Source: an uncultured cyanobacterium (GTDB lineage Bacteria; Cyanobacteriota; Cyanobacteriia; Cyanobacteriales; CAWUOF01). From it: a stretch of DNA of 64,000 bases. Within the stretch, counting starts at the first letter, position 1. Each line of letters begins with the position of its first letter. Below the pieces are notes generated by a model. It did not search any database and was not told the origin of the DNA. It saw nothing but the letters and a program-made list of their open reading frames with translations. A program made the translations under genes and the position numbers. Positions 1 through 64,000 of this stretch are shown here, one piece after another. Location: NCBI GenBank assembly GCA_963744145.1, contig CAVUSO010000001.1:4736001-4800000 (forward strand). Direction: 5' to 3'.

Positions 1-105
1 AGCATTCGGGCGAAAATTTATCACTTAAATCCGTTAATTTTATATCCGAATGCTTCGCCCTTCTTCGCCGAGATCCCCAAAAATATTCTTAACTGAACCG
101 TATTG
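1..105. repeat. Cyanobacterial REP-like palindromic dispersed repeat (AGCATTCGG...CCGAATGCT), truncated at window start
   Basis: Inverted arms AGCATTCGG/CCGAATGCT. Related copies at about 21014-21117 and 63950-64000; the tail AATATTCTTAAC.GAACCGTATTG recurs at about 54192-54215. Confidence 0.75.
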
Positions 106-137
106 ATATTTAACACCCTTTGCAATAAAAGACAATT

Positions 138-3100
138 ATGAATTCACAACGACGCGAAGATTATTACAGATTGATCTACCAATTATTAACCTGTCGGAAT
201 GGAGAACAGCCAGAAATTATGATGGCTCACCCAGATTTAATCGATGATGGGTTAGTGGAAGCTCTAAAAGAAATAGCCACCCTGATGATGCAGCAAGGCA
301 ATCAACAATATGCGAATTATTTAAACTATGTTGCCGAGCATCTGCATTTAGAACCATTTTTTAAAAGTAGTGTTACTAACCCAAAAAATTCTATTCAGGA
401 ACCATCCCTAAACCCAAACCTCTTAAAAATGCCGATTAATTTACAGGAAATGCTGCAAATTTTCGGGGAAAATTGGGGTGATACGCAAAGACTTTACCAA
501 CTACTATCTCCCTATTTAGATAAACTGGATGACAATTTTGTTGAGCAGTTTCGTAACTGGATATTTTCTATAAAAAATTCCCAATTCTCAGAAGTTTTAC
601 ATAACTTAGCAAAAGTAATAAGCAACTTTAGCAGTCTCCTTTGGCATTGTCCTTTGGGGAATAGAGCGATCAACTTAGAAATTGCTCTGATCGGGCGTGA
701 GTTTTTTGAATTGGTTGTTAGGCGCGATGAATTTCCCGAAGAATGGGCAAATAACCAATTCGATCAAGCCCCTATTTACCGCCATCGGATTCGAGGAAAT
801 CGTGCTGATAATTTGGAAAAAGCAAGATCGGCTTGTGAGCAAGCTTTGCAAGTATATACTCGAGATCGTTTCCCAGAAAAATGGGCGAGCATACAAAGTA
901 ATTTAGGTCTAGTTTATAATAACAGAATTGTTGGGGAAAAAGCGGCTAATCTAGAAAAAGCGATCGCTTGCTATGAAACAGGATTACAAGTTGTTAACCG
1001 CACTCAACTTCCTGAAATTTGGGGTATACTTCAAAATAATCTGGGTGATGCCTATTTGAACAGAATTCAGGGTAATAAAACAGAGAATATAGAGAAGGGG
1101 ATCGCTTGCTATCAAGTTGCACTACAGGTGCGTACTCGATCTGCATCTCCCTATTATTGGGCTAGTAGCCAATTTAGCCTTGGTAATGCCTATAATAAAA
1201 GGATTTTAGGTGACAAAAAACAGAATCTAGAAAAGGCAATTTCAGCATATATTAACGCTTTAGAAGTTTATACAATTTCTGATTATCCTGAGCGATGGGC
1301 AGGAGCAAAAAGCCAGCTGGGAAATGTCTACGGCGAAACAGGTCAAATCACTGAAGCACTTGACTGTTTCCGTGCTGCGTTACAAGTCTTTACTCCCAGT
1401 GCTTTTCCCAGAGATTGCATACTAACTGGATCGAATTTAGGCAAAATAGCCTTAGCTGCTGGTATGAAAGCAGAAGCTTTTGAAGGTTTTGCAATTGCAA
1501 TTGAAGCTGTTGAACAAAGCCGCCGTTGGGCTGGTACTGCTGTCCACCAGCAAGAAATTACCGAAGAGGTGTTTGCCTACGCAAACATGGTAGTTTTTTG
1601 TATCATCAATGGAGAGAAAGATAAAGCCAGAGAATATGCCAAGCGTTCTGCTTCTCAAGAAATTTTAAAACTTTTAGATACTGATGAAATTCAACAGATT
1701 TACTCAAAGTCAGAATTTATCGGACGGATATTGCAAGCAACTGCTGAAAATGGCTCAAAACCGGAATTAGTCTATCAAATTTTAGAAAGTAATATCAATA
1801 AATTAGACGATTCTTTTGTTCAGAGCTTGCAAGATATTGGAAATACTTTGGGTATGATGCCATCATTCCAAGCTATTAACGGTGCTGCAACTATTTTAAG
1901 TTTTAGCCATCTGGTTCAGCAATTTGCACAAGGCGATCGCGTAATTAATTTTAAAATTGCTTCTACAGGTTATGAGGTAGCTGCCACTGTTTTTACTAAA
2001 GAAGCTTTTCCCGAACATTGGGAAAATATTCAAAATGCGGTACGAGAACTATTTCATCTTCAACTATTTGAAGCAGTATTAGAAAATAAAAATCCTAAAG
2101 ATTTAGACTCTTTACTAGAAGAAAACAAGCACAAACTTGATGAGCGATTTGCTACTGTATTGCGATTGAAAACAACAGCTAGGCTATCTGAAATGCCGCC
2201 AGAGAATGCAAAGTATATTGCTGAAATTCTTATACATTTGAGTGCTATTATCCAAAATTTTCCCCAAGGTAAAGTGGCAAATAATTTAGAAATTGCCATT
2301 ACAGGGTATGAGGTAGCCTCTACTGTCTTAACTCGCGAAGCATTTCCAGAACAATGGGCTTTATGGCAAACTTTTCTGGGTAATGCTTATCACCGTCGAG
2401 TTAAGGGTGATGCGGCAGAAAACTTAGAAAAAGCGATCGCTCATTTGCAGAATGCCTTACAAATTAATCCCCGCGAAGCATTCCCAAAACGTTGGGCAGA
2501 GATTCAAAATAATTTGGTCATTGCTTACTGCTATCGGATTCGTGGCGATCAATTAGAAAATGCAGAATTGGCAATTGCCGCAGGTATGGCTGCAATGGAA
2601 GTGTACACCCGTGAAGCATTCCCGGAAGGATGGGGAAAAATTCAAAACAATTTGGGTATTGTGTATCGCGATCGCGTTGGTGGTGACAAGGCGGAAAACT
2701 TGGAACTAGCGATCGCTTGTTATCAAAATGCTTTGTTAATCCGTACCCGTGAGGATTTTCCAAAACTGTGGGCGGAAACTCAAATGAATTTGGGATCTGC
2801 CTATCGACATCGGCGCAAAGGTCACAAGGCAGAAAATTTGGAACTAGCGATCGCTGCCAACTTTGCCGCCTTACAAGTTTACACCAAAGAAACTTTTCCT
2901 AGAGATTGGGCTGGCGTTCAAATGAATTTGGGCAATGCTTATCTTGATCGGCAGAAAGGAAATTCCTTTGAGAACCTAAAAAACGCTGCACTTGCCCACC
3001 AAGCTGCCTTAGAAATCTTTACCTTAGATGAATTTCCCCAAAATTGGGCAATGACCCAAATGAACTTAGGAAATACCTATGAATTACAATGGCACGAGGA

Positions 3101-4952
3101 AAAGGCGATCACTTGTTATCAGTCAGCTTTAAAAGTTTTTACACCTACTGCTTTTCCTCTCCTATGTCTCAATACGGGACGAAGGCTGGGCGATGTGGCA
3201 TTTTCATTGAGGAAATGGACGGAAGCAATCAAAGGATATGGTATCGCGATCGAAGCTGTAGAAACCAGTCGCACTTGGGCAACTTCCGAATTTCGCCGTC
3301 AAAAGATTTTGGCAGATGCGATCGACATTTACCAAAACATAGTGCAAGCCTGTATTAATAATCATCAACTGGATAAAGCTATTGAGTATGTAGAACGTTC
3401 TCGGTCTAAACGACTTGTTGATTTAATAGCTAGTAATGACCTTTACTCATCTGGAGAAATTCCTGTTGAAATCCAACCGTATTTGCAAGAGTTTGAATCA
3501 CTACAACAGCGGATTGACAACCACCGAGAGTATTATATTAGCAGCAATTTGGAGGGAAACCAAATCGGCCAAAAGCAACAAAAACGTGCTGCTATACAGG
3601 CTTATAACGAAACAATAGCTTCTCTAGAAGCTGAAAAACAGTTAGTATGGGAACAGATTCGCCGTCTCGATCCGGTACTGGCTGGTCAAATCCAAGTTAA
3701 GTCCCTGGAATTATCATCTATACAGCAACTCATTGACCAGCCCACTACCGCTATTCTTAGCTTTTATACTACTGTCAATGCTACTCATATTTTTGTGATC
3801 AAACAAAACCAGATTACTTTACATAGTTGCGCTAAGATAAGAAAAGTTTTAGCTGACTGGTTAAACTTATATATTGAAAATACAGAACTTTGGAAAGAAC
3901 AGTTGAGTTCGATGCTGGCTGAATTAGCTAAATCTCTGCAATTGCAGAACTTAATAGCACAGCATTTAGAGGAAATTTCCTCACTCATTATTGTTCCACA
4001 TTGGGAGCTTCATCAGATTCCTTTCGCTGCTTTACCCATTGCAGAGGAAGAATATTTAGGAGATAAATTTCTCATTCACTATACCCCTAGCTGCCAAATC
4101 TTGGAATTTTGTCAGCAACGTCCTTCTTTATTAGGAAATAACGGAAAATATGGACTTGTAGAAGATGCTACAGAAGATTTACCTTATGCTAGTTTTGAAG
4201 GTGAACAACTAGCAAATTTGTACAATATTCCAGATAATCTACGCTTAAAAGGTCGTCAAGAAGCTACGGTGAGCAAGTATCAAAAACTGATCCAAAGTGT
4301 TGAGGTTATTCACTCTAGTCATCATGCTCGTTCACGTCTTGATAATCCTTTAGAATCTACCTTGATTTTAGGAGATGGTTGTATTACCCTGGGTCAGTTA
4401 ATGACTCCAGGATGGCGTTTACCTCAGTTATCAGATGTATTCTTATCTTGTTGTGAAACGGGTTTAGGTATAGCTGAAATAACTGATGATATCCTAACTT
4501 TTTCAACCGGATTTTTGTCTGCTGGCGCTAGAAGCGTTATTAGCACTCTTTGGGCAGTTGATGATTTAGCAACGGCGCTGTTTTCGATATTTTACTATCA
4601 GAATCGACAACAAGGTTTAAATCGAATTGAGGCTCTCAGAAAGGCTCAAGTTAGTCTGCGTAATCTTACGGACGAACAGCTGAATAATGTTTACAAACCT
4701 CAGCTAAAACCACTTTTAGCCCAAAAATTAAAGGCATTTCAAACAAGGCGTAAACAGGTTAAACAACAACAAAATGACTATTTACCGGAATCTGAATTCT
4801 ATCAGCAATTAGATCAAGAGTATAAGGAATGCGATCGCATTGGCAAATTAATCTATCAATCCCAAAAAAACTTGGAGTCTTTTTGTCAGGAATTAAAACC
4901 TTTTTCAAATCCTTTTTACTGGGCAGCTTTTATCTGTACAGGTTTGCGATAG
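138..4952 (+). CDS. TPR-repeat + CHAT (caspase/HetF-like) protease
   Basis: Many 40-aa TPR-like units (WA.xQxNLGxAY..RI.G..A.N.E.AI). C-terminal CHAT motifs IIVPHWELHQIPFAAL, HSSHHA, FLSCCETG, GARSVISTLWAVDD and PFYWAAF. Confidence 0.93.
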   Translation: MNSQRREDYYRLIYQLLTCRNGEQPEIMMAHPDLIDDGLVEALKEIATLMMQQGNQQYANYLNYVAEHLHLEPFFKSSVTNPKNSIQEPSLNPNLLKMPINLQEMLQIFGENWGDTQRLYQLLSPYLDKLDDNFVEQFRNWIFSIKNSQFSEVLHNLAKVISNFSSLLWHCPLGNRAINLEIALIGREFFELVVRRDEFPEEWANNQFDQAPIYRHRIRGNRADNLEKARSACEQALQVYTRDRFPEKWASIQSNLGLVYNNRIVGEKAANLEKAIACYETGLQVVNRTQLPEIWGILQNNLGDAYLNRIQGNKTENIEKGIACYQVALQVRTRSASPYYWASSQFSLGNAYNKRILGDKKQNLEKAISAYINALEVYTISDYPERWAGAKSQLGNVYGETGQITEALDCFRAALQVFTPSAFPRDCILTGSNLGKIALAAGMKAEAFEGFAIAIEAVEQSRRWAGTAVHQQEITEEVFAYANMVVFCIINGEKDKAREYAKRSASQEILKLLDTDEIQQIYSKSEFIGRILQATAENGSKPELVYQILESNINKLDDSFVQSLQDIGNTLGMMPSFQAINGAATILSFSHLVQQFAQGDRVINFKIASTGYEVAATVFTKEAFPEHWENIQNAVRELFHLQLFEAVLENKNPKDLDSLLEENKHKLDERFATVLRLKTTARLSEMPPENAKYIAEILIHLSAIIQNFPQGKVANNLEIAITGYEVASTVLTREAFPEQWALWQTFLGNAYHRRVKGDAAENLEKAIAHLQNALQINPREAFPKRWAEIQNNLVIAYCYRIRGDQLENAELAIAAGMAAMEVYTREAFPEGWGKIQNNLGIVYRDRVGGDKAENLELAIACYQNALLIRTREDFPKLWAETQMNLGSAYRHRRKGHKAENLELAIAANFAALQVYTKETFPRDWAGVQMNLGNAYLDRQKGNSFENLKNAALAHQAALEIFTLDEFPQNWAMTQMNLGNTYELQWHEEKAITCYQSALKVFTPTAFPLLCLNTGRRLGDVAFSLRKWTEAIKGYGIAIEAVETSRTWATSEFRRQKILADAIDIYQNIVQACINNHQLDKAIEYVERSRSKRLVDLIASNDLYSSGEIPVEIQPYLQEFESLQQRIDNHREYYISSNLEGNQIGQKQQKRAAIQAYNETIASLEAEKQLVWEQIRRLDPVLAGQIQVKSLELSSIQQLIDQPTTAILSFYTTVNATHIFVIKQNQITLHSCAKIRKVLADWLNLYIENTELWKEQLSSMLAELAKSLQLQNLIAQHLEEISSLIIVPHWELHQIPFAALPIAEEEYLGDKFLIHYTPSCQILEFCQQRPSLLGNNGKYGLVEDATEDLPYASFEGEQLANLYNIPDNLRLKGRQEATVSKYQKLIQSVEVIHSSHHARSRLDNPLESTLILGDGCITLGQLMTPGWRLPQLSDVFLSCCETGLGIAEITDDILTFSTGFLSAGARSVISTLWAVDDLATALFSIFYYQNRQQGLNRIEALRKAQVSLRNLTDEQLNNVYKPQLKPLLAQKLKAFQTRRKQVKQQQNDYLPESEFYQQLDQEYKECDRIGKLIYQSQKNLESFCQELKPFSNPFYWAAFICTGLR

Positions 4953-4960
4953 CTGATAGC

Positions 4961-5040
4961 TCCCAACCCTTAAGAGGGAAGGGGGAGAAAGATAATTCTT
5001 GCTCCCCTTTCCTCCTAGGAGAGGGGTTGGGGGAGAGGTC
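4961..5040. repeat. Cyanobacterial C/G-tract palindromic repeat (CTCCCC..CCT..AGGAGAGGGG.TGGGGGAGAGGTC)
   Basis: A similar copy lies at 26039-26141. Both sit between convergent gene ends and could act as terminators. Confidence 0.7.
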
Positions 5041-5129
5041 TCTTCAGCGCGATCGCATTTACTGACTTCATGCGATCGGATTCGCAACTATGTTGAAAAA
5101 TTCAGATGATCAATATTCTTCCTAGAAAA

Positions 5130-5345
5130 TTATACTCCTAGCTTCAAAATATTGCGACGGATAGCATATAACAATCGATTAGCGATCAGTAAATCATCTT
5201 GGCGCAGTGAGTCTGTTAATAAAGTCTCTTTTAATTGCTGCCGCTCTTGATTAGTAATGTATCCGGACAGAATAGCTTTACTAAATATTTCAGCTAGGAC
5301 ATTGTAGGTAGGACGCTCATAGTTAGAAATTGTACAGGTATTCAT
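5130..5345 (-). CDS. Small cyanobacterial hypothetical protein (71 aa)
   Basis: AAGGA-like RBS upstream. The pattern G.IT..ER..L...LL...L...D....RLLYA.RR resembles a common cyanobacterial small-protein family. Confidence 0.7.
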   Translation of the reverse strand: MNTCTISNYERPTYNVLAEIFSKAILSGYITNQERQQLKETLLTDSLRQDDLLIANRLLYAIRRNILKLGV

Positions 5346-5498
5346 TTGATTTTCCTTGGTTTTATAAGTTGATTAATCTGCGAGTTGCTGAATTTTATAT
5401 TTTTATTATCCCTTGACTCCCTTTCCTAGTAAGTGATATAGAGTTTAACAGAATGGTGATTGTTTTACCTGTACCAAGTGAGTGATTTTCGGTTTCCA

Positions 5499-5514
5499 AG
5501 TGAGCCATATCACT
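5499..5514. promoter_or_regulatory. CRP-like palindromic operator AGTGA-N6-TCACT
   Basis: Perfect 5-bp arms with a 6-nt spacer, upstream of the 5345 start; several GTGAT half-sites nearby. Confidence 0.4.
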
Positions 5515-5539
5515 AAACTAGCCCAAATGGGTGATACCA

Positions 5540-5567
5540 GAGGGTTTGGTTGATCGCTCAAACCCTC
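5540..5567 (-). terminator. Hairpin downstream of the GH10-like gene
   Basis: GAGGGTTTG...CAAACCCTC stem 30 nt after the stop at 5598. Confidence 0.45.
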
Positions 5568-5597
5568 GCACCACCTAGATCAACCAGAGAATTTCAG

Positions 5598-7430
5598 TTA
5601 GGGTTTCCAACCATTAAAAATATTTGGTCTGATGACAGGAGTAGAAAACATTGCTTGAAAAGCTTGATCGCGCTGGGTCGGAGTTTCTGTGCCCCATTTT
5701 GATAAGCTTTCATAAAAAAAGAAAGATACACCAGAAAAACCTCGATCGCGTACAACTTGGATTTGATTTTGAATGTGGGTAACGGGAATGGAGCGTCCTT
5801 TTAAACCAGTAAAAATGCCGATCGCTACAGGGATATGACTTTTTGCTAGTTTTACTTCTTCCCGCTCTAACTCCGTGATAAATCTCTTCATGTCATCTCG
5901 ATATACTTGGAGGACTAATTCTTCAATCCATCCCCGTCGTTCCCAGGTAAACCAATCCTGTAAAGAAACTGGTAGGGAAAAATGCAAAGGATTAGGAGCT
6001 AGGGAAATAATGCAGTTATTTTTATGAGCTTTGATGGTTTGAAAAACTCGTTCCATGAACGCATTCATTTGATCCGATCGCCATCTTACCCAAAAACTAT
6101 CTTGATAATTATCAGGAGGAAGTTGTTTAGTTTCTTGCTGGTACATGGCTATGGTCGCAGGATCATAACCAAATTCAACTGGTAAGGCAAAATGGTCATC
6201 AAATTGAATGCCATCAACATCATAGTTACTGACAATTTCTGCGATCAAATCAAGCATAAATTGTTGCACTTCTGGATGAAGAGGATTTAACCAAACTCGA
6301 TCATATATACCTTCTTTTTCAATTAAAGAACCGTTGCGACGATGGGTGAGCCAATCGGGGTGACGCTGAACTAATTCAGAATCAGCAGGAGCCATAAATC
6401 CAAATTCAAACCAAGGAATCACACTCATTCCTTTTTGATGTCCTTGCCGAATTATTTCTTTCAGCATATCTCGTCCTTTCGTTCCTAAATCGGGATCGAG
6501 GGATGAATCTAAAGGTGTAACGAGACGTACTGAACGCCCAATCACTCGTTGGGCAACTTGACTGGGATAAAGAGTATAACCCCAATTCCATACAGTAGGA
6601 TAGATGGTATTAAAGTTTAATTGGGCTAGATGTTTAACTGCTTTGGTAATACCCTGTGGAGAAAATAAAACATCACTATCAATATTAGTAATCCAAGTTC
6701 CTCTAATTTCTTGAGATTGAACTTTGGGGGGATTGCTGGTCGGATTAGAGTTAACAATATATTGATTAGGAATTAGCCCGGAAAGCCCTAATGCTTGACA
6801 AAAGAAACTTGCTACTTCAGCACGACTAGCGGGTTGGGTGGGCTGCAAAGTTCTGAGATCAGGATAATTAACCACTAACTGTTTTTCTGTAGCCGCAGCG
6901 ATCGCATTACGGAAAGAATTAGGAATTGCTGCCACATCATCAAAAGCTGCATTTAATATTTGATCACTAGCTTGACTTGGACTATATTTTAATCCGGTCA
7001 CTAAAGCAACCAAAGCTTCACCGCGCTGGATTTTTTGATTGGGATTAAAAACTCTTTCTAAATAACCACTGAGAAATCCGGTCGTATAAGCATATTCAAT
7101 TGCATCCCCAGCCCAATAATTTGAGGGAATATCCACAAATTTAATTGGTTCACGCACCGCCGGGAGGGCTGGAAATGCTCCATTAATCATCACGGCAAAT
7201 TCAGTTCGGGTTAATGGTGCTTCTGGATGAAAAGACCCATCCTGATAGCCATTAATAATATGTCTTTTGGCTAGTTCTTCTATACAAGGTTGTGCCCAAT
7301 GATCTTGGACATCTGGAAATTTTGATTGAGCGGATACGGGAGAGAGAAACAGCGCGATCGCACTCATTAATCCAGCGAAGAGAGCAAATTTAGACCACCA
7401 TTTAGGGAATTTCAGCATATTGAGCCACAA
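5598..7430 (-). CDS. Secreted SLH-domain glycoside hydrolase (GHL10/DUF187, YddW-like)
   Basis: Signal peptide, SLH repeats (FPDVQDHWA...GYQDGSFHPEAPLTRTEF), then EIRGTWI, WFEFG, WLNPLHPEVQ and YDVDGIQFDD. Confidence 0.9.
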   Translation of the reverse strand: MWLNMLKFPKWWSKFALFAGLMSAIALFLSPVSAQSKFPDVQDHWAQPCIEELAKRHIINGYQDGSFHPEAPLTRTEFAVMINGAFPALPAVREPIKFVDIPSNYWAGDAIEYAYTTGFLSGYLERVFNPNQKIQRGEALVALVTGLKYSPSQASDQILNAAFDDVAAIPNSFRNAIAAATEKQLVVNYPDLRTLQPTQPASRAEVASFFCQALGLSGLIPNQYIVNSNPTSNPPKVQSQEIRGTWITNIDSDVLFSPQGITKAVKHLAQLNFNTIYPTVWNWGYTLYPSQVAQRVIGRSVRLVTPLDSSLDPDLGTKGRDMLKEIIRQGHQKGMSVIPWFEFGFMAPADSELVQRHPDWLTHRRNGSLIEKEGIYDRVWLNPLHPEVQQFMLDLIAEIVSNYDVDGIQFDDHFALPVEFGYDPATIAMYQQETKQLPPDNYQDSFWVRWRSDQMNAFMERVFQTIKAHKNNCIISLAPNPLHFSLPVSLQDWFTWERRGWIEELVLQVYRDDMKRFITELEREEVKLAKSHIPVAIGIFTGLKGRSIPVTHIQNQIQVVRDRGFSGVSFFFYESLSKWGTETPTQRDQAFQAMFSTPVIRPNIFNGWKP

Positions 7431-7864
7431 AAACCTGATCCTACAGTAGCATTAGTAAAAATTTTACTATAATGGCACTATTAATAATATTGGCCAACCG
7501 CCCAGAATCAGAAATTATCGATTCACAACGGGTCAAAGATCAAATCAGAAAATCTGGTTCAAGCTATCCGAAATCACCCATCTAGGTGATGTAATTAAAT
7601 GAATAGGAATATATCTTCTTAATGTTTAATTTGGCAATATTTAAGAAATTCATAAATTATTACTTCAGCCAAGGAACTAAGTGTCATACTACAACCGTCT
7701 AGCTTCAAGTAGCTTGATTTAAAATATTGCTGGTGCGTTACTTGTATAAGCTAGTCACCTAATCTTGAATCCAATTGCGAGAATCTGCTTGTACATACCC
7801 CAACGAGTCGCGTGCCCACAATTTTTCCACTTGTTTCTTACAGCACCAATTCGTGAGGAGTCTT

Positions 7865-8338
7865 ATGAACGATAATACCCAAAACCACTCTCCTACGCAA
7901 CCACGTCCTCTGGTTCTAGCTTTAATGCTCACTAGTATTCTGGCTTTCCAGGTATATCCGACGCTAACTAACAAAGCAGGTGCTGTTTCTAGTCCTCTCG
8001 AACTCAAACACCAAATCGGCTTGATTAAAAGAGAATTAATTGACCAAAATCTGGCAACCGATTTATCTAATGAGTTACCCCAACAAGTAGCTAATGCTGT
8101 TTTTCAAGATATTTTTCAAAAACAGGGAATTTCTCCACAAGCTCTCCGGATTGTAGCAGCTCAACAAAAAGAATGGCCAAATGGTTGTTTGGGTTTAGCT
8201 GAAAAAGATGTTTTTTGTACTGAAGCCATAGTTCGTGGATGGAAAGTAGTTGTCACTACAGCACAACAGTCTCAATTAGCTTGGACTTATCGCACTAATG
8301 GGTCTGGAACTAGCGTGAAGTTAGAACAGTCTAAATGA
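7865..8338 (+). CDS. Exported hypothetical protein with WPxGCLG...CTxAxVxGW motif
   Basis: GAGGAG RBS before ATG 7865 (ORF track starts at 7775), hydrophobic N-terminal segment and a Cys-pair motif. Confidence 0.7.
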   Translation: MNDNTQNHSPTQPRPLVLALMLTSILAFQVYPTLTNKAGAVSSPLELKHQIGLIKRELIDQNLATDLSNELPQQVANAVFQDIFQKQGISPQALRIVAAQQKEWPNGCLGLAEKDVFCTEAIVRGWKVVVTTAQQSQLAWTYRTNGSGTSVKLEQSK

Positions 8339-8368
8339 GATTAAGGATTTGTAATTAATCTTGCTGAT

Positions 8369-8403
8369 CAAGATAATCCGTCTAAGCGGGTTATCTTGTT
8401 TTT
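8369..8403 (+). terminator. Rho-independent terminator
   Basis: CAAGATAATCCG-loop-CGGGTTATCTTG followed by a T tract. Confidence 0.65.
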
Positions 8404-8707
8404 ATAAGTATGAGTACATCAGTCTGACATTTTTAACTATTTTTAATAGTAAAAATTGCAGCGGATAATTAAAGATTTAGTAAATTATCCAGCTTCTACA
8501 TATATTTACGGTATTAATATTTATACCTATTCTGTTAAAATTCTAAATAAGATCAGGCTGATTGCTATTTTCTAGCGACTGGTCAGATTTTAACTAATTA
8601 GGTGTTTGCTCAAGCCCAATTTAATCAAGGGTGCAAGGGGCTTATGATTTTGAGGATGTCACATCCAATCCCTATTCCCACTTACAGGATCTCATCTGTG
8701 AGGATTT

Positions 8708-8893
8708 ATGCAAAATACTTCCAATACCCCCCTTGAATCTGAGAAAAAAAGTTCTATTATTCTACATAGAATGTTTTTGGCATTAATTTTTACAGGAATA
8801 TTATATATAACTGTTATGCCAAGTATACCCCTATCTTCATCCGCTATCCCTAGGGCTACTAAAGATGAGCTGAAGTTTTCCCTGTCTTTCTAG
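8708..8893 (+). CDS. Small single-TM hypothetical protein
   Basis: GAGG RBS and a hydrophobic stretch MFLALIFTGILYITVM. Confidence 0.4.
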   Translation: MQNTSNTPLESEKKSSIILHRMFLALIFTGILYITVMPSIPLSSSAIPRATKDELKFSLSF

Positions 8894-9050
8894 GATCTGA
8901 AAGAGTTGGATCATCGTGGATGGGTCATGGTGGTAACTAGTAGGGCCGATCTGTGAAAATATAAACTCCGGTTTTTTGATCGGGATAGTGTTGTATTTTG
9001 ATCGGAGTTACTTTAAAATTCTGTTCATTAAGAATTTATTGATCAAGTTT

Positions 9051-9653
9051 ATGAATGATCAAATCTTACATCGTGAGTATCTAAAGGCACAATTTCCCCA
9101 ACACCAAAAGCCAAATCGGAGTGTGCAAAGTCAGTTTGCCCAAGAACAAAGTTTTTACTATTTTGCTTATGGTTCTTGTATGTGTCCTGTGGATTTAAAG
9201 CGATCGCTAGGAGAGAATACCTATAATTATGTGATTGGTCCAGCAATTTTAACTGGATATCGGTTAGGTTTTTATTGTCATTATCGTCGTCGTAACTGTG
9301 GTGTTCTTGATATCGTCAAAGATCCCCATGCTTGTGTCCAGGGTGTGTTGTATCGTTTACCTTGGCGACTGAGCGATCGTCTTGATGAGCGAGAGGATGT
9401 TCCTGGTGGTTTATATCAACGGGAAATTATCTCAGTCTATACCCAAAATCAGCTCTATGAAAAAGTTAGAACCTATACAGTAATTAATAAATTGTCAGAA
9501 GAACAAGCTCCAAATGACTGGTATTCCAATATAGTTTTGCGTGGAGCTTCTACCTGTGGACTACCAGAACCCTATTACTGGCAATTATTTAACCATATAC
9601 ACCAATTACAACAGCGTCACTATCAAACTCAACTACATCGTAGCTGCACTTAG
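9051..9653 (+). CDS. Gamma-glutamylcyclotransferase family protein
   Basis: YFAYGSCM, VQGVLY and LDERE motifs; ATG 9051 preferred over TTG 8976. Confidence 0.85.
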   Translation: MNDQILHREYLKAQFPQHQKPNRSVQSQFAQEQSFYYFAYGSCMCPVDLKRSLGENTYNYVIGPAILTGYRLGFYCHYRRRNCGVLDIVKDPHACVQGVLYRLPWRLSDRLDEREDVPGGLYQREIISVYTQNQLYEKVRTYTVINKLSEEQAPNDWYSNIVLRGASTCGLPEPYYWQLFNHIHQLQQRHYQTQLHRSCT

Positions 9654-9784
9654 GCTCAAATAGGATGTACCTGGACTGATGGTAGGGCGATCGAGAACCT
9701 GACTTTTCCCGTTATTTTTTTTGGCTAGTAATGTTTACAGCCATCACAGAGCTTAAAGTTGTATTGTGCAAGTTAGATATTTAT

Positions 9785-10354
9785 CTACAAAATCTCATCA
9801 ACCCTAATTACTAAATCTGGAAAGGCAAGAGGTGAGATTGAGTTACCGCGTCTGAATTGTTGGATACTTTCATAACCATTAGAACCAGGGTTGCGATAAA
9901 CCTCGACCAATTCGGCCCTGATATCTACGATCCAAAGTTCAATAATTCCTGCTTGACTGTAGAGGACTGATTTCACATTACGATCGTTGTTAATGGTAGT
10001 ATCCGCTACTTCAATTAATAGATATACATCTTGAGGTTGTGGGAGCTGATCCCTGTAACAATCTTCACGCAATTTCAAAATTGATAGATCGGGCTCTGGT
10101 TCTAATCCTCCATTTAGCCTGACCGGGCTTTGCATTACGACAAAAGCACAATTATTTAAAAGGCTGGGGAAAATTCTATTCAATCGAATCAAACAGCTTA
10201 AATGACGAGTACCCATTGGTGCCATAAGAATAATATCCCCATCAATTAGTTCTGTCCGTTCATCTGGTCCAATTATCCCAACCTCACCTAGTTTGTGATA
10301 TTCCTCTACAGTGAATTTTTTTCTTGTTGCAACTATGGTCATAATTCTCACCAT
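9785..10354 (-). CDS. Uma2 family endonuclease
   Basis: FTVEEYH, ELIDGDI, EPEPDL, LLIEVADT and Y..AGI.ELWIVD motifs. Confidence 0.92.
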   Translation of the reverse strand: MVRIMTIVATRKKFTVEEYHKLGEVGIIGPDERTELIDGDIILMAPMGTRHLSCLIRLNRIFPSLLNNCAFVVMQSPVRLNGGLEPEPDLSILKLREDCYRDQLPQPQDVYLLIEVADTTINNDRNVKSVLYSQAGIIELWIVDIRAELVEVYRNPGSNGYESIQQFRRGNSISPLAFPDLVIRVDEIL

Positions 10355-10602
10355 CCTATACTTGCGATCAGCTCGTGATACTTGTTCCAGATTTTGTCTA
10401 TCATACCATTTAAACGACGCAAATACGTTAAATTTTCCGGCTATTCGATCGCTAGATCGTCGTATGTTGTGCCAGGTTTACCCTATTAACTAAATTTTGA
10501 TGGGGATAATATCAAGATTTGTTAACTTATCGCCAAAATTGAGGAATATTTATAAGATTTTGTAAAAATGAATACAGAAAATCTTAGATTTATATTTTCC
10601 CA

Positions 10603-10860
10603 ATGCCACGGAGAAGTTATATGTCTCGACCAGCAAGTCCCGTTTATTCGTCAGTGCTAGAGGGAGCGATCGCTTCCGGTTGGAGTCCCGTTTGCCACAT
10701 TACCTACAACCGGGATACATGGGTCAAGTTACTGCAAGCTCCAAGTGAGTATGCTGCTTCAGAAGCAAAGTTACTCTGTGAGGAATCCTCCGATCGCTGG
10801 GTCACATGGGTGCCGGATCATGGTGAAGCGGTTCTAGATAGAAGTGAGTTCTATTGTTGA
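10603..10860 (+). CDS. Cyanobacterial hypothetical protein
   Basis: WVKLLQAPSEYA..EA.LLCE....WV.WVPDHGE motif. Confidence 0.7.
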   Translation: MPRRSYMSRPASPVYSSVLEGAIASGWSPVCHITYNRDTWVKLLQAPSEYAASEAKLLCEESSDRWVTWVPDHGEAVLDRSEFYC

Positions 10861-10890
10861 TTCAGGGAAGTTTTAATTTATACCACTCAA

Positions 10891-11202
10891 TTGACAGATC
10901 AAAAGATCATAAAGGTGAAGGTGATGAATACCGAATCGTTAATAGATTGGGATGAAATGTTTGAGTACCTACCGGGGATGATCGTCGAATTAAAAGACAA
11001 ACCCGGGGTTTTTCATCAGATTGATTACTATGAAGTAATGATGGTGCCACCAATCTGGTTAGTCAATGATCCCCGTCCACGTTACCCTAGCGAATTGCGG
11101 ATTGTGTCGCGTCAAGCAGTCCAAGTTTGTGAATTAGAACCTGTTAGTAGTCAATCGGGTTCCATTCCAAATCCATATACATATATATCTGCAAATTTAT
11201 AA
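10891..11202 (+). CDS. Hypothetical protein (start may be ATG 10924)
   Basis: MMVPPIWLVNDPRPRYP motif; co-oriented with the upstream gene. Confidence 0.6.
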   Translation: MTDQKIIKVKVMNTESLIDWDEMFEYLPGMIVELKDKPGVFHQIDYYEVMMVPPIWLVNDPRPRYPSELRIVSRQAVQVCELEPVSSQSGSIPNPYTYISANL

Positions 11203-12023
11203 CGTTCGTCTTTTTCGCGCCATTGGACAACACCTATTTCACCCAGAACAGAAACAAATTCTTCAAAACTTCCGAGCAGACGATCTGATATCTTATTCCA
11301 GATTGCCTGCAATTGTTCTTTTGATAAAAAAGCTGATTCTCCTTTCAGCAAATCAAAAAATATAGTCAAATAACCATATTCCTCTTTAATTTCCTCACAA
11401 CGTTTTTTTGATGCTTCCCGCAAACCAAATTCTAGGGATTTCCCTTGGAGTAAACGCTCTGTCCGCAATTTACTTGTAGGTAGTCCTTGATAACTTAGCT
11501 CTTGCTCTTTTGCGGCTTTGAGTAATATACTTAAACTGCGAGGAAAATTAGTACCACTTGAGTCTGTTAATCTTTCATAAACCCATTGAGATACTTTTTT
11601 AGCCCGATTTCCACCTCGACGACTTCCCCAAAGAATTTCTAAAACTTTATCAATAGTATCTTCACTAGCTTGATCAATACTTTCAATTGCGATCGGAGAA
11701 ATTCGGTCAACTAAATTCTTAAAATCTTCAGATTGTAGGGTTTGACGAAGTGCTAATCGTAAAAAGTCAATCCGATTCAATTGTAAAATAATATCGCGTC
11801 CAGTAAAATAACTTTTGTTATCAAAGATTAAACGATTCCAAATATCTTCCCTCAAGAATATTTTAAACCTAATTTCTGCTAATCTATGAGCATCACAAGA
11901 TTGAACTAATTGAAATAATCCAGTTAATGCTGATTGTCTTACTTCTCTTTTTTCAGAAAAATCTTCATCTAAATCATCGTAGAGAAACCATAATTTTTGA
12001 GACTTATCCCTATGATTGTCACT
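11151..12023 (-). pseudogene. 5'-truncated P-loop ATPase (Sll1717-like) C-terminal half
   Basis: The frame stays open upstream of the called ORF: SQKLWFLYDDLDEDF...LTGLFQL...FKIFLREDIW (Walker B). No Walker A or start codon; abuts the IS701 remnant. Confidence 0.7.
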
Positions 12024-12071
12024 CTAGATAAAGTATAATAGGGACAATAAGCTAAAAGTCTCATCTGATAT

Positions 12072-13277
12072 ATGGTAGAACCAAAATCAAGCCCTCAAAC
12101 GGTCAGCTTTATCGATGACTATTGTCAATATTATCAAAAGCTGTTTCCAGAAGTGCGAAGCTTTACAGCTTTTAAATATTTGTACATTGGGTTACTTTCG
12201 GAATTAAAACGGAAATCCTGACCAGAAATTGCGAAACTGGTTGGGTTAAAAAATTCCCAATCATTACATCATTTTTTCCAAAACTCACCCTGGTTAGCCG
12301 AGCAATTAAAATTAGCGCGATTGCAATTAATCTTAAAAATTTTAAATGGCAGAGAAATTACTGCGATCGTTGATGAAACAGGAGACCCAAAAAAAGGAAA
12401 AACTACAGATTATGTCAAGCGGCAATATATTGGGAACTTGGGTCAGCTAGAAAACGGAATTGTAGCGGTAACGGTATATGGTTTAATTGATCACTTAACT
12501 ATTCCTCTGACCTTTGAAGTTTATCAACCGCAAGAGCGACTAAACCCAGGAGATAAATATAAAATAAACCACAACTAGCTGGTGAAATGTTAAAAGAGCG
12601 ACCGAGGATGGGATTTAATTTTAAATTAGTTTTATACCAATTAACTATGAAATTGCACTTAATCTGAGGTTGATCTGTTAGGCCAGGGCAGGTTTATAAT
12701 GGTGATCTGTTGGTGGCAAAATTGACTGGTGAACCTGCCCCTACCAATTTTATCCTCAATTTGCGGATTTCTGTAGTAGGGGCGGGTTCGCCCAGATTTT
12801 TGAAATTTACCAATTAATTAGAAAAACCCGCCCGGGTTCACCGAGATGTTTGACATTTACCTACTAATCATCAAAACCCACCCTCACCCACAGATCAATA
12901 TACATCAATGTATCTTCATGGTGAATTGGTATTAGCAGATAGCTTATATGGTGAAAGTGCCAGTAATTTTATTAGTGTATTAGATGAATTACAGCTTAAC
13001 TTTGTGATGTCAATTCGGAGTAGCCACAAGGTGCTGATGGCAAAAGGCCAAAAAGTTCTCAGGAATAGATGGCGGAAATTTGAGCGAGTTTTTACCAATG
13101 GAAAAACCCAAGAACGATAGATAAGAGAAATAATTTTTGGTCAACGTCGTTGTGATCAATATTGGCAAATTACGACAGACAAAGAGGAATTATCTCAGAA
13201 TGAGACTTGGTATGTAATCACCAAAGTTCCGGGGATTAAGTATGAGCAATTTGGTCAATTCTATGGATTAAGAACTT
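12072..13277 (+). mobile_element. IS701-family transposase pseudogene
   Basis: FIDDYCQYY..LFPEVRSF, IVDETGDPKKGKTTDYVKRQYIGNLG, LVLADSLYGES and YGLRT motifs. Internal stops, frameshifts, a MITE insertion and 3' truncation. Confidence 0.88.
12635..12931. mobile_element. MITE with TACCAATT terminal inverted repeats and TTA target-site duplication
   Basis: Left end TACCAATTAACTATGAAATTGCA; right end (reverse complement) TACCAATTCACCATGAAGATACA. TTA at 12632-34 and 12932-34. Removing it restores FKLVLADSLYG. Confidence 0.85.
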
Positions 13278-13430
13278 TCATCCCCCCTACGTTCGGCAAC
13301 ATACTGGATAGATCACTTAAATTGATTTTGAGCGAGGCGATCGCGCGATCAGAATAACCTAGCATGATCAAAATTTTACCATAATTTCAGCCAACTTGCT
13401 AAAATGCGATCGGAGTATTTATGATCACAG

Positions 13431-14483
13431 ATGAACCAGCCTCAAACCGAATTCGATAGTCCGTGGAAAGACATACTAGAACTTTATTTTGCCGATTTTA
13501 TCCGGTTCTTTCTGCCAACAGCTTATGCAGAAATCGACTGGGAACGTCCCCCAGAATTTTTGGACAAAGAACTGCAAAAAGTGGTGCGGGATGCAGAACT
13601 GGGGAGACGATTAGTGGATAAGTTAGTCAAGGTTTGGCGCAAAAATGGTACAGAAACTTGGGTATTAATTCACATCGAAGTCCAAAACCAAGAAGAATCG
13701 GAATTTAGCGAACGAATGTTTGTTTATAATTACCGCATCTATGACAAGTATCGCCGACCAGTAGTCAGTTTAGCCATCTTAGGAGACGAACGCAAAAATT
13801 GGCGACCCCAGGAATTTGGTTATCAATTATGGGAAACCAAAGTTCAGTTTAACTTTAAAGTAGTCAAGTTGCTAGACTACTTGACGCAATGGTCAGAGTT
13901 AGAGACCAGCCGCAACCCTTTTGCTATAGTAGTAATGGCTCATCTCAAAGCCCAACAGACCAAGGATGATCGTCAGGAACGGAAAAAATGGAAATTGATG
14001 TTAATCAGACGACTGTATGAGCAGAACTACTCAAGAATAGATGTAATTAATTTATTTCAATTTATCGATTGGGTGATGAGTCTACCAAGGGAGTTAGAGC
14101 AGGAGTTTTGGCAAGAAGTACAACAATTAGAGGAGGAAAGAAGTATGCCATATATCACCAGTGTCCAAAGAATCGGTCGTGAAGAGGGCCGTCAAGTCGG
14201 GATTCAAGAGGGTCGTCAAGTCGGGATTCAAGAGGGTCGTCAAGTCGGGATTCAAGAGGGTCGTCAAGTCGGGATTCAAGAGGGTCGTCAAGTCGGGTTA
14301 TTAAAAGGGATTGAACTAGGTTTAAAGCTCAAATTTGGTGCTCCAGGTTTAGCCCTTCTCCCGGAAATTTTGGGCATTACCGATCCTGGTCGATTGGAAA
14401 CGATTTTGTTAGGATTAGAAACTGCTTCTACTTTAGATGAATGGCGGACTCTCTATCAGTCCACCAATTCAGATTCAGTTTGA
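13431..14483 (+). CDS. Rpn/YhgA-like PD-(D/E)XK nuclease (putative transposase family)
   Basis: FDSPWK, FLDKEL, VDKLVKV, LIHIEVQ, RMFVYNYR, MPYITS and EGRQxG repeats. Confidence 0.85.
   Translation: MNQPQTEFDSPWKDILELYFADFIRFFLPTAYAEIDWERPPEFLDKELQKVVRDAELGRRLVDKLVKVWRKNGTETWVLIHIEVQNQEESEFSERMFVYNYRIYDKYRRPVVSLAILGDERKNWRPQEFGYQLWETKVQFNFKVVKLLDYLTQWSELETSRNPFAIVVMAHLKAQQTKDDRQERKKWKLMLIRRLYEQNYSRIDVINLFQFIDWVMSLPRELEQEFWQEVQQLEEERSMPYITSVQRIGREEGRQVGIQEGRQVGIQEGRQVGIQEGRQVGIQEGRQVGLLKGIELGLKLKFGAPGLALLPEILGITDPGRLETILLGLETASTLDEWRTLYQSTNSDSV
14184..14297 (+). repeat. 24-bp coding tandem repeat (EGRQVGIQ) x about 4.7
   Basis: GAGGGTCGTCAAGTCGGGATTCAA repeated. Confidence 0.95.
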
Positions 14484-14576
14484 GTCAATATTTATGGCGA
14501 TCGCTTTAACTAAAAATCTCTCACCGCGATCGCCAAGCGATAAAAATAAGTTCAAAGTATTAACAAAGATTTAGCA

Positions 14577-15368
14577 TTACCCATATCGAATGGCAACAAG
14601 TAATTCATCAACCCACTGTTGGTCAGACTCCGATAGCTTTGGTAAAGGAACGGGTTGATGATAATCAATGCGAATGTGATAGCTACCGCGCTCATAAACA
14701 CCCAGTACAATAGCTTGTAAATCGACTGCTAATTCTGGCTCATTCGATTTGAGGGGTAACCAGAAGTTGGGGATTGGCTCTCTCAATTGAAATTCATATA
14801 AATCTGCCATTGGTCGAGTAGTAGCTCGGCTCACTACAATCCGATAGTCGCTTATTTCTTCTACTCCAATCATGGGCATAGGTGTATTTTCTCGCAGTAA
14901 ATCAATCTCAATTAGGTGAGATGAACTGCTCAGTATGCGTTGTCTTTTCTTCTCATAAATAGTTCGTCCTTCGCCTTTGCGCTTATTTTTGGGTGATAGT
15001 ACCTCAATTACAGTAATCACCTGATGAGTGCCCACTTCCCGCACTTCTAAATAGCGCTCTTTTACTTCAATTGACATCGGGAGTCGGATTTGTTTGGGGA
15101 GAGGTTGAGTAGCGATCGCTTGGGTCGCGATCGGAGTTTTTGAGGTTGTCAGTACAATAGCATCGGGGATTCCCACCAGTAATTCATGATGATCGTCATC
15201 TAGATAAGTGCGAGTTTCGATCGCTACATAGTACATGGGTTGTAGAGCGGGAGTAAGTGTATCAGAAATTGCCACAATCAATCGGTTGTGAAATTCGTGC
15301 CAGAGGGCTGATAATTCCAGATAGGGGTTCATCCCAGGAAATGGGGATGGCATCGATGAAACTCCCAT
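14577..15368 (-). CDS. DUF4058 family protein
   Basis: MPSPFPGMNPYLE, IEVLSPKNK and HLIEIDLLR motifs. Confidence 0.9.
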   Translation of the reverse strand: MGVSSMPSPFPGMNPYLELSALWHEFHNRLIVAISDTLTPALQPMYYVAIETRTYLDDDHHELLVGIPDAIVLTTSKTPIATQAIATQPLPKQIRLPMSIEVKERYLEVREVGTHQVITVIEVLSPKNKRKGEGRTIYEKKRQRILSSSSHLIEIDLLRENTPMPMIGVEEISDYRIVVSRATTRPMADLYEFQLREPIPNFWLPLKSNEPELAVDLQAIVLGVYERGSYHIRIDYHQPVPLPKLSESDQQWVDELLVAIRYG

Positions 15369-15425
15369 AGGATAAAGATTCTCAATTAATATATCCTAAT
15401 ACCTAAATTTGTGCCTTGGTGTTAT

Positions 15426-15602
15426 GAATTTGGCTATCAGTTATGGGAAACCAAAGTTCAGTTTAACTTTAAAGTAGTCAAGTTGCTAGACTACCTGACT
15501 CAATAGCCAGATTTAGAGACAAACCGCAATATTTTTGCTATAGTAGTAATAGCTCATAGCCCAAGAAACCAAGGATAATTGCCAGAAATGGCAAAAATGG
15601 AA
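15426..15602 (+). pseudogene. Degenerate internal duplicate of the Rpn gene (13812-13993)
   Basis: Near-identical GAATTTGG.TATCA.TTATGGGAAACCAAAGTTCAGTTTAACTTTAAAGTAGTCAAGTTGCTAGACTAC..., with a TGG>TAG stop and a small deletion. Confidence 0.85.
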
Positions 15603-15639
15603 CATTTTCAGGAAGAATCCCTTTAAAACTTCTACATTT

Positions 15640-16338
15640 ATGGATAAACAGCTATACGAACTTATTACAGAAGTGTGTCAACACCCCTTGAAAAACCTGA
15701 AAAGACGAAAGACGATCAATCTGTTGCTGATCGAAATTCAAAGATTACCAGGATTACTGAAATCGTCCCATCCAGACTACTTAGACGCTTTAAATCGGAC
15801 ACTAGAGTGGGTAAATCAAAAACTTTGTCAAGACTTCAATCCTGATCAACCCTTGGTGCAAAAGCGTTTCCAACAATGGGTCAACAGTTACTTGTACTGG
15901 CGAATTAGAGATTTATACTCATCAAAAAAAACCGCTCTTAGCTTAGATCCACCCATAGGAAACGATCGAAGCGAAACTTCTCTAGTATATCTGCTATCAA
16001 AAACAGGTTTTGAACCTTGTCCTACACTTACTGGAATTGATGGTTATATTGAAAAATTAGAAAGAGAGCAACAGCAGGTGCTTGGGCTAAAATTAGAACA
16101 ACATATTTTGGCAGATCCAAATGGAAAATTGCAAAATTGTCATCCTAAAAGTTATCCAAATTGTAACGCTCAATTACTCAGCACTAGAGTTCTATTAAAA
16201 GACCCACCAGATAAATTTAGCGCGATCGCACTTGAGCTTTCGATCAACTACCAAACTCTCAAATCACATTGGGAAAGAAAATGTCGTCCTCTGTTGCAAG
16301 AAATTTTACTAGAATTAGGATATAAATCTGAGGTTTAA
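15640..16338 (+). CDS. Divergent sigma-70-like factor (cyanobacterial, DUF1822-associated)
   Basis: Region-2-like WVNSYLYWRIRDLY, an SLDPPIG motif and a C-terminal HTH (FSAIALELSINYQTLKSHWERKC); stop overlaps the next start. Confidence 0.65.
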   Translation: MDKQLYELITEVCQHPLKNLKRRKTINLLLIEIQRLPGLLKSSHPDYLDALNRTLEWVNQKLCQDFNPDQPLVQKRFQQWVNSYLYWRIRDLYSSKKTALSLDPPIGNDRSETSLVYLLSKTGFEPCPTLTGIDGYIEKLEREQQQVLGLKLEQHILADPNGKLQNCHPKSYPNCNAQLLSTRVLLKDPPDKFSAIALELSINYQTLKSHWERKCRPLLQEILLELGYKSEV

Positions 16339-17132
16339 TGATGAACAGCACAGAAATACCACTGATCACAGTTCCGTTAGGTCGTGAATTTCATGCTAGA
16401 GCAAAGGAATTGACTACCAAAGCTATGCAACTAGCAAATCCAACCAATAAACATCAAATAGGAAAGCGAGTTTATCTGAATACCTTAGCAGTTTATGCTG
16501 TTGATAGTTATCTGAGATGGCAAGCATACCAAGCAGATTTTAGTCAAAGTAATAGCAGCGATCCTATTTTATGTTCCCGCTGGGATGTAGCAGATTTAAT
16601 GATTCCTGGTATTGGTAAATTAGAATGTCGTCCGATTGGGGAAGGGGAAACTGTTTTGACTCTACCATCGGAAGTGACAGAAGACCGGATTGGGTATTTC
16701 CTAGTACAATTGGGGGAACATTTAGACTCAGCAACTCTATTAGGATTTGTGCCAGCTTTTGCTCCTTCTAACTTACCAAAACAGATCGCGATCGCTAACC
16801 TCCAGTCTCTTGATGCTTTTCTAGAGTATCTTGATCGATTGGAATTAGCCAACAATTTTTTCCAAGGAGATGATCCAGTTGCAGTCCGAGTCCGGGAGGT
16901 GTTGGAAAATAATCCCTTTTCAGAAATAATTGCACAATTAGAACGCATTTGGCGAAGTGAAACTGATCCTGAAAAACCTTATGCTATAAAAGATATCCTT
17001 GCTGGTAGTACAGCGGGTTTAAAGACCGATCGCGAATCTATAACTATTGATGATGAACTTGAAATTGAATTACTAGAACTAGCGGAGAGTTTAATAGAAA
17101 AATTAGCAGAAATTTGGGATTATCCTACATAA
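16338..17132 (+). CDS. DUF1822 family protein
   Basis: KRVYLNTLAVYAV..YL, ADLMIPGIGKLECRP, PSEVTEDRIGY..VQL and A.LLGF motifs. Confidence 0.85.
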   Translation: MMNSTEIPLITVPLGREFHARAKELTTKAMQLANPTNKHQIGKRVYLNTLAVYAVDSYLRWQAYQADFSQSNSSDPILCSRWDVADLMIPGIGKLECRPIGEGETVLTLPSEVTEDRIGYFLVQLGEHLDSATLLGFVPAFAPSNLPKQIAIANLQSLDAFLEYLDRLELANNFFQGDDPVAVRVREVLENNPFSEIIAQLERIWRSETDPEKPYAIKDILAGSTAGLKTDRESITIDDELEIELLELAESLIEKLAEIWDYPT

Positions 17133-17181
17133 AAATAGCTACTTAGACTGGATCAATATCAAGAAATATATCAAAATACCT

Positions 17182-20100
17182 ATGGATAAACAACGCCGAC
17201 AATTTTATCACGATTTTCTAAATAAAGCCGCACAATTTATGCAAGAAAATGGGATTAATCAACAAGAAGTTTACCCTTTTCTAAATGAAAACTTAGATAA
17301 ACTAGATGATAATTTACCCAGCATCCTACAAGAATGGTCGGAATTAATGTTGTTAATGATTGGGCTAAATAAAGCCCATCAAATGGCTACATGGATGAAT
17401 GTTTTTGGCGAGTTGATTTTTAATTTTCCTGGGGGTAATAGAGCAAATAACATAGAAATAACTATTGCTGCTTATAATATTGCTTCCCCATTCGTTAATC
17501 GCTATCTAGAACCAGGAATTTGGAGTGTCGTTCAAATTAATTTGGGAATTGCTTATCACAAACGAATTAAAGGCGATCGCTCCTTTAATATAGAACAAGC
17601 TATCCAATGCTATCAAGCAGTTTTACAAATCTGTGTTCAGCAAAATTTAACCACTGAGTATGGATATGCTCAAATAAATTTAGGAAATGCTTACTTTGAT
17701 AGAATCCAGGGAAATTGGGCAGAAAATATCGAGCAATGTATACAAGCTTACGAAGCAGCTTTACCAATTTATACCTACTCCACATTTCCCAAAGAATGGG
17801 CAGCTATACAATGTAATTTAGGGGTAGTTTATAAAGATAGAAGTATAGGCGATCGCGCTCAAAATTTGGAGATGGCTATTAGATCTAGTGAAGCAGCATT
17901 GACAGTTCATACCCGAAGTGCATTTCCTTTAGATTGGGCAAAAAATTACAATAATTTAGGCAATTCTTATAGAGAACGAATTGTTGGGGAAAAAGCAGAT
18001 AATTTAGAAAGAGCGATCGCTGCATTCCAAGCCACATTGCCAATTTACACCCAACAGAATTTCCCAGAAAAATGGGCAGATACTCAAAATAATTTAGGTA
18101 CGGTCTATTCGCAACGGCTCAAAGGTGAAAGAGCCGAAAATTTAGAGCAGTCTATTTCTTATTATCAAGCAGCTTTGACAGTTTTAACAAAAGCAGAGTT
18201 TCCCCAAAAATGGGCAGCAATTCAAAATAATTTAGGAGTAGCCTACAGTAGCAGAATTAAGGGCGAGATTATTGCCAATATAGAAGCAGCGATTAGTTGC
18301 ATTCAAGCATCATTGGACGTTTATACCCGTGAGGGGTTTCCCGAAGAATGGGCGCAATGTCAAAACACTTTGGGGAGTGCTTACTTCGATCGAATTAAGG
18401 GCGATCGCGCTGAAAACATAGAGCAAGCAATTAAATATTACAAAGCAGCTTTACAAATTCGTACCCGCGAAACATTACCCAGGGATTGGGCGATGTCTCA
18501 AAATAATTTGGGAGCAGCTTATTTAGCTCGAATTAAAGGCGATCGCGCTGAAAATATAGAGGAGGCTATTCAATCCTCTAAAACAGCTATGCTTGTTTAC
18601 ACTTATGAAACAATGCCTGAAAATTGGGCAAATGTTCAACTCAATTTGGGTAATGCCTATAGTAATCGAATTAATGGAGAAAAAGCTGAAAATTTAGAAC
18701 AGGCAATTCGCTACTATGAAGCGGCATTATGTGTATATAATCGCTCTGCTTTTCCTCAAAAATGGGCTGAAATTAAAAATAATTTGGCTATTGTATATGT
18801 TGATCGAATTGAAGGCGATCGAGCTGAAAATTTAGAACAAGCACTTGCATGTTGTCAAGCAGCATTACAAGTTCAGACTCGCGATACTTTACCTCAATAT
18901 TGGGCAAATACGCAAATCAATATGGGTAATACCTACTCTGATCGGATTTGTGGTGAAACTTCGGAAAACATAAAAACTGCAATTATTTGCTTTCAAGCAG
19001 CTTTACAAGTCTACACTAAAGAATCCTTTCCCTACGATTGGGCATTAATTATGAACAATTTGGGAAATGCTTATAGAAAGTTGAATAAAATTGATGAAGC
19101 GATCGCCTATTTTCGTTTAGCTCTCGAAATTAATACACCAATTGCGAACCCGAGCGAATGTCTCACAGCCGGAAAAAACTTGGGTGATACTGCCTTTAAC
19201 GCTCAACGTTGGGCAGCAGCGATTGAAGGTTACGATCTGGCTATCAAAGCTATAGAAACTAGCCGTTCTTGGACAAGTACTGAAGCGAGGAGACAAGAGA
19301 TTTTAAAATCAGGCATTTTGGTTTATGCTAACTTAGTGCAAGCTTGCATTAACTGCGGACAGTTCGAGCAGGCGATTGAGTATGCAGAGCGATCGCGATG
19401 CCAACGTTTAGTAGATTTGATGGCAAGTAATAACTTATCATATAATAGAGAAAATGACTCACAGGTTTATAAATATTTGCAAGAATATGAAAGACTACAA
19501 AAGCAAATTGATGCTTACTATAAGAACAATAACCGAGATTTTGGTAAAGTTCAAAATTTAACTGAAAATCGAGCTGGATTACAACCAGATGATAAAATTA
19601 TTCAGAATTGGGAAACTCAAAAACAGCAAATTTGGGAACAACTTCGGCGTTTAGATCCTGTTCTAGCGGGTCAAATTCAAGTCAGTCCTATATCTTTAGA
19701 TGCAATTCAAAAATTAATTGACTATCCAACCGCAATTTTGAGTTTTTATACGACACCTGATGGAATTCATATTTTTATAGTACGACAGACTAAAATTACT
19801 TACCACAGATGTAATAATTTAGATGGTGAAACATTTTCAAATTTAGTTCATGACAAATGGTTAATCATTTATTTAACTAAAAAAGAGGAATGGAAAAATA
19901 GTTTAGTATCAGTATTAAAAGAACTAGCTGAACTTCTAAATATAGAAAACTTAATTAGTCAGCATTTAAGTGGTGTTGAAGAACTGATTATTATACCCCA
20001 CTGGTTTCTGCACTCTCTTCCATTTGCAGCGTTACCTATTGACAATGATCAATATTTGGGAGACAAGTTTTTAATCCGTTATATTCCCAGTTGCCAAATT

Positions 20101-20949
20101 TTGGAATTTTGTCAGAAACGTTCTCAAGTAGACCAAACCCTAACCTATGGTACGATTGAAGATGCTACTGAAGATTTACCCTGTTCGAGTTTTGAAGGTG
20201 TTCAAATTGCTCAACTGCATAATATTCCCCGTTATTTACGCTTAAGTGGTCGCACAGAAGCTACTGTCAATAATTATCGTCAGTTAGTTAAACAAGTGCA
20301 AGTGATTATTAGCAGTCACCATGCCCAATCTCGCTTTGATAATCCTCTAGAATCTAAATTGATTTTATCAGATGGTAGTATTACTTTAGGACAACTATTA
20401 ACACCTGAATGGCGATTTCCCCATTTGGTGGATGTATTTCTTTCCTGTTGTGAAACAGGTTTAGGTTTGACTTTATTAACAGACGATGTTTTTACCCTTG
20501 CTAGTGGATTTTTGTGTGCAGGTGCTAGAAATGTAGTTAGTACACTTTGGGCAGTTGATGATTTAGCAACGGCGTTATTTTCGATTTTTTATCATCAATA
20601 TCGACACAGAGGCTCCTGTCGTCCAGCAGCTTTGCAACAAGCCCAGGAAGAACTACGCACCTTAAGCGGGGAAACCCTCGCTACTATTTACCAACCTCAA
20701 ATAAATTTGCTATTGAATGAGAAATTTCAGCAACTAGATCGGGCACGTAAAGAAGCAAAAACTCATCGCGATCGCTACCCGAAAGATACCCCAGAATATA
20801 TGCAATGGGATGAAGAATACAAACAGAATTTTAACGCTAGCGATCGCATTCGTCAGACCAAAAAAAGACTTCAAACTATCAGTCAAGAAGCATTTCCCTT
20901 CTCTCACCCCTTTTACTGGGCTGCGTTTATCTGTTCAGGTTTGCGCTAA
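17182..20949 (+). CDS. TPR-repeat + CHAT protease
   Basis: About 13-14 TPR-like units; SSHHA and FLSCCETG catalytic motifs; HPFYWAAF. Confidence 0.93.
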   Translation: MDKQRRQFYHDFLNKAAQFMQENGINQQEVYPFLNENLDKLDDNLPSILQEWSELMLLMIGLNKAHQMATWMNVFGELIFNFPGGNRANNIEITIAAYNIASPFVNRYLEPGIWSVVQINLGIAYHKRIKGDRSFNIEQAIQCYQAVLQICVQQNLTTEYGYAQINLGNAYFDRIQGNWAENIEQCIQAYEAALPIYTYSTFPKEWAAIQCNLGVVYKDRSIGDRAQNLEMAIRSSEAALTVHTRSAFPLDWAKNYNNLGNSYRERIVGEKADNLERAIAAFQATLPIYTQQNFPEKWADTQNNLGTVYSQRLKGERAENLEQSISYYQAALTVLTKAEFPQKWAAIQNNLGVAYSSRIKGEIIANIEAAISCIQASLDVYTREGFPEEWAQCQNTLGSAYFDRIKGDRAENIEQAIKYYKAALQIRTRETLPRDWAMSQNNLGAAYLARIKGDRAENIEEAIQSSKTAMLVYTYETMPENWANVQLNLGNAYSNRINGEKAENLEQAIRYYEAALCVYNRSAFPQKWAEIKNNLAIVYVDRIEGDRAENLEQALACCQAALQVQTRDTLPQYWANTQINMGNTYSDRICGETSENIKTAIICFQAALQVYTKESFPYDWALIMNNLGNAYRKLNKIDEAIAYFRLALEINTPIANPSECLTAGKNLGDTAFNAQRWAAAIEGYDLAIKAIETSRSWTSTEARRQEILKSGILVYANLVQACINCGQFEQAIEYAERSRCQRLVDLMASNNLSYNRENDSQVYKYLQEYERLQKQIDAYYKNNNRDFGKVQNLTENRAGLQPDDKIIQNWETQKQQIWEQLRRLDPVLAGQIQVSPISLDAIQKLIDYPTAILSFYTTPDGIHIFIVRQTKITYHRCNNLDGETFSNLVHDKWLIIYLTKKEEWKNSLVSVLKELAELLNIENLISQHLSGVEELIIIPHWFLHSLPFAALPIDNDQYLGDKFLIRYIPSCQILEFCQKRSQVDQTLTYGTIEDATEDLPCSSFEGVQIAQLHNIPRYLRLSGRTEATVNNYRQLVKQVQVIISSHHAQSRFDNPLESKLILSDGSITLGQLLTPEWRFPHLVDVFLSCCETGLGLTLLTDDVFTLASGFLCAGARNVVSTLWAVDDLATALFSIFYHQYRHRGSCRPAALQQAQEELRTLSGETLATIYQPQINLLLNEKFQQLDRARKEAKTHRDRYPKDTPEYMQWDEEYKQNFNASDRIRQTKKRLQTISQEAFPFSHPFYWAAFICSGLR

Positions 20950-20980
20950 CTCTTACAGCCTTAACTTGTCATCAATGAAT

Positions 20981-21245
20981 GTAGGGGCGTTCGCGAGAGC
21001 GTGCCGTAGGCATAGCATTCGGGCGATAATTAATCGCATAAAACCATTAATATTATATCCGAATGCTTCGCCCTTCTTCTTTGCCGAATCCATCAAAACA
21101 TTCTTCATTGAACCGGATTTATATATAGTTGATCTGTTGGTTTCATAGATGGTGAGGGCAAAGCATTTCGGTAATATTTTCTTCGTTTCAGTAATAATTT
21201 ATTCGCCGAAATGCTTTGCCCCTAAGGTTAACTGAACTGGATTGG
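20981..21245. repeat. Two adjacent REP-like palindromic elements
   Basis: GTAGGGGCG...AGCATTCGG...CCGAATGCTTCGCCC, then GGGCAAAGCATTTCGG...CCGAAATGCTTTGCCC. Confidence 0.75.
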
Positions 21246-21257
21246 CACTTAATATAA

Positions 21258-21332
21258 GTGGAAATTGAATTACTAGAACTAGCCGAGAGTTTACTAGAAA
21301 AATTAGCAAAAATTTGGGATGATAATATATAA
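21258..21332 (+). other. Duplicated 3' tail of the DUF1822 gene (open 24-codon mini-ORF from GTG)
   Basis: GAAATTGAATTACTAGAACTAGC.GAGAGTTTA.TAGAAAAATTAGCA.AAATTTGGGAT matches 17061-17120. Confidence 0.8.
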
Positions 21333-21385
21333 TAAAATTAGCTAGTCAATCTGGTGAAAAATTAGAAATATATCAAAGGTTAACT

Positions 21386-24300
21386 ATGGATGAGAAACGC
21401 CGACGAGCTTATCACAATTTTCTAGATCAAAGTATATATTATATCATTACTGAAAATGGTTCTAATCAACAAAAATTTTACCAATTTTTAGCAGACAACT
21501 TAGATCAGCTAGATGATAATTTACCCAACTTATTAGAAGAATACTCAAAAGCACTTTTGTCAATAGTTGCGTCTGACGAAACCATTGATATCGCCAATTG
21601 TATGGGAACTTTTGGCGATTTAATTGTTAATTTTAATTTAGGTAATAAAGCCAATAATATAGAAATTGGTATTGCTGCTTACAATATTGCTCTTCCACTT
21701 TTGAACTGCTATTTAGAAACAGAAAATTGGGTGATTATTAAACATAGGTTGGGAATTGCTTATTCCAACCGAATCAAAGGTGATCGTTCTTCCAATATAG
21801 AGCAGACTATTAAATGCTATCAAGCCGTTTCAGAAATATGTACCCAGACAAATTTAACGTCTTATTGGGCAACAAATCAGTTAAATTTAGGAAGTACTTA
21901 CTTTGCTAGAATTGAGGGAAATCGAGCGGAAAATATGGAGCAATCGCTCCAATGTTACCAGGCAGCTTTACAATTTTATACCTACTCAGCATTTCCCCAA
22001 CGCTGGGCAGATACGCAAAGTAACTTAGGGTTCGCTTACCAAAAAAGGATTAAGGGCGATTCCTCTCTAAATTTAGAGATGTCAATTAGCTGTAGCAAAG
22101 CAGCATTAGATGTCTATACTCAAAACGCATTTCCTTGGGATTGGGCTAGAACTCATGAGAATTTGGGTGATACTTACCAAAAACGACTTGTTGGTAAAAA
22201 ATCAGATAATTTAGAGCAAGCAATTTCTCATTATGAGGCAGCGTTGAGAGTTTTTACAAAAGAAGAGTTTCCCCAAAGATGGGCGATAATTCAAATTAGT
22301 TTAGCTATAGTCTACCTACAACCAATTAGGGGCGAGATAGTTGCCGATATAGAATCAGCTATCCGTTATAATCAAGCATCATTGGAAGTTCATAATCGCG
22401 AAATTTTTCCTGAATTCTGGGCACTTATCCAAAGTAATTTAGGGGTAGCTTATATAGATAGAATTAAGGGCGATCGCGCTCAGAATTTGGAGCTAGCGAT
22501 TAGTTATATTAACGCAGCATTGGAAGTTTATACAAGAAGTAGATTTCCTTTAAATTGGGCAAAAAGTCATCAGATATTAGGCGATATTTATCAAAAACGT
22601 GTTGTTGGTAAAAAATCAGAAAATTTAGAGACTACTATCGCTGCATTAGAATCTGCATTGCAAGTCTACAACAAGCAGGATTTTCCAGAAGAATGGGCGC
22701 GTACTCAAAATTATTTAGGTACTGCATATAACGAGCGGATCGAAGGTGAAATCGCCGAAAATGTAGAGAAGGCAATTTCTTATCATGAAGCAGCATTGAC
22801 AGTTTTTACAAAAGCAGAGTTCCCGCAGCAATGGGCAACGACTCAAGATCATTTAGGAACAGCCTATGGCAATCGAATTAGGGGCGATGTAGCTACCAAC
22901 TTAGAAACACAAATTAGTTATTATCAAGCATCATTACAAGTTGACGCTTATGAATCATTTCCCCGTCATTGGGCGTTGACTATGAACAATTTGAGTACGG
23001 CTTACCACCGCCGAATTAAAGGCGATCGCGCTGACAATATAGAGCAAGCAATTCAATATGTTAAAAAGTCTTTACAAATTTATACCCGCGAGATATTGCC
23101 CAAAGATTGGGCGAGGTCTCAACAGAATTTGGGGGTATATTACTTTGATCGAATTAAGGGCGATCGCACTGAAAATATAGAGCAGGCTATTCAATACTAT
23201 CAATCGGCTATGCTTGTTTACGCTTCTGAAGCAATACCTCAAGATTGGGGAAATATTCAATTCAATTTGGGTAGTGCCTATGGTGTGCGAATTGCTGGTC
23301 AAGAATCTGAAAACTTAGAACAGGCAATTCGTTACTATGAATCTGCGTTGCTCGTTCATACTCGCTCAGAGTTTCCCCAAAAATGGGCTGAAATTAAAAA
23401 TAACTTGGCTAGGGTATATTTCCAGCGAATTGAAGGTGATCGAGCTGAAAATTTGGAACAAGCTATTGAGTGTACCCAAGCTGCTTTGCAAGTTCAGACT
23501 CGCGATGCTTTTCCTCATGTTTGGGCAGATAAACAAAGCACTTTGGGACAAGCCTATTACTTGCGAATTTGCGGCGAAAAGTCTGAAAACATAAAAGCAG
23601 CGATCGCTTGCTATCAAGCAGCTTTACAAGTCTACACTAGAAAATCATTTCCCCGTGGTTGGATGTCTATTATGAACGGGTTGGGAATCGCTTACAGGAA
23701 GTTAGAAAAAATTGATGAAGCGATCGCCTATTTTCGTTTAGCTCTCGAAATTACTACCCCAATTGCGGACCCGATTGAATGTCTCAGATATGGAAGAAAT
23801 TTGGGTGAGACTGCGTTTAGCGATCAACGTTGGGCAGCAGCAATTGAAGGTTATGATCTGGCGATCAAAGCTATAGAAACTAGCCGTTCTTGGACAAACG
23901 TTGAAGCGAGGAGACAAGAGATTTTAAATTCAGGCTTTATGGTTTATGCTGACTTAGTGCAAGCTTGCATTAACTGCGAACAGTTCGATCAAGCAATTGA
24001 GTATGCAGAGCGATCGCGTTGCCAAAGTTTAGTAGATTTGATGGCCAGTAATGACTTATCATATAATAGCGAACTCGATCCACAAGTTTATAAATATTTG
24101 CAGGAATATGAGAACATACAGAGGCAAATTGATAACTACCATCAGACTAACAATTCTGGTAATAGCCGAGAGTTGAGTATTATTGAAACTTTGACTGGAA
24201 ATCGAGCTGGACTAAAACCAAATGATCAAACTATTAAGAATTGGGAAACTCAGAAACAACAAATTTGGGAACAACTTCGGCGTTTAGATCCCGTCCTAGC

Positions 24301-25582
24301 GGGTCAAATTCAAGTCACGCCTATACAGTTAGCTGCAATCCAACAATTAATTGACTATCCAACAGCAATTCTGGGTTTTTATACGACCATTAATGCAATT
24401 CATATCTTTATAGTACGACAGAAGAACATCACTTATCATAGTTGTAATAAGCTGGATGGTGAAACATTTTCAAAGTTGCTTCATGATAAATGGTTAACAC
24501 TTTATTTAACTAACAAAGAGGAATGGCAAAATAGTTTAATATCTGAATTAAAAGAACTAGCGGAACTTTTAGATTTAGAGAACTTAATTAATCAGCATCT
24601 AAGTGGTGTTGAAGAACTCATTATTATTCCCCACTTGTATCTGCATCTTCTTCCATTTGCAGCGTTACCAATTGAGAACAGTCAATATTTAGGAGACAAA
24701 TTTTTAATCCGCTACATTCCCAGTTGCCAAATTTTAGAATTTTGCCAGAAACGTTCTCAAGTAGACAAACCCCGAACCTATGGCACTATTGAAGATGCTA
24801 CTGAAGATTTACCCTGTTCGAGTTTTGAGGGTGTTCAAATTGCTCAACTGCATAATATTCCCCGTTATTTACGCTTAAATGGTCGCACGGAAGCTACTGT
24901 TAACAACTATCGTCAGTTACTTAAAGAAGTGCAAGTGATTATTAGCAGTCACCATGCCCAAGCCCGCTTTGATAATCCTCTGGAATCTAAGTTGATTTTA
25001 TCAGATGGTAGCATTACTTTAGGACAACTATTAACACCTGAATGGCGACTCCCCCATCTAGTAGATGTGTTTCTTTCCTGTTGCGAAACAGGTTTAGTTT
25101 TTACAGCAATAACAGACGATGTTTTTACCCTTGCTAGTGGATTTTTGTGTGCAGGTGCTAGAAGTGTAGTTAGTACACTTTGGGCAGTTGATGATTTAGC
25201 AACGGCGTTATTTTCGATTTTTTATCATCAATATCGACACAGAGGCTCCTGTCGTCCAGCAGCTTTGCAACAAGCGCAGGAAGAACTACGCACCTTAAGC
25301 GGGGAAACCCTCGCTACTATTTACCAACCTCAAATAAATTTGCTATTGAATGAAAAATTTCAGCAACTAGATCAGGCACGTAAAGAAGCAAAAACTCATC
25401 GCGATCGCTACTCCAAAGATACCCCAGAATATGTGCAATGGGATGAAGAATATAAACAGAATTTTAACGCTAGCGATCGCATCCGTCAGACCAAAAACGG
25501 ACTTCAGGTGATCAGTCAAGAAGCATTTCCCTTCTCTCACCCCTTCTACTGGGCAGCTTTTATCTGTTCTGGTTTGCGCTAA
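21386..25582 (+). CDS. TPR-repeat + CHAT protease (tandem paralog of 17182-20949)
   Basis: More TPR units than the upstream paralog; same SSHHA and FLSCCETG motifs; nearly identical C-terminus. Confidence 0.93.
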   Translation: MDEKRRRAYHNFLDQSIYYIITENGSNQQKFYQFLADNLDQLDDNLPNLLEEYSKALLSIVASDETIDIANCMGTFGDLIVNFNLGNKANNIEIGIAAYNIALPLLNCYLETENWVIIKHRLGIAYSNRIKGDRSSNIEQTIKCYQAVSEICTQTNLTSYWATNQLNLGSTYFARIEGNRAENMEQSLQCYQAALQFYTYSAFPQRWADTQSNLGFAYQKRIKGDSSLNLEMSISCSKAALDVYTQNAFPWDWARTHENLGDTYQKRLVGKKSDNLEQAISHYEAALRVFTKEEFPQRWAIIQISLAIVYLQPIRGEIVADIESAIRYNQASLEVHNREIFPEFWALIQSNLGVAYIDRIKGDRAQNLELAISYINAALEVYTRSRFPLNWAKSHQILGDIYQKRVVGKKSENLETTIAALESALQVYNKQDFPEEWARTQNYLGTAYNERIEGEIAENVEKAISYHEAALTVFTKAEFPQQWATTQDHLGTAYGNRIRGDVATNLETQISYYQASLQVDAYESFPRHWALTMNNLSTAYHRRIKGDRADNIEQAIQYVKKSLQIYTREILPKDWARSQQNLGVYYFDRIKGDRTENIEQAIQYYQSAMLVYASEAIPQDWGNIQFNLGSAYGVRIAGQESENLEQAIRYYESALLVHTRSEFPQKWAEIKNNLARVYFQRIEGDRAENLEQAIECTQAALQVQTRDAFPHVWADKQSTLGQAYYLRICGEKSENIKAAIACYQAALQVYTRKSFPRGWMSIMNGLGIAYRKLEKIDEAIAYFRLALEITTPIADPIECLRYGRNLGETAFSDQRWAAAIEGYDLAIKAIETSRSWTNVEARRQEILNSGFMVYADLVQACINCEQFDQAIEYAERSRCQSLVDLMASNDLSYNSELDPQVYKYLQEYENIQRQIDNYHQTNNSGNSRELSIIETLTGNRAGLKPNDQTIKNWETQKQQIWEQLRRLDPVLAGQIQVTPIQLAAIQQLIDYPTAILGFYTTINAIHIFIVRQKNITYHSCNKLDGETFSKLLHDKWLTLYLTNKEEWQNSLISELKELAELLDLENLINQHLSGVEELIIIPHLYLHLLPFAALPIENSQYLGDKFLIRYIPSCQILEFCQKRSQVDKPRTYGTIEDATEDLPCSSFEGVQIAQLHNIPRYLRLNGRTEATVNNYRQLLKEVQVIISSHHAQARFDNPLESKLILSDGSITLGQLLTPEWRLPHLVDVFLSCCETGLVFTAITDDVFTLASGFLCAGARSVVSTLWAVDDLATALFSIFYHQYRHRGSCRPAALQQAQEELRTLSGETLATIYQPQINLLLNEKFQQLDQARKEAKTHRDRYSKDTPEYVQWDEEYKQNFNASDRIRQTKNGLQVISQEAFPFSHPFYWAAFICSGLR

Positions 25583-25701
25583 CTCAAGGCATTTGTCCAG
25601 GTATGTTTGCGCTTGGGCGCTAGATTCGGAGGGCGCTGAAGCGCTACTAGGTGCCTTTTTTGGTGCCAGTCGGGTAAGTCTGATTTATTTTTCCAAAAAT
25701 T

Positions 25702-25734
25702 TGCATAATTCTGCGACTACACCCTGGTTAATAG
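25702..25734 (+). promoter_or_regulatory. Bipartite motif TGCATAATT-N12-CCTGGTTAATAG, copy 1
   Basis: Identical boxes and spacing at 28543 and 29040; ends 65 nt before ORF 25800. Confidence 0.7.
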
Positions 25735-25799
25735 AAGAACGCAGTTGGCCAACTTGCTTCTCCAAAAATTTCAGATTTACCTTAACGGAGAAATGAGCC

Positions 25800-26003
25800 A
25801 TGATATCTACAATTTTATCGTCTTTCCTCATGTTTGGCATAATTGTGCCTTCACATCAGGGAAGCAATATTACGCATGAGGAACAAATTTCAGCATCTGA
25901 TCAAGTCCTATCCCATCACCCGCAATTAGATATTTTTCAGCATGAAACAAAAAAAGATGGGAATGGAGATGACGATCCCATTGTTCCCCCTAATCGACGC
26001 TAA
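25800..26003 (+). CDS. Small putatively exported peptide (67 aa, C-terminus DDDPIVPPNRR)
   Basis: GGAG RBS at 25787-90, hydrophobic N-terminus ISTILSSFLMFGIIVP, and the conserved motif upstream. Confidence 0.6.
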   Translation: MISTILSSFLMFGIIVPSHQGSNITHEEQISASDQVLSHHPQLDIFQHETKKDGNGDDDPIVPPNRR

Positions 26004-26038
26004 TTCAGGGCTGTTTCAATCTCCCTTCTAACATAGCA

Positions 26039-26141
26039 GACCTAACCCCCCAGCCCCCTTCCCTGCAAGAGAAGGGGGAGCAATTAATATGATTAATTCT
26101 TGCTCCCCTCTCCTCCCAGGAGAGGCGTTGGGGGAGAGGTC
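26039..26141. repeat. C/G-tract palindromic repeat (same family as 4961-5040)
   Basis: ACCTAACCCCCCAGCCCCCTTCCC...GCTCCCCTCTCCT...AGGAGAGG.GTTGGGGGAGAGGT. Confidence 0.7.
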
Positions 26142-26147
26142 AAACAA

Positions 26148-28151
26148 TTAATTATTGATCGAACTCAAACGTTGACGTGCGTTAATTTTCCAAATATCTA
26201 ATTCTGGCAGTCTCCAATTTATTCCTTGAGTTTTATGATCGCTTTGGTTATATTTGAGAAAATTTTCATAATAAACTAATGCTTCTTGGATATTTCCTTG
26301 AGCCTCCTTCACTTGTGCCAAAAGATAATGTGTTGGTGAATAAACCTGATTTAACTCCAGGGATTTTAAAAGCTGTAACTCAGCTTCATTATAGCGATTT
26401 TCAAGAAAATAAGCCCACCCCAAATTTTTGGACAAAGCTGCTAAAACTAGATCATCTTTGACTTTTCCTAAAATCGGCAATATCAGATTAATTGATGTCT
26501 CTAGATTTCCAGAGATAATTTCCAACCGAGCTAAATTACTAATAGCAGCATAAGCCCCTCGATTATTAAATTTGGCAGCAATTTGATAGTGATTTATTGC
26601 CTTAGCTAAATCTTGCAACTGTTCATAAGTAGCTCCTAGGTTATAGTGAGCTGGAGCTAAGTCAGGATTAAATCTAATCGCTTGGCTTAAGTAATATTTA
26701 GCAGTTTGAAACTCTCCAGCTAAATAATTTTTATGACCAACTTGATTAAAATATTTAGCAAGCAATTGATGAGTTATGTATTGTTTTATTTCTGGATTTA
26801 GAGTAAAAATATCTTCTACTTCTGGAGAATCTTTTACTAAAAACTCTTCCCTAATCAGTGACTCTAAAGCAGGTTGCAAATCAGACATTTCTCCCGCAAC
26901 AGATAGATTTGATTTTAAATCATTGCAACTAACTGGTTTATTTTTTAAGGCTAAATAACAGAGGATGTAATTCTCTATATCTGATAAATCAGCACTGTTT
27001 TTTTGCAAAAAATCTCGCAGGATATTCTGGATAATTAAAGTAGCTTGCTGGATAAATTGGGTGAAATTTCCTGAAAATATGTGATCAAAGTTAGTGGTGA
27101 CTATTTTTAAAAGTAAAGGATTATTACCATAGAGTTGGAGTAACTCAGAAAATAGACTATTTTCCGGACTACTCGAGAACCTTTTGGCTGAATAGATAAT
27201 TTTTTCGACGCTTTGCTCATCTAAGCCATTTAATGGTAATACTTTAATCTTGGAGTTTTCTGTGGTGATAAAAATAAGTTCTGGGTGGAGATACCAACTG
27301 ATAAGTAATAAACAACTTTGATGGGGTGATGTTACTATTTGGTGAAATAGCTCTGCATAATTTTCGTATCCTTGTTGATAGCAATTACTACTTTGAAGAA
27401 TGCTATCAACTTGATCTAATATTACCAAACACCGTGCCGAACTTAGGTATTTGAGTAATAAACCGATTCTGGTTTCCGTATTCTCTAGTAAGTCGGTTTC
27501 TGGTTGGGGAGATAGGAATTTAAGTAAATCGTTTAAAATATCTGACATCAATGGGCGTTCTTTGAGCGATCGCCAAATGCAATAATCAAACTCACCTTGA
27601 ATTTCTTGTACTGTCCTTACAGCCAAGGTGGTTTTACCAATTCCTCCTATTCCTAATAGTGCTACCAATCGGTAAGCATCCTTAACTATATATTGTTTTA
27701 AAACGGTAAATTCAGGATTACGACCATAAAAAATAGGGACATCAGGTGCATCACCCCAATCTATCCGGGGGTTGATTTTCGCGATCGCTGTTTCTGGGTA
27801 ACTACCTTTACTAATAGATGGGGTAACATCCTCAATAGTAGACTGTACTGGATCAGGTTGAGCAGAAATCCCATCACTAGCTGTACCATTAGTAAAATTA
27901 GTAACCTGTCGTTGGTATTGAGAAAGGAGGATTTGCTGTAATTTAGCCAATTTTCCTGGTCCTCGTCCCCTAATCTCAAATTTCTTGTAAACCTCACCTA
28001 GTCTTTTCTGAAGCGCTTCTTTACTGATATCCAATTCTTTAGCGATCGAGTGCATGGGTTGACCTTTGAGGGCTCTGGAAAGAGCTTCAAATTCGCTGTC
28101 GGAAACACGAAAATTTCTAGCTAGATTTTTTAAAAAGTTTTGGGGAATCAT
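26148..28151 (-). CDS. HTH + NB-ARC (STAND) ATPase + TPR protein
   Basis: N-terminal LuxR-like HTH (SIAKELDISKEALQKRLGEVYKKF), DWGDAPDVPIFYGR, Walker A GIGGIGKTT, WRSL, Walker B LVILDQ, a GNNPLLL GxP-like motif and C-terminal TPRs (HYNLGATYE, KNLGWAY). Confidence 0.88.
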   Translation of the reverse strand: MIPQNFLKNLARNFRVSDSEFEALSRALKGQPMHSIAKELDISKEALQKRLGEVYKKFEIRGRGPGKLAKLQQILLSQYQRQVTNFTNGTASDGISAQPDPVQSTIEDVTPSISKGSYPETAIAKINPRIDWGDAPDVPIFYGRNPEFTVLKQYIVKDAYRLVALLGIGGIGKTTLAVRTVQEIQGEFDYCIWRSLKERPLMSDILNDLLKFLSPQPETDLLENTETRIGLLLKYLSSARCLVILDQVDSILQSSNCYQQGYENYAELFHQIVTSPHQSCLLLISWYLHPELIFITTENSKIKVLPLNGLDEQSVEKIIYSAKRFSSSPENSLFSELLQLYGNNPLLLKIVTTNFDHIFSGNFTQFIQQATLIIQNILRDFLQKNSADLSDIENYILCYLALKNKPVSCNDLKSNLSVAGEMSDLQPALESLIREEFLVKDSPEVEDIFTLNPEIKQYITHQLLAKYFNQVGHKNYLAGEFQTAKYYLSQAIRFNPDLAPAHYNLGATYEQLQDLAKAINHYQIAAKFNNRGAYAAISNLARLEIISGNLETSINLILPILGKVKDDLVLAALSKNLGWAYFLENRYNEAELQLLKSLELNQVYSPTHYLLAQVKEAQGNIQEALVYYENFLKYNQSDHKTQGINWRLPELDIWKINARQRLSSINN

Positions 28152-28441
28152 TGTAATAAGCTACTACATAAGTAATATAAACAGCTATTTTACCTAAAAT
28201 TTCTCGCGATCGAGGAGTACGCTCTTCTCCCAGAGAAATTCCTCAGTTATTTTCAATTGTAATGGTTTTTTCTCATTTTAATCAGTATGACAGAAGTATT
28301 TATCTTGATTAACCATAGATTTTTTGCTAGAGTAAAACTCTTGTCCATAAATAAATACCACCATATTCGAGCCGAAGGAGATAAATAACCAATCCCTTTG
28401 GGTGATTAACTCATTTTTAATGAGATTTTTTTCTCAGATAG

Positions 28442-28470
28442 TTGACATTTGCGGAAAAAGCAGTTAGGCT
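28442..28470 (+). promoter_or_regulatory. Sigma70-type promoter TTGACA-N17-TAGGCT
   Basis: Consensus -35, 17-nt spacer and a plausible -10 in the divergent intergenic region. Confidence 0.55.
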
Positions 28471-28542
28471 TATCTCAGTTAGAGCAGAAGCAGTGGTCGG
28501 ACTAGTGTCCTCTAGCAGACCAGAAACTTTCTTGTGTGTGTC

Positions 28543-28575
28543 TGCATAATTTTTTGGCGTTGCCCTGGTTAATAG
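28543..28575 (+). promoter_or_regulatory. Bipartite motif TGCATAATT-N12-CCTGGTTAATAG, copy 2
   Basis: Upstream of ORF 28671. Confidence 0.7.
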
Positions 28576-28670
28576 TTGGAAGTTTAGATTAAGGAAGATG
28601 TACAGAAATATGCTGTTCCTAAACAGGAAGTTAGAAAAATGCGATCGCGAGGTTCACACAGGAGTAAACT

Positions 28671-29021
28671 TTGATTAAGTTTGTTGGACAAGTCGAATTA
28701 CGCAACCGTCGTTGCGTTTATTATCAGGATAATTCTTACAGAGTAGAGCAAGTCAATCCAAATAGAGAACAAGTAACTTACTCTTATGATATTCCTGACA
28801 CAGCGGTTGAGTATCTATACAATGAATTAAAAGGTTGTAAAGTTACAAAAACAGATGCTGCTAGGGTTCTTCAACGAGTTGCGATCAGCTTGGAACTTCC
28901 ATTTACTCACGGCTGGAAACTTGACTATTACGCTCAGGAAGCATTAATAGTTCTGGTAGCATTAGGTAAAGCACGTTTAAGTCAAGAATACCGAAGTTAC
29001 TTTTACACCATTGTCTCCTGA
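28671..29021 (+). CDS. Hypothetical protein (116 aa)
   Basis: AGGAG RBS before a TTG start; no family recognised. Confidence 0.65.
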   Translation: MIKFVGQVELRNRRCVYYQDNSYRVEQVNPNREQVTYSYDIPDTAVEYLYNELKGCKVTKTDAARVLQRVAISLELPFTHGWKLDYYAQEALIVLVALGKARLSQEYRSYFYTIVS

Positions 29022-29039
29022 TTTGGTTTTCCAAAAACT

Positions 29040-29072
29040 TGCATAATTTTTTGACCTGATCCTGGTTAATAG
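29040..29072 (+). promoter_or_regulatory. Bipartite motif TGCATAATT-N12-CCTGGTTAATAG, copy 3
   Basis: Upstream of the HTH-GTPase gene. Confidence 0.7.
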
Positions 29073-29131
29073 TTAGAAGTTCGGAGTTGAAAATTTAAAA
29101 CTCAGACATCCCGTCAGTCAACACATAAATA

Positions 29132-31318
29132 TTGAGGTATAAAATGTTTAATATCCCAGCTACTTTTGGTGCAGTTATAACAGAGCTTAGAGAATACAGA
29201 GGTTTAAGTAAATCCCAATTGGCAGAAAAATTTAATATTGATGAGGATATAATTGACCAGATTGAGTCTGGAGAATTACCAAGTATTTCCGACGCTGAAG
29301 ATATTTTAAATAAAATAGGGGTTGAAGATTTAAACAGTCTTGAAAAATTTACCAATCAAAATTATGAAATTTTACCAAGACCACCTTTTTATCATCCTGA
29401 TCGAGATGCTCTATACTTAGCAGAATTAACTCTTCGCAAAATTAGAGATTTTCGTCATCAGCAAAAAGAACCACCTAGACTACTTGACCAACGAGCAGAA
29501 ATGCTTGAAAAGAGGCTTAAAGAAACACTTTCCGATCATCTTTATCCATTGAACTATTCTATCGCCTATATTGGACAAATTGGTGTTGGAAAAACTACTG
29601 CTATCTGCCAACAATACGGCTTAATATCTGAGGAAACAGATAAATTTTTATTAGAAACTGGAGGAGGAGGTACGACTATTTGTGAAGTTAGAATTAAGCA
29701 AGGAAATCAATATTCTATTTATGTGGAATCTATAGAACAGAAAGAAATATATGAACTATCAAAAAGTCTTTGTGCAAGTTTTAGTCAAAATTTACCACAA
29801 AACCAGTCTCAAGGTGTTTCTAAAGAAATAGAAAGAGCTTTACGTAATATGGCTAAAGTTATAAAACCCAAACCTCCAAAATCTCCAAAATCTCCAAAAT
29901 CTTCAAAATCAACTTCTCAGCAACTACATAACAATAATAATATAACTCAAAAACCAATAGAAGATCCATTAAAACAGCTTGCAGAAAGCTCAGGAAATTT
30001 TGAGAAATTATGTGGAGAATTTATAGAAAAATTATCTCTATGGAAAAGAACTCAAACAGAAATATTTTATGATGAATCAGATAAAATATCAGGTTGGAAA
30101 TGGTTACAAACGAACTTTAAAAATATTAACAATGGACGAGATGAACGTTTTTCATTACCTAAATTAATAACTATCACTGTACCAAACGATGCACTGAATA
30201 TATCCACTATTTACAAATTTGAGATAATTGACACTAAAGGAATTGATCAAACTGTTATTCGTCCCGATCTTCAAAATTGTATTAACGATAGTAAAACGCT
30301 TATAATTCTATGTTCGCCTTTTAATACTGCCCCTTGTCCATTAGCAGTTCAAAAAATTATTAGTGAGTTGAATGAAACTGGACGCTCAAATGCTTTGAAA
30401 GAAAGAGTTAATATTTTGGTATTGCCAAGAACAGGTGAAGCGATCAATATGAGAAGTGATGATGGTGAGCAGACGGAGGATGATGATGATGGTTACAGAA
30501 TGAAATCTGAACAGATAGAACTGGCACTTAGACGTATTAATACAAATCATATACCTCCTATACATTTTTTTAATTATAGTTCAGACGACCCCGATGATTT
30601 TAATGAATTCATTATTGATAATTTATTAAAATTTCGACAAAAAAAGATTGATATTATTAATGAAACGGATAGTGATATAGATAGTTTAATACAAAATCAA
30701 GAAGAAGAGTATTATAGAGCATCTTGGGAACAGGTAACAAGAAGAATAGAAAATTTCATAGAACGACATTCTGAATTACCTCATGATAATTGGAGAATCG
30801 AACAAGATTTACTTTCTGCAATTGTAGAAACTCACCCTAGAACACTATGGGCATCAATGCGACGCAGAGGTGAAGAATACTTATACGTTTATGACCTGCT
30901 TAATAATAGTGCAAGAAAAGAAGCTGTTAAATGCACTAACAATATATTAAATCGTTTAGATGAGCTAGTGCAGGATATGCTTGGAGATAACGAATTGCAA
31001 CCAGTACATCAATTCCTTAGAGGTTTAAATGTTTTTATTGATCTTGGTCGTAATAATTTTTTAAACGCAGTTGAAATAATCACATCTCAAGTTTTTCGTG
31101 ATGAGCTGTATAATGATGATTGTATTTGGGATGAATGTTGTGGGCTATGGGGACAAGGAAGAGGATTTCGAGATAGAATTAAAGAAAAATTTTATTATTG
31201 GTTTACAAATTATGATCATATATATCTTTATGATAATTTAAAGTCTGCTATCAATAACAGTTGGAAAAACAAATTTTTAAATGAGCTTCAGAAAAAAGTA
31301 GAACTTTTCCAAGAGTAA
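29132..31318 (+). CDS. XRE-HTH fused to a dynamin-like/TRAFAC GTPase (start probably ATG 29144)
   Basis: LREYRGLSKSQLAE...IDQIESG (XRE HTH), G1 GQIGVGKTT, G2-like GGGGTT, G3 DTKG and a long helical C-terminus. Confidence 0.75.
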   Translation: MRYKMFNIPATFGAVITELREYRGLSKSQLAEKFNIDEDIIDQIESGELPSISDAEDILNKIGVEDLNSLEKFTNQNYEILPRPPFYHPDRDALYLAELTLRKIRDFRHQQKEPPRLLDQRAEMLEKRLKETLSDHLYPLNYSIAYIGQIGVGKTTAICQQYGLISEETDKFLLETGGGGTTICEVRIKQGNQYSIYVESIEQKEIYELSKSLCASFSQNLPQNQSQGVSKEIERALRNMAKVIKPKPPKSPKSPKSSKSTSQQLHNNNNITQKPIEDPLKQLAESSGNFEKLCGEFIEKLSLWKRTQTEIFYDESDKISGWKWLQTNFKNINNGRDERFSLPKLITITVPNDALNISTIYKFEIIDTKGIDQTVIRPDLQNCINDSKTLIILCSPFNTAPCPLAVQKIISELNETGRSNALKERVNILVLPRTGEAINMRSDDGEQTEDDDDGYRMKSEQIELALRRINTNHIPPIHFFNYSSDDPDDFNEFIIDNLLKFRQKKIDIINETDSDIDSLIQNQEEEYYRASWEQVTRRIENFIERHSELPHDNWRIEQDLLSAIVETHPRTLWASMRRRGEEYLYVYDLLNNSARKEAVKCTNNILNRLDELVQDMLGDNELQPVHQFLRGLNVFIDLGRNNFLNAVEIITSQVFRDELYNDDCIWDECCGLWGQGRGFRDRIKEKFYYWFTNYDHIYLYDNLKSAINNSWKNKFLNELQKKVELFQE

Positions 31319-31519
31319 ATATGCGGCATCGCAAAGATCCCATTACTGATTGAAGTTAGCGATCACAAATAGATAAATTCCCTAGAAAATCTGCGGCACT
31401 GAGGCAAATCAAATTGACAATGACGCAATTAGAAAAATGCGATCGCTCGTACTCTTGACAGAAGCTATCACTCAGTGTGATAAACTAGAACTAGAAGCAG
31501 GATTAATTCACAATGTTCT

Positions 31520-31807
31520 TTGACACTCCCACCTCTAAAGGGGATGGAATTCTTAAGAGATTTCGCTCTTAGTATCCCTATTGCTATGCTCATGTATGAT
31601 TTTCATGCCGCTCTCGGTCAATACATTGTATACCGAAATCTCATTCAACTTACCGCGACCGAATATATGTTATATTTGGCAATTGATGATGTCGTATACA
31701 AAGAGTTCTTTCAACGTAAGGCTGTACAAGTAGTTACTCATCAGAATCAGCTTCTTTTAATAGTAGTTGAAATGGAAAAAGAGGAAATTAGGCAATGGAT
31801 AAATTAG
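31520..31807 (+). pseudogene. xisH: XisH C-terminal fragment, preceded by a possible IS200/IS605-type end hairpin
   Basis: DFHAALGQYIVYR...LYLAI motif. The N-terminus is replaced by CACTCCCACCTCTAAAGGGGATGGAATTC. Confidence 0.65.
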
Positions 31808-31992
31808 AATACTATCGCAGCTACATTACTATGTATCTTCGCATTAAAAATGGCAAAATTTGGGTTGAAGAAGATTGGACGGATTTGGGTGTAGTTGACG
31901 ATTTATTAGCAGCAGAAATTCCTCAGAGTGATATAGTTTTAGAATTTCATCATCCCAGTAAACGACCTTTCACAGAATTTGCTACAGCTTGA
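31795..31992 (+). pseudogene. xisI: XisI, internally deleted
   Basis: MDKL..YR is joined directly to YLRIKNGKIWVEEDWT...DIVLEFH; about 50 aa shorter than the copy at 33512. Confidence 0.75.
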
Positions 31993-32097
31993 TGAGAAAC
32001 AAATATTTATCAGCCTATCCAATAAAAAACAATGTTGCAAGAGATCTAGTAAATAGCTAAGGTGATCGCTCTTTGAGGGAGTTAGGGTGCGATCGCT

Positions 32098-32502
32098 TTA
32101 TAACTCTACCCAATTCTCTAAATTTAAACCCTCTATTCTCGCTAAATCACTATCATTAGAAACCAAAATTAAATCTTTAACCATCGCTGTAGCAGCAATT
32201 AAAATATCTTCGATTTGTATTGGTAAACCTCTTAATCTCAGATTAGCATGAATTTCGGCGGCTTTTTCTAATATTGCCAAATCATCTAAGAGAATAATAG
32301 GATATCTTTGACAAAAATCTTCAAATCTTGCCCGTTGTTTAGGAGCCTCAATAGCTAAAAATCCTCTCCTAATTTCAAAGTAAGTTATACAGCTAATGAA
32401 AATATTTTCTTCTTTAGCATCAACAGCTAAAATTTTTTGCAAAATTTGAAGATTTTGCTTAATTGCCAAAGACACAATATTAGGATCTAATAAATAATTC
32501 AT
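32098..32502 (-). CDS. vapC: VapC/PIN-domain toxin
   Basis: YLLDPN, ITYFEI, EDILIAATA and LVSNDSD motifs. Confidence 0.88.
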   Translation of the reverse strand: MNYLLDPNIVSLAIKQNLQILQKILAVDAKEENIFISCITYFEIRRGFLAIEAPKQRARFEDFCQRYPIILLDDLAILEKAAEIHANLRLRGLPIQIEDILIAATAMVKDLILVSNDSDLARIEGLNLENWVEL

Positions 32503-32508
32503 AATTAT

Positions 32509-32868
32509 TTATTTCCGTTTAATTGCATCTTCAAAAATAGCCATTTGCTCAGGGGTAAAATCTTCACCTATTTTAGCCAAAAGTTGTACCGCCATCATTT
32601 TATCACAACGATTTTTTAAGCTTTCCTCTGATATCCTATTAAATTCTTCAAAAGATAAGGATTTTTCAAACACTTCAGCTAAGTGTGCCACCAGTTCTGA
32701 ATAATTCAGATCCTCTTTAAATAAAGGATCTTCCTCCATCAAAAGAGAAACGATCTTTTCAATTCTTTTAACCATTGATTCTTCTCTAATATCTGTTGAT
32801 AACATAATGAGTACCTCGCTAAACTTCATGACTATTGTATCAGTTTTTTGAATTTTCGGCAATGTCAT
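32509..32868 (-). CDS. Putative cognate antitoxin (hypothetical; true start probably later)
   Basis: Immediately upstream of the PIN gene; acidic, with a C-terminal FTPEQMAIFEDAIKR. Confidence 0.55.
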   Translation of the reverse strand: MTLPKIQKTDTIVMKFSEVLIMLSTDIREESMVKRIEKIVSLLMEEDPLFKEDLNYSELVAHLAEVFEKSLSFEEFNRISEESLKNRCDKMMAVQLLAKIGEDFTPEQMAIFEDAIKRK

Positions 32869-33107
32869 ACGATCGCTAATCTATACTAACATAGACATCT
32901 CCAAATATCCTGGCGCTTCCAATTATCACTAATTACCATTATTGGTGAATTTTTAGGGGTGTTTGAGGTGCGATCGCTGGTTTTGAGGATTTTGGACGGG
33001 TGATTTCTGTGGATAAAATGCCTAAGCTTGAGGATGTTCTGGTTTAGTGGTATAATTATTGGGATGGATCTTGATATGGACTCACCTTAATCTAAACAAG
33101 GAGGAAA

Positions 33108-33524
33108 ATGCCAGCAAAAGATACTTACTATGAGGGATTTAAAAATGCCCTAATTAAAGACTGTTAGGAGATCGTTCGTGATCCCTATACCATTAGATAT
33201 GCAGGGCTAAAGTTGTTTGCTGATTTAGCAGGGAAAAAGTTATTTTCTGCACAAAAAGAAGACACTAATATTATAGTTGAGGTTAAAAGTTTTCTTAACA
33301 TTTCTCCAATCCATGAGTTTCAATGTGCTTTAGGACAGTATATTTTATATCGTACCTTATTAGCTGAAATTCATCCTAATTATCAGTTATACTTAGCAAT
33401 TGAGCAAGAGGTTTATGAAACCTTTTTTCAGCAAAAAGGCATCAAACTTGTTAGAGAACAATATCAAATTTTATTGATTGTAATTAACATTACTACTGAG
33501 GAGATTTTCAAATGGACAAATTAA
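33108..33524 (+). pseudogene. xisH: XisH with a premature TAG
   Basis: AGGAGG RBS, then MPAKD...KNALIKDC*EIVRDPY; TAG at 33165-67 where Trp is usual. IVEVKSF and ALGQY motifs follow. Confidence 0.85.
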
Positions 33525-33856
33525 ATCATTACCGTTTAATTATTAAAAAAATATTAACAGAGTATGATCAAATAGCTAATCAAACTCCTAATATTGCTGG
33601 AGTTGATACGATTTTGTCTTTTGATGAAGAAAGGGATCAATACTTATGGTTTGATGTGGGTTGGCATGAAAGAAAAAGAGTTAAAGCCATTACTGTTTAT
33701 ATTCGCATTAAAAATGAGAAAATTTATATTGAGGAAGATTGGACAGAAGAAGGTATTGCTAATGAGTTATTAAGGGAAGGTGTACCTAAATCTGATATTG
33801 TGTTAGCTTTTCATGATCCTGAAACTCGTAAATTTACTGAGTTTGCTGTAGCTTAA
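33512..33856 (+). CDS. xisI: XisI protein
   Basis: FDEERDQY, IYIEEDWTEEGIA and GVPKSDIVLAFH motifs. Confidence 0.9.
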   Translation: MDKLNHYRLIIKKILTEYDQIANQTPNIAGVDTILSFDEERDQYLWFDVGWHERKRVKAITVYIRIKNEKIYIEEDWTEEGIANELLREGVPKSDIVLAFHDPETRKFTEFAVA

Positions 33857-34372
33857 ATTAATCAATCAACCTAACTATTTACTACCATGACAATTACCTT
33901 AGAATTACTTCAAGAATTAGAACAATATCACGGCTCCACCGCAAGGAACTTTAGATCCAGAAATTTTAGTTTAATACAGTTATTAACTGGGTCAAACAAG
34001 CTGCTTCTTGGATCTCATCCGAACCCGATTATGAGGAAATTCCGGAAATTGCCCCCTTCTGTAGGGAAAAAAAAATAAAGTTTGGCTGTGGACAGTTGTA
34101 AATAAGGCCATCGCCGGGATTATTGCTTGGGTAAAAAGGCGATCGCAGTGCAGAAACATTTAAACTATTAGGTCATTTGGTTTTCTTCCTTCTTTTCCTC
34201 ATTACGATCATACTCATCTCCTGCCCTAAAAATACTCGTACCCTGATCCAAAATAAATTTGAAAATTTGACGGTGAGTAAGCTACAGTTTGCGAGTACAT
34301 CTTTAATTGCTAAACACTACTAATTTAGAACCCAGTATGATACCAATATAAACGTAAAGTAACTCAAAGCTA

Positions 34373-35152
34373 ATGTTCTTTACCCGCATCACCCGGTTTG
34401 TAACCACGTCGATCCTCATCCTTGTCTTAAGTGTTTCCTGTACTACCCAAAAACCTGTTAAATTAACGGTTTCATCAGGTGCAGGTTTGAAAAATGTGAT
34501 GGAGGCAGTTCAGCAAGCTTATCTTCAAGATGCTCCCAATGTTACCATTAATTATAACTTTGCCGCATCCGGAATACTACGACAACAGATCGAACAGGGA
34601 TCACCTGTAGACATTGCTCTGCTTGCATCTCAACAGGATATTGATGCGTTGCAATCCCAACATCTTCTATTGGATGGGGTGTATAAAAATTTGCTGAAAA
34701 GCGAGGTAGTATTGATCGTGCCCAAAAATTCTACAGGTATATCCAGTTTTAAGGATTTGACCAGTAAAGATATCAAACGGATTGCGATCGGTGAGCCGAA
34801 AACAGTTCCATTAGGACAATATGCAGAAGAGATATTTCAATATTTTGGGATTCGCGATCAGGTTCAATCTAAGCTAATATACGCTCGTAGTGCTTTAGAA
34901 ATTATGAGCTATGTTGATTCAGGTAATGTGGATGCTGGTATTGTACATGACACAACTATCCAACCATCTCATCAAGTTCGGATCGCAGCGATCGCTCCCC
35001 CATCATCTCATACTCCAGTCGTTTATCCGATCGCTATTTTGAAAAATAGTCATGATCCAATTGCAGCTAAAGCCTTGATCCAGTTTCTCAGTAGCGATCG
35101 CGCCAAAGCAATTTTTCACCAGTATGGCTATGGGATTATTTCTGAGCATTGA
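34373..35152 (+). CDS. modA: Molybdate ABC transporter substrate-binding lipoprotein
   Basis: Lipobox-like SVSC, NFAASG.LRQQIEQG, IAIGEPKTVPLGQYA, DAGIV and HTPVVYPIA motifs. Confidence 0.85.
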   Translation: MFFTRITRFVTTSILILVLSVSCTTQKPVKLTVSSGAGLKNVMEAVQQAYLQDAPNVTINYNFAASGILRQQIEQGSPVDIALLASQQDIDALQSQHLLLDGVYKNLLKSEVVLIVPKNSTGISSFKDLTSKDIKRIAIGEPKTVPLGQYAEEIFQYFGIRDQVQSKLIYARSALEIMSYVDSGNVDAGIVHDTTIQPSHQVRIAAIAPPSSHTPVVYPIAILKNSHDPIAAKALIQFLSSDRAKAIFHQYGYGIISEH

Positions 35153-35163
35153 ATATTGTTTAA

Positions 35164-35916
35164 CTAAATCTGCTCAATTAGCGACTGTAACCACGAAAAA
35201 TCACTCTCGTTTAATGGTGGAACAGGTGGGACTGAATAATCAATTGTTGATTCTAAAGCGGCTTCCTGATAAACTTGTTCTAAAATATCAGATAGATTAA
35301 TTATTGGCTCTCGATCGCCTAACTGCAAAGGCAATAAGAATTGGGGAATTGATTCTTGGATATTAAATGGATAGAGTTCAGCTTCAGGACGAAGATTAGC
35401 TCGACTGATCAGAATGCGGTAATCTGATTGAATCGATTGGATCATTGGCATAAATTTTCCCGCTCTTAGCAGATCAATTTCCACTAAATGAGTTGCACTA
35501 TTTAAAACCTTTTGTCTTTTCTTTAGATACTTATTTCGACCAACCCCAGCTTGTTTATTTTTAGGTGAAAGTATTTCTATAGCTGTGATTACCCGTTTAT
35601 TAGGAACTTCTCGAATCTCTAGATAATATTCATTAATTTCTTCAGTCAAAGGTAATGTTACTTGAATGGGTTTATTTAAAACTGTTGTGATCACAGAACT
35701 TGATTTAATTTCAGGTTTTTGTTGTAAAACAGATGTATCTGGAATACCAATCAGTACAGCATCCAAGTAAACCCGTTTCTCCACAGCAGCACGATATTTA
35801 GGTAATAATAAGGGATTTAGCGATCGCGCCAACCCAGCAATCAGCCAATAGTGGACTTCTGACCATAAAGAAGGATTTTCTAGATAAGGGTTCATTCCTG
35901 GAAATTTTGGTGCCAT
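35164..35916 (-). CDS. DUF4058 family protein
   Basis: FPGMNPYLE, IEILSPKNK and HLVEIDLLR motifs. Confidence 0.9.
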   Translation of the reverse strand: MAPKFPGMNPYLENPSLWSEVHYWLIAGLARSLNPLLLPKYRAAVEKRVYLDAVLIGIPDTSVLQQKPEIKSSSVITTVLNKPIQVTLPLTEEINEYYLEIREVPNKRVITAIEILSPKNKQAGVGRNKYLKKRQKVLNSATHLVEIDLLRAGKFMPMIQSIQSDYRILISRANLRPEAELYPFNIQESIPQFLLPLQLGDREPIINLSDILEQVYQEAALESTIDYSVPPVPPLNESDFSWLQSLIEQI

Positions 35917-36081
35917 AATTGAAAAAAAGTAATAGTAGACAAAGATACCCTATATATTATATTTACATGGTTGTTTGTGTGTAGCAAATTCATCAGTAAC
36001 CCTACAGGTAATAAACCTGTTCGGATCTGGGATTATTTAGCAAAAAATCGATGAATTTATGATGACAATCAACCAGGATTT

Positions 36082-36140
36082 GTAGGGGCGGGTTCACCAA
36101 TCAATTTTGCTCCAAACAGATAACTATTATAAACCCGCCC
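36082..36140. repeat. REP-like palindrome GTAGGGGCGGGTT...AAACCCGCCC
   Basis: Related to 40981-41049 and to the internal part of the MITE at 12677-12745. Confidence 0.7.
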
Positions 36141-36223
36141 AACCAAACGAGATAACTGACTGTACATCAACCACCGAATCCGCTGTAATGTCAAAGCAAA
36201 ACCTTTTCCGGCTCAGTTTCCTG

Positions 36224-38323
36224 TCAATAGGTATAAACTATATAGGGAGAATTAATCGCACCTAATTGTCCAAGATTAACTTTCGCTTGGTAGAGAATTG
36301 CTGCTACTTCTCCTCTGGTAGCATAGCGATCGGGATTAAGTTGTTTTAAATTGGGATAATTAACTACTAAATGAGTTTTTGTCGCTATTGCTACTGCATC
36401 GATCGCGGAGCTAGGAATATGATTATGATCGTCATAAATATTGACTAGATTAATATCTCCTCCAGATAATCCTAACCCATTTACTACTGTAGCGATCGCA
36501 TCAACTCGTTTAATCGGATCATGAGGATGAAAGCTCTGATCAGGAAACCCGGACATAAATCCTGTTCGATGAGCTTGATGAATCGCTGAATTAGCCCAAA
36601 AATCATTTTTGATATCAGTAAACTTAACTTCTGGTTGTCGATCGGGTAAATTAGTTAAATCAAAACATTGGTTTAGTAATCCTGCAAATTGCGCTCTGGT
36701 AATCTCTCCATCAGGTTGAAAACTCCCATCCCCAAAACCTTGCATAATTCCTACTTTCCCTAAACCACGAATAAAAGCTTGAGCCCAATGTCCGCTTATA
36801 TCATTATATAATCTTTGATATTGTTCGGGTTTCATAATGTAAGGAGAATCAATTGATGCTGCTTGATTAATTGCGACTAAGCATTGATAAAGTAAAGCTG
36901 ATAGTTCAGCACGAGTAATATCTCGGAGTGGTTCAATTTGATTAACTTGAGGATAGTTGACGACAATCTGTTTAGCAGTTGCGATCGCGGTGATCGTGGT
37001 TGCATAGCTGGGAATTTGAGCGCGATCGCTATAGATATTTAGTAGTTCTGGATTCCCATCTTTCCATCCTAAACCATTCACTAAAGACGCGATCGCTTGA
37101 ATTCGAGTTAAATTTTGCTGAGGACGAAATCTTCCATCAGAAAACCCCGTGATAAAACCCATACTCTGTGCTTGTTTAATTGCTGATACTGCCCAAAAAG
37201 TATCTGGTATATCGCTAAAATTAATTATATCCTTTTTTGCTGGTAATTTAAACATTTTAGTAATAATCGCTGCATATTGAGCGCGATTGATCTTCCGATC
37301 TGGTTGAAATGTACCATCTGGAAAACCACTAATCATCCCTTTACTAATTAAACGTTCCATAAAATTTTGTGCCCAATGTCCAGCAATATCGGGAAAACGT
37401 CCTTCTGATTGAATTGGGGTGGGAGTGGGGGTAGAAGTTGCGATCGGAATAGGAAGTTTTGGACTAGGAAAAGTATTTGTTGCTAAATTTACTACTCCCT
37501 TAACTTTGGTTGGATTTAATTGATTTCCGACCGATAGAATAGGAGTTGCGGTAGTATTTTGCAAGTCAAATTTGCCATTATTGCGTAAAATATTGCCACC
37601 AGGATCTTGACTTTGACCTAAATCTGGTATAGCATCACTAACTACTCTTAAACCATCATTAGTATTATGTTCTAATAAATTTTTCCGTAGCACTGGACGA
37701 GCATTTCCATCTAAAATAATTCCATCACCATTACCCACAATTTGATTATCAGTAATTAGTGGTGCTCCATTACCTTTAATCAAAATCCCATAACCAGTTC
37801 TTTCCAATCGATTAGCTCGAATTTCTCCTTTAGCATAGCGATCGACTAATATCCCCGATCCCATATTAGCTGAAAATAAATTACCTCCAATCAGAGGTTT
37901 AGCATTACCCGTGACCACAATACAGTCCCGTTGACATTTAGTAAAAGTATTATTAGCAACTGTGGGTGAGGTAGAGTCGATCCAAATTCCGACACCATTA
38001 GGATTGATAATTGTTACTCCTCGTAATTGAGCATCATTTGCTAGTCGGAGGGTAATATTTTGTCCTCCAGCACCAATTCCCCCACCTTGAATCACCATCC
38101 CATTTCCTTTAGTAGCTTCTTTACCGATCACTACTACTCCGTTAGGAAATGCTAACGGAAATATCTCTCCATTATTAATGTCATAAATTCCCGGAGCTAA
38201 GTAAATAATGGTGCCGATATTAGCTTGTTTGAGCGTTTGGGTAAGAGTTTTTTTGGGTGCAGATTCAGTACCGAGGTTAGCATTGTTCCCCGTGCTAGGA
38301 TTAACATATAAAGTTTCTGTCAT
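36224..38323 (-). CDS. DUF1565/beta-helix + SLH-domain surface protein
   Basis: LYVNP.TGN..N.G, parallel beta-helix repeats, PDLG...DPG.N and two SLH triplets. Confidence 0.88.
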   Translation of the reverse strand: MTETLYVNPSTGNNANLGTESAPKKTLTQTLKQANIGTIIYLAPGIYDINNGEIFPLAFPNGVVVIGKEATKGNGMVIQGGGIGAGGQNITLRLANDAQLRGVTIINPNGVGIWIDSTSPTVANNTFTKCQRDCIVVTGNAKPLIGGNLFSANMGSGILVDRYAKGEIRANRLERTGYGILIKGNGAPLITDNQIVGNGDGIILDGNARPVLRKNLLEHNTNDGLRVVSDAIPDLGQSQDPGGNILRNNGKFDLQNTTATPILSVGNQLNPTKVKGVVNLATNTFPSPKLPIPIATSTPTPTPIQSEGRFPDIAGHWAQNFMERLISKGMISGFPDGTFQPDRKINRAQYAAIITKMFKLPAKKDIINFSDIPDTFWAVSAIKQAQSMGFITGFSDGRFRPQQNLTRIQAIASLVNGLGWKDGNPELLNIYSDRAQIPSYATTITAIATAKQIVVNYPQVNQIEPLRDITRAELSALLYQCLVAINQAASIDSPYIMKPEQYQRLYNDISGHWAQAFIRGLGKVGIMQGFGDGSFQPDGEITRAQFAGLLNQCFDLTNLPDRQPEVKFTDIKNDFWANSAIHQAHRTGFMSGFPDQSFHPHDPIKRVDAIATVVNGLGLSGGDINLVNIYDDHNHIPSSAIDAVAIATKTHLVVNYPNLKQLNPDRYATRGEVAAILYQAKVNLGQLGAINSPYIVYTY

Positions 38324-38362
38324 TATTTTCTCTCTCGCGATCGCTAATTTGATTTAATTCTA

Positions 38363-38899
38363 CTAGCGACAACCCCAATGATCAATTTTCCCAAGACTTT
38401 TCAGAGCTAACATGGCTTTTTTTTCAGCTTCAATCCGATTTGCACCAAATCCCCAAGCTAGATTAGTCGGATTTTTGGCGATCGCGATACATTTATCTTG
38501 ATCAATTTGATTAAAACCAGTCTTTAAGATACAAGTAGCATTAAATTTCTTTTGACATTCCACAACAGCTTGTTTTTCAGCTTCTAATTGACTGGGTAGA
38601 GAGTGAATATAATAATAATCGTTCTTACCAGAAACTGGTGTCGCGATCGCTCCGTAAGTATGAGCGGGATTAGGAACATTCCCACCTGGAGTAATTCTTT
38701 GATCTACCAATTTTGCCGATGGTTGTGGTGATGCTAATTTTGCTGAAGATTGAGGTGTGGTTTGAGGATGGAATGATGCAGAAATGGTGTGCCAAGTTGT
38801 ACCAAGCGCCGTAATTACAGCCGCAAGTCCTCCTAGTATACCCGCCATTCCACCAGGATTACCACTACTTTTTTTATCATCACTATTTTCTTCGCTCAT
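38363..38899 (-). CDS. Membrane-anchored DUF4189-like protein
   Basis: N-terminal hydrophobic segment; YGAIA...AEKQAVVECQ...C...CIAIA...WG...AEKKAM pattern. Confidence 0.7.
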   Translation of the reverse strand: MSEENSDDKKSSGNPGGMAGILGGLAAVITALGTTWHTISASFHPQTTPQSSAKLASPQPSAKLVDQRITPGGNVPNPAHTYGAIATPVSGKNDYYYIHSLPSQLEAEKQAVVECQKKFNATCILKTGFNQIDQDKCIAIAKNPTNLAWGFGANRIEAEKKAMLALKSLGKIDHWGCR

Positions 38900-39039
38900 A
38901 GTTTTATCTTAATTGTTATGGGTAGAAAAATTTGCCATTTTTAGTGATGGGACAGGCAAGATGTCTGTCCCATAAACAGTAAGACCTTACTACAAACTTT
39001 AGCAAAAAAAAGTGTAGTTGGTAGTAAATTGCCGATCAA

Positions 39040-40719
39040 TTAAGCCGTTGGTGCTTTAAAAATATATGGAGAATCAAGTGCAGCCAATTCACCCCGATAA
39101 ACCTTAGCTTGATAAACCATCATAGTCACCTCGGCTCGCGTCACAGCTTGAGTAGGATTAAGGTTATTTAAGGTAGGATAATTAACAATTAATCCCTGAG
39201 TAGCAGCAACAGTAACTTCATCCTGTCCCCAGTTAGGAATCTGATTGTGATCCGTAAAAACTTGCAAACTGAGGGTGCGATCGCTAGTTAATCCCAACCC
39301 ATTTACCAAGGAGACCATGACCTGAACGCGTTGTAAATTTTCATTAGGATGGAAAGTATTATCAGGAAAACCAGAAAGGAATCCACCCCGATAAGCTTGT
39401 TGAATGACTTGAGCAGCCCAAAAATTTGGATCAACATCTTTGAAATTAGATGGATTTCGTTTCGCAGATGGTTTAAAAGTTTTTACCAGTAAAGCAGCAT
39501 ATTGAGCGCGAGTGATTTTTGCATCGGGTTGAAAAGTACCATCGGGAAAACCATTGATCGCACCAATTGACACTAATCCTTCAATAAATGATCCGGTCCA
39601 ATGATTAGCAATGTCTGTTAATTTGACACTAGGAACAGGAGCGGGTGTTGGAGTGGGAACAGGAGCGGGAGTGGGAACAGGTTGAGGAGCTGGACTGGGA
39701 ATAGGAGCGGGATTAGGAACAGGTTGAGGAGCTGGACTGGGAATAGGAGCGGGAGTGGGAACAGGTTGAGGAGCTGGACTGGGAATAGGAGCGGGAGTGG
39801 GAGCAGGTTGAGGAACTGGAGTGGGAATAGCACCAAAATCTACTGCTCCTTTGATTTTGTCTGGATTGAGTTGATTGCCGAGCGCGACTAGACTAACAGA
39901 AGTAGCATTTTGCAAGTCAAATTGACCATTATTGCGAAAAATATTTTTACCGGGATCTTGGGCACTACCTAAATCTGGTAAAGCGCTAATGATAATCGTG
40001 ATCCCATCATCAACATTACTGTCAAATAAATTTTGGCGAATAATCGGTTTAGCCGAACCACCCACAATAATACCGGAACGGTTTTTTAGAATTTGGTTAT
40101 TAATAATCAGAGGAGCAGTATCATCTTTGGTAGAAATAGCATAACCAGTATTTTCAAACCGATTACCACGAATTTCTCCCTTAGCATTACTTTCTAAAGC
40201 TACACCATAAGAGTCATTACTAAGAAAGACATTATCAGTAATCGTTGGATTAGATGTACCAGTGGCAAAAACCCCTTCGCGTTTACATTGAGTGAAGGTA
40301 TTGTTAGCTATAGTCGGAGAAGTGGATTCGATCCAAACCCCACTACCTCGTAAATTAGGATTAGTGACAGTGACACCTCTTAACTGAGCCTGATCATCTA
40401 AACGAAAAGTGATATTTTGACTTGCCGCAGTAGGACTCATAAAAGTGCCACCACCTTGAATCAGAATACCATTACCTTTGCTGCTTTCATCCCCTACTAC
40501 TGTTACTCCCGTAGGAATATATAAAGGAAAAACTTCTCCACTGCTGGGATTATAAGTTCCAGAAGCTAGTTGAATTGTAGTAGTTGGGGTAGAGCTAGTG
40601 AGAGCTTGGGTGATAGTTTTCAATGGGGCGTTTTGACTACCTGTTGCCCCATCATTACCAGTGGTGGGATTGACGTAAAGGGTTTGAGACATAAAAATTT
40701 TATTTCCTGAAAAAAACAC
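39040..40719 (-). CDS. DUF1565/beta-helix + Pro-rich linker + SLH surface protein (start probably 40692)
   Basis: Paralog of 36224-38323 with one SLH triplet. Confidence 0.88.
   Translation of the reverse strand: MFFSGNKIFMSQTLYVNPTTGNDGATGSQNAPLKTITQALTSSTPTTTIQLASGTYNPSSGEVFPLYIPTGVTVVGDESSKGNGILIQGGGTFMSPTAASQNITFRLDDQAQLRGVTVTNPNLRGSGVWIESTSPTIANNTFTQCKREGVFATGTSNPTITDNVFLSNDSYGVALESNAKGEIRGNRFENTGYAISTKDDTAPLIINNQILKNRSGIIVGGSAKPIIRQNLFDSNVDDGITIIISALPDLGSAQDPGKNIFRNNGQFDLQNATSVSLVALGNQLNPDKIKGAVDFGAIPTPVPQPAPTPAPIPSPAPQPVPTPAPIPSPAPQPVPNPAPIPSPAPQPVPTPAPVPTPTPAPVPSVKLTDIANHWTGSFIEGLVSIGAINGFPDGTFQPDAKITRAQYAALLVKTFKPSAKRNPSNFKDVDPNFWAAQVIQQAYRGGFLSGFPDNTFHPNENLQRVQVMVSLVNGLGLTSDRTLSLQVFTDHNQIPNWGQDEVTVAATQGLIVNYPTLNNLNPTQAVTRAEVTMMVYQAKVYRGELAALDSPYIFKAPTA
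39630..39830 (-). repeat. 42-bp coding tandem repeat (PAPIPSPAPQPVPT)
   Basis: GGAACAGGTTGAGGAGCTGGACTGGGAATAGGAGCGGGAGTG x about 3, plus degenerate flanks. Confidence 0.9.
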
Positions 40720-40793
40720 AGAAATTGACTGAACTACAAGATTTAATGTTAAACCGCACTAGAATACAATAGAGAAGAAAGCAAAAATAAATA

Positions 40794-41049
40794 GGACAGG
40801 CAAGATGCCTGTCCCACAAAAGTGATTTTTTCTGGTGGGACAGGCATCTTGCCTGTCAATAAATAGATCAATAAGGACTTTTGCTTTCTTGTCTAATACT
40901 TCGGACAGGTTTTGATTACCCACCCCTACAGAAATTGGCAAATTTAGAATAAAATTGAACGGAAAATATGTCATTAAATTGGTAGGAGCAGGTTCACCAA
41001 TCAATATTGTCACAAATAGATCACTATTATAAACCTGCCCTGGCCTAAC
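40794..41049. repeat. Cluster of REP-like palindromes
   Basis: GGACAGGCAAGATGCCTGTCCCAC...GTGGGACAGGCATCTTGCCTGTC (half copy at about 38949), plus GTAGGAGCAGGTT...AAACCTGCCC. Confidence 0.75.
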
Positions 41050-41251
41050 ATTCTGGTCGATCGCACCAAAAATTATCATCAGACCATGAATTATATCATA
41101 AGTTTTGCCAAAAAAAAACAGGTGATCTTATATATTTGGATCGGATGGAATCGCGTTTTAGGTTTTCTATTCCGATCGCAAAATTTGAGGTAATATTTCT
41201 AGGGATTGATGATCCGTTTTTCACCCTTGCTTGTCCATCTAGATATTCCTA

Positions 41252-42262
41252 ATGATAGAAGTCGAACACTTAAGTAAAACCTACGGGTCTACATCTGCAA
41301 TCAGTGATCTGACTTTTGTAGTTGAACCTGGAGAAATTCTCGGTTTTTTAGGACCCAATGGTGCTGGAAAAACTACCACTATGCGGATTTTAGCTGGTTA
41401 TTTACCTGCTACTAGCGGGACAGCACGGATTGCTGGACATGATGTACATACAGATGCCATGATTGTACGTCAACGAATTGGTTATTTACCGGAAACTCCT
41501 CCTTTGTATCCAGAAATGACAGTGGAGGGATTTCTACATTTTGTGGCTAAAATTAAAGGTGTTAGTGCGGGCGATCGCCCAGGTAAAGTTAAATCTGCGA
41601 TCGCACGTTGTCATCTGATCGAACAACGGAAAGTTTTGATTCGCAAACTTTCTAAAGGTTTTCGTCAACGAGTGGGGATCGCTCAAGCAATTGTTCATGA
41701 TCCCCCAGCAATTATTTTAGATGAACCTACGGTAGGTTTAGATCCGCGACAAATTATCGAGGTCAGAAATTTAATTAAAAGTTTAGCGGGTGAGCGCACA
41801 ATTATTTTATCTACTCATATTTTGCCAGAAGTTAGTATGACTTGTCATCGGGTAGCAATTATTAATTCCGGTAAACTAGTCGCAACTAATACTCCCACCA
41901 AATTAATGACTCAACTGAGATTGGGAACAGGATATGAATTAGAAATTTCTCCAGATTTAACAAAAGCACAAACGATCCTAGCTAGTTTACCAACCATTAG
42001 TTCCGTTGAATTAATTCCCTCAGAAAATCTAAGTGCCGATCATTACCGTTTACGAGTAATCTCTGATTCCGAGGTAGAGTCAGCCCCAGAAATAGTTGCA
42101 GCTTTAGTACAATCTGATTTAAAGTTGTACGAATTGCGACGTTATGGTGCTAGTCTAGAAGATGTGTTTTTAAAACTAACAACTCAAGAAAAATCGACTG
42201 AAGAAAATCAAAATATTCAGGATACTTCAACGGTAGATCATCAAGCTGAATCATCAATCTAG
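41252..42262 (+). CDS. ABC transporter ATP-binding protein (GldA-like)
   Basis: GPNGAGKTT, LSKGFRQR, ILDEPT and STH motifs. Confidence 0.93.
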   Translation: MIEVEHLSKTYGSTSAISDLTFVVEPGEILGFLGPNGAGKTTTMRILAGYLPATSGTARIAGHDVHTDAMIVRQRIGYLPETPPLYPEMTVEGFLHFVAKIKGVSAGDRPGKVKSAIARCHLIEQRKVLIRKLSKGFRQRVGIAQAIVHDPPAIILDEPTVGLDPRQIIEVRNLIKSLAGERTIILSTHILPEVSMTCHRVAIINSGKLVATNTPTKLMTQLRLGTGYELEISPDLTKAQTILASLPTISSVELIPSENLSADHYRLRVISDSEVESAPEIVAALVQSDLKLYELRRYGASLEDVFLKLTTQEKSTEENQNIQDTSTVDHQAESSI

Positions 42263-42265
42263 GAG

Positions 42266-43078
42266 ATGGACAAATTGCTCAAAGTTGTTGCTAGTATTAT
42301 CGCTATTTATCGCAAAGAACTCCAGAGTTATTTTGCTGCACCTACAGCTTTATTAATCGCAGGAGTTTTTTGGCTATTATCGGGTTTATTTTTGGTAGCT
42401 ATTTTGTTTGGTGATGGAGGTGTAATTGATCAAATTGCCTTAAGAGATCAGATGGGAATAACTACCCCACCAATTGATTTTCCTTATCAATTTATGCAAT
42501 TGTTTTTACTCAATGTACTAGCACCTCTTTCTTTGGTAATCTTACCAATGTTATCAATGGGACTTTATGCGGAAGAACGGAAACGGGGCACCTTAGAATT
42601 ATTAGCAACTTCCCCCATTACTAATTGGGCAGTTGCGATCGGTAAATTATTAGGAGTAGTAACTTTTTTTATTACCTTAATCCTCCCAGTATTGACGGGA
42701 GAAGCGATCGCTTTTAGTGCTGCTGATCCACCCATGTCTCCACTCATACCTCTAGTTGCTCATGGAGGATTAATTTTCATGGCTGCTAGTATTTTATCGT
42801 TAGGAATGTTTGTTTCCTCCCTCACAGAAAGCACTATTTTAGCAGCAATTCTCAGCTTTGCTTTAGTATCGGTATTGTGGATAATTGATGTCCTTGCTAA
42901 AAGCATGGGGGGAATTTATGGACAAGCATTAGCACATCTTTCTTTACTAAACCATTATACTAATCTCGTCAAAGGGATTGTGGATAGTAGTAGTTTAGTT
43001 TTATTTGCTAGCTATATAATTTTGGGCATATTTCTGACTGCTCAATATATTGAAACTTTACGTCATGGACGCTCTTAG
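42266..43078 (+). CDS. ABC-2 type permease (GldF-like)
   Basis: KELQSYF and AEERKRGTLELL motifs; about six TM segments. Confidence 0.9.
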   Translation: MDKLLKVVASIIAIYRKELQSYFAAPTALLIAGVFWLLSGLFLVAILFGDGGVIDQIALRDQMGITTPPIDFPYQFMQLFLLNVLAPLSLVILPMLSMGLYAEERKRGTLELLATSPITNWAVAIGKLLGVVTFFITLILPVLTGEAIAFSAADPPMSPLIPLVAHGGLIFMAASILSLGMFVSSLTESTILAAILSFALVSVLWIIDVLAKSMGGIYGQALAHLSLLNHYTNLVKGIVDSSSLVLFASYIILGIFLTAQYIETLRHGRS

Positions 43079-44679
43079 TGGTGAGCAAAATGAAGACAAA
43101 TAAAATTAATTTCCGTGGGTTAAATAAATACGGGAAATATCTATTCTGGCTCGGTCCAATTTTCATAGTCATGGGAATAACCGCAGCAGTAGTCTCCGGA
43201 ACTTGGGATAATATCCCCCTCGGACTAATAATTACAGGTGCGGTAATTAGCGGATTATGGCTAATATTTTTAGAATATATTGAACAAGGATTTTGGGGAC
43301 GTCGTTCGACCAAAGCTGGAACAAATGCGATCGCATCTACTCTAGTAGTATTAGTGATTTTAGGTCTGGTCAATTTTCTCACTCTGCGCGATCCATTCCA
43401 TCTTGATCTCACCGATAATCAACAGCTCAGTCTTGCTCCTTTATCCCAGCAATTAGTCACCAATTTACCCCAACCAGCGAAAGTATGGATATTTCAATCC
43501 ACCATCCCTCCCCAGTTACAGGAATTACTAGCAAATTATCAACGTTTAAACCCCCAAAAATTTAGTTTTGAGTTAGTAGATCCCCAAGTTTCTCCTGCTC
43601 TAGCTCACCAAAATTTTGATGTTAAAGATGTGGGAGATGTCTATTTAGAATATAACCAAAAGCGACAATTTCTGGGCAGTTTAAAATCCCAGTCAATTTC
43701 CGAAGCAAAACTAACGAGCGGTTTAGAACAACTGATCAGTGGAAGACAAATTAAAATCTATTTTCTCTCCGGTCATGGAGAACGTTCTTTCACCAGTGGA
43801 GAAGGTGGATTTGCTCAAGCTGTTAATAGTCTCAAAGAAAAAAATTATCTAGTAGAAACCCTAAATTTAGCAGGAACCACAGCAGAAGTCCCTCAAGATA
43901 CCGCAGTGGTAGTAGTTGCTGGACCCAAACAAAGTTTATTTCCCGAGGAAGTCAAAGCATTAAATAATTATCTAAATCATGGTGGTGGGGTGTTGCTGAT
44001 GCTTGATCCTAACACTAAACCAGGTTTAGAGTCCTTATTCAAAGACTGGGGGATTCAATTAGATGAACGAATCGCGATCGACCCCACTAAATGGGTCAAG
44101 GGTTTTGGGATGTCTGCTCCCCTAGTCAATACTTATGGAGATCATCCCATTACTAAAGCTTTTGGCAAAGATTATTCACTCTTTCCTTCAGCTCGACCAA
44201 TCTATTTTATCCCAGCTCCTGGCATTAAAGCAACTCCTTTGTTGTTTACCAGTCCCCAAAGTTGGGCAACTAGCAATCTTAAACAAGGACCAAAATGGGA
44301 ATTTAATTCCCAACAAGATGTTAAAGGTCCTTTGGTGTTAGGATTAGCTCTAAGTCGTAATCTGACCAAAAGCGAATCCAATCAAGGTAATCAGTTAAAT
44401 CAAAAAGTTCCTGAATCCCGATTGGTGATTTTGGGAAATTCCGCTTTTGCTACAGATGGTTTATTTGGAGGTCGGTTAAATGGTGATGTCTTAATTAACT
44501 CAGCTACTTGGTTAAGTCAGGAAGATGATCAATTTCTTTCGATTCGTCCCCGAGAAGCCCCAAATCGTCGTCTCAATCTGACTCCCCCACAAGTTAAAAT
44601 CATCTGGTGGTGTGCGATCGTGATTTTTCCTCTCCTGGGATTTGGTGCTGCTGGACTACTTTGGTGGTATCGCCGATAA
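43078..44679 (+). CDS. GldG-family ABC auxiliary component
   Basis: DLTDNQ..SL, IYFLSGHGE, VVAGPK and HPITK motifs; C-terminal TM + WWYRR. Confidence 0.88.
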   Translation: MVSKMKTNKINFRGLNKYGKYLFWLGPIFIVMGITAAVVSGTWDNIPLGLIITGAVISGLWLIFLEYIEQGFWGRRSTKAGTNAIASTLVVLVILGLVNFLTLRDPFHLDLTDNQQLSLAPLSQQLVTNLPQPAKVWIFQSTIPPQLQELLANYQRLNPQKFSFELVDPQVSPALAHQNFDVKDVGDVYLEYNQKRQFLGSLKSQSISEAKLTSGLEQLISGRQIKIYFLSGHGERSFTSGEGGFAQAVNSLKEKNYLVETLNLAGTTAEVPQDTAVVVVAGPKQSLFPEEVKALNNYLNHGGGVLLMLDPNTKPGLESLFKDWGIQLDERIAIDPTKWVKGFGMSAPLVNTYGDHPITKAFGKDYSLFPSARPIYFIPAPGIKATPLLFTSPQSWATSNLKQGPKWEFNSQQDVKGPLVLGLALSRNLTKSESNQGNQLNQKVPESRLVILGNSAFATDGLFGGRLNGDVLINSATWLSQEDDQFLSIRPREAPNRRLNLTPPQVKIIWWCAIVIFPLLGFGAAGLLWWYRR

Positions 44680-44995
44680 AACAGATCAGGTTAATATTTG
44701 CGCTGTTTTCCTGGAAATAAATTGTGATTCCCGGTGCAAATACACAATGGAATTGAAAATTACCAATCTCCAGTGGCCAATTACCAGATGTCCCCAAGAA
44801 TTAATTTCAGGAAAAATTATTTATGAGTTGAATCACTCTTATTAATCACCCTGATTTAATTTTAATAATTTTTACCATTAAATCTCGGTAAGTTTGTTTA
44901 CTATTTAATTATGAGGTTATCCTCATTTGTATACCTATATTTTATTTTTTAAATGAAGTTTAGGTAAACCTTAGTCACCTATTTGTAAAGTTTGG

Positions 44996-47476
44996 ATGAA
45001 AACAAACCACCTATTTATGGTTTACTCAACCCTCAAAGCTTTGGTGAAAAAGCGATTGACTCCCTTAGTGCGATCGTCTCAAGTTTTGACAGTGATGAGT
45101 AACTTCATCCTATCTTTAATCCTTTCACAGGGACTAGGAGCTCAAGCAAATGATCGGGTTACTAACCAGAATATACTGACAAAAAGTAATCTATGTTGTG
45201 ATGAAATTTTCCGAACACCAGAATTACCAAGACTTAACCCCTTATACCAATTTTTGATGAGGGTGCAGAGAATTGATCCCCCCAACCCCCTTCTTAAGGG
45301 GGAGCATGAATTTAAAGTGCCCCTTCTTAAGGGGGAGCATGAATTTAAAGTCCCCCTTCTTAAGGGGGAGCATGAATTTAAAGTGCCCCTTCTTAAGGGG
45401 GATTTAGGGGGATCTAGCTCTATGCAACTTCACATTAAATTCGTATTAGTGAGTGAGTATCCTCCCGATCACCAACTCAATCAAGTCGGGTTTCCCAAAA
45501 AAATCTTCAATGACAATGAGTTAACCGGGCAACTCCAACTTTGGTTAAATAAAACTTTACTTATTGTAAAGCAATCTGATTTGATCAAGGTGATCCTGAT
45601 TTCTGGTTGTCTAGTGTTTTTTTTATGGATGAGAAAAACTAATTTTCAGCTAGATCTGAATGAACTGAAAAATACCCAAGCAGCATTACGTCAAAGTGAA
45701 GAACGAATGCGATCGCTTTTCAACGCAATCCCAGACGTAATTTTTCGTCAACGAATCGATCAGACCGATTTAGACTTCCTGAGCAAACCCAGTGACTTCA
45801 TCATCCAATCTGAACAATTGGGGGAGAGTAATTTGTGTGATCTACCCTTGAATGAAGAAATTAAAAATCAATTAAGAGAATTTTTTAAAAAAGCGATCGC
45901 TACCGGAGAATTGCAAACCTGTGAATACGAATTAACCCAAAATGATCAACTGTATAACTATGAAGCGCGGATTGTGAAGAGTGGTGTGGATGAAGTTATT
46001 TGTATTGTCCGCGATATTACTAAACGTAAACAGGTCGAAGAATCTCTCCGAGCTAGTCAACATTTTATCAAAAGTATCACGGATGCTATTCCTAATCTTC
46101 TCTATATTTATGATCTAATTGAAGAACGTAATGTTTATATAAATCGAGCGATCGAAACAGTGCTTGGTTATACAGTAGAAGAAATTAAAAAAATGGAAAC
46201 TATCTTTTTACCATCGCTAATCCACCCAGAAGATATTAACAAAGTAGTAGGTGAACATAAAAAAAGATTTAGCACGGCTAAAGTCGGTGATATTATTGAA
46301 ATTGAATATCGCATCAAACATAAAAATAATCAATGGCGTTGGGTTTCTAGTCGGGAGTCTATTTTTAGTAAAACTACAACTGGGGAACCCAAACAGATTA
46401 TTGGAATTATTAAAGATATTACTATCCGGAAACAGACAGAAGAAGCGCTGCAACAAGCCAATAAAAAATTAATTTTACAAGTCAACGAATTAGAAGATCG
46501 GAATGAAGAAATAACCTTACTGAGTCATATGAGCGATTTACTGCAAACTTGCTTGACTTGTGAAGAAGCTTGTAAAGTAATTGCTCAATTTATCACGCTT
46601 TTATTCCCTCAAAATTCTGGAGGGATTTTTATGATTAGCAATTCGCGAAATATAGTTGAAGCAATTAATACTTGGGGCACAAATTTAACGACACAAACAA
46701 TTTTTTCCACGAATGAATGTATTGCTTTACGTCGTGGTCAACCCCATTTATTTGACGAGGCTAATAGTGGTTTAGTCTGTAAACATATCCATCCAGATTC
46801 TTTTCCTAGTGCTTATTTCTGTATCCCGATGATGGCTCAAGGAGAAGCGATCGGCACCTTGTATTTAAGTTTTCAAGAACCGGGACAATTAACCAAAACT
46901 AAAAAACATTTAGCAGTGACGGTATCGCGACAAATATCCTTAGCTTTAGCTAACTTAAAATTACATGAAACCCTTCAGCAACAGAGTATTCGTGATCCCC
47001 TAACCGGATTATTTAATCGTCGTTATTTAGAAGAATCTCTCGAACGAGAATTAAATCGAGCCGAGCGAAAACAGCAATCTCTCGGAGTAATTATGCTCGA
47101 TGTTGATCATTTTAAACGCTTTAATGATACCTTTGGTCACGAAGCTGGTGATGCGGTATTGCGGGAGTTAGGAATATTTTTGCAAAAACATATACGTGTC
47201 TCTGATATTGCTTGTCGTTATGGAGGTGAAGAGTTAACCCTCATCCTCCCAGAAGCATCTTTAGAAGATACGATGGAACGCGCTGAAAAACTTCGTCAAG
47301 GTGTGAAATATTTGAATGTCCATTATCGTCGTCAACCACTTGGTGGGATTACTCTTTCCTTGGGAATTGCGATGTTCCCTCAACATGGGTTAACGAGTGA
47401 AAGTGTGATTCGTGCTGCTGATGTCGCTTTATATCGTGCTAAAGCTGCTGGACGCGATCGGGTGGTGACAGCTTAG
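44996..47476 (+). CDS. PAS/PAS/GAF diguanylate cyclase
   Basis: RDITKRK and KDITIRK PAC motifs, a GAF-like segment, DPLTGLFNRR, DVDHFK, RVSD I-site and GGEEL. Confidence 0.92.
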   Translation: MKTNHLFMVYSTLKALVKKRLTPLVRSSQVLTVMSNFILSLILSQGLGAQANDRVTNQNILTKSNLCCDEIFRTPELPRLNPLYQFLMRVQRIDPPNPLLKGEHEFKVPLLKGEHEFKVPLLKGEHEFKVPLLKGDLGGSSSMQLHIKFVLVSEYPPDHQLNQVGFPKKIFNDNELTGQLQLWLNKTLLIVKQSDLIKVILISGCLVFFLWMRKTNFQLDLNELKNTQAALRQSEERMRSLFNAIPDVIFRQRIDQTDLDFLSKPSDFIIQSEQLGESNLCDLPLNEEIKNQLREFFKKAIATGELQTCEYELTQNDQLYNYEARIVKSGVDEVICIVRDITKRKQVEESLRASQHFIKSITDAIPNLLYIYDLIEERNVYINRAIETVLGYTVEEIKKMETIFLPSLIHPEDINKVVGEHKKRFSTAKVGDIIEIEYRIKHKNNQWRWVSSRESIFSKTTTGEPKQIIGIIKDITIRKQTEEALQQANKKLILQVNELEDRNEEITLLSHMSDLLQTCLTCEEACKVIAQFITLLFPQNSGGIFMISNSRNIVEAINTWGTNLTTQTIFSTNECIALRRGQPHLFDEANSGLVCKHIHPDSFPSAYFCIPMMAQGEAIGTLYLSFQEPGQLTKTKKHLAVTVSRQISLALANLKLHETLQQQSIRDPLTGLFNRRYLEESLERELNRAERKQQSLGVIMLDVDHFKRFNDTFGHEAGDAVLRELGIFLQKHIRVSDIACRYGGEELTLILPEASLEDTMERAEKLRQGVKYLNVHYRRQPLGGITLSLGIAMFPQHGLTSESVIRAADVALYRAKAAGRDRVVTA
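45245..45445. mobile_element. MITE (TACCAATT-type TIR, TTA TSD) inserted in frame in the cyclase gene
   Basis: Left end TACCAATTTTTGATGAGGGTGCA; right end (reverse complement) TACGAATTTAATGTGAAGTTGCA. TTA at 45242-44 and 45446-48. Internal 33-bp repeats CCCCTTCTTAAGGGGGAGCATGAATTTAAAGT. Confidence 0.85.
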
Positions 47477-47715
47477 TCAATTAAACCAAAAATATCCTCT
47501 AATTACCAACAGTGCTTTTCCCTCAATCCGAGCATTCCCTTGGTAATTGATAAGTAAAATTGATGAATTTTGGCTAAATATCATATTGCACTTGGGGAGA
47601 AACCTGTTATAGTTGTGCTAGGATTTTTGAGCGATGTCCTTTGATTATTAAGAAAAGTCAAGGGTAAAATCGCTCAATTTTGATCAATTAAATGTAATTA
47701 ATTTCCCAAGACAAG

Positions 47716-48573
47716 ATGGTTAATTCTGTTGAACAAACCGCGCTAGAAACATCCAATCTAGAAGAATATTCATCCTCGACAATTAGCCCACAACTACTGT
47801 TTTTACTCAAGCTAATTGAGAATTTTTCCCTAGCAGCATTTATTGGTGCATTGGTTCTGAAAACGCTAGTTCCAGAAACTGAATTGATTCTGATCTGGGC
47901 TTCGATATTTCTGTCTGTGTTTATTTTTTTATTTCTGACTAATAAGAAACTAAATCAGAAGTACCAGGAAACCCAAAAGCAATTAGAGTTTGTGAGAAAA
48001 GCTGAACTGTACTTATTAAACTCCGGTGAGTCATTTAGCACCATTTCCTTAATTAAAGCCCGAGAAAATGCTTTACGTTATACTCAGGAATTGATCGATG
48101 ACTATAAACAAGTTCGCGAATTCTCTAGAAACACTTACTACATTTTTCAGCTAGCAACCGTGGTGCTATCAGGAATCACACCAATTTTAGTGTTGGTAGA
48201 TAAATTAGAAGCTAATCAATCATGGCTGAAGTGGTTACCTGTAATCTGTCCAGCTATTGCGTCGATCGTAGCTAGTATTGTGACATCTTTTCCGTTTCAA
48301 AAAAATTGGTTTAATGCTAATAAGGCAGTTGAGTTGTTGGAAGCAGAACAGGAGAAATTTATCCTGGGCGTAACTCCTGTTTATAGTTCCTACAGTACCA
48401 CTGATGATCCCCAACGTCAACAAAAATCTCTCCAAGCAGTAGAAAATTTTATTATTCAAGTGAATAACATTCATTTGAAGCTGGTCGAAAATCCTGGAGA
48501 TCGAACACAGGTGAAGGAAGAACCTCAAGAAGAGAAAAAGGAAGAGGAAAGCTCATCGAGTGGGCAAAAATAA
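47716..48573 (+). CDS. DUF4231 (SLATT-like) membrane protein
   Basis: N-terminal TM pair, then Q.ATVVLSGITPILV...PAIASIVASI.TSFPFQKNW...LEAEQEKF. Confidence 0.7.
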   Translation: MVNSVEQTALETSNLEEYSSSTISPQLLFLLKLIENFSLAAFIGALVLKTLVPETELILIWASIFLSVFIFLFLTNKKLNQKYQETQKQLEFVRKAELYLLNSGESFSTISLIKARENALRYTQELIDDYKQVREFSRNTYYIFQLATVVLSGITPILVLVDKLEANQSWLKWLPVICPAIASIVASIVTSFPFQKNWFNANKAVELLEAEQEKFILGVTPVYSSYSTTDDPQRQQKSLQAVENFIIQVNNIHLKLVENPGDRTQVKEEPQEEKKEEESSSSGQK

Positions 48574-48658
48574 CACTTCACTCGCTACCGAATGAGGGTC
48601 AGGGTATTGCTCAACTCAAAGTTGGGACAGTACCCTGACCAATCAAGTTGGGATGAAA

Positions 48659-48835
48659 CTAAACTCGGATTAATCGGCTCAATATGCCCATCGCGATCGC
48701 TAATAAAATTAATAACCAGAGGATATAACCGGGTAAAAACGTGATGATGCCAAAACCTCTTAATAACCAATAAAGTAGGGTAATGACAACTAAAATTAAA
48801 AATATTAAGGTTACTGGGGAGCGATTGGTGTTCAC
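48659..48835 (-). CDS. Small two-TM membrane protein (58 aa), absent from the ORF track
   Basis: GTG start 9 nt after AGGAG: MNTNRSPVTLIFLILVVITLLYWLLRGFGIITFLPGYILWLLILLAIAMGILSRLIRV. Confidence 0.75.
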   Translation of the reverse strand: MNTNRSPVTLIFLILVVITLLYWLLRGFGIITFLPGYILWLLILLAIAMGILSRLIRV

Positions 48836-49065
48836 AAATTTTTCTCCTGATTGAGCTGAACAAAAAATAAATTGTTTGTTTTTTTAATAAATTTATCCAA
48901 CTTTAGGAAATATTTATCATAAATTTATAATCTTTGGATGGAAATTTACTAAATTGGTGATTAAACACCTGAATCTAGTCATTAGTAGCTGAATATAATC
49001 TTAGTATTCAATGGATGGTATTCTCAGCTAAATAGTATCAGTTCCTGCAAATTGGGATCAGCAAA

Positions 49066-49632
49066 ATGACTGGATCTACGTTGAGTTCCATAAATTTAGT
49101 CAAGGATGGAGAGTTTTCCCAAACTGATCGAAAATCACTCCTCCAGGGAGAAATATTACTTTGCACCAGAGACCATTCAGCTTGGGGTGGGGCAGTAACA
49201 GCAAGAATGTATTTGCCCATAGCCCGTCAGCTAGCTTGGGTGCATCTGACTAATTATCCTCGATGGGTACAATATTTTCCAGATTTGTTATGTTCAGAGG
49301 TTTTAAACCGAGGAGACGAACGTAATCAAAACAGTAAACAACTTTACCAAGTAGCTAGTAAAGCTTTTCTATTTTTTACCGCTCAGGTAGAAATATATGT
49401 GAAAGTTTTTGAAATCTTATATCAGCAAGTACAATTTCAATTTGAGAAAGGTAGTTTTTCAGACTTTACTGCCAATTTAAACCTCCAAGATTGGGGTAAT
49501 GGGACTTTAATTATCTATAGCGTACAAGCTACTCCCTGTTTTCCTGTACCTTCATTTTTGATCCAACAAGCGATCAACCTAGAATTACCAGCAAATCTAC
49601 GTCAAATGCGTCAAGTTATTTGTAATAGTTAA
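49066..49632 (+). CDS. SRPBCC/polyketide cyclase-dehydrase family protein
   Basis: GGAVTARMYLP...W..LT.YPRWVQYFPD and GSFSDF.ANL motifs. Confidence 0.8.
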   Translation: MTGSTLSSINLVKDGEFSQTDRKSLLQGEILLCTRDHSAWGGAVTARMYLPIARQLAWVHLTNYPRWVQYFPDLLCSEVLNRGDERNQNSKQLYQVASKAFLFFTAQVEIYVKVFEILYQQVQFQFEKGSFSDFTANLNLQDWGNGTLIIYSVQATPCFPVPSFLIQQAINLELPANLRQMRQVICNS

Positions 49633-49692
49633 ATTTGCTGTTACTTGTTTGAGTATGTAGTTATAATTTGCTAGTCTAGCTCAAACCGTTGT

Positions 49693-50433
49693 ATGAACTT
49701 AATTCACCCCAATTGCCATTGGCTCAAACGTAATCGTGATCGTTTTTTTACTGGGTTGTCACTCCTCTTTTTATGCAATCCAATTTCTGCTCTAGCTCAG
49801 TCCAAGATATTACCTAATGATCCCTCTAACAGCGATCGCTTGAGCCAAATGTTTTCTCCCGATATTCAGGGAACAATGGGTGCTTGTTGGGATCATGGAA
49901 AACCGAATCTAGCTGCGGGTGCTAATGAGAATGGAGCACTAATTTGTAGTGATGGTTCCCCTCATCAATCGGTTAAGTTTAACGAATACACGGAAACTAT
50001 TTCTGATTTCTTTGCGGCTAGTTTTCTGATTGGTATGCGTTCAGTAGTATCGACTAATTCTCAAGTCACACCGACCATATTAGCAAATTATTTTAATAGT
50101 GAGAAAGGACAAGATTTTTTTCGTCAATCATTAGAAAGCTCCCTCGAATCTAGCAAAGTATTACCACCAAATGATCACGAATCAATTCGCATTTTAGTTG
50201 ACAACATCATGCAGCGAAGTCAACCAATTTTAGTCAATCCTAATGCTTTCAATAATTTATTAGGTACAACGGAGCAATATCAAGAAGTCGTCCAAAAATT
50301 TTGCACCCCTCCAGGAATGTCTGTCCGACAAGCTCAAATACAATTACCCCAACTCAATTCGATTCAACTTTATGCTATCTGTCTAAAAGAATCTGGATTA
50401 GTAGATAATTTGACTAGGATCGAAAAAAAATAA
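49693..50433 (+). CDS. Exported hypothetical protein
   Basis: Signal-peptide-like N-terminus (ISALAQ), four Cys in the mature part, FCTPPGMS motif. Confidence 0.7.
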   Translation: MNLIHPNCHWLKRNRDRFFTGLSLLFLCNPISALAQSKILPNDPSNSDRLSQMFSPDIQGTMGACWDHGKPNLAAGANENGALICSDGSPHQSVKFNEYTETISDFFAASFLIGMRSVVSTNSQVTPTILANYFNSEKGQDFFRQSLESSLESSKVLPPNDHESIRILVDNIMQRSQPILVNPNAFNNLLGTTEQYQEVVQKFCTPPGMSVRQAQIQLPQLNSIQLYAICLKESGLVDNLTRIEKK

Positions 50434-50436
50434 TAG

Positions 50437-50463
50437 TAGAGACGTTCCGGTGGAACGTCTCTA
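50437..50463. repeat. REP-like palindrome between convergent genes
   Basis: TAGAGACGTTCC-GGT-GGAACGTCTCTA. Confidence 0.75.
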
Positions 50464-50474
50464 GTCAAATTTAT

Positions 50475-53099
50475 CTATAACTGAGTTGTTATTAACTCAA
50501 TTGGTAAGCGTTTAAAAAAGAGACGTTCATTAGCAACATCAACAAATATGGTATCTCCATCATTGAATTCTCCCCGTAATATGGCTTTAGCAATTTGAGT
50601 TTCTAACTCTCGTTGAATTGCACGTTTTAGAGGTCGGGCACCGAAAACTGGATCATAACCAACTTCTACTAAAAAGTCGATCGCAGCTTCCGCAAGTTTT
50701 AGAGACATATGGCGATCGCTGAGTCTTTTTTCCAACCGAGAAACTTGGATTTTGACAATTTGTCGTAATTCATTCCGAGCTAAACTATGGAAAATAATTA
50801 CTTCATCAATCCGATTCAAAAACTCTGGACGGAAACTCACTCTCATTTCTTCCATCACCCTAGCGCTCATCTGCTCATATTGAGCATCATCTCCACCCAT
50901 ATCTAAAATATAACGTGAGCCGATATTACTGGTCATAATAATAATCGCATTCTTAAAGTCTACCGTATGCCCTTGAGCATCCGTGACGCGACCATCATCC
51001 AGAATTTGCAGCATCACATTAAATACATCAGCATGAGCTTTTTCAATCTCATCAAACAAAATTACCGCATAAGGACGACGACGAATTGCTTCCGTTAATT
51101 GACCTCCCTCATCATAACCGACATAACCTGGAGGGGCACCAATTAATCGGGAAACTGCGTGTTTCTCCATATATTCAGACATATCGATTCGTACTAATGC
51201 TTCTTCAGTATCAAATAGATATGCAGCGATCGCTTTAGCTAACTCAGTTTTTCCGACTCCCGTTGGACCGAGGAAAATAAAACTCGCGACCGGTCGATTG
51301 GGATCAGCTAAACCAGCACGCGATCGCTGAATTGCATCAGCGACTGCGGTCACTGCTTCATTTTGACCAATGACTCGACGATGTAATTCATCTTCTAAAT
51401 GTAAGAGTTTTTCTTTTTCCGATTCGACTAATTTGCTGATCGGAATCCCTGTCCATTTAGAAATAATTTCGGCAATATCTGATTCAGTTACCTCTTCCCG
51501 TAACAGAGATTTTCCTGTTGTTTGTACTTGGGATAATTGCGTTTCTGCTGCTTCTAATTGTCGGTGTAAATCAGTTAATTTGCCATATTTTAACTCAGCG
51601 GCACGATTCAGATCATAATCTCTTTCTGCTTGACCGATTTCCACATTCACTCGATCAATTTCTTCTTTAATCATCTGAATTTTGTTGATTACATCTTTTT
51701 CTGATTGCCATTGAGAACTCAAATGTAGTTGTTCTTCTTTTAAATTAGCTAAGTCTTTTTCTAGTCTTTCTAATCTTTCCAAAGAAGCAGAATTACTTTC
51801 TTTTTGCAGGGATAGTTTCTCCATTTCTAATTGGAGAATTTTGCGATCGATTTCATCTAATTCTTCCGGTTTAGAAGTAATCTCCATTTTCAACCGAGCC
51901 GCAGCTTCATCGACCAAATCGATCGCTTTATCAGGAAGAAACCGATCGCTAATATACCGAGTAGACAAAGTAGCGGCTGCAACTAAAGAACTATCAGAAA
52001 TTTTCACCCCATGATGAACTTCATAACGTTCTTTCAAACCCCGCAAAATTGAAATAGTATCTTCGACACTGGGTTGATCAACATAAACCTGCTGAAAACG
52101 ACGTTCTAAAGCAGCATCTTTTTCGATATATTTGCGATATTCATCTAAAGTAGTAGCCCCAATACAACGCAATTCACCTCGGGCTAACATCGGTTTAAGT
52201 AAATTCCCAGCATCCATTGCTCCTTGAGTAGCACCAGCACCGACCACGGTATGAATTTCATCAATAAACATGATGATCTGTCCCCGGGAGTCAGTCACTT
52301 CTTTCAGAACAGCTTTCAACCGCTCTTCAAATTCTCCTCGGAATTTAGCACCAGCAATTAAAGCACCGAGATCCAACGCGATTAGTTTCCGATCCTTGAG
52401 GGATTGGGGTACATCTCCAGTAATAATTCTTTGAGCTAATCCTTCAGCGATCGCGGTTTTTCCGACCCCAGGTTCCCCAATCAGGACGGGATTATTTTTA
52501 GTTCGACGGGAGAGAATCTGAATTGTCCGTCTAATTTCATCATCTCTACCAATTACCGGGTCTAATTTCCCTTGTCGAGCAGCTTCAGTTAAATCACGAC
52601 CATATTTTTCTAATGATTGGTATTTCCCCTCGGGATTTTGGTCAGTCACTTTTTGGCTCCCCCGGATTTGTTCGATCGCATTTTTGAGCTTCTTTTCATC
52701 GAGCTTAAATTCTTGAAATAAAGCTCTCCCAAAGCGTTCATCTTTATGATAAGCCAACAAAAGATGCTCAATCGAAATGAATTCATCTCCATATTCTTGT
52801 CGATGGGCTTCGGCCCGATCCAGCAAACTATCGAGACTACGTCCCAAATAAACTGAACTACTAGCACCACTAATTTTCGGCTGACGATTGATAAATTCCT
52901 CTGTCCGATCGCGCATCCGCTCGACCTGAACCCCCACCTTGGCAAAAATATTACTCGCTAGTCCATCTTGTTCTAGGAGCGACTTCATCAGATGTTCACT
53001 TTCTAACTGTTGCTGTTGTGCTTGTTTAGCAAGATCCGGAGTCCGAACTATCGATTCCCAGGCTTTTTCAGTAAATTGATTCGGGTTAGTTGGTTGCAT
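50475..53099 (-). CDS. clpB: ATP-dependent chaperone ClpB
   Basis: Two AAA+ modules ([16 protein letters not shown]), coiled-coil M domain and GARPLKR. Confidence 0.97.
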
Positions 53100-53465
53100 G
53101 GTTTGAGTCTTATTTCTATTTCAGTATCGCTTAGGAATGAAAAATGGTTTTAGTTCGTAGTAAGCGCTTACTACAAGCAAGCTATCTTCTGGATTAAATT
53201 GTATGAAGATCAGCCGATCGCTGTGGATCGGTCTTTACGAAACTATCATTCACAATCTCCGTCTGGGCCGATCGCCAATCTGATCCGATCGCCTTCAACC
53301 CCGCAACTTTTTGGTTTTAGTGGTCAATATTTGGAGATATTGGGGGGAGATCGCATTTAGTTCCGCAAGTCAAGAGCTAATTTTTCTTGGAGTGGCCAGA
53401 TATTTAGAGAGTTATGGAAGGTGATTACTATTAAAATAGTGTTAATACTTAACCTTGATTAAACT

Positions 53466-53816
53466 ATGACTACGCCATCCATGCCCCAACCTGAACTTGA
53501 GTCTAAAAAAATTACTCTTGAGCAATATCACGCCTATTCACCAGAGAAAATAGAACTAATAGATGGTTTATATGGTTTTTGTTATTATAAAGAGGAAATC
53601 ATCAAAGGTTTTTATCTGGCGATGTTGACTAATATGGGTTTAAAGAAAGCCATTCGTTATTTACCACTTTCTTCTTGGTTAGAGGCGATTCAGACGATCG
53701 CATCAAACGATCCGAAGTTAAATTTCGATGATGAGGTAAGTGAAGCGATGCTCAACAGATTCAACCGAGGGTTAGCAGATTTGCAAGTAGTTGCATCTTA
53801 TTTAGAAGAGAAATAG
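53466..53816 (+). CDS. Hypothetical protein
   Basis: 116-aa ORF with a PEKIELIDG motif. Confidence 0.65.
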   Translation: MTTPSMPQPELESKKITLEQYHAYSPEKIELIDGLYGFCYYKEEIIKGFYLAMLTNMGLKKAIRYLPLSSWLEAIQTIASNDPKLNFDDEVSEAMLNRFNRGLADLQVVASYLEEK

Positions 53817-53848
53817 CAAGAATTGAGAATCTAGAAAATGGCGATCGC
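53778..53848 (+). repeat. 71-bp direct repeat, copy 1 (copy 2 at 55404-55474)
   Basis: GATTTGCAAGTA.TTGCATCTTATTTAGAAGAGAAATAGCAAGAATTGAGAATCTAGA.AATGGCGATCGC, with 2 mismatches. Confidence 0.9.
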
Positions 53849-53929
53849 ATCTTACCCAAACTAATATCCGGAGAAATTCGGGTTAAAGACGCCGAATGAA
53901 CCCCGCATCCTTTATCACGGAGATCGACT

Positions 53930-54139
53930 ATGAAAGTTAATCTACCCAAGGAACAACAAGTGATCCAAGAAGCCCTGCAAATTCTCTATGCTCACATGAC
54001 CCCACTCAAAGTCGCCCGCTTTATCACCGCTTGTCAGCTAGGCGAAGGAGACTATCTCCAAACCAAAGACGAACTGTTTGTTGATGAAACTGTAGATAGT
54101 TTGTGTGACAAGATTAAAGCCTTTAAGCAAAGTAAATAG
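53930..54139 (+). CDS. Small hypothetical, antitoxin-like protein
   Basis: 69 aa, K.ARF...GEGDYL motif, GGAG RBS. Confidence 0.55.
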   Translation: MKVNLPKEQQVIQEALQILYAHMTPLKVARFITACQLGEGDYLQTKDELFVDETVDSLCDKIKAFKQSK

Positions 54140-54712
54140 ACGGTGATCGCCATTTTAATATTTCGCCTAGTTCTCCGCCCAGATTCTCCAAAATATTCTT
54201 AACCGAACCGTATTGGGGGCGATCGCGCTTTAAGTCTACAGTCCAAAAAACTTTCTGATTATGGGAATGATTTCTTGACAATCCTGAGCCACTGGTGTGT
54301 TAGCAGGTAATCTCCCCACAATCCCATTCAAGAAAATAATCACGTCATCAGCTAGATTTTTATTGTCCTGATTACTAGGGTTTTCTATTGCCATAGTTAG
54401 TCCTTCTAGCTCTTTCAGTCCCCAAGTTTTGTATTTATCTAATAAGTAATTATTCTCAAAGTCAAATCAGAGCAGAATATTAGGTGCGATCGCTATTCCA
54501 AAATGCCCTCTGTCTTGGTTTTGTCCAGGATGGCGATCGTGCTTAATTTTTCCTTCCATAATATTGGTTCAACTTAGAATCACTGCTCAAAACTAAGGTC
54601 AATACTCCGGACAGTTTTTTTCGGTAGTCCATGTTTTCATGGTGCAGGTGATGGTAAAATGGGCTGACAACTGGTTCCAGTGGTGAAAGGCAAAAGTAAA
54701 AAGGTAAAAATT

Positions 54713-54940
54713 ATGCACCAAGTCACATTACAAGATGCAGAAAAGCACTTAGCCAATCTCCTCGAAGAAGCTAACAGAGGTGAAGAAGTGATCGTCGTTA
54801 ATGACGAGGGCACATTATTTAAAATAATTGCGATCGGTAAAACTGTGCCAATCCCAAAATTTGGTAGCGCCAAAGGCTTAATCAAAATGTCCGATGACTT
54901 TGACGAACCATTAGAAGATTTTGCGAAGTATGCACCATGA
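54713..54940 (+). CDS. Phd/YefM-like antitoxin with DUF2281-like tail
   Basis: A.KHLA.LLEEA..GEEVIV, then FGSAKGLIKMSDDFDEPLEDF; ATGA overlap with the toxin. Confidence 0.85.
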   Translation: MHQVTLQDAEKHLANLLEEANRGEEVIVVNDEGTLFKIIAIGKTVPIPKFGSAKGLIKMSDDFDEPLEDFAKYAP

Positions 54941-55323
54941 AGTTTCTCCTTGATACCCACGCCTTTTTATGGTTTATTGATGGCAATCAAAATCTAAGTA
55001 TTACCGCCAAAAATGCGATCGAGGCACCAACTAATCAACGATATTTGAGCATTGCTAGTCTCTGGGAGATTGCCATCAAAGTTAGCATTGGCAAACTAGA
55101 GATTGGGATGACCCTCACAGAATTGGTGAAACGTGAGGTTTACGGAAACGCGATCAATTTGCTAGAGATACATTCCGAGCATCTAGATACCCTAACCGCT
55201 TTACCTTTCCATCACAAAGACCCATTTGATCGCCTTATACTTTCTCAAGGATTATCCGAAAATATTGCCATAATCACCAAAGATAGTTTATTTGCCAACT
55301 ACCCCGTAAACCTAATATGGTAA
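54937..55323 (+). CDS. vapC: VapC/PIN-domain toxin
   Basis: LLDTHAFLW, SIASLWEIAIK, HKDPFDR and ITKD motifs. Confidence 0.92.
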   Translation: MKFLLDTHAFLWFIDGNQNLSITAKNAIEAPTNQRYLSIASLWEIAIKVSIGKLEIGMTLTELVKREVYGNAINLLEIHSEHLDTLTALPFHHKDPFDRLILSQGLSENIAIITKDSLFANYPVNLIW

Positions 55324-55403
55324 TTGGCAAATAAATTCTCTGTAAATCTAGTTATTTCGGCTACTGCTCACAACGCTTCACCCATGCGACCTATCTCCTG
55401 GCC

Positions 55404-55474
55404 GATTTGCAAGTATTTGCATCTTATTTAGAAGAGAAATAGCAAGAATTGAGAATCTAGAGAATGGCGATCGC
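55404..55474 (+). repeat. 71-bp direct repeat, copy 2
   Basis: Matches 53778-53848. Confidence 0.9.
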
Positions 55475-55666
55475 GTCTCCCACCCAGATATTATTCTCTG
55501 CTGAAGGTTTGAAATTTTTCAGAACTTGCTGATATTTGGCTGTTTGGTTTAAGTTCCAAATAAAACACTATATGAAGATGAAGTTTTATTACCAAATTGG
55601 GTAGTGCCAAAAATGTAGTTCTATTACTGCATCTGTTGGGAAATTCTGCGGGGCGATCGCGGAAAA

Positions 55667-55750
55667 TTAACGCCTGTTGGCAATGCTTCGATAACCGTTC
55701 AACTCTTCAACTAGATCAGAGCGTCTTACAGGTTTACCTGTAGATACAAC
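55667..55750 (-). pseudogene. Displaced original 3' end of the glycosyltransferase gene
   Basis: Reads VVSTGKPVRRSDLVEELNGYRSIANRR* on the far side of the IS. Confidence 0.8.
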
Positions 55751-57207
55751 CAGGGTAAGAGCATCTCAATTAGGCTTGACACAAGGATTAAGAAGGATCT
55801 AATGTAGACTCAGAGAAACAAGAAAGGAGGATTTGGAGCATATAATTATTATCCATAGCAGCGCGTTTACTTTTCTGGCGTAAACTGCGTTTGTAAGTTG
55901 ACTCGCGATTAAGAGCGTTGAGAGCTAATCGTCTGAGCAGAGAAAAGTTACGAGGACTGTGAAAAGAACGAATGCGACAGCTATCTTCAAAAAAAGTACA
56001 ATCTAAAGTCCAGTGTGCAGAATTTTCGATTTCCCAATGTTGACGAATAGCTCGACCTATGAATTCAGCATTGTTGTCTAAAGAAGTAAGATAGTATTGA
56101 GTCTCGCAAGTAGTTTTGTTCCAAAGATGACGGATACGATGAATGATGACAATACTTTTTAAACCTGCCCATAATTTGGGTTGGTAAAGGTCAGGAATGG
56201 CCGTAATAGGGAACACCCAAACTTCACGAATTTCCACCCGATGATGCCCTTTCTCAATCCGTTTGTCATGAGTGAAATCAATTCCTGAAAAATTATTTTT
56301 CTGTGCAGTTTGGAAGAATTGTTGTACCTGATTATGTAAAGTTGGATGATTGGCTTTAAGTGTCAGAATATAATCAGCTTTTTTATCAATAATCTTTTGA
56401 GCAATTTCGGTTTGGGTCCCCATCGCATCAATAGTAATAATTGAGCCAGCGATATCAAGTAACTCTAGTAATGCTGGAATAGCTGTAATTTCATTGGATT
56501 TATCTTGGACTTTCATTTGTGCTAAAACTAATCGTTGTTCACTAGCCCACGCACTAATCAAATGTAATGCTGATTGTCCTTGATTTCGGTCATAGGAACC
56601 TCTGACAGTCTTCCCATCTATGGCAATTACTTCTCCTCCCATTTGAGTAACTAAGGTGTTTACCCAAGCTTGAAAACATTGCTCCAATTGGTTGGGGTTA
56701 ATACTTTCAAATACTCGACGAAAGGTATCATCTGAGGGAATACCATTGGGTAATTCTAAAAACTCTTCTAGCCAAATTTGTTTACTAATCCCATAATTCT
56801 CAATGTCTTCCCAGCCTTGTGCTCCAGCTATTATGGCCAGAATTGCCATCACTAAAATGTCTATCAATAAGTGTTTTTTTGTTCGGTTTACTCTCGGGTC
56901 TTCAACATCTTCAAAATGCTTGACTAAACTCTGTTGTATTTCCATCAAGTCAGCTACTACTTGGTTTTTCCTAGCAGAATGGGAGTTTTGTTTAGCATTA
57001 GCTATATTGATATCGAACCCTTGAGACATTTGAATATTCCTGGAGATTATGAGTTGGACGGTATAGTTTTTCACCTACCACTCTCTATGCTCTTTTGTCA
57101 ACTATTTTCTCTACCAGATTTGTGATGTTCTGATCTCGATGGCTATATTTCATATTTGATGAAAATATTCTGTATCCTCGGTGACAAAATTAGATGCGCT
57201 AACCCTG
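55751..57207 (-). mobile_element. ISAs1-family insertion sequence (1457 bp)
   Basis: TIRs CAGGGTAAGAGCATCT / CAGGGTTAGCGCATCT; 10-bp TSD TAGATACAAC at 55741-50 and 57208-17. Confidence 0.93.
55788..57074 (-). CDS. ISAs1 transposase
   Basis: DPR, GIPSDDTFRRVF, IAIDGKT, KSNEITA, TIDAMGTQ, LKAN and HWEIEN..HW.LD motifs. Confidence 0.95.
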   Translation of the reverse strand: MKNYTVQLIISRNIQMSQGFDINIANAKQNSHSARKNQVVADLMEIQQSLVKHFEDVEDPRVNRTKKHLLIDILVMAILAIIAGAQGWEDIENYGISKQIWLEEFLELPNGIPSDDTFRRVFESINPNQLEQCFQAWVNTLVTQMGGEVIAIDGKTVRGSYDRNQGQSALHLISAWASEQRLVLAQMKVQDKSNEITAIPALLELLDIAGSIITIDAMGTQTEIAQKIIDKKADYILTLKANHPTLHNQVQQFFQTAQKNNFSGIDFTHDKRIEKGHHRVEIREVWVFPITAIPDLYQPKLWAGLKSIVIIHRIRHLWNKTTCETQYYLTSLDNNAEFIGRAIRQHWEIENSAHWTLDCTFFEDSCRIRSFHSPRNFSLLRRLALNALNRESTYKRSLRQKSKRAAMDNNYMLQILLSCFSESTLDPS

Positions 57208-58456
57208 TAGATACAACTTGCTCAACAATATCAGCAGCTCGACTAACTCCCCCGGCTTTGTTAATTGCCTTTTGTAACCTGAGCGCGTTCTGTTGATACT
57301 TTTCTTCTGTTAGTACCTTTTGAATAGCAGTTCTCAGTCTAGAAACATTTAACTTCTTGAGAGTTACAGCTTCACCACATCCCGACCAAACTATACGTGC
57401 CGCTACTCCTGGTTGGTCATTAGTGATAGGAATTGCCACCATTGGCACTCCCTTTGTTAAGGATTCTAATGTGGTATTCATCCCTGCATGGGTAATCGTA
57501 AGCGTTGTTTTTTCTAGTAATTCCAGTTGGGGTGCATAACCAACCACCAGAGGATGTCCGGGTAATCCTTGTAGAACTTCAGGACTTGCAGAACCACCCA
57601 AAGAAATCACCAATTGCACATCTAACTTGTTACAAGCTTCTGCAATACAGTGAAAAATTTCTAATAGTCGATTTTGGATAGTTCCCATCGAGGCATAAAT
57701 TAGCGGTTGTCCAGTCAACTTTTCAAACGGGAAAGGTGTTGGTTCTCGACTGGCAGGATTATTGTAAGCTCCAGTGAAGTGGAAGCAATCAGGCAAATTC
57801 TCTCTAGGAAATTCCAATTCCGCAGGTTGTTGACTTAGTTGTGCTAGTCGGGAGTAGTAGTCGTTAGGGCTAAAGTGTGGTGGTAAATTCCATTGGCGAC
57901 GGTACTCGTTAATCACTTTGCGGATTGGTTTGCTAACTTGGTTTAATAGTTTGTCACCAGCCCAATTGCGTACCTTTGCCCATGTTGCTGGACTATAACT
58001 CCAAGAGGTATTAAAAGGAGGAACACTGACATCCCGATTAATCATTAAGGCACAAGCACAGCTAACAAAGGGAATACCGAGTAATTCCGCAACGCTTCCT
58101 CCCTCTGGTGAAATTTGGTCCACTATGAGCGCATCTACTCCTGCTTGTTTTACTAATGTCGGCAGTTCGCGCAGATTCACTTGTGTGCTTTGCTGTATGG
58201 TATTAACCGTATATTGCAATGCTGCGAATCCACTTAATTTTCCCAGTTGGGTAAACATCTGTTTCATAAGCCCTGAAGGAAAATCAGACTCACCAACTGC
58301 CCGAAATTGTAATCCTGCGGCTAGTGCTTTTGATTGAGCATCAAGTAATCCAAATAAGGTAACTCGATGACCCCGTTTTTGCAACTCATACCCCAAGGTG
58401 GTCATCGGGTTGAGGTGGCCGGATGCCGCTGGACAGATTAGCCCATAGTGAGTCAT
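57143..58456 (-). CDS. MGT/GT1-family glycosyltransferase (CrtX-like) with an IS-derived C-terminus
   Basis: GHLNPM, YASMGT, APQLELL, ITHAGMNT and P.TNDQPG motifs. Confidence 0.9.
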   Translation of the reverse strand: MTHYGLICPAASGHLNPMTTLGYELQKRGHRVTLFGLLDAQSKALAAGLQFRAVGESDFPSGLMKQMFTQLGKLSGFAALQYTVNTIQQSTQVNLRELPTLVKQAGVDALIVDQISPEGGSVAELLGIPFVSCACALMINRDVSVPPFNTSWSYSPATWAKVRNWAGDKLLNQVSKPIRKVINEYRRQWNLPPHFSPNDYYSRLAQLSQQPAELEFPRENLPDCFHFTGAYNNPASREPTPFPFEKLTGQPLIYASMGTIQNRLLEIFHCIAEACNKLDVQLVISLGGSASPEVLQGLPGHPLVVGYAPQLELLEKTTLTITHAGMNTTLESLTKGVPMVAIPITNDQPGVAARIVWSGCGEAVTLKKLNVSRLRTAIQKVLTEEKYQQNALRLQKAINKAGGVSRAADIVEQVVSTGLAHLILSPRIQNIFIKYEI

Positions 58457-58558
58457 TGTCTCTGGTTAATTATAAGGTTGCTGTAGTTTATACCACAGGC
58501 TGTCACCAGCCGCTTGTAAACAGTTACAATAGTAGATTAATGTTCTTCAATCACGATC

Positions 58559-58834
58559 ATGAGTGAAGTGAGTGAAGGACACAGAGAGCGAGTGCTTGGT
58601 TTGGTATACAAAGGTGAAATCTTTGAGTTGATGGTACAGCACCCTATCGTAGTAGAAATAACCGAAGCTATTGTGGGTTCAGACATGACCCTCGGCGGTT
58701 TCTCTGCTCATATCCTCCATCCGGGCGCAACAAATATGGTCTCCAAAAAATTTATTATTCTTCATAAAAATCCCACTGACCTCTTAAAAACCGGGATATC
58801 ATCGAATTTCCGTCATGATCAACTCGATTTTTAG
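58559..58834 (+). pseudogene. Probable phytanoyl-CoA dioxygenase-like fragment
   Basis: LVYKGEIFE.MV.HP.V.EI.E.I.G.D..LGGFSA.IL.PG, after which similarity appears to be lost. Confidence 0.45.
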
Positions 58835-59253
58835 ACCAACCGATCAAACTCCTCAATCGAGTTAGTCATGTAAACACCAATCCCATTGACATCCGGGATC
58901 AGCGCTTCACCCATCCTCATCACCATCATGCCAGTTTGCTCGAACCAGAATTTGCCGATCGGGGAATGAAGAGATTAGTTTGTCTTTTGTACCAATTTTT
59001 AGATAATCTGAAACATAAAACTTGAATTTAAGGCAAAAAACCGATTAATAGAGCTTAAAATCGGGAAAATAGGGATAAATAAGCTTTAAAATCTTTTTTA
59101 ATTCCATTTAAGCCCTATAATAGTTTCAGTAGCTCTTTACCTAAACCAGAAACTTGCTCAATAATGCAAGACAACAAGTCAAAAGTTAGCTCGCCAAGAC
59201 AGCCAAAGCTGGGATTTTAACAAGCAACTTCTAAACAAGAGGAGACTGAGAAA

Positions 59254-60117
59254 GTGAAACTAGCAGTTTATGGAAAAGGTGGCATTGGTAAATCTACAAC
59301 CAGCTGTAATATCTCCGTTGCTTTAGCCAAACGGGGCAAAAAAGTATTGCAAATTGGCTGCGATCCGAAGCACGACAGCACATTTACCCTCACCGGTTTT
59401 TTAATTCCGACCATCATAGACACCCTCCAAGCCAAGGACTATCACTACGAAGATGTTTGGCCAGAAGATGTGATTTACAAAGGTTATGGTGGAGTAGACT
59501 GCGTAGAAGCTGGAGGACCGCCCGCTGGTGCTGGTTGTGGTGGCTATGTAGTGGGTGAAACAGTAAAACTGCTCAAAGAACTCAACGCTTTTGATGAATA
59601 CGACATCATTCTCTTTGATGTCTTAGGAGACGTAGTTTGTGGCGGTTTTGCCGCACCATTGAACTATGCTGATTACTGCTTAATTGTCACCGACAACGGC
59701 TTTGATGCTCTATTTGCGGCTAACCGAATTGCTGCTTCCGTCCGCGAAAAAGCTCGCACCCATCCCCTGCGGTTAGCCGGATTAATCGGCAATCGGACCT
59801 CAAAGCGGGATCTGATCGAAAAATATGTGGAAGCAGTACCGATGCCCATTTTGGAAGTCCTGCCCCTGATTGAAGATATTCGTGTTTCTCGGGTGAAAGG
59901 AAAAACCTTGTTTGAAATGGCAGAAAAAGATCCGATGCTTAACTACGTCTGTGATTACTATCTCAGCATTGCTGATCAAATTTTGGCCTTACCAGAAGGT
60001 GTTGTGCCTAAAGATGCTCCCGATCGCGAATTATTCTCACTTTTGTCTGACTTCTACCTCAATCCAAATCAGCCAGAAATTAAGACTGAACCAGTATTGG
60101 ACTTAATGATGGTTTAA
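59254..60117 (+). CDS. chlL: Dark-operative protochlorophyllide reductase Fe protein
   Basis: [33 protein letters not shown] and [11 protein letters not shown] motifs; chlN downstream. Confidence 0.97.
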
Positions 60118-60233
60118 ACCAAGTATTTTCCAGGGTGAAGGGAATTGCTAATTGGCAGTATGATTCACTACGAGACTGCGGGTCAAATAAAACAGAATCA
60201 TAATGTAATTCAGCAAGACAGGGTCTAAAAATT

Positions 60234-61730
60234 ATGGCTTTTTTTGAAGACTTCACGTCCACTCTCCGACAAAAATGGCTGCAATACTTCCAAGCCAACC
60301 GTGATTGGTTGATTTTGCAAATGAAAGTTTCAGCCGTAAAAACCCCGGATGGTGGCCAGCGTCCTTCTTCCTATTTCATTCTGGGAATCATTAATGCCCT
60401 GGAACCAAAGCTAGCGCAATTAATGTTGCCCTTTTATCGGCTCAATCCAGATGCAGAGACTCTATTAGAGGTTTTGAATCTGAATTTTGATCCGGATTTA
60501 GCCCTAGGTAATCACACCGAAACGCAACCAGCAGCTATTTCTGGAAGTCCAGAAGATATAAATCTCCTAGGAGAAACTCCTGCTTCAACTCCAGTCAAGG
60601 AGGAAGCGAATCTGTTGGGGGAGACTTCTCCCCCAAGTCCAGCTAAAGAGGAATCTCATCCTCCTGCATCTGCACCTCCTACCCCTGAAACTTCATCAGT
60701 AGAACATGAATCAGCTGAAAAAACTTCATCAGGTGGGTTGGGAATAGCAGCAGTAGCTGGATTGGGGGCAGTAGCAGCCGTTGGGTTGGGAATAGCAGCA
60801 ACAGCAGCTTTACATCAGCAATCTACCCCTGAAGAGGTGCCAACACCAACTTCAGAAGTACCACCAGATGACTCTGCTCTATTAGGTCTAGACACGACTG
60901 AAACTCACGATGAAGCCGATTTAGGTGGTTTAGGTCTAGACACGACTGAAACTCACGATGAAGTCGATTTAGGTGGTTTAGGTCTAGACACGACTGAAAC
61001 TCACGATGAAGTCGATTTAGGTGGTTTAGGTCTAGACACGACTGAAACTCACGATGAAGTCGATTTAGGTGGTTTAGGTCTAGATCCGACTGAAACTCAC
61101 GATGAAGTCGATTTAGGTGGTTTAGGTCTAGACACGACTGAAACTCACGATGAAGTCGATTTAGGTGGTTTAGGTCTAGACACGACTGAAACTCACGATG
61201 AAGTCGATTTAGGTGGTTTAGGTCTAGACACGACTGAAACTCACGATGAAGTCGATTTAGGTGGTTTAGGTCTAGACACGACTGAAACTCACGATGAAGT
61301 CGATTTAGGTGGTTTAGGTCTAGATCCCGCTGATGATCTTGGCTTAGAGCAAGATGATTTAGGCTTAGAAACTCCGGAAGGACTGATGAGCTTTGATCCG
61401 GTTGATTTAGCAGTCGGATTGCCAGATGACCTCGAGTCAAATTCGATCGCGATCGATGATACGAGTAGTTCCCTGGATGATCCTTGGGCAGAAGAAAATG
61501 ATGTGCTGGATGAAAGCACTCATAATGCCCTAGATGAAGCCGCTGCTATGATGGATGATTTGGGTGAATTATCTACTGATCCTTTTGGTGGCGAAGATCC
61601 TTTTGGTGGCGAAGTATCCTTAGATTCTGACGATCTATATACTTTTGATGAACTAACAGGTGATGAGCCCAAATCTGATGATGATGATGATCTATCCAGC
61701 TTATTATCATTACCAGACTTTGATTCATAA
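60234..61730 (+). CDS. DUF5331-domain protein with a long acidic repeat tail
   Basis: LRQKWLQYF..NR.W...RPSSYFILG...LEPKL...LNFDP, then a low-complexity region, a hydrophobic segment and 16-aa repeats. Confidence 0.8.
   Translation: MAFFEDFTSTLRQKWLQYFQANRDWLILQMKVSAVKTPDGGQRPSSYFILGIINALEPKLAQLMLPFYRLNPDAETLLEVLNLNFDPDLALGNHTETQPAAISGSPEDINLLGETPASTPVKEEANLLGETSPPSPAKEESHPPASAPPTPETSSVEHESAEKTSSGGLGIAAVAGLGAVAAVGLGIAATAALHQQSTPEEVPTPTSEVPPDDSALLGLDTTETHDEADLGGLGLDTTETHDEVDLGGLGLDTTETHDEVDLGGLGLDTTETHDEVDLGGLGLDPTETHDEVDLGGLGLDTTETHDEVDLGGLGLDTTETHDEVDLGGLGLDTTETHDEVDLGGLGLDTTETHDEVDLGGLGLDPADDLGLEQDDLGLETPEGLMSFDPVDLAVGLPDDLESNSIAIDDTSSSLDDPWAEENDVLDESTHNALDEAAAMMDDLGELSTDPFGGEDPFGGEVSLDSDDLYTFDELTGDEPKSDDDDDLSSLLSLPDFDS
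60882..61324 (+). repeat. 48-bp coding tandem repeat x9 (LGLDTTETHDEVDLGG)
   Basis: TTAGGTCTAGACACGACTGAAACTCACGATGAAGTCGATTTAGGTGGT, contiguous with no spacers. Confidence 0.97.
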
Positions 61731-61874
61731 CATCTTGCTTTTGATGGTAATTATTACGATCAGCGGCAGGATAAAAAAAGGGGAAGAACGGTAATAAATT
61801 GTTAATAGCTATGAACTGATAGCGAAAACGCGATCGCCCCTGCTACATCTGGACAACTTAGTGGGATTACTCGT

Positions 61875-62282
61875 GTGAATATCGATCACCTCCGTCAATC
61901 TTTGAAGGCCAAGTGGTTAACCTACTATCGAGACAATCGTCGGTGGCTAGCACACCTCAAAGTTTGGGTAATCTGTGACGGACAGCGTCGTCCTTCTTCT
62001 AGTTTCGTTTTAGCTACCCTCTCAATTTTGGAACCCCGTTTAAGTCGGCTCTTACCTTTAATTGTTGACTTAAACAATCATCCAGATCGGATTGTCTCCT
62101 CTTTAGGTCTCAATTTTAATCCAGAGGAAGAACTGGCTTTACTTCCTAAGCCACGGGTAACTGCTGATGACCATCACTCTGTAAAAATGCTTCCTGCTAG
62201 CAGAGATGATCACAAATCTAAACGTCTTCCGGCGGACCGAGATGATGAATCTTGCCGCGGAGCGCGACCGTATCACGAGTAA
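61875..62282 (+). CDS. DUF5331-domain protein
   Basis: [15 protein letters not shown]...[17 protein letters not shown]...LGLNFNP. Confidence 0.85.
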
Positions 62283-62296
62283 AAAAGTGGGAAGCA

Positions 62297-62322
62297 GTAG
62301 GGGCGCAAAATTTTGCCCCTAC
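62297..62322. repeat. Short REP palindrome GTAGGGGC...GCCCCTAC
   Basis: Perfect 8-bp arms. Confidence 0.7.
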
Positions 62323-62393
62323 ATCAATAATTCATGGAACTAAATATCCCAGAAATTGCATTTTTTCCATTAGCGAGAAGAGGAGAAAAATAG

Positions 62394-63800
<1,407 letters not shown>

Positions 63801-63879
63801 TAGGTTATGGTAGAACTGGGTAGGTGCGATCGCACTTACTCAGTTAATTGATTGAGATATCGGCACAGCAAAAGAAGGG

Positions 63880-64000
63880 TTTACCCTGAGTTTACCCTGA
63901 GCGTAGTCGAAGTTTACCCTGAGCGTAGTCGAAGGGGGCGTAGTCGAAGGGTGAAGCATTCGGATATAATATTACTGGTTTGATCATTCAATTATCGCCC
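63880..64000. repeat. Stuttered short dispersed repeat (TTTACCCTGAGCGTAGTCGAAG) abutting a REP-like element
   Basis: Partial and full copies in tandem, then GAAGCATTCGGATATAA, the reverse-complement relative of the element at 1-60. Confidence 0.7.

Follow-up and report, generated by a model that had tools for sequence, protein, structure and literature searches.

A soluble sigma-like/DUF1822/TPR-CHAT locus as a variant of a widespread cyanobacterial cassette

In a 64-kb stretch of DNA from an uncultured cyanobacterium (hereafter the window), we identified a locus that is a soluble variant of a widespread cyanobacterial cassette, composed of a sigma-like factor, a DUF1822 protein and a caspase-like protease. 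Gene content, catalytic residues, linkage across genomes, a change of the DUF1822 C-terminus in step with protease type and the conservation of an upstream motif were demonstrated here, and they frame a mechanism of which every binding, cleavage and transcription step is inferred. ORF calling in the window recovered all ORFs at the coordinates listed here and further below, which bears out the gene layout proposed in a first-pass annotation of this DNA. The protease genes and their immediate neighbours are as follows:

138-4952, + strand: third TPR-CHAT paralogue, 1604 aa (CHAT, E 1.6e-40)
15640-16338, + strand: sigma-like factor, 232 aa (AF2 fold, Foldseek, Atlas neighbours, weak profile matches)
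16338-17132, + strand: short-form DUF1822 protein, 264 aa (PF08852)
17182-20949, + strand: TPR-CHAT protease 1, 1255 aa (Pfam CHAT, PF12770, E 1.9e-36 at residues 912-1253; TPR families)
21014-21127, no strand assigned: short dispersed, MITE-like repeat between the two TPR-CHAT genes (83% identical to window positions 1-112)
21262-21333, + strand: 3'-terminal remnant of a second DUF1822 gene, translated as ...EIELLELAESLLEKLAKIWDDNI and a stop (similarity and translation)
21386-25582, + strand: TPR-CHAT protease 2, 1398 aa, tandem paralogue of protease 1 (Pfam CHAT, E 3.1e-35)

The start codon of the DUF1822 gene overlaps the stop codon of the sigma-like gene in the sequence TAATG at 16336-16340, and a gap of 49 nt separates the DUF1822 gene from the first TPR-CHAT gene, both exactly as first annotated. 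Among related loci, DUF1822 was the gene immediately 3' of the sigma-like one in 78 of 80, the two genes overlapped or were at most 10 nt apart in 69 of the 73 loci with both ORFs called, and the next large gene encoded a CHAT protein in 49 of 53 loci by Pfam scan, with tblastn giving a CHAT match in 8 of 10 further loci outside that scan. The linkage of the three genes, for which the earlier annotation had proposed a neighbourhood survey, is thus kept across genomes. RefSeq annotation also contains the triad on plasmid C of Trichormus variabilis ATCC 29413 and on pAQ6 of PCC 7002, and fusions were found among the family representatives, one joining the sigma-like and DUF1822 proteins (P0150) and three joining the sigma-like and CHAT proteins (P0168, P0092 and P0089). 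In most relatives the CHAT protease is anchored in the membrane and bears a sensor on the outside (solute-binding or CHASE2 domains); the clade of the window has soluble TPR-CHAT proteases in its place. Protease type clustered on the sigma-like tree, a quick tree whose related rows have labels in common by descent, with 7 changes compared to a mean of 27.2 after shuffling (a count so low was reached in 0 of 200 shuffles).

Fold, language-model neighbours and weak profile matches make the 232-aa protein a probable, divergent member of the sigma-70 family; every one of these lines of sequence and fold evidence is sub-significant by itself. Its AF2 model (pLDDT 83.4) comprised two helical domains, a four-helix N-terminal domain (residues 1-95) and a C-terminal domain with an HTH (residues 133-225), joined by a disordered linker at about residues 97-130. 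The best Foldseek matches of this model in the PDB were ECF sigma factors (1or7_A, E 0.024, probability 0.98), with no match at E ≤ 0.001. A profile of the wider family matched SigA/RpoD at E 0.0037-0.023, the segment WINGYLxYRIxDL aligning to SigA region 2 in profile A2 (E 0.0037), and a narrow profile gave no PDB match. The Atlas neighbours carry the name sigma-70 family, as do RefSeq plasmid relatives at 26-29% identity. The protein itself matched no Pfam or NCBIfam model, Sigma70_r2 included; Sigma70_r4_2 was matched by only 2 of 131 family representatives (best E 7.7e-7), while other representatives matched assorted HTH models. The label "sigma-like" in the annotation thus draws on the two-domain helical fold and on remote similarity, no domain family confirming it for the protein itself; none of the computable outcomes that the annotation named as refuting was observed.

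The DUF1822 protein matched PF08852 with an E value of 1.3e-32 and 113.7 bits (cutoff 25), although the match covers only positions 9-169 of the 370 in the profile. Its AF2 model (pLDDT 91.3, pTM 0.87) paired an alpha/beta N-terminal domain with a helical bundle; it gave no significant PDB fold match and matched no known anti-sigma fold. In alignment A3, the N-terminal domain was kept everywhere and the C-terminal domain tracked the protease type, being helical with TPR-CHAT and beta-rich with N-terminal-CHAT receptors, so that in the clade of the window the C-terminal half is replaced by a clade-specific helical domain.

Protease 1 consists of about 900 aa of TPR repeats followed by a C-terminal CHAT domain, with SSHHA at residue 1047, SCCETG at residue 1088 and no TM-like segment. 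The His/Cys motifs recorded at first annotation were confirmed, since VIISSHHA and SCCETG are present in both tandem proteins (SCCETG of protease 2 at residue 1231); their His and Cys we take to be the catalytic pair of the CHAT family. The two proteases were 63.8% identical overall, with 50-60% identity in the N-terminal TPR part and 93-94% in the CHAT part. The DUF1822 remnant between them was recognized from the similarity of window positions 21261-21490 to 17061-17283 (76% identical over 232 nt). A further partial copy of the MITE-like repeat lies at 63946-64000 on the other strand. The third TPR-CHAT protein was 81% identical to the one encoded 3' of the sigma-like and DUF1822 genes in locus L031; any sigma-like/DUF1822 pair of its own would fall before the start of the window.

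Downstream of the proteases lie a small-protein gene, an HTH-STAND-TPR gene and two further genes, together with three copies of a bipartite motif, TGCATAATT-N12-CCTGGTTAATAG:

25702-25734, + strand: motif copy 1, 65 nt before the start codon of the small-protein gene
25743-25754, no strand assigned: perfect 12-nt palindrome AGTTGGCCAACT, 8 nt after motif copy 1
25800-26003, + strand: small protein, 67 aa, with acidic proline-rich C-terminus DDPIVPPN (orthologue conservation)
26148-28151, − strand: HTH-NB-ARC STAND NTPase-TPR protein, 667 aa, convergent with the peptide gene (Pfam)
28543-28575, + strand: motif copy 2, 95 nt before the ORF at 28671
28671-29021, + strand: 116-aa protein of no assigned family, TTG start as called (ORF call)
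29040-29072, + strand: motif copy 3, before the XRE-NTPase gene
29132-31318, + strand: XRE-HTH and P-loop NTPase protein, 728 aa as called (HTH_31, E 1.3e-5)

The shared upstream motif claimed for these genes was substantiated: the window contains exactly three exact copies (+ strand, at 25702, 28543 and 29040), none arose by chance in 100 shuffles, and the motif recurs in 10 related loci. By eye, it resolves into two conserved blocks around a variable 12-nt spacer, with the cores GCATAA and GGTTAA 17 nt apart; a sigma-70 consensus scan did not flag it. It was not found upstream of the sigma-like gene, in contrast to the autoregulation of many ECF sigma factors, a point against the reading favored below. 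When the regions before the sigma-like genes of the window and 14 loci, together 15 clade members, were compared, no 9-mer was common to more than six. The palindrome has one exact match in the window, is absent at motif copies 2 and 3, and was conserved without mismatch and at an identical offset in all 10 loci with the peptide-gene promoter.

Orthologues of the small protein were found in 9 of the 10 motif-bearing loci by a PIVPP search and in the tenth (L008) by tblastn. Its description as an exported peptide holds in part: residues 2-16 of the window copy are hydrophobic, but this leader is missing in 3 of 10 orthologues, all Microcoleus-type. The 116-aa protein had no Pfam match, and tblastn matched it in L001 (81%) and L004 (73%). 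The XRE-NTPase, for which an alternative ATG start at 29144 would give 724 aa, shows the motifs GQIGVGKT (P-loop) and DTKG by eye in translation. Its 176 homologues are named XRE-family or HTH regulators and include proteins of Caulobacter, Brevundimonas and Nitrosomonas; since the family also occurs in Proteobacteria, the gene is probably cargo. The "dynamin-like GTPase" reading of this protein found no support, as neither Pfam, NCBIfam nor the homologue names gave a dynamin or GTPase family match. The convergent HTH-NB-ARC-TPR gene is as annotated, with NB-ARC (E 1.5e-11), NACHT (E 1.6e-5) and TPR_2 (E 1.4e-14) matches in Pfam, TPR repeats at about residues 460-640 and a weak GerE/LuxR-like HTH (GerE, E 0.0056); its copies were 70-72% identical in L001, L004, L005, L007 and L008 and 45% identical in L012, L013 and L016.

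We tentatively favor a reading, with somewhat less than an even chance of being right as a whole, in which the genes form a cytosolic signaling cassette whose CHAT cleavage frees the sigma-like factor for the motif-bearing genes. The sigma-like factor and the DUF1822 protein would be made together from their overlapping genes, the conserved N-terminal domain of DUF1822 would hold the factor inactive, and its clade-specific C-terminal domain would dock on the protease or be cut by it. The diverged TPR arrays of the two soluble proteases may respond to different cytosolic ligands, one for each array, and the near-identical CHAT domains would act on one common substrate. Cleavage would then release the sigma-like factor, which may direct RNA polymerase to the motif copies that precede the DDPIVPPN gene, the 116-aa ORF and the XRE-NTPase gene. 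Through the palindrome before the peptide gene, the HTH-STAND-TPR protein could have a second, separate input.

The motif genes could instead form a separate peptide/receptor circuit, an unlikely but substantial alternative, in which the HTH-STAND-TPR protein recognizes the motif, the palindrome or both and switches on the peptide gene together with its neighbours, the TPR repeats take the DDPIVPPN peptide as their ligand, much as in RRNPP-type quorum or arbitrium systems, and the sigma-like factor, DUF1822 and TPR-CHAT proteins are mere neighbours or have targets elsewhere. Motif, palindrome, peptide gene and STAND gene always occurred together in the loci examined, and the motif was absent from L023 and L031, where the sigma-like, DUF1822 and TPR-CHAT genes are present and the STAND and peptide genes are missing; the motif could thus equally be read by the STAND HTH. 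A perfect palindrome suits a dimeric HTH protein, and the receptor, with its HTH and TPR domains, adjoins a small gene that is conserved at the C-terminal end of its product. It also carries an extra NB-ARC module, which RRNPP receptors are not known to contain, and no RRNPP Pfam family was reported for the STAND protein. The circuit sits less well with the motif itself, which, read from its copies, has promoter-like spacing and no dyad symmetry, with the five-gene arrangement, which stays intact down to 55% sigma-like identity although the flanking genes differ, and with the three Microcoleus-type peptides, whose missing leader argues against a secreted signal.

Two further readings concern the cassette itself. 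Kaur et al. (PMC8195603) proposed, in the part of their account cited here, activation by autopeptidase activity, and in a reading along those lines, which we consider doubtful, DUF1822 would be an adaptor or effector rather than an anti-sigma, possibly of restriction-endonuclease-like fold, and CHAT would process itself or the sigma-like factor, whose disordered linker (residues 97-130) could be within protease reach. The best fold matches of the DUF1822 model were the restriction endonucleases DpnI and HincII, its invariant residues D86 and E96 lie in adjacent strands, and an Atlas "restriction endonuclease family" cluster scored 0.86; however, these fold matches are non-significant (E 0.11, probability 0.33), the Atlas score is below 0.9, and by eye in A3 the position where a catalytic Lys would sit holds Arg, or Cys in 4 of the 34 sequences. 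A regulator of sigma that is also a substrate of the protease would, by contrast, be expected to show both the close overlap with the sigma-like gene and the C-terminus swap matched to protease type. An anti-phage abortive infection system, with TPR-CHAT and STAND proteins as detectors of phage proteins and with toxic effectors encoded by the motif genes, seems improbable. Defence islands commonly hold TPR-CHAT, STAND NTPase and HTH-NTPase genes (see also Kaur et al. 2021), the tandem TPR sensors diverge, TA-like PIN genes and XisH/XisI lie close by, the genes 3' of the STAND gene differ between loci (an AAA_21 ATPase in L001, for example), and relatives occur on 14 plasmid records. On the other hand, PADLOC-DB 2.0.0 has no model for the sigma-like or DUF1822 protein and gave no match for these or the peptide, with weak generic matches for the others (TPR, BovA at 9.2e-5, HTH), and Pfam and NCBIfam revealed no recognizable toxin domain in the three motif genes. 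Most relatives, moreover, are receptor-proteases in which a membrane segment is followed by a solute-binding or CHASE2 sensor, an arrangement that senses the environment rather than phage and points to general signal transduction; the candidate annotation as a defence island found no support.

The idea of a sigma/DUF1822/caspase linkage is not new: it is in print as a prediction by Kaur, Iyer, Burroughs and Aravind (2021, eLife, PMC8195603), where, in the part cited here, EACC2-caspase proteins neighbour "ECF sigma factor" and DUF1822 genes. Our literature searches found no experiment on the sigma-like/DUF1822/CHAT linkage. As described in that part of the article, their system shares with the window the linked sigma-like, DUF1822 and caspase/CHAT families and the logic of stimulus, peptidase and transcription, and most relatives have its architecture, with CHAT near the N-terminus and a variable C-terminal sensor. 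The window proteases, in contrast, belong to a strongly diverged CHAT lineage in reversed domain order, with the TPR sensor N-terminal, CHAT C-terminal and no membrane segment. The constant EACC2 module before the caspase was not found in the three window TPR-CHATs, in which an HMM built from residues 1-120 of 25 receptor-type proteases, serving as a stand-in for that module, scored 6.1 bits at best. The DUF1822 C-terminal domain is replaced in the window; DUF1822 is a TPR protein according to the same part of Kaur et al., whereas the model here is alpha/beta with a helical bundle, and the peptide, STAND and motif layer is absent from the cited portion of their main text.

Sigma release by proteolysis has been shown experimentally for Craspase, where, in the portion of PMC10028731 cited here, the type III-E Cas7-11-Csx29 (TPR-CHAT) complex cuts Csx30, which binds and inhibits CASP-sigma; there, as in the window, the gene of a TPR-CHAT protease lies next to those of a small sigma factor and of a protein that belongs to no known family. 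The NCBIfam Csx29 model matched the CHAT part only of the window proteases (69.7 and 76.5 bits, cutoff 300), and the 64-kb window contains no CRISPR-like repeat-spacer array and no cas genes (Pfam search on 40 window proteins of the 43 called ORFs of at least 100 aa); unlike in Craspase, the trigger cannot be guide-RNA pairing. The CalpL-CalpT-CalpS system, with a type III CRISPR SAVED-Lon protease, an anti-sigma and an ECF-like sigma, follows a similar three-part logic in outline, but uses Lon rather than CHAT and a cyclic oligoadenylate trigger and, by that outline description, has none of the three families in common. HetF of Anabaena, a cyanobacterial CHAT protease, likewise has a specific protein substrate in degrading PatU3, a pair in which sigma factor and DUF1822 are not involved in the part of PMC9457339 cited here. 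In the outline of RseA/DegS/RseP-sigmaE, sigma and regulator are co-transcribed as in the cassette, and the receptor-type relatives would resemble it in coupling an outside sensor through the membrane to cytoplasmic sigma release; the cassette differs in its protease class and in a regulator without recognizable anti-sigma domain, and the window version is all cytosolic. Collectively, the three-gene cassette probably serves, in the role we propose for it, to turn a sensed signal into new transcription by protein cutting.

ORF calling placed the genes of the island as the first-pass annotation had described them, including the TAATG at 16336-16340 in which the sigma-like and DUF1822 genes overlap and the 49-nt gap between the DUF1822 gene and the first TPR-CHAT gene.

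Genes of the island and the third TPR-CHAT gene (position in the window, strand, description)
138-4952, +, TPR-CHAT protease 3, 1604 aa; its counterpart downstream of the sigma-like/DUF1822 pair of locus L031 is 81% identical
15640-16338, +, sigma-like ORF, 232 aa, stop TAA within TAATG
16338-17132, +, DUF1822 ORF, 264 aa, start in the same TAATG; Pfam DUF1822, E 1.3e-32
17182-20949, +, TPR-CHAT protease 1, 1255 aa; C-terminal CHAT, Pfam E 1.9e-36
21386-25582, +, TPR-CHAT protease 2, 1398 aa; C-terminal CHAT, Pfam E 3.1e-35
25800-26003, +, small ORF (peptide gene), 67 aa
26148-28151, -, STAND gene, 667 aa, convergent with the peptide gene; NB-ARC E 1.5e-11, TPR repeats, weak GerE-type HTH E 0.0056
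28671-29021, +, 116-aa ORF
29132-31318, +, XRE-NTPase ORF, 728 aa; XRE HTH (Pfam)

The Pfam DUF1822 match was confined to the first half of the 370-position model, at positions 9-169. In proteases 1 and 2, TPR-type repeats filled approximately 900-1050 residues before the CHAT domain, and the claimed His/Cys motifs were present in both (SSHHA, within VIISSHHA, and SCCETG). The translation of the XRE-NTPase gene reads a P-loop GQIGVGKT followed by DTKG; neither Pfam, NCBIfam and PDB sequence searches nor the names of its homologues supported the earlier description as a dynamin-like GTPase. No Rfam family was detected within 13000-34000. The intergenic segment at which the peptide and STAND genes converge (26004-26147) contains, by eye, G+C-rich inverted repeats and is likely a two-way terminator. 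The region is flanked on both sides by DUF4058 genes (14577-15368 and 35164-35916, both on the - strand), homologues of which occur close to the cassette in 7 further loci, and the G+C content is 0.32-0.36 at 26-34 kb against ~0.38-0.41 around it. Directly after the island lie a truncated XisH fragment, a PIN-domain gene and an XisH/XisI pair (31520-31807, 32098-32868, 33213-33856); the PIN-domain gene has a 119-aa upstream partner and is TA-like. Elsewhere in the window, nine near-perfect 48-nt tandem repeats (60882-61324) lie within a DUF5331 gene, itself flanked by a NifH/frxC-family gene (59254-60117) and a nitrogenase component 1-type oxidoreductase gene (62394-63800).

The grouping of sigma-like, DUF1822 and CHAT genes, on which the first-pass annotation had built its reading, was kept across genomes. 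Scanning a single genome per species yielded 135 relatives of the 232-aa protein, from which 80 loci (L-numbers) were kept, and all those with an organism name were cyanobacteria. A DUF1822 homologue lay immediately 3' of the sigma-like gene in 78 of the 80 loci (exceptions L039 and L040), with a gap of ≤10 nt or an overlap in 69 of the 73 for which both ORFs were called. A large + strand ORF was found within 4.5 kb downstream in 63 loci, and the Pfam scan covered 53 of these (leaving out L005-L008, L011 and L013-L017): CHAT was detected in 47, and L020 and L060 were added through an N-terminal part or an adjacent ORF, giving 49/53, with no CHAT found by Pfam in the scanned downstream ORF of L026, L050, L051 and L073. 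Among the ten loci outside the scan, tblastn located a window-type CHAT in 8, and the contig end cuts L011 and L015. Twelve of the 17 loci lacking a large downstream ORF have <4.1 kb of downstream sequence; the other five (L032, L038, L040, L041, L062) have 5.5-10 kb, and the protease is seemingly absent. RefSeq names the whole triad (sigma-70 family, DUF1822 family, CHAT domain-containing) on plasmid C of Trichormus variabilis ATCC 29413 and on pAQ6 of PCC 7002, the latter with a DUF6717 gene between the DUF1822 and CHAT genes, and a window-type cassette is present on plasmid pn3 of Nostoc sp. UHCC 0926. The sigma-like family comprises 787 cluster representatives at E ≤ 0.001, and fusions occur among 131 family representatives, joining the sigma-like part to DUF1822 (P0150) or to CHAT (P0168, P0092, P0089), some of which may be frameshift or assembly artefacts.

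The 232-aa protein itself had no match in Pfam, NCBIfam or PADLOC, all 68 of its close homologues were named hypothetical, and the narrow profile of the close family returned 0 matches against PDB sequences. Its AF2 model (pLDDT 83.4) comprised two helical domains (1-95 and 133-225) separated by a disordered linker, and its best Foldseek matches in the PDB, none reaching E 0.001, were ECF and other sigma factors: sigmaE 1or7_A (E 0.024, prob 0.98), AlgU, SigL, SigI, sigma32 and sigmaS. Two of the first eleven rows, RPSH-RPOB and RPSD-RPOB, we take to be sigmaH and sigmaD from their UniProt mnemonics. Among its ESM-Atlas neighbours, one cyanobacterial cluster bore the name "Sigma-70 family RNA polymerase sigma factor" (0.97), and other clusters carried Sigma70_r2 (0.94). 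A wider profile (131 representatives) matched SigA/RpoD PDB chains marginally (E 0.0037-0.023), and in the alignment WINGYLxYRIxDL fell on sigma region 2 and SLDxPIG on the SLETPIGDE stretch; Sigma70_r4_2 was matched by just 2 of the 131. Relatives on plasmids (tblastn; 26-29% identity, 83-98% of the length, E 8e-12 to 3e-6) are mostly named "sigma-70 family RNA polymerase sigma factor" in RefSeq. These four independent weak lines (fold, Atlas neighbours, wider profile and plasmid relatives) agree. The protein is very probably a member of the sigma-70 family, and we infer that it works as a sigma factor. The label "sigma-like" rests on this fold and remote evidence and has no Pfam or NCBIfam match behind it. 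The C-terminal domain of the family also carries a near-invariant set, C167, C175, C177, H210 and C215 (Ala at 177 in the window's own protein), which may form a metal or redox site.

The N-terminal 170 residues of DUF1822 were kept throughout the alignment, with N48, Y58, D86, G93, E96 and C97 among the invariant positions; the C-terminal part is helical and ~90 aa long in the TPR-CHAT clade versus beta-rich and ~150 aa long elsewhere. The AF2 model (pLDDT 91.3, pTM 0.87) showed two long helices, a five-to-six-stranded sheet and then a helical bundle, with lower confidence at ~221-240, and contradicts the wording of Kaur et al. 2021 (PMC8195603), in which DUF1822 is a TPR protein. Foldseek returned no significant PDB match for this model; the best were the restriction enzymes DpnI and HincII (E 0.11, prob 0.33), and the Atlas leads, all below 0.9, included one named restriction endonuclease. 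D86 and E96-C97-R98 lie on neighbouring strands of the model, as in PD-(D/E)xK enzymes, but position 98, Arg in most sequences, is Cys in 4 of the 34 aligned (by eye). As a lead only, the modelled core could be PD-(D/E)xK-like and probably inactive.

The proteases that accompany these two genes differ widely in architecture.

Architectures of the 47 CHAT proteins from the Pfam scan of downstream ORFs
CHAT near the N-terminus, then PBP_like_2: 26 loci
CHAT, then CHASE2: 7 loci
TPR array, then C-terminal CHAT (window type): 7 loci
CHAT, then Peripla_BP_6: 3 loci
CHAT, then NACHT: 1 locus
CHAT, then LprI: 1 locus
CHAT only: 2 loci

In L020 and L060, CHAT is followed by nSTAND1-WD40. A hydrophobic segment separated the CHAT domain from the sensor in all 14 receptor-type proteins examined (CHAT near the N-terminus, sensor C-terminal); none was found in proteases 1 and 3 of the window, and protease 2 had two weak hydrophobic stretches only, within the CHAT core. 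From this sequence pattern, most of the family look like membrane receptor-proteases sensing the outside, and the window's clade looks soluble. HMMs built on the first 120 or 400 residues of the receptor type gave no meaningful match to the proteases of the window (6.1 bits at most), so the window's protease is a separate CHAT lineage and not a rearranged receptor copy. Mapped onto a quickly built maximum-likelihood tree of the sigma-like protein, protease type clustered strongly: it changed 7 times, whereas shuffled labels gave 27.2 changes on average and in none of 200 shuffles so few. The window fell in a clade of 19 rows (SH-aLRT 98), and all loci of this clade whose protease is known are of the TPR-CHAT type; because related rows share labels by descent, this clustering indicates inheritance of the cassette and not co-evolution as such. 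Several neighbourhoods carry additional genes. The CHASE2-type loci L021, L022 and L025 (at ~12.3-18.2 kb in each locus) encode a sigma-like protein, DUF1822, CHAT-CHASE2, DUF928 and a second TPR-CHAT of another lineage, an order that suggests a two-protease relay. PBP_like_2-type cassettes of L064 and other Nostoc loci (e.g. L064 8008-9609, L078 13861-14757) have divergent PspA/IM30 and PBP_like_2 genes upstream and, in some loci, an SPFH/Band 7 gene downstream, neighbours that hint at a membrane-stress or phosphate-type signal. The Microcoleus sub-clade (L012-L017) has an extra reverse-strand ORF of 562-598 aa between the protease and peptide genes (e.g. L012 16614-18410), with a borderline SWIM zinc-finger match (E 8.5e-4).

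Proteases 1 and 2 are 63.8% identical overall. Identity increases along the protein, the N-terminal TPR part standing at 50-60% and the CHAT domain at 93-94%, and the final 1140 nt of the two genes are 92% identical. The sequence 5' of the protease 2 gene (21261-21490) is 76% identical to 17061-17283, and 21262-21333 still encodes the C-terminal helix of DUF1822; this remnant indicates that the duplicated unit included DUF1822, of which the second copy decayed. A dispersed, MITE-like repeat of ~115 nt (copies at 1-112, 21014-21127 and 63946-64000, 83-88% identical) has its second copy between the two protease genes. The 137 nt upstream of protease 3 hold this repeat and no DUF1822 end, and any sigma-like and DUF1822 partners of that protease would lie before the window start. 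An ORF at 20810-21148 (112 aa), which has no Pfam family and overlaps the repeat, was not counted as a gene.

The upstream motif that the first-pass annotation had ascribed to the peptide gene and two further genes proved to be bipartite, TGCATAATT-N12-CCTGGTTAATAG, with exactly three copies in the 64 kb (25702, 28543 and 29040), all on the + strand and each ahead of one of three + strand genes; none occurred in 100 shuffles. The motif recurs in 10 of the 80 loci (L001, L004, L005, L007, L008, L012-L014, L016 and L017); in these its two blocks are conserved and the 12-nt spacer varies, and L004 has a relaxed copy at its peptide gene. When the sequences preceding the sigma-like gene were compared in 15 members of the TPR-CHAT clade, no 9-mer was common to more than six, so the conservation of the motif is not background similarity, and there is no evidence of sigma-like autoregulation. 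By our own count 17 nt separate the motif cores GCATAA and GGTTAA, a promoter-like spacing; a sigma-70 consensus scan did not flag the motif, the promoter and terminator scans being at chance level and uninformative. Eight nucleotides past the peptide-gene copy lies a perfect palindrome, AGTTGGCCAACT (25743-25754), exact and at the same offset in 10/10 loci and missing at the other two window copies. The small protein is conserved only in its C-terminal part (EIF/A..K...DDPIVPPN). Its description as an exported peptide suits the hydrophobic N-terminus in the window, L001 and L012-L017, but not the 38-aa forms of L004, L005 and L007, from which that segment is missing. An ORF at 25593-25796 ("sm1") was rejected as a gene: it spans the first motif copy and the palindrome, and its tblastn matches in other loci fall on conserved motif/palindrome DNA in every locus with comparable positions. 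Genes past the STAND gene differ by locus (an AAA_21 ATPase in L001, unknown proteins of 300 and 150 aa in L004), the XRE-NTPase family of the window is common in Proteobacteria too, and these genes look like exchangeable cargo.

Collectively, the linkage, the matched domain swap, the identity gradient between sensor and catalytic parts and the Csx29-Csx30-CASP-sigma system, an experimental precedent for protease-to-sigma release (PMC10028731), suggest a protease-gated sigma switch, to which we tentatively give slightly less than an even chance. Ligand sensing would trigger CHAT cleavage, cleavage would release the sigma-like factor, and the factor would drive transcription from the motif, each step being one that we infer. 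All ten motif-bearing loci belong to the TPR-CHAT clade, and the STAND gene is also present wherever the contig reaches far enough; L023 and L031 have a TPR-CHAT protease with neither STAND gene nor motif. The main rival, which we consider unlikely, is that the HTH-STAND-TPR and DDPIVPPN proteins form a circuit of their own that owns the motif. A mixed arrangement also fits and suits the presence of two distinct DNA elements: the bipartite motif would be recognised by the sigma-like factor and the palindrome by the STAND HTH. A defence role for the island is possible but unsupported, as PADLOC has no model for the cassette core and the sensors of relatives indicate environmental signals.

A more specific form of the sigma switch, somewhat unlikely as a whole, would make DUF1822 a new modular anti-sigma class within a cytosolic, CRISPR-independent caspase-to-sigma cascade with STAND-TPR feedback; no cas gene was found among the 40 proteins scanned in the 64-kb window, and no CRISPR-like array. 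The constant N-terminal domain of DUF1822 would clamp the divergent sigma-70-family factor, its swappable C-terminal domain would serve as a docking or cleavage handle for the cassette's own CHAT protease, and the duplicated TPR sensors would converge on one substrate, with an output including the DDPIVPPN protein, which would feed back on the STAND-TPR regulator via the separate palindromic operator.

The sigma/DUF1822/caspase neighbourhood and a peptidase-to-sigma model were already stated by Kaur et al. 2021 (PMC8195603), which, together with a genome comparison table, is where DUF1822 appeared in the literature searched. A search on CHAT, sigma and anti-sigma in cyanobacteria found no experimental study of the cassette. 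Three features appear to be new: the soluble TPR-CHAT form of the cassette, in which the C-terminus of DUF1822 is swapped; the tandem duplication of the sensor, accompanied by a DUF1822 remnant; and the conserved set of promoter-like motif, palindrome and DDPIVPPN protein. Caspase-like proteases are abundant in filamentous cyanobacteria. In a non-systematic literature search, those with a demonstrated substrate were only the cyanobacterial HetF-PatU3 (PMC9457339) and the CRISPR-linked Csx29 (PMC10028731). The cassette is a large family with many different sensor domains, present in its receptor-type form in the laboratory strains PCC 7002 and Trichormus variabilis ATCC 29413, and the window's variant offers unusually testable parts in its soluble proteases, three-copy candidate promoter and conserved small protein. 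Should cutting of DUF1822 by the protease set the sigma-like factor free, the family would provide a general, CRISPR-independent route from ligand to transcription via a caspase-like cut, and DUF1822 would be assigned a function.

Follow-up and report, generated by a model that had tools for sequence, protein, structure and literature searches.

A bipartite upstream motif as a candidate promoter of a divergent ECF-like sigma factor encoded beside DUF1822 and TPR-CHAT genes in filamentous cyanobacteria

A bipartite motif, TGCATAATT-N12-CCTGGTTAATAG, stands upstream of genes in an island that also encodes a divergent sigma-like factor, sigL, and comparison of related loci suggests, with a probability of roughly 0.6, that the motif is the dedicated -35/-10 promoter of this ECF-like factor and serves a small regulon. 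Box 1, TGCATAATT, would be the -35 element, read by domain 4 of sigL, and box 2, CCTGGTTAAT, with its GTT core, would be the -10 element, read by domain 2, with transcription starting 1-4 nt past box 2. A promoter for the sigma-like factor at 15640 was also the proposal of the sequence-only reading, and it gains comparative support from the fold of sigL, the geometry of the boxes, the sigL clade, the boundary of a conserved leader and a locus that has no STAND gene. The features are listed below by their positions in the window, that is, the whole 64-kb stretch of DNA that was analysed.

15640..16338, + strand: sigL (P0001, 232 aa), divergent sigma-like factor and candidate reader of the motif.
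16338..17132, + strand: DUF1822 protein (Pfam DUF1822, 1.3e-32); its start overlaps the sigL stop by 1 nt.
17182..20949, + strand: TPR-CHAT (caspase-like) protein 1, 1255 aa (Pfam CHAT, 1.9e-36, plus TPR families).
21386..25582, + strand: TPR-CHAT protein 2, 1398 aa (Pfam CHAT, 3.1e-35, plus TPR families).
25641..25664, + strand: terminator-like hairpin and T-run between the CHAT-2 stop and motif copy 1, a consensus scan match only.
25702..25734, + strand: motif copy 1 (type A), exact match, candidate -35/-10 promoter of the peptide gene; the same boxes hold the same place in related islands.
25739..25799, + strand: conserved leader, ACGCAGTTGGCCAACTTGCTTCTCC ... GGAGAAATGAGCC, which begins 4 nt past box 2.
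25800..26003, + strand: peptide gene (ORF), 67 aa, hydrophobic N-terminus and acidic tail, with homologues in the same position in related loci.
26148..28151, - strand: HTH-STAND NTPase, 667 aa, with N-terminal HTH, NB-ARC/NACHT and TPR, between motif copies 1 and 2.
28543..28575, + strand: motif copy 2 (type B), exact match, divergent from the STAND gene, candidate promoter of the 116-aa gene.
28671..29021, + strand: 116-aa gene (ORF), conserved island cargo with no Pfam match.
29040..29072, + strand: motif copy 3 (chimeric), exact match, with a type A upstream flank (TTTTCCAAAAACT) and a type B downstream flank (TTAGAAGTT...).
29144..31318, + strand: HTH(XRE)-NTPase-like gene, 724 aa from ATG, in an ORF that opens with TTG at 29132 (Pfam HTH_31, 1.3e-5, and HTH_3).

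The three copies match the motif with 0 mismatches, the window holds no further match with 3 or fewer mismatches, and none occurred in 100 dinucleotide shuffles. Their spacers, in order, are CTGCGACTACAC, TTTTGGCGTTGC and TTTTGACCTGAT. The upstream flanks of copies 1 and 3 have TTTTCCAAAAA in common, and TT.GAAGTT is common to the downstream flanks of copies 2 and 3. From the end of the motif to the start codon there are 65 nt for the peptide gene (ATG 25800), 95 nt for the 116-aa gene (TTG 28671) and 59 or 71 nt for the HTH-NTPase gene (TTG 29132 or ATG 29144). The description from which we began, of three exact plus-strand copies with identical boxes and free 12-nt spacers, about 60-95 nt before three island genes and with shared flanks, is thus accurate; its label of HTH-GTPase for the third gene holds for the HTH part (HTH_31 and HTH_3), and the GTPase part found only a weak FlhF P-loop match (8e-4). 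The 67-aa peptide has no Pfam or NCBIfam match.

A weight-matrix scan of the whole genome (7.7 Mb) gave five matches of at least 20 bits, at 37.7 (three sites), 33.3 and 26.2 bits, while the best score below these was 15.4 and the reversed-sequence control gave none at or above 20 bits. The two copies outside the window lie at G000:C1:3595370 and 2303005, and all five sites are intergenic and 5' of plus-strand ORFs. The genes that would be switched on here are those for the 67-aa peptide, the 116-aa protein, the HTH-NTPase, a 77-aa hydrophobic peptide and a sacsin-like ATPase. The earlier suggestion that the motif defines the regulon of the island is supported, and it needs widening, as the two more distant sites would extend the regulon beyond the island.

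The boxes and their 12-nt spacing, with free spacer sequence, recur in Microcoleus, Phormidium, Floridaenema and other oscillatorian genomes. The motif was found in 8 of 401 sampled genomes of the order, from three families, and in 33 cyanobacterial loci of a contig collection, plus several metagenome contigs. Its position is kept in relatives, just after the sigma-like/DUF1822/TPR-CHAT operon and again beyond the oppositely oriented HTH-STAND gene, whose orthologues (39-71% identity) lie between the two motif copies. Type B copies of other genomes share the flank TTGGAAGTT, and homologues of the 116-aa protein (46-82% identity) are encoded 3' of type B copies. The 77-aa peptide behind the distant copy in the present genome likewise has a counterpart with 60% identity in locus L069, encoded immediately after CHAT. 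The spacing is 12 nt in all 40 distinct instances, most of which were retrieved by a fixed-spacing pattern; those found through the leader or the context agree, and a scan of spacings from 3 to 30 nt found one exception, a tandem duplication of box 1. All related instances precede ORFs on the same strand, with 28-127 nt from box 2 to the start codon and one at 382 nt, the starts of the type A peptides having been read by eye. Set aside as chance matches were five non-cyanobacterial loci from the contig search, 27 of 36 metagenome loci that had neither an island protein match nor island-type flanks, and G165/L042 with its relatives. A match with two mismatches in G253:C1097 lies inside a coding ORF and was also set aside.

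The leader behind copy 1 offers a way to find such promoters without selecting for the boxes. It holds a palindrome, AGTTGG/CCAACT (25743-25754), and an anti-SD/SD pairing (UUCUCC with GGAGAA), and its pattern occurs in 20 of the 401 genomes, with no control matches. Nine of its 22 sites are preceded by the motif and 13 by other upstream sequences, so the boxes appear to be upstream DNA and not part of the conserved RNA. No homologue of sigL, DUF1822 or CHAT lies within 10 kb in any of nine examined loci with a non-motif leader. In the nine promoters found through the leader alone, box 1 is identical throughout and box 2 reads CC[TC]GGTTA[AG]T, with G as the first base in one. The conserved leader and a type B hairpin start 1-4 nt past box 2. 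At the RNA level, the minimum-energy fold of the first leader pairs UUCUCC with GGAGAA, the three window leaders fold no better than shuffles (z -0.23, +0.44 and -0.07), RNAalifold returned only a 3-pair stem, and Rfam gave no match; the sole standout among single folds is the leader hairpin of locus L069 (z -3.5).

Many cyanobacterial promoters lack a -35 element, and CATAAT within box 1 is by itself a good -10 hexamer, which counts against the sigL reading. An ordinary promoter of a housekeeping or general sigma factor would have CATAAT as its -10, its start in the spacer and box 2 as a downstream operator or 5' leader element. CATAAT, which follows a TG, agrees with TATAAT at 5 of 6 positions, and a variable 12-nt spacer would suit a start region. 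However, a sigma-70 consensus scan of 25560-29200 called 11 sites (shuffle mean 11.4) and none at any of the three copies, and box 1 is invariant over all 9 nt, far beyond the needs of a TAnnnT -10. In genomes that lack this sigL clade the same leader has no box 2 before it, which places box 2 outside the conserved transcript, and the leader boundary falls beyond box 2 and not inside the spacer. We therefore regard a general-sigma promoter as unlikely. Because no sigma-70 site was called at the copies and the terminator-like hairpin separates CHAT-2 from copy 1, the peptide gene would need a promoter of its own.

The candidate reader of that promoter is recognisable mainly by its predicted structure. 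The model of sigL has the expected two-domain order: ECF sigma domain 2 is matched by residues 1-99 and sigma domain 4 by residues 134-232, with a linker between them and no domain 3. Nearly all top rows of a Foldseek search were sigma factors. By sequence, sigL found no Pfam family at E 0.01 or better, the sigma-70 region 2 and region 4 models included; NCBIfam gave only E 0.13, a profile search against PDB sequences returned nothing, and hhalign with four ECFs of the same genome gave a probability of 18% (E 1.3e-3) for the region 4.2 HTH only. Homologues of the protein occur in 135 of the 401 sampled genomes. A physical link to the motif or its variant is seen for 11 sigL genes, and all of these fall into a single clade (99/99 support) that has no other members. 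L143 (G342:C20) is a paralogue on a contig other than that of the motif; the motif contig, C9, begins inside CHAT, and the cognate gene is unassembled. As the island is inherited as a unit, co-occurrence does not tell which of sigL, DUF1822 and CHAT goes with the motif. For the CHAT-linked sister clades of sigL, a weight-matrix scan of 16 loci matched only L121, a shared 8-mer search of four loci gave only noise, and box-1-like words with a new box 2 showed nothing consistent; that each sigL clade has its own promoter is thus unsupported. When sigL residues were compared with the box 2 variant CCCGGTTAGT (G226 and G028), only four uninformative columns differed.

ECF promoters usually carry AAC in the -35 element and CGT or GTC in the -10 element, with a copy before the sigma operon, features that are typical and not obligatory. 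Many ECF sigma factors are autoregulated, and their transcription starts lie about 5-9 nt 3' of the -10 core. The motif contains CATAA-N18-GTT, and this fixed spacing, with boxes about 22-23 bp apart, fits ECF geometry. As given in the part of the source available to us, promoters of the Corynebacterium glutamicum sigma-H (ECF group 4) have the form GGAAT-N18-19-GTT (PMC10012870). On that account the motif resembles them in its two unlike boxes at a fixed spacing and in a GTT core 17-18 nt downstream of an A/T-rich pentamer ending AA(T), and it resembles ECF systems in its sense orientation, its 5' UTR distance, the small gene set and a sigma gene that sits beside a partner gene. It differs from sigma-H and other ECF promoters in having no GGAAC/AAC or CGT, so that only the GTT core is in common. 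Box 2, conserved over 10-12 nt, is also long for a -10 element. Unlike many ECF systems, neither the island nor related loci have a motif copy upstream of the sigL operon, and sigL itself is too divergent for the Pfam sigma models.

The island contains another protein that could bind the motif. Large STAND regulators act by activating or repressing transcription, and the HTH-STAND NTPase, or another HTH protein of the island, might act in this way on promoters that flank the motif. The STAND gene sits between copies A and B in canonical islands and carries an N-terminal HTH; its Pfam matches are NB-ARC (1.5e-11), TPR families and a weak GerE (0.0056), and its architecture (HTH, NB-ARC, TPR) resembles regulators of the AfsR type, with a weak NCBIfam match (1.1e-5). 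In L069 (genome G401), on the other hand, sigL, DUF1822 and CHAT are followed directly by two motif copies and no STAND, and a search for the STAND HTH domain in this genome, a metagenome bin that may be incomplete, gave 0 matches with E of 0.01 or below. The two copies outside the window are 1.2 and 2.5 Mb away from the STAND gene. The two boxes are unlike and form neither direct nor inverted repeats, contrary to expectation for a homo-oligomeric HTH protein. The motif is also missing from peptide/STAND-like modules without sigL, whose STANDs, however, do not have this HTH either. On these sequence comparisons an operator of the HTH-STAND protein is weakened as an explanation, and we hold it to be improbable.

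The sequence-only reading also raised the alternative that the copies are recombination sites for the exchange of gene cassettes. The genes carried behind type B copies do vary between genomes, with homology ending about 10 nt past box 2 or at the start codon, the 116-aa gene is bracketed by two copies, copy 3 combines a type A with a type B flank, and a putative tyrosine recombinase ORF lies downstream in L069. The boxes, however, are without attC-like structure, as none of the copies shows dyad symmetry or an inverted repeat that links the two boxes, and a Pfam scan of 17 island ORFs (13.4 to 38.3 kb) found no integrase family. Every copy is 5' of a gene, in sense orientation and at a 5' UTR distance. 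Ordinary homologous recombination between promoter copies accounts for the chimera and the cargo swaps. With so little in its favour this alternative seems to us very improbable, and a sigL promoter is the reading carried forward here.

The sigma-like, DUF1822 and CHAT genes are adjacent in the window, the same gene order is found in L044, L069, L103, L121 and L195, and the DUF1822 gene adjoins sigL in every locus examined. The trio of sigma-like, DUF1822 and CHAT (caspase) genes was published in 2021 and predicted to end in a transcriptional response (Kaur et al. 2021), and the same gene family is named as an ECF sigma factor beside DUF1822 in the portion of PMC8195603 that was available. The present island shares with the conflict system of Kaur et al. 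the three-gene association and the predicted logic from protease activation to transcriptional response. An EACC2 domain N-terminal to the caspase domain is a mark of the published system. The present island differs in that CHAT is C-terminal to long TPR arrays, and it adds the motif, the peptide/HTH-STAND module and the cargo set. The words promoter and regulon have 0 occurrences each in the main text of the trio paper (eLife), a literature search with the motif strings gave nothing relevant among the best-ranked matches, and no target, promoter or experiment for the trio was found in print. The gene trio is hence already known, and no published account of the motif or its gene set was found. 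A related arrangement is DdvS/DdvA of Myxococcus xanthus, described in the available part of its source as an ECF sigma factor and anti-sigma factor that control a CRISPR-Cas system (PMC6061681). There too an ECF-type sigma factor with its anti-sigma partner turns on defence genes, and the paper also mentions the CHAT domain, but in the same account the sigma family and the partner are different, the anti-sigma factor is membrane-bound and the host is not a cyanobacterium.

If the motif is the promoter of sigL, the factor would be produced together with DUF1822, which probably keeps it inactive in an anti-sigma-like role. The TPR-CHAT caspase-like proteases would sense a stimulus and release sigL, presumably by proteolytic gating, and free sigL would then guide RNA polymerase to the motif promoters and turn on a small set of genes, which in relatives would include DndB-like, AAA_15 ATPase, TerB-GTPase and dynamin-like genes. 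The targets (small peptides, DndB-like, AAA_15 ATPase, GTPase and sacsin-like) point to a function in defence or cell death. The trio is widespread in cyanobacteria, and a sharply defined 33-bp promoter with five sites in 7.7 Mb would give this pathway a readable output. A wider scenario, which as a whole we consider quite unlikely, is that filamentous cyanobacteria have a two-stage alarm circuit with the motif as its output. The TPR-CHAT sensor would free a private sigma factor, which would turn on effectors and a small exported peptide; the peptide gene is always beside the TPR-bearing HTH-STAND, which would be the peptide receptor in a manner resembling RRNPP or arbitrium systems. Were this so, a stressed or infected cell would arm itself and at the same time warn its neighbours in the filament.

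The bipartite motif TGCATAATT-N12-CCTGGTTAATAG (box 1, a 12-nt spacer and box 2) is real and conserved, and we regard it as a predicted promoter, which it very probably is (about 0.85). The sequence-only reading had placed three exact copies at 25702, 28543 and 29040, and a pattern search of the window recovered all three on the + strand with 0 mismatches; it found no further match at up to 3 mismatches, and 100 dinucleotide shuffles gave none. The flanking similarities described with them are present in the sequence, with TTTTCCAAAAA preceding copies 1 and 3 and TT.GAAGTT following copies 2 and 3. The three copies do lie upstream of three genes, as had been claimed, with 65, 95, and 59 or 71 nt from motif end to start for copies 1, 2 and 3. 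They belong to an island that begins with sigL, the gene for a divergent sigma-like protein:

15640-16338, +, sigL, 232-aa protein, no Pfam match
16338-17132, +, DUF1822 (Pfam), start shares 1 nt with the sigL stop
17182-20949, +, TPR-CHAT protein 1 (Pfam)
21386-25582, +, TPR-CHAT protein 2 (Pfam)
25641-25664, terminator-like hairpin and T-run, between TPR-CHAT protein 2 and copy 1
25702, +, motif copy 1, then a 67-aa peptide ORF (start 25800)
26148-28151, -, HTH/NB-ARC/TPR STAND NTPase (Pfam)
28543, +, motif copy 2, then a 116-aa ORF (start 28671)
29040, +, motif copy 3, then an HTH-NTPase ORF of 724 or 728 aa (start 29144 or 29132)

A second, paralogous sigma-like/DUF1822/CHAT-type set adjoins upstream and straddles the window start (G000:C1:4734541-4735994, on the contig of the genome under study, and window 138-4952); its sigma-like protein is 49% identical to sigL, and a motif copy is absent from that set. 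Long G/C-rich inverted repeats (..cccttccc..gggggagaggt), alike in sequence, follow the peptide gene (26038-26142) and the first CHAT-type gene (4960-5040), and Rfam returned for them only spurious miRNA models far under gathering scores. The 180 nt directly upstream of sigL duplicate part of an ORF at 13431-14483 (13812-13993 versus 15426-15602; 90% and 82% identity), which also carries a tandem array of 12/24-nt units (14173-14321). The island flanks hold two XisH/XisI pairs, the first one short, a PIN-domain gene with a 119-aa ORF upstream, and two DUF4058 genes (jointly 31520-33856, 14577-15368 and 35164-35916).

Scanning the whole genome (7.7 Mb, 39% G+C), as the sequence-only reading had proposed, added two copies, one with 1 mismatch at C1:3595370 and one with 3 at C1:2303005. 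A weight matrix derived from related motif instances gave five matches of at least 20 bits genome-wide, the next best reaching 15.4, and no match of at least 20 bits in reversed-sequence controls. From the first distant copy it is 127 nt to a 77-aa hydrophobic peptide ORF, and from the second 382 nt to an ORF with a sacsin domain. Because both sit inside a common 320-nt repeat, 87.5% identical (C1:3595126-3595436 and 2302760-2303077), they are not mutually independent. The upstream part of this repeat has two more partial copies near 2.30 Mb (G000:C1:2312311 and 2295515), and box 2 with the downstream part recurs, without box 1, at G000:C1:4657163-4657238 (-).

Among 401 genomes sampled from the order, a pattern search at up to 3 mismatches gave matches in 69; most of the 3-mismatch matches are due to chance, since a reversed-pattern control of the same genomes also matched about 16. 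Matches with 0-2 mismatches in island context came from three families (genomes G000, G036, G253, G342, G375, G032, G326 and G085). An exact scan of public genomes gave 38 loci, 33 of them from Microcoleus, Phormidium, Floridaenema and other oscillatorian records; the remaining five, from unrelated phyla, were taken as chance. A metagenome scan returned 37 rows, and of the 36 loci inspected, 7 encode island proteins as well and another 2 show the usual flanks.

The 38 distinct motif instances (29 distinct over -20 to +45) sort into two classes: type A, before the peptide gene and about 120 nt past the last CHAT gene, and type B, beyond the STAND gene, which points the opposite way. After box 2, type B copies carry TTGGAAGTT, which at some loci is the 5' arm of a hairpin; the genes downstream vary. 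Spacers vary among copies and orthologues and the boxes are constant; since the search pattern that retrieved most of the compared loci itself dictated the boxes, conservation is fairly tested by the set found solely by the leader described below. At its nine motif-bearing sites box 1 is identical (9/9) and box 2 reads CC[TC]GGTTA[AG]T, with G as first base in one (G375). The box 2 variant CCCGGTTAGT occurs in two genomes, G226 and G028. Inter-box spacing is 12 nt in all instances compared. In one type B copy (L035, G253:C852, locus position about 6337-6378) box 1 is tandemly duplicated (TGCATAATTTGCATAATT).

The type A leader starts 4 nt past box 2 and extends from GCGCAGTTGGCCAACTCGCTTCTCC to GGAGAAACGAGC-ATG. 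In the window (25739-25799) it contains GCGCAGTTGGCCAACTNGCTTCTCC, then a complementary arm containing the SD, and its perfect palindrome AGTTGGCCAAC(T) is invariant. The leader also occurs at G000:C1:2028221 (-) and in 20 of the 401 genomes, preceding small peptide genes, mostly with a hydrophobic N-terminus, that adjoin STAND NTPases, whether or not the sigma/CHAT island is present. Five genomes (G268, G066, G137, G189 and G014) have leader and small peptide gene beside STAND-like NTPases without nearby sigL, DUF1822 or CHAT. No Rfam family matches the leader, which could be an RNA element, its structure being weakly supported, or an operator.

The motif is absent from 13 of the 22 leader sites, which have other sequences upstream instead, often GAAATGTG-AAAA, and the HTH domain seen in the window STAND is likewise missing from the STANDs at these loci. 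The motif might be read as the binding site of the HTH-STAND protein, a reading we consider unlikely. The canonical order is sigL, DUF1822, TPR-CHAT, type A motif with leader and peptide gene, reversed HTH-STAND, and type B motif with cargo. A departure from it that speaks against the STAND reading is L069, the entire 10-kb contig of G401, which carries sigL, DUF1822 and CHAT, then one motif copy ahead of a 75-aa hydrophobic peptide and another ahead of a DndB-like gene; a STAND gene is absent from the contig. In G401, a metagenome bin that is possibly incomplete, a search for the STAND HTH domain came back empty at an E cutoff of 0.01, against 2-3 matches in each of four other island genomes; the only STAND paralogues found in G401 share the NTPase domain. 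The L069 peptide shares 60% identity with the 77-aa peptide encoded after the copy at C1:3595370, which places that distant site in the same gene set.

Among the cargo are a DndB-like protein, TerB-GTPase and dynamin-like GTPases, an AAA_15/AAA_21 ATPase and the 116-aa family. Judged by sequence comparison, a putative promoter-plus-leader unit is redeployed before exchanged cargo. Recombination sites would likewise stand beside exchanged cargo, and that the copies are such sites is highly improbable. Copy 3 (window 29040-29143, compared with L057 and L058) is chimeric, its upstream flank being of type A and its downstream flank of type B. Its 5' leader shows homology up to the ATG with that of a Microcoleus DndB-like gene, and the ORFs behind are unrelated.

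As for what reads the predicted promoter, sigL has homologues in 135 of the 401 genomes, and G000 holds seven. In a 40-sequence tree drawn from the best-scoring of these, the 11 motif-linked sigL genes (nine with the motif, two with the variant) form one clade (99/99) with no other members; L143 of G342, a paralogue on another contig than the motif, is outside the 11. Co-occurrence alone cannot separate sigL from DUF1822 or CHAT as the partner. Besides having no Pfam family, sigL has a best NCBIfam E of 0.13, 68 homologues that are all unnamed or "hypothetical", and no profile match among PDB sequences. Aligned by hhalign with four ECF sigma factors of G000, it gave a probability of 18% and E 1.3e-3, confined to the region 4.2 HTH. 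Its AF2 model (pLDDT 81.6) has two helical domains with a low-confidence linker between them, and the best Foldseek rows are nearly all sigma factors, with weak E-values of 0.07 to 1. In an all-against-all structural search with this model (scores in brackets), residues 1-99 matched sigma domain 2 of SigW (7.9; 2.7 Å over 84 aa), CnrH (7.0), ShbA (6.8) and SigC (6.5), and residues 134-232 matched sigma domain 4 in SigR region 4 (6.4; 2.1 Å over 64 aa), SigL domain 4 (6.2) and sigma-E region 4 on -35 DNA (5.5). The 15640 product that had been proposed, the divergent sigma factor encoded in the island, is the likeliest putative reader, an assignment we favour moderately; we infer an anti-sigma role for DUF1822 and gating of the circuit by CHAT.

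The two boxes are dissimilar, with neither dyad nor direct symmetry, and their starts are 21 bp apart, a geometry that suits a two-domain reader. The C. glutamicum sigma-H promoter is given as GGAAT-N18-19-GTT (PMC10012870), which CATAA-N18-GTT or ATAAT-N17-GTT resembles here. Were GTT the -10 core, transcription would start 1-4 nt past box 2, which is where the type A leader and the type B hairpin arm begin. Common ECF promoter cores are absent from both boxes, no motif precedes the sigL operon in the window or the related loci searched, and weight-matrix, shared-word and box-1-like searches of the loci of sister sigL clades found no motif of their own. CATAAT within box 1 could act as the usual -10 element of an ordinary promoter followed by an operator, but none of copies 1-3 scores as a sigma-70-type promoter, and we think this arrangement doubtful.

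The sigma/DUF1822/CHAT gene trio is already known from the literature; searches there turned up neither the motif nor its target list. Most likely the motif is an alternative-sigma promoter defining a regulon, a kind already known, and it renders the sigma/DUF1822/CHAT conflict system directly testable.
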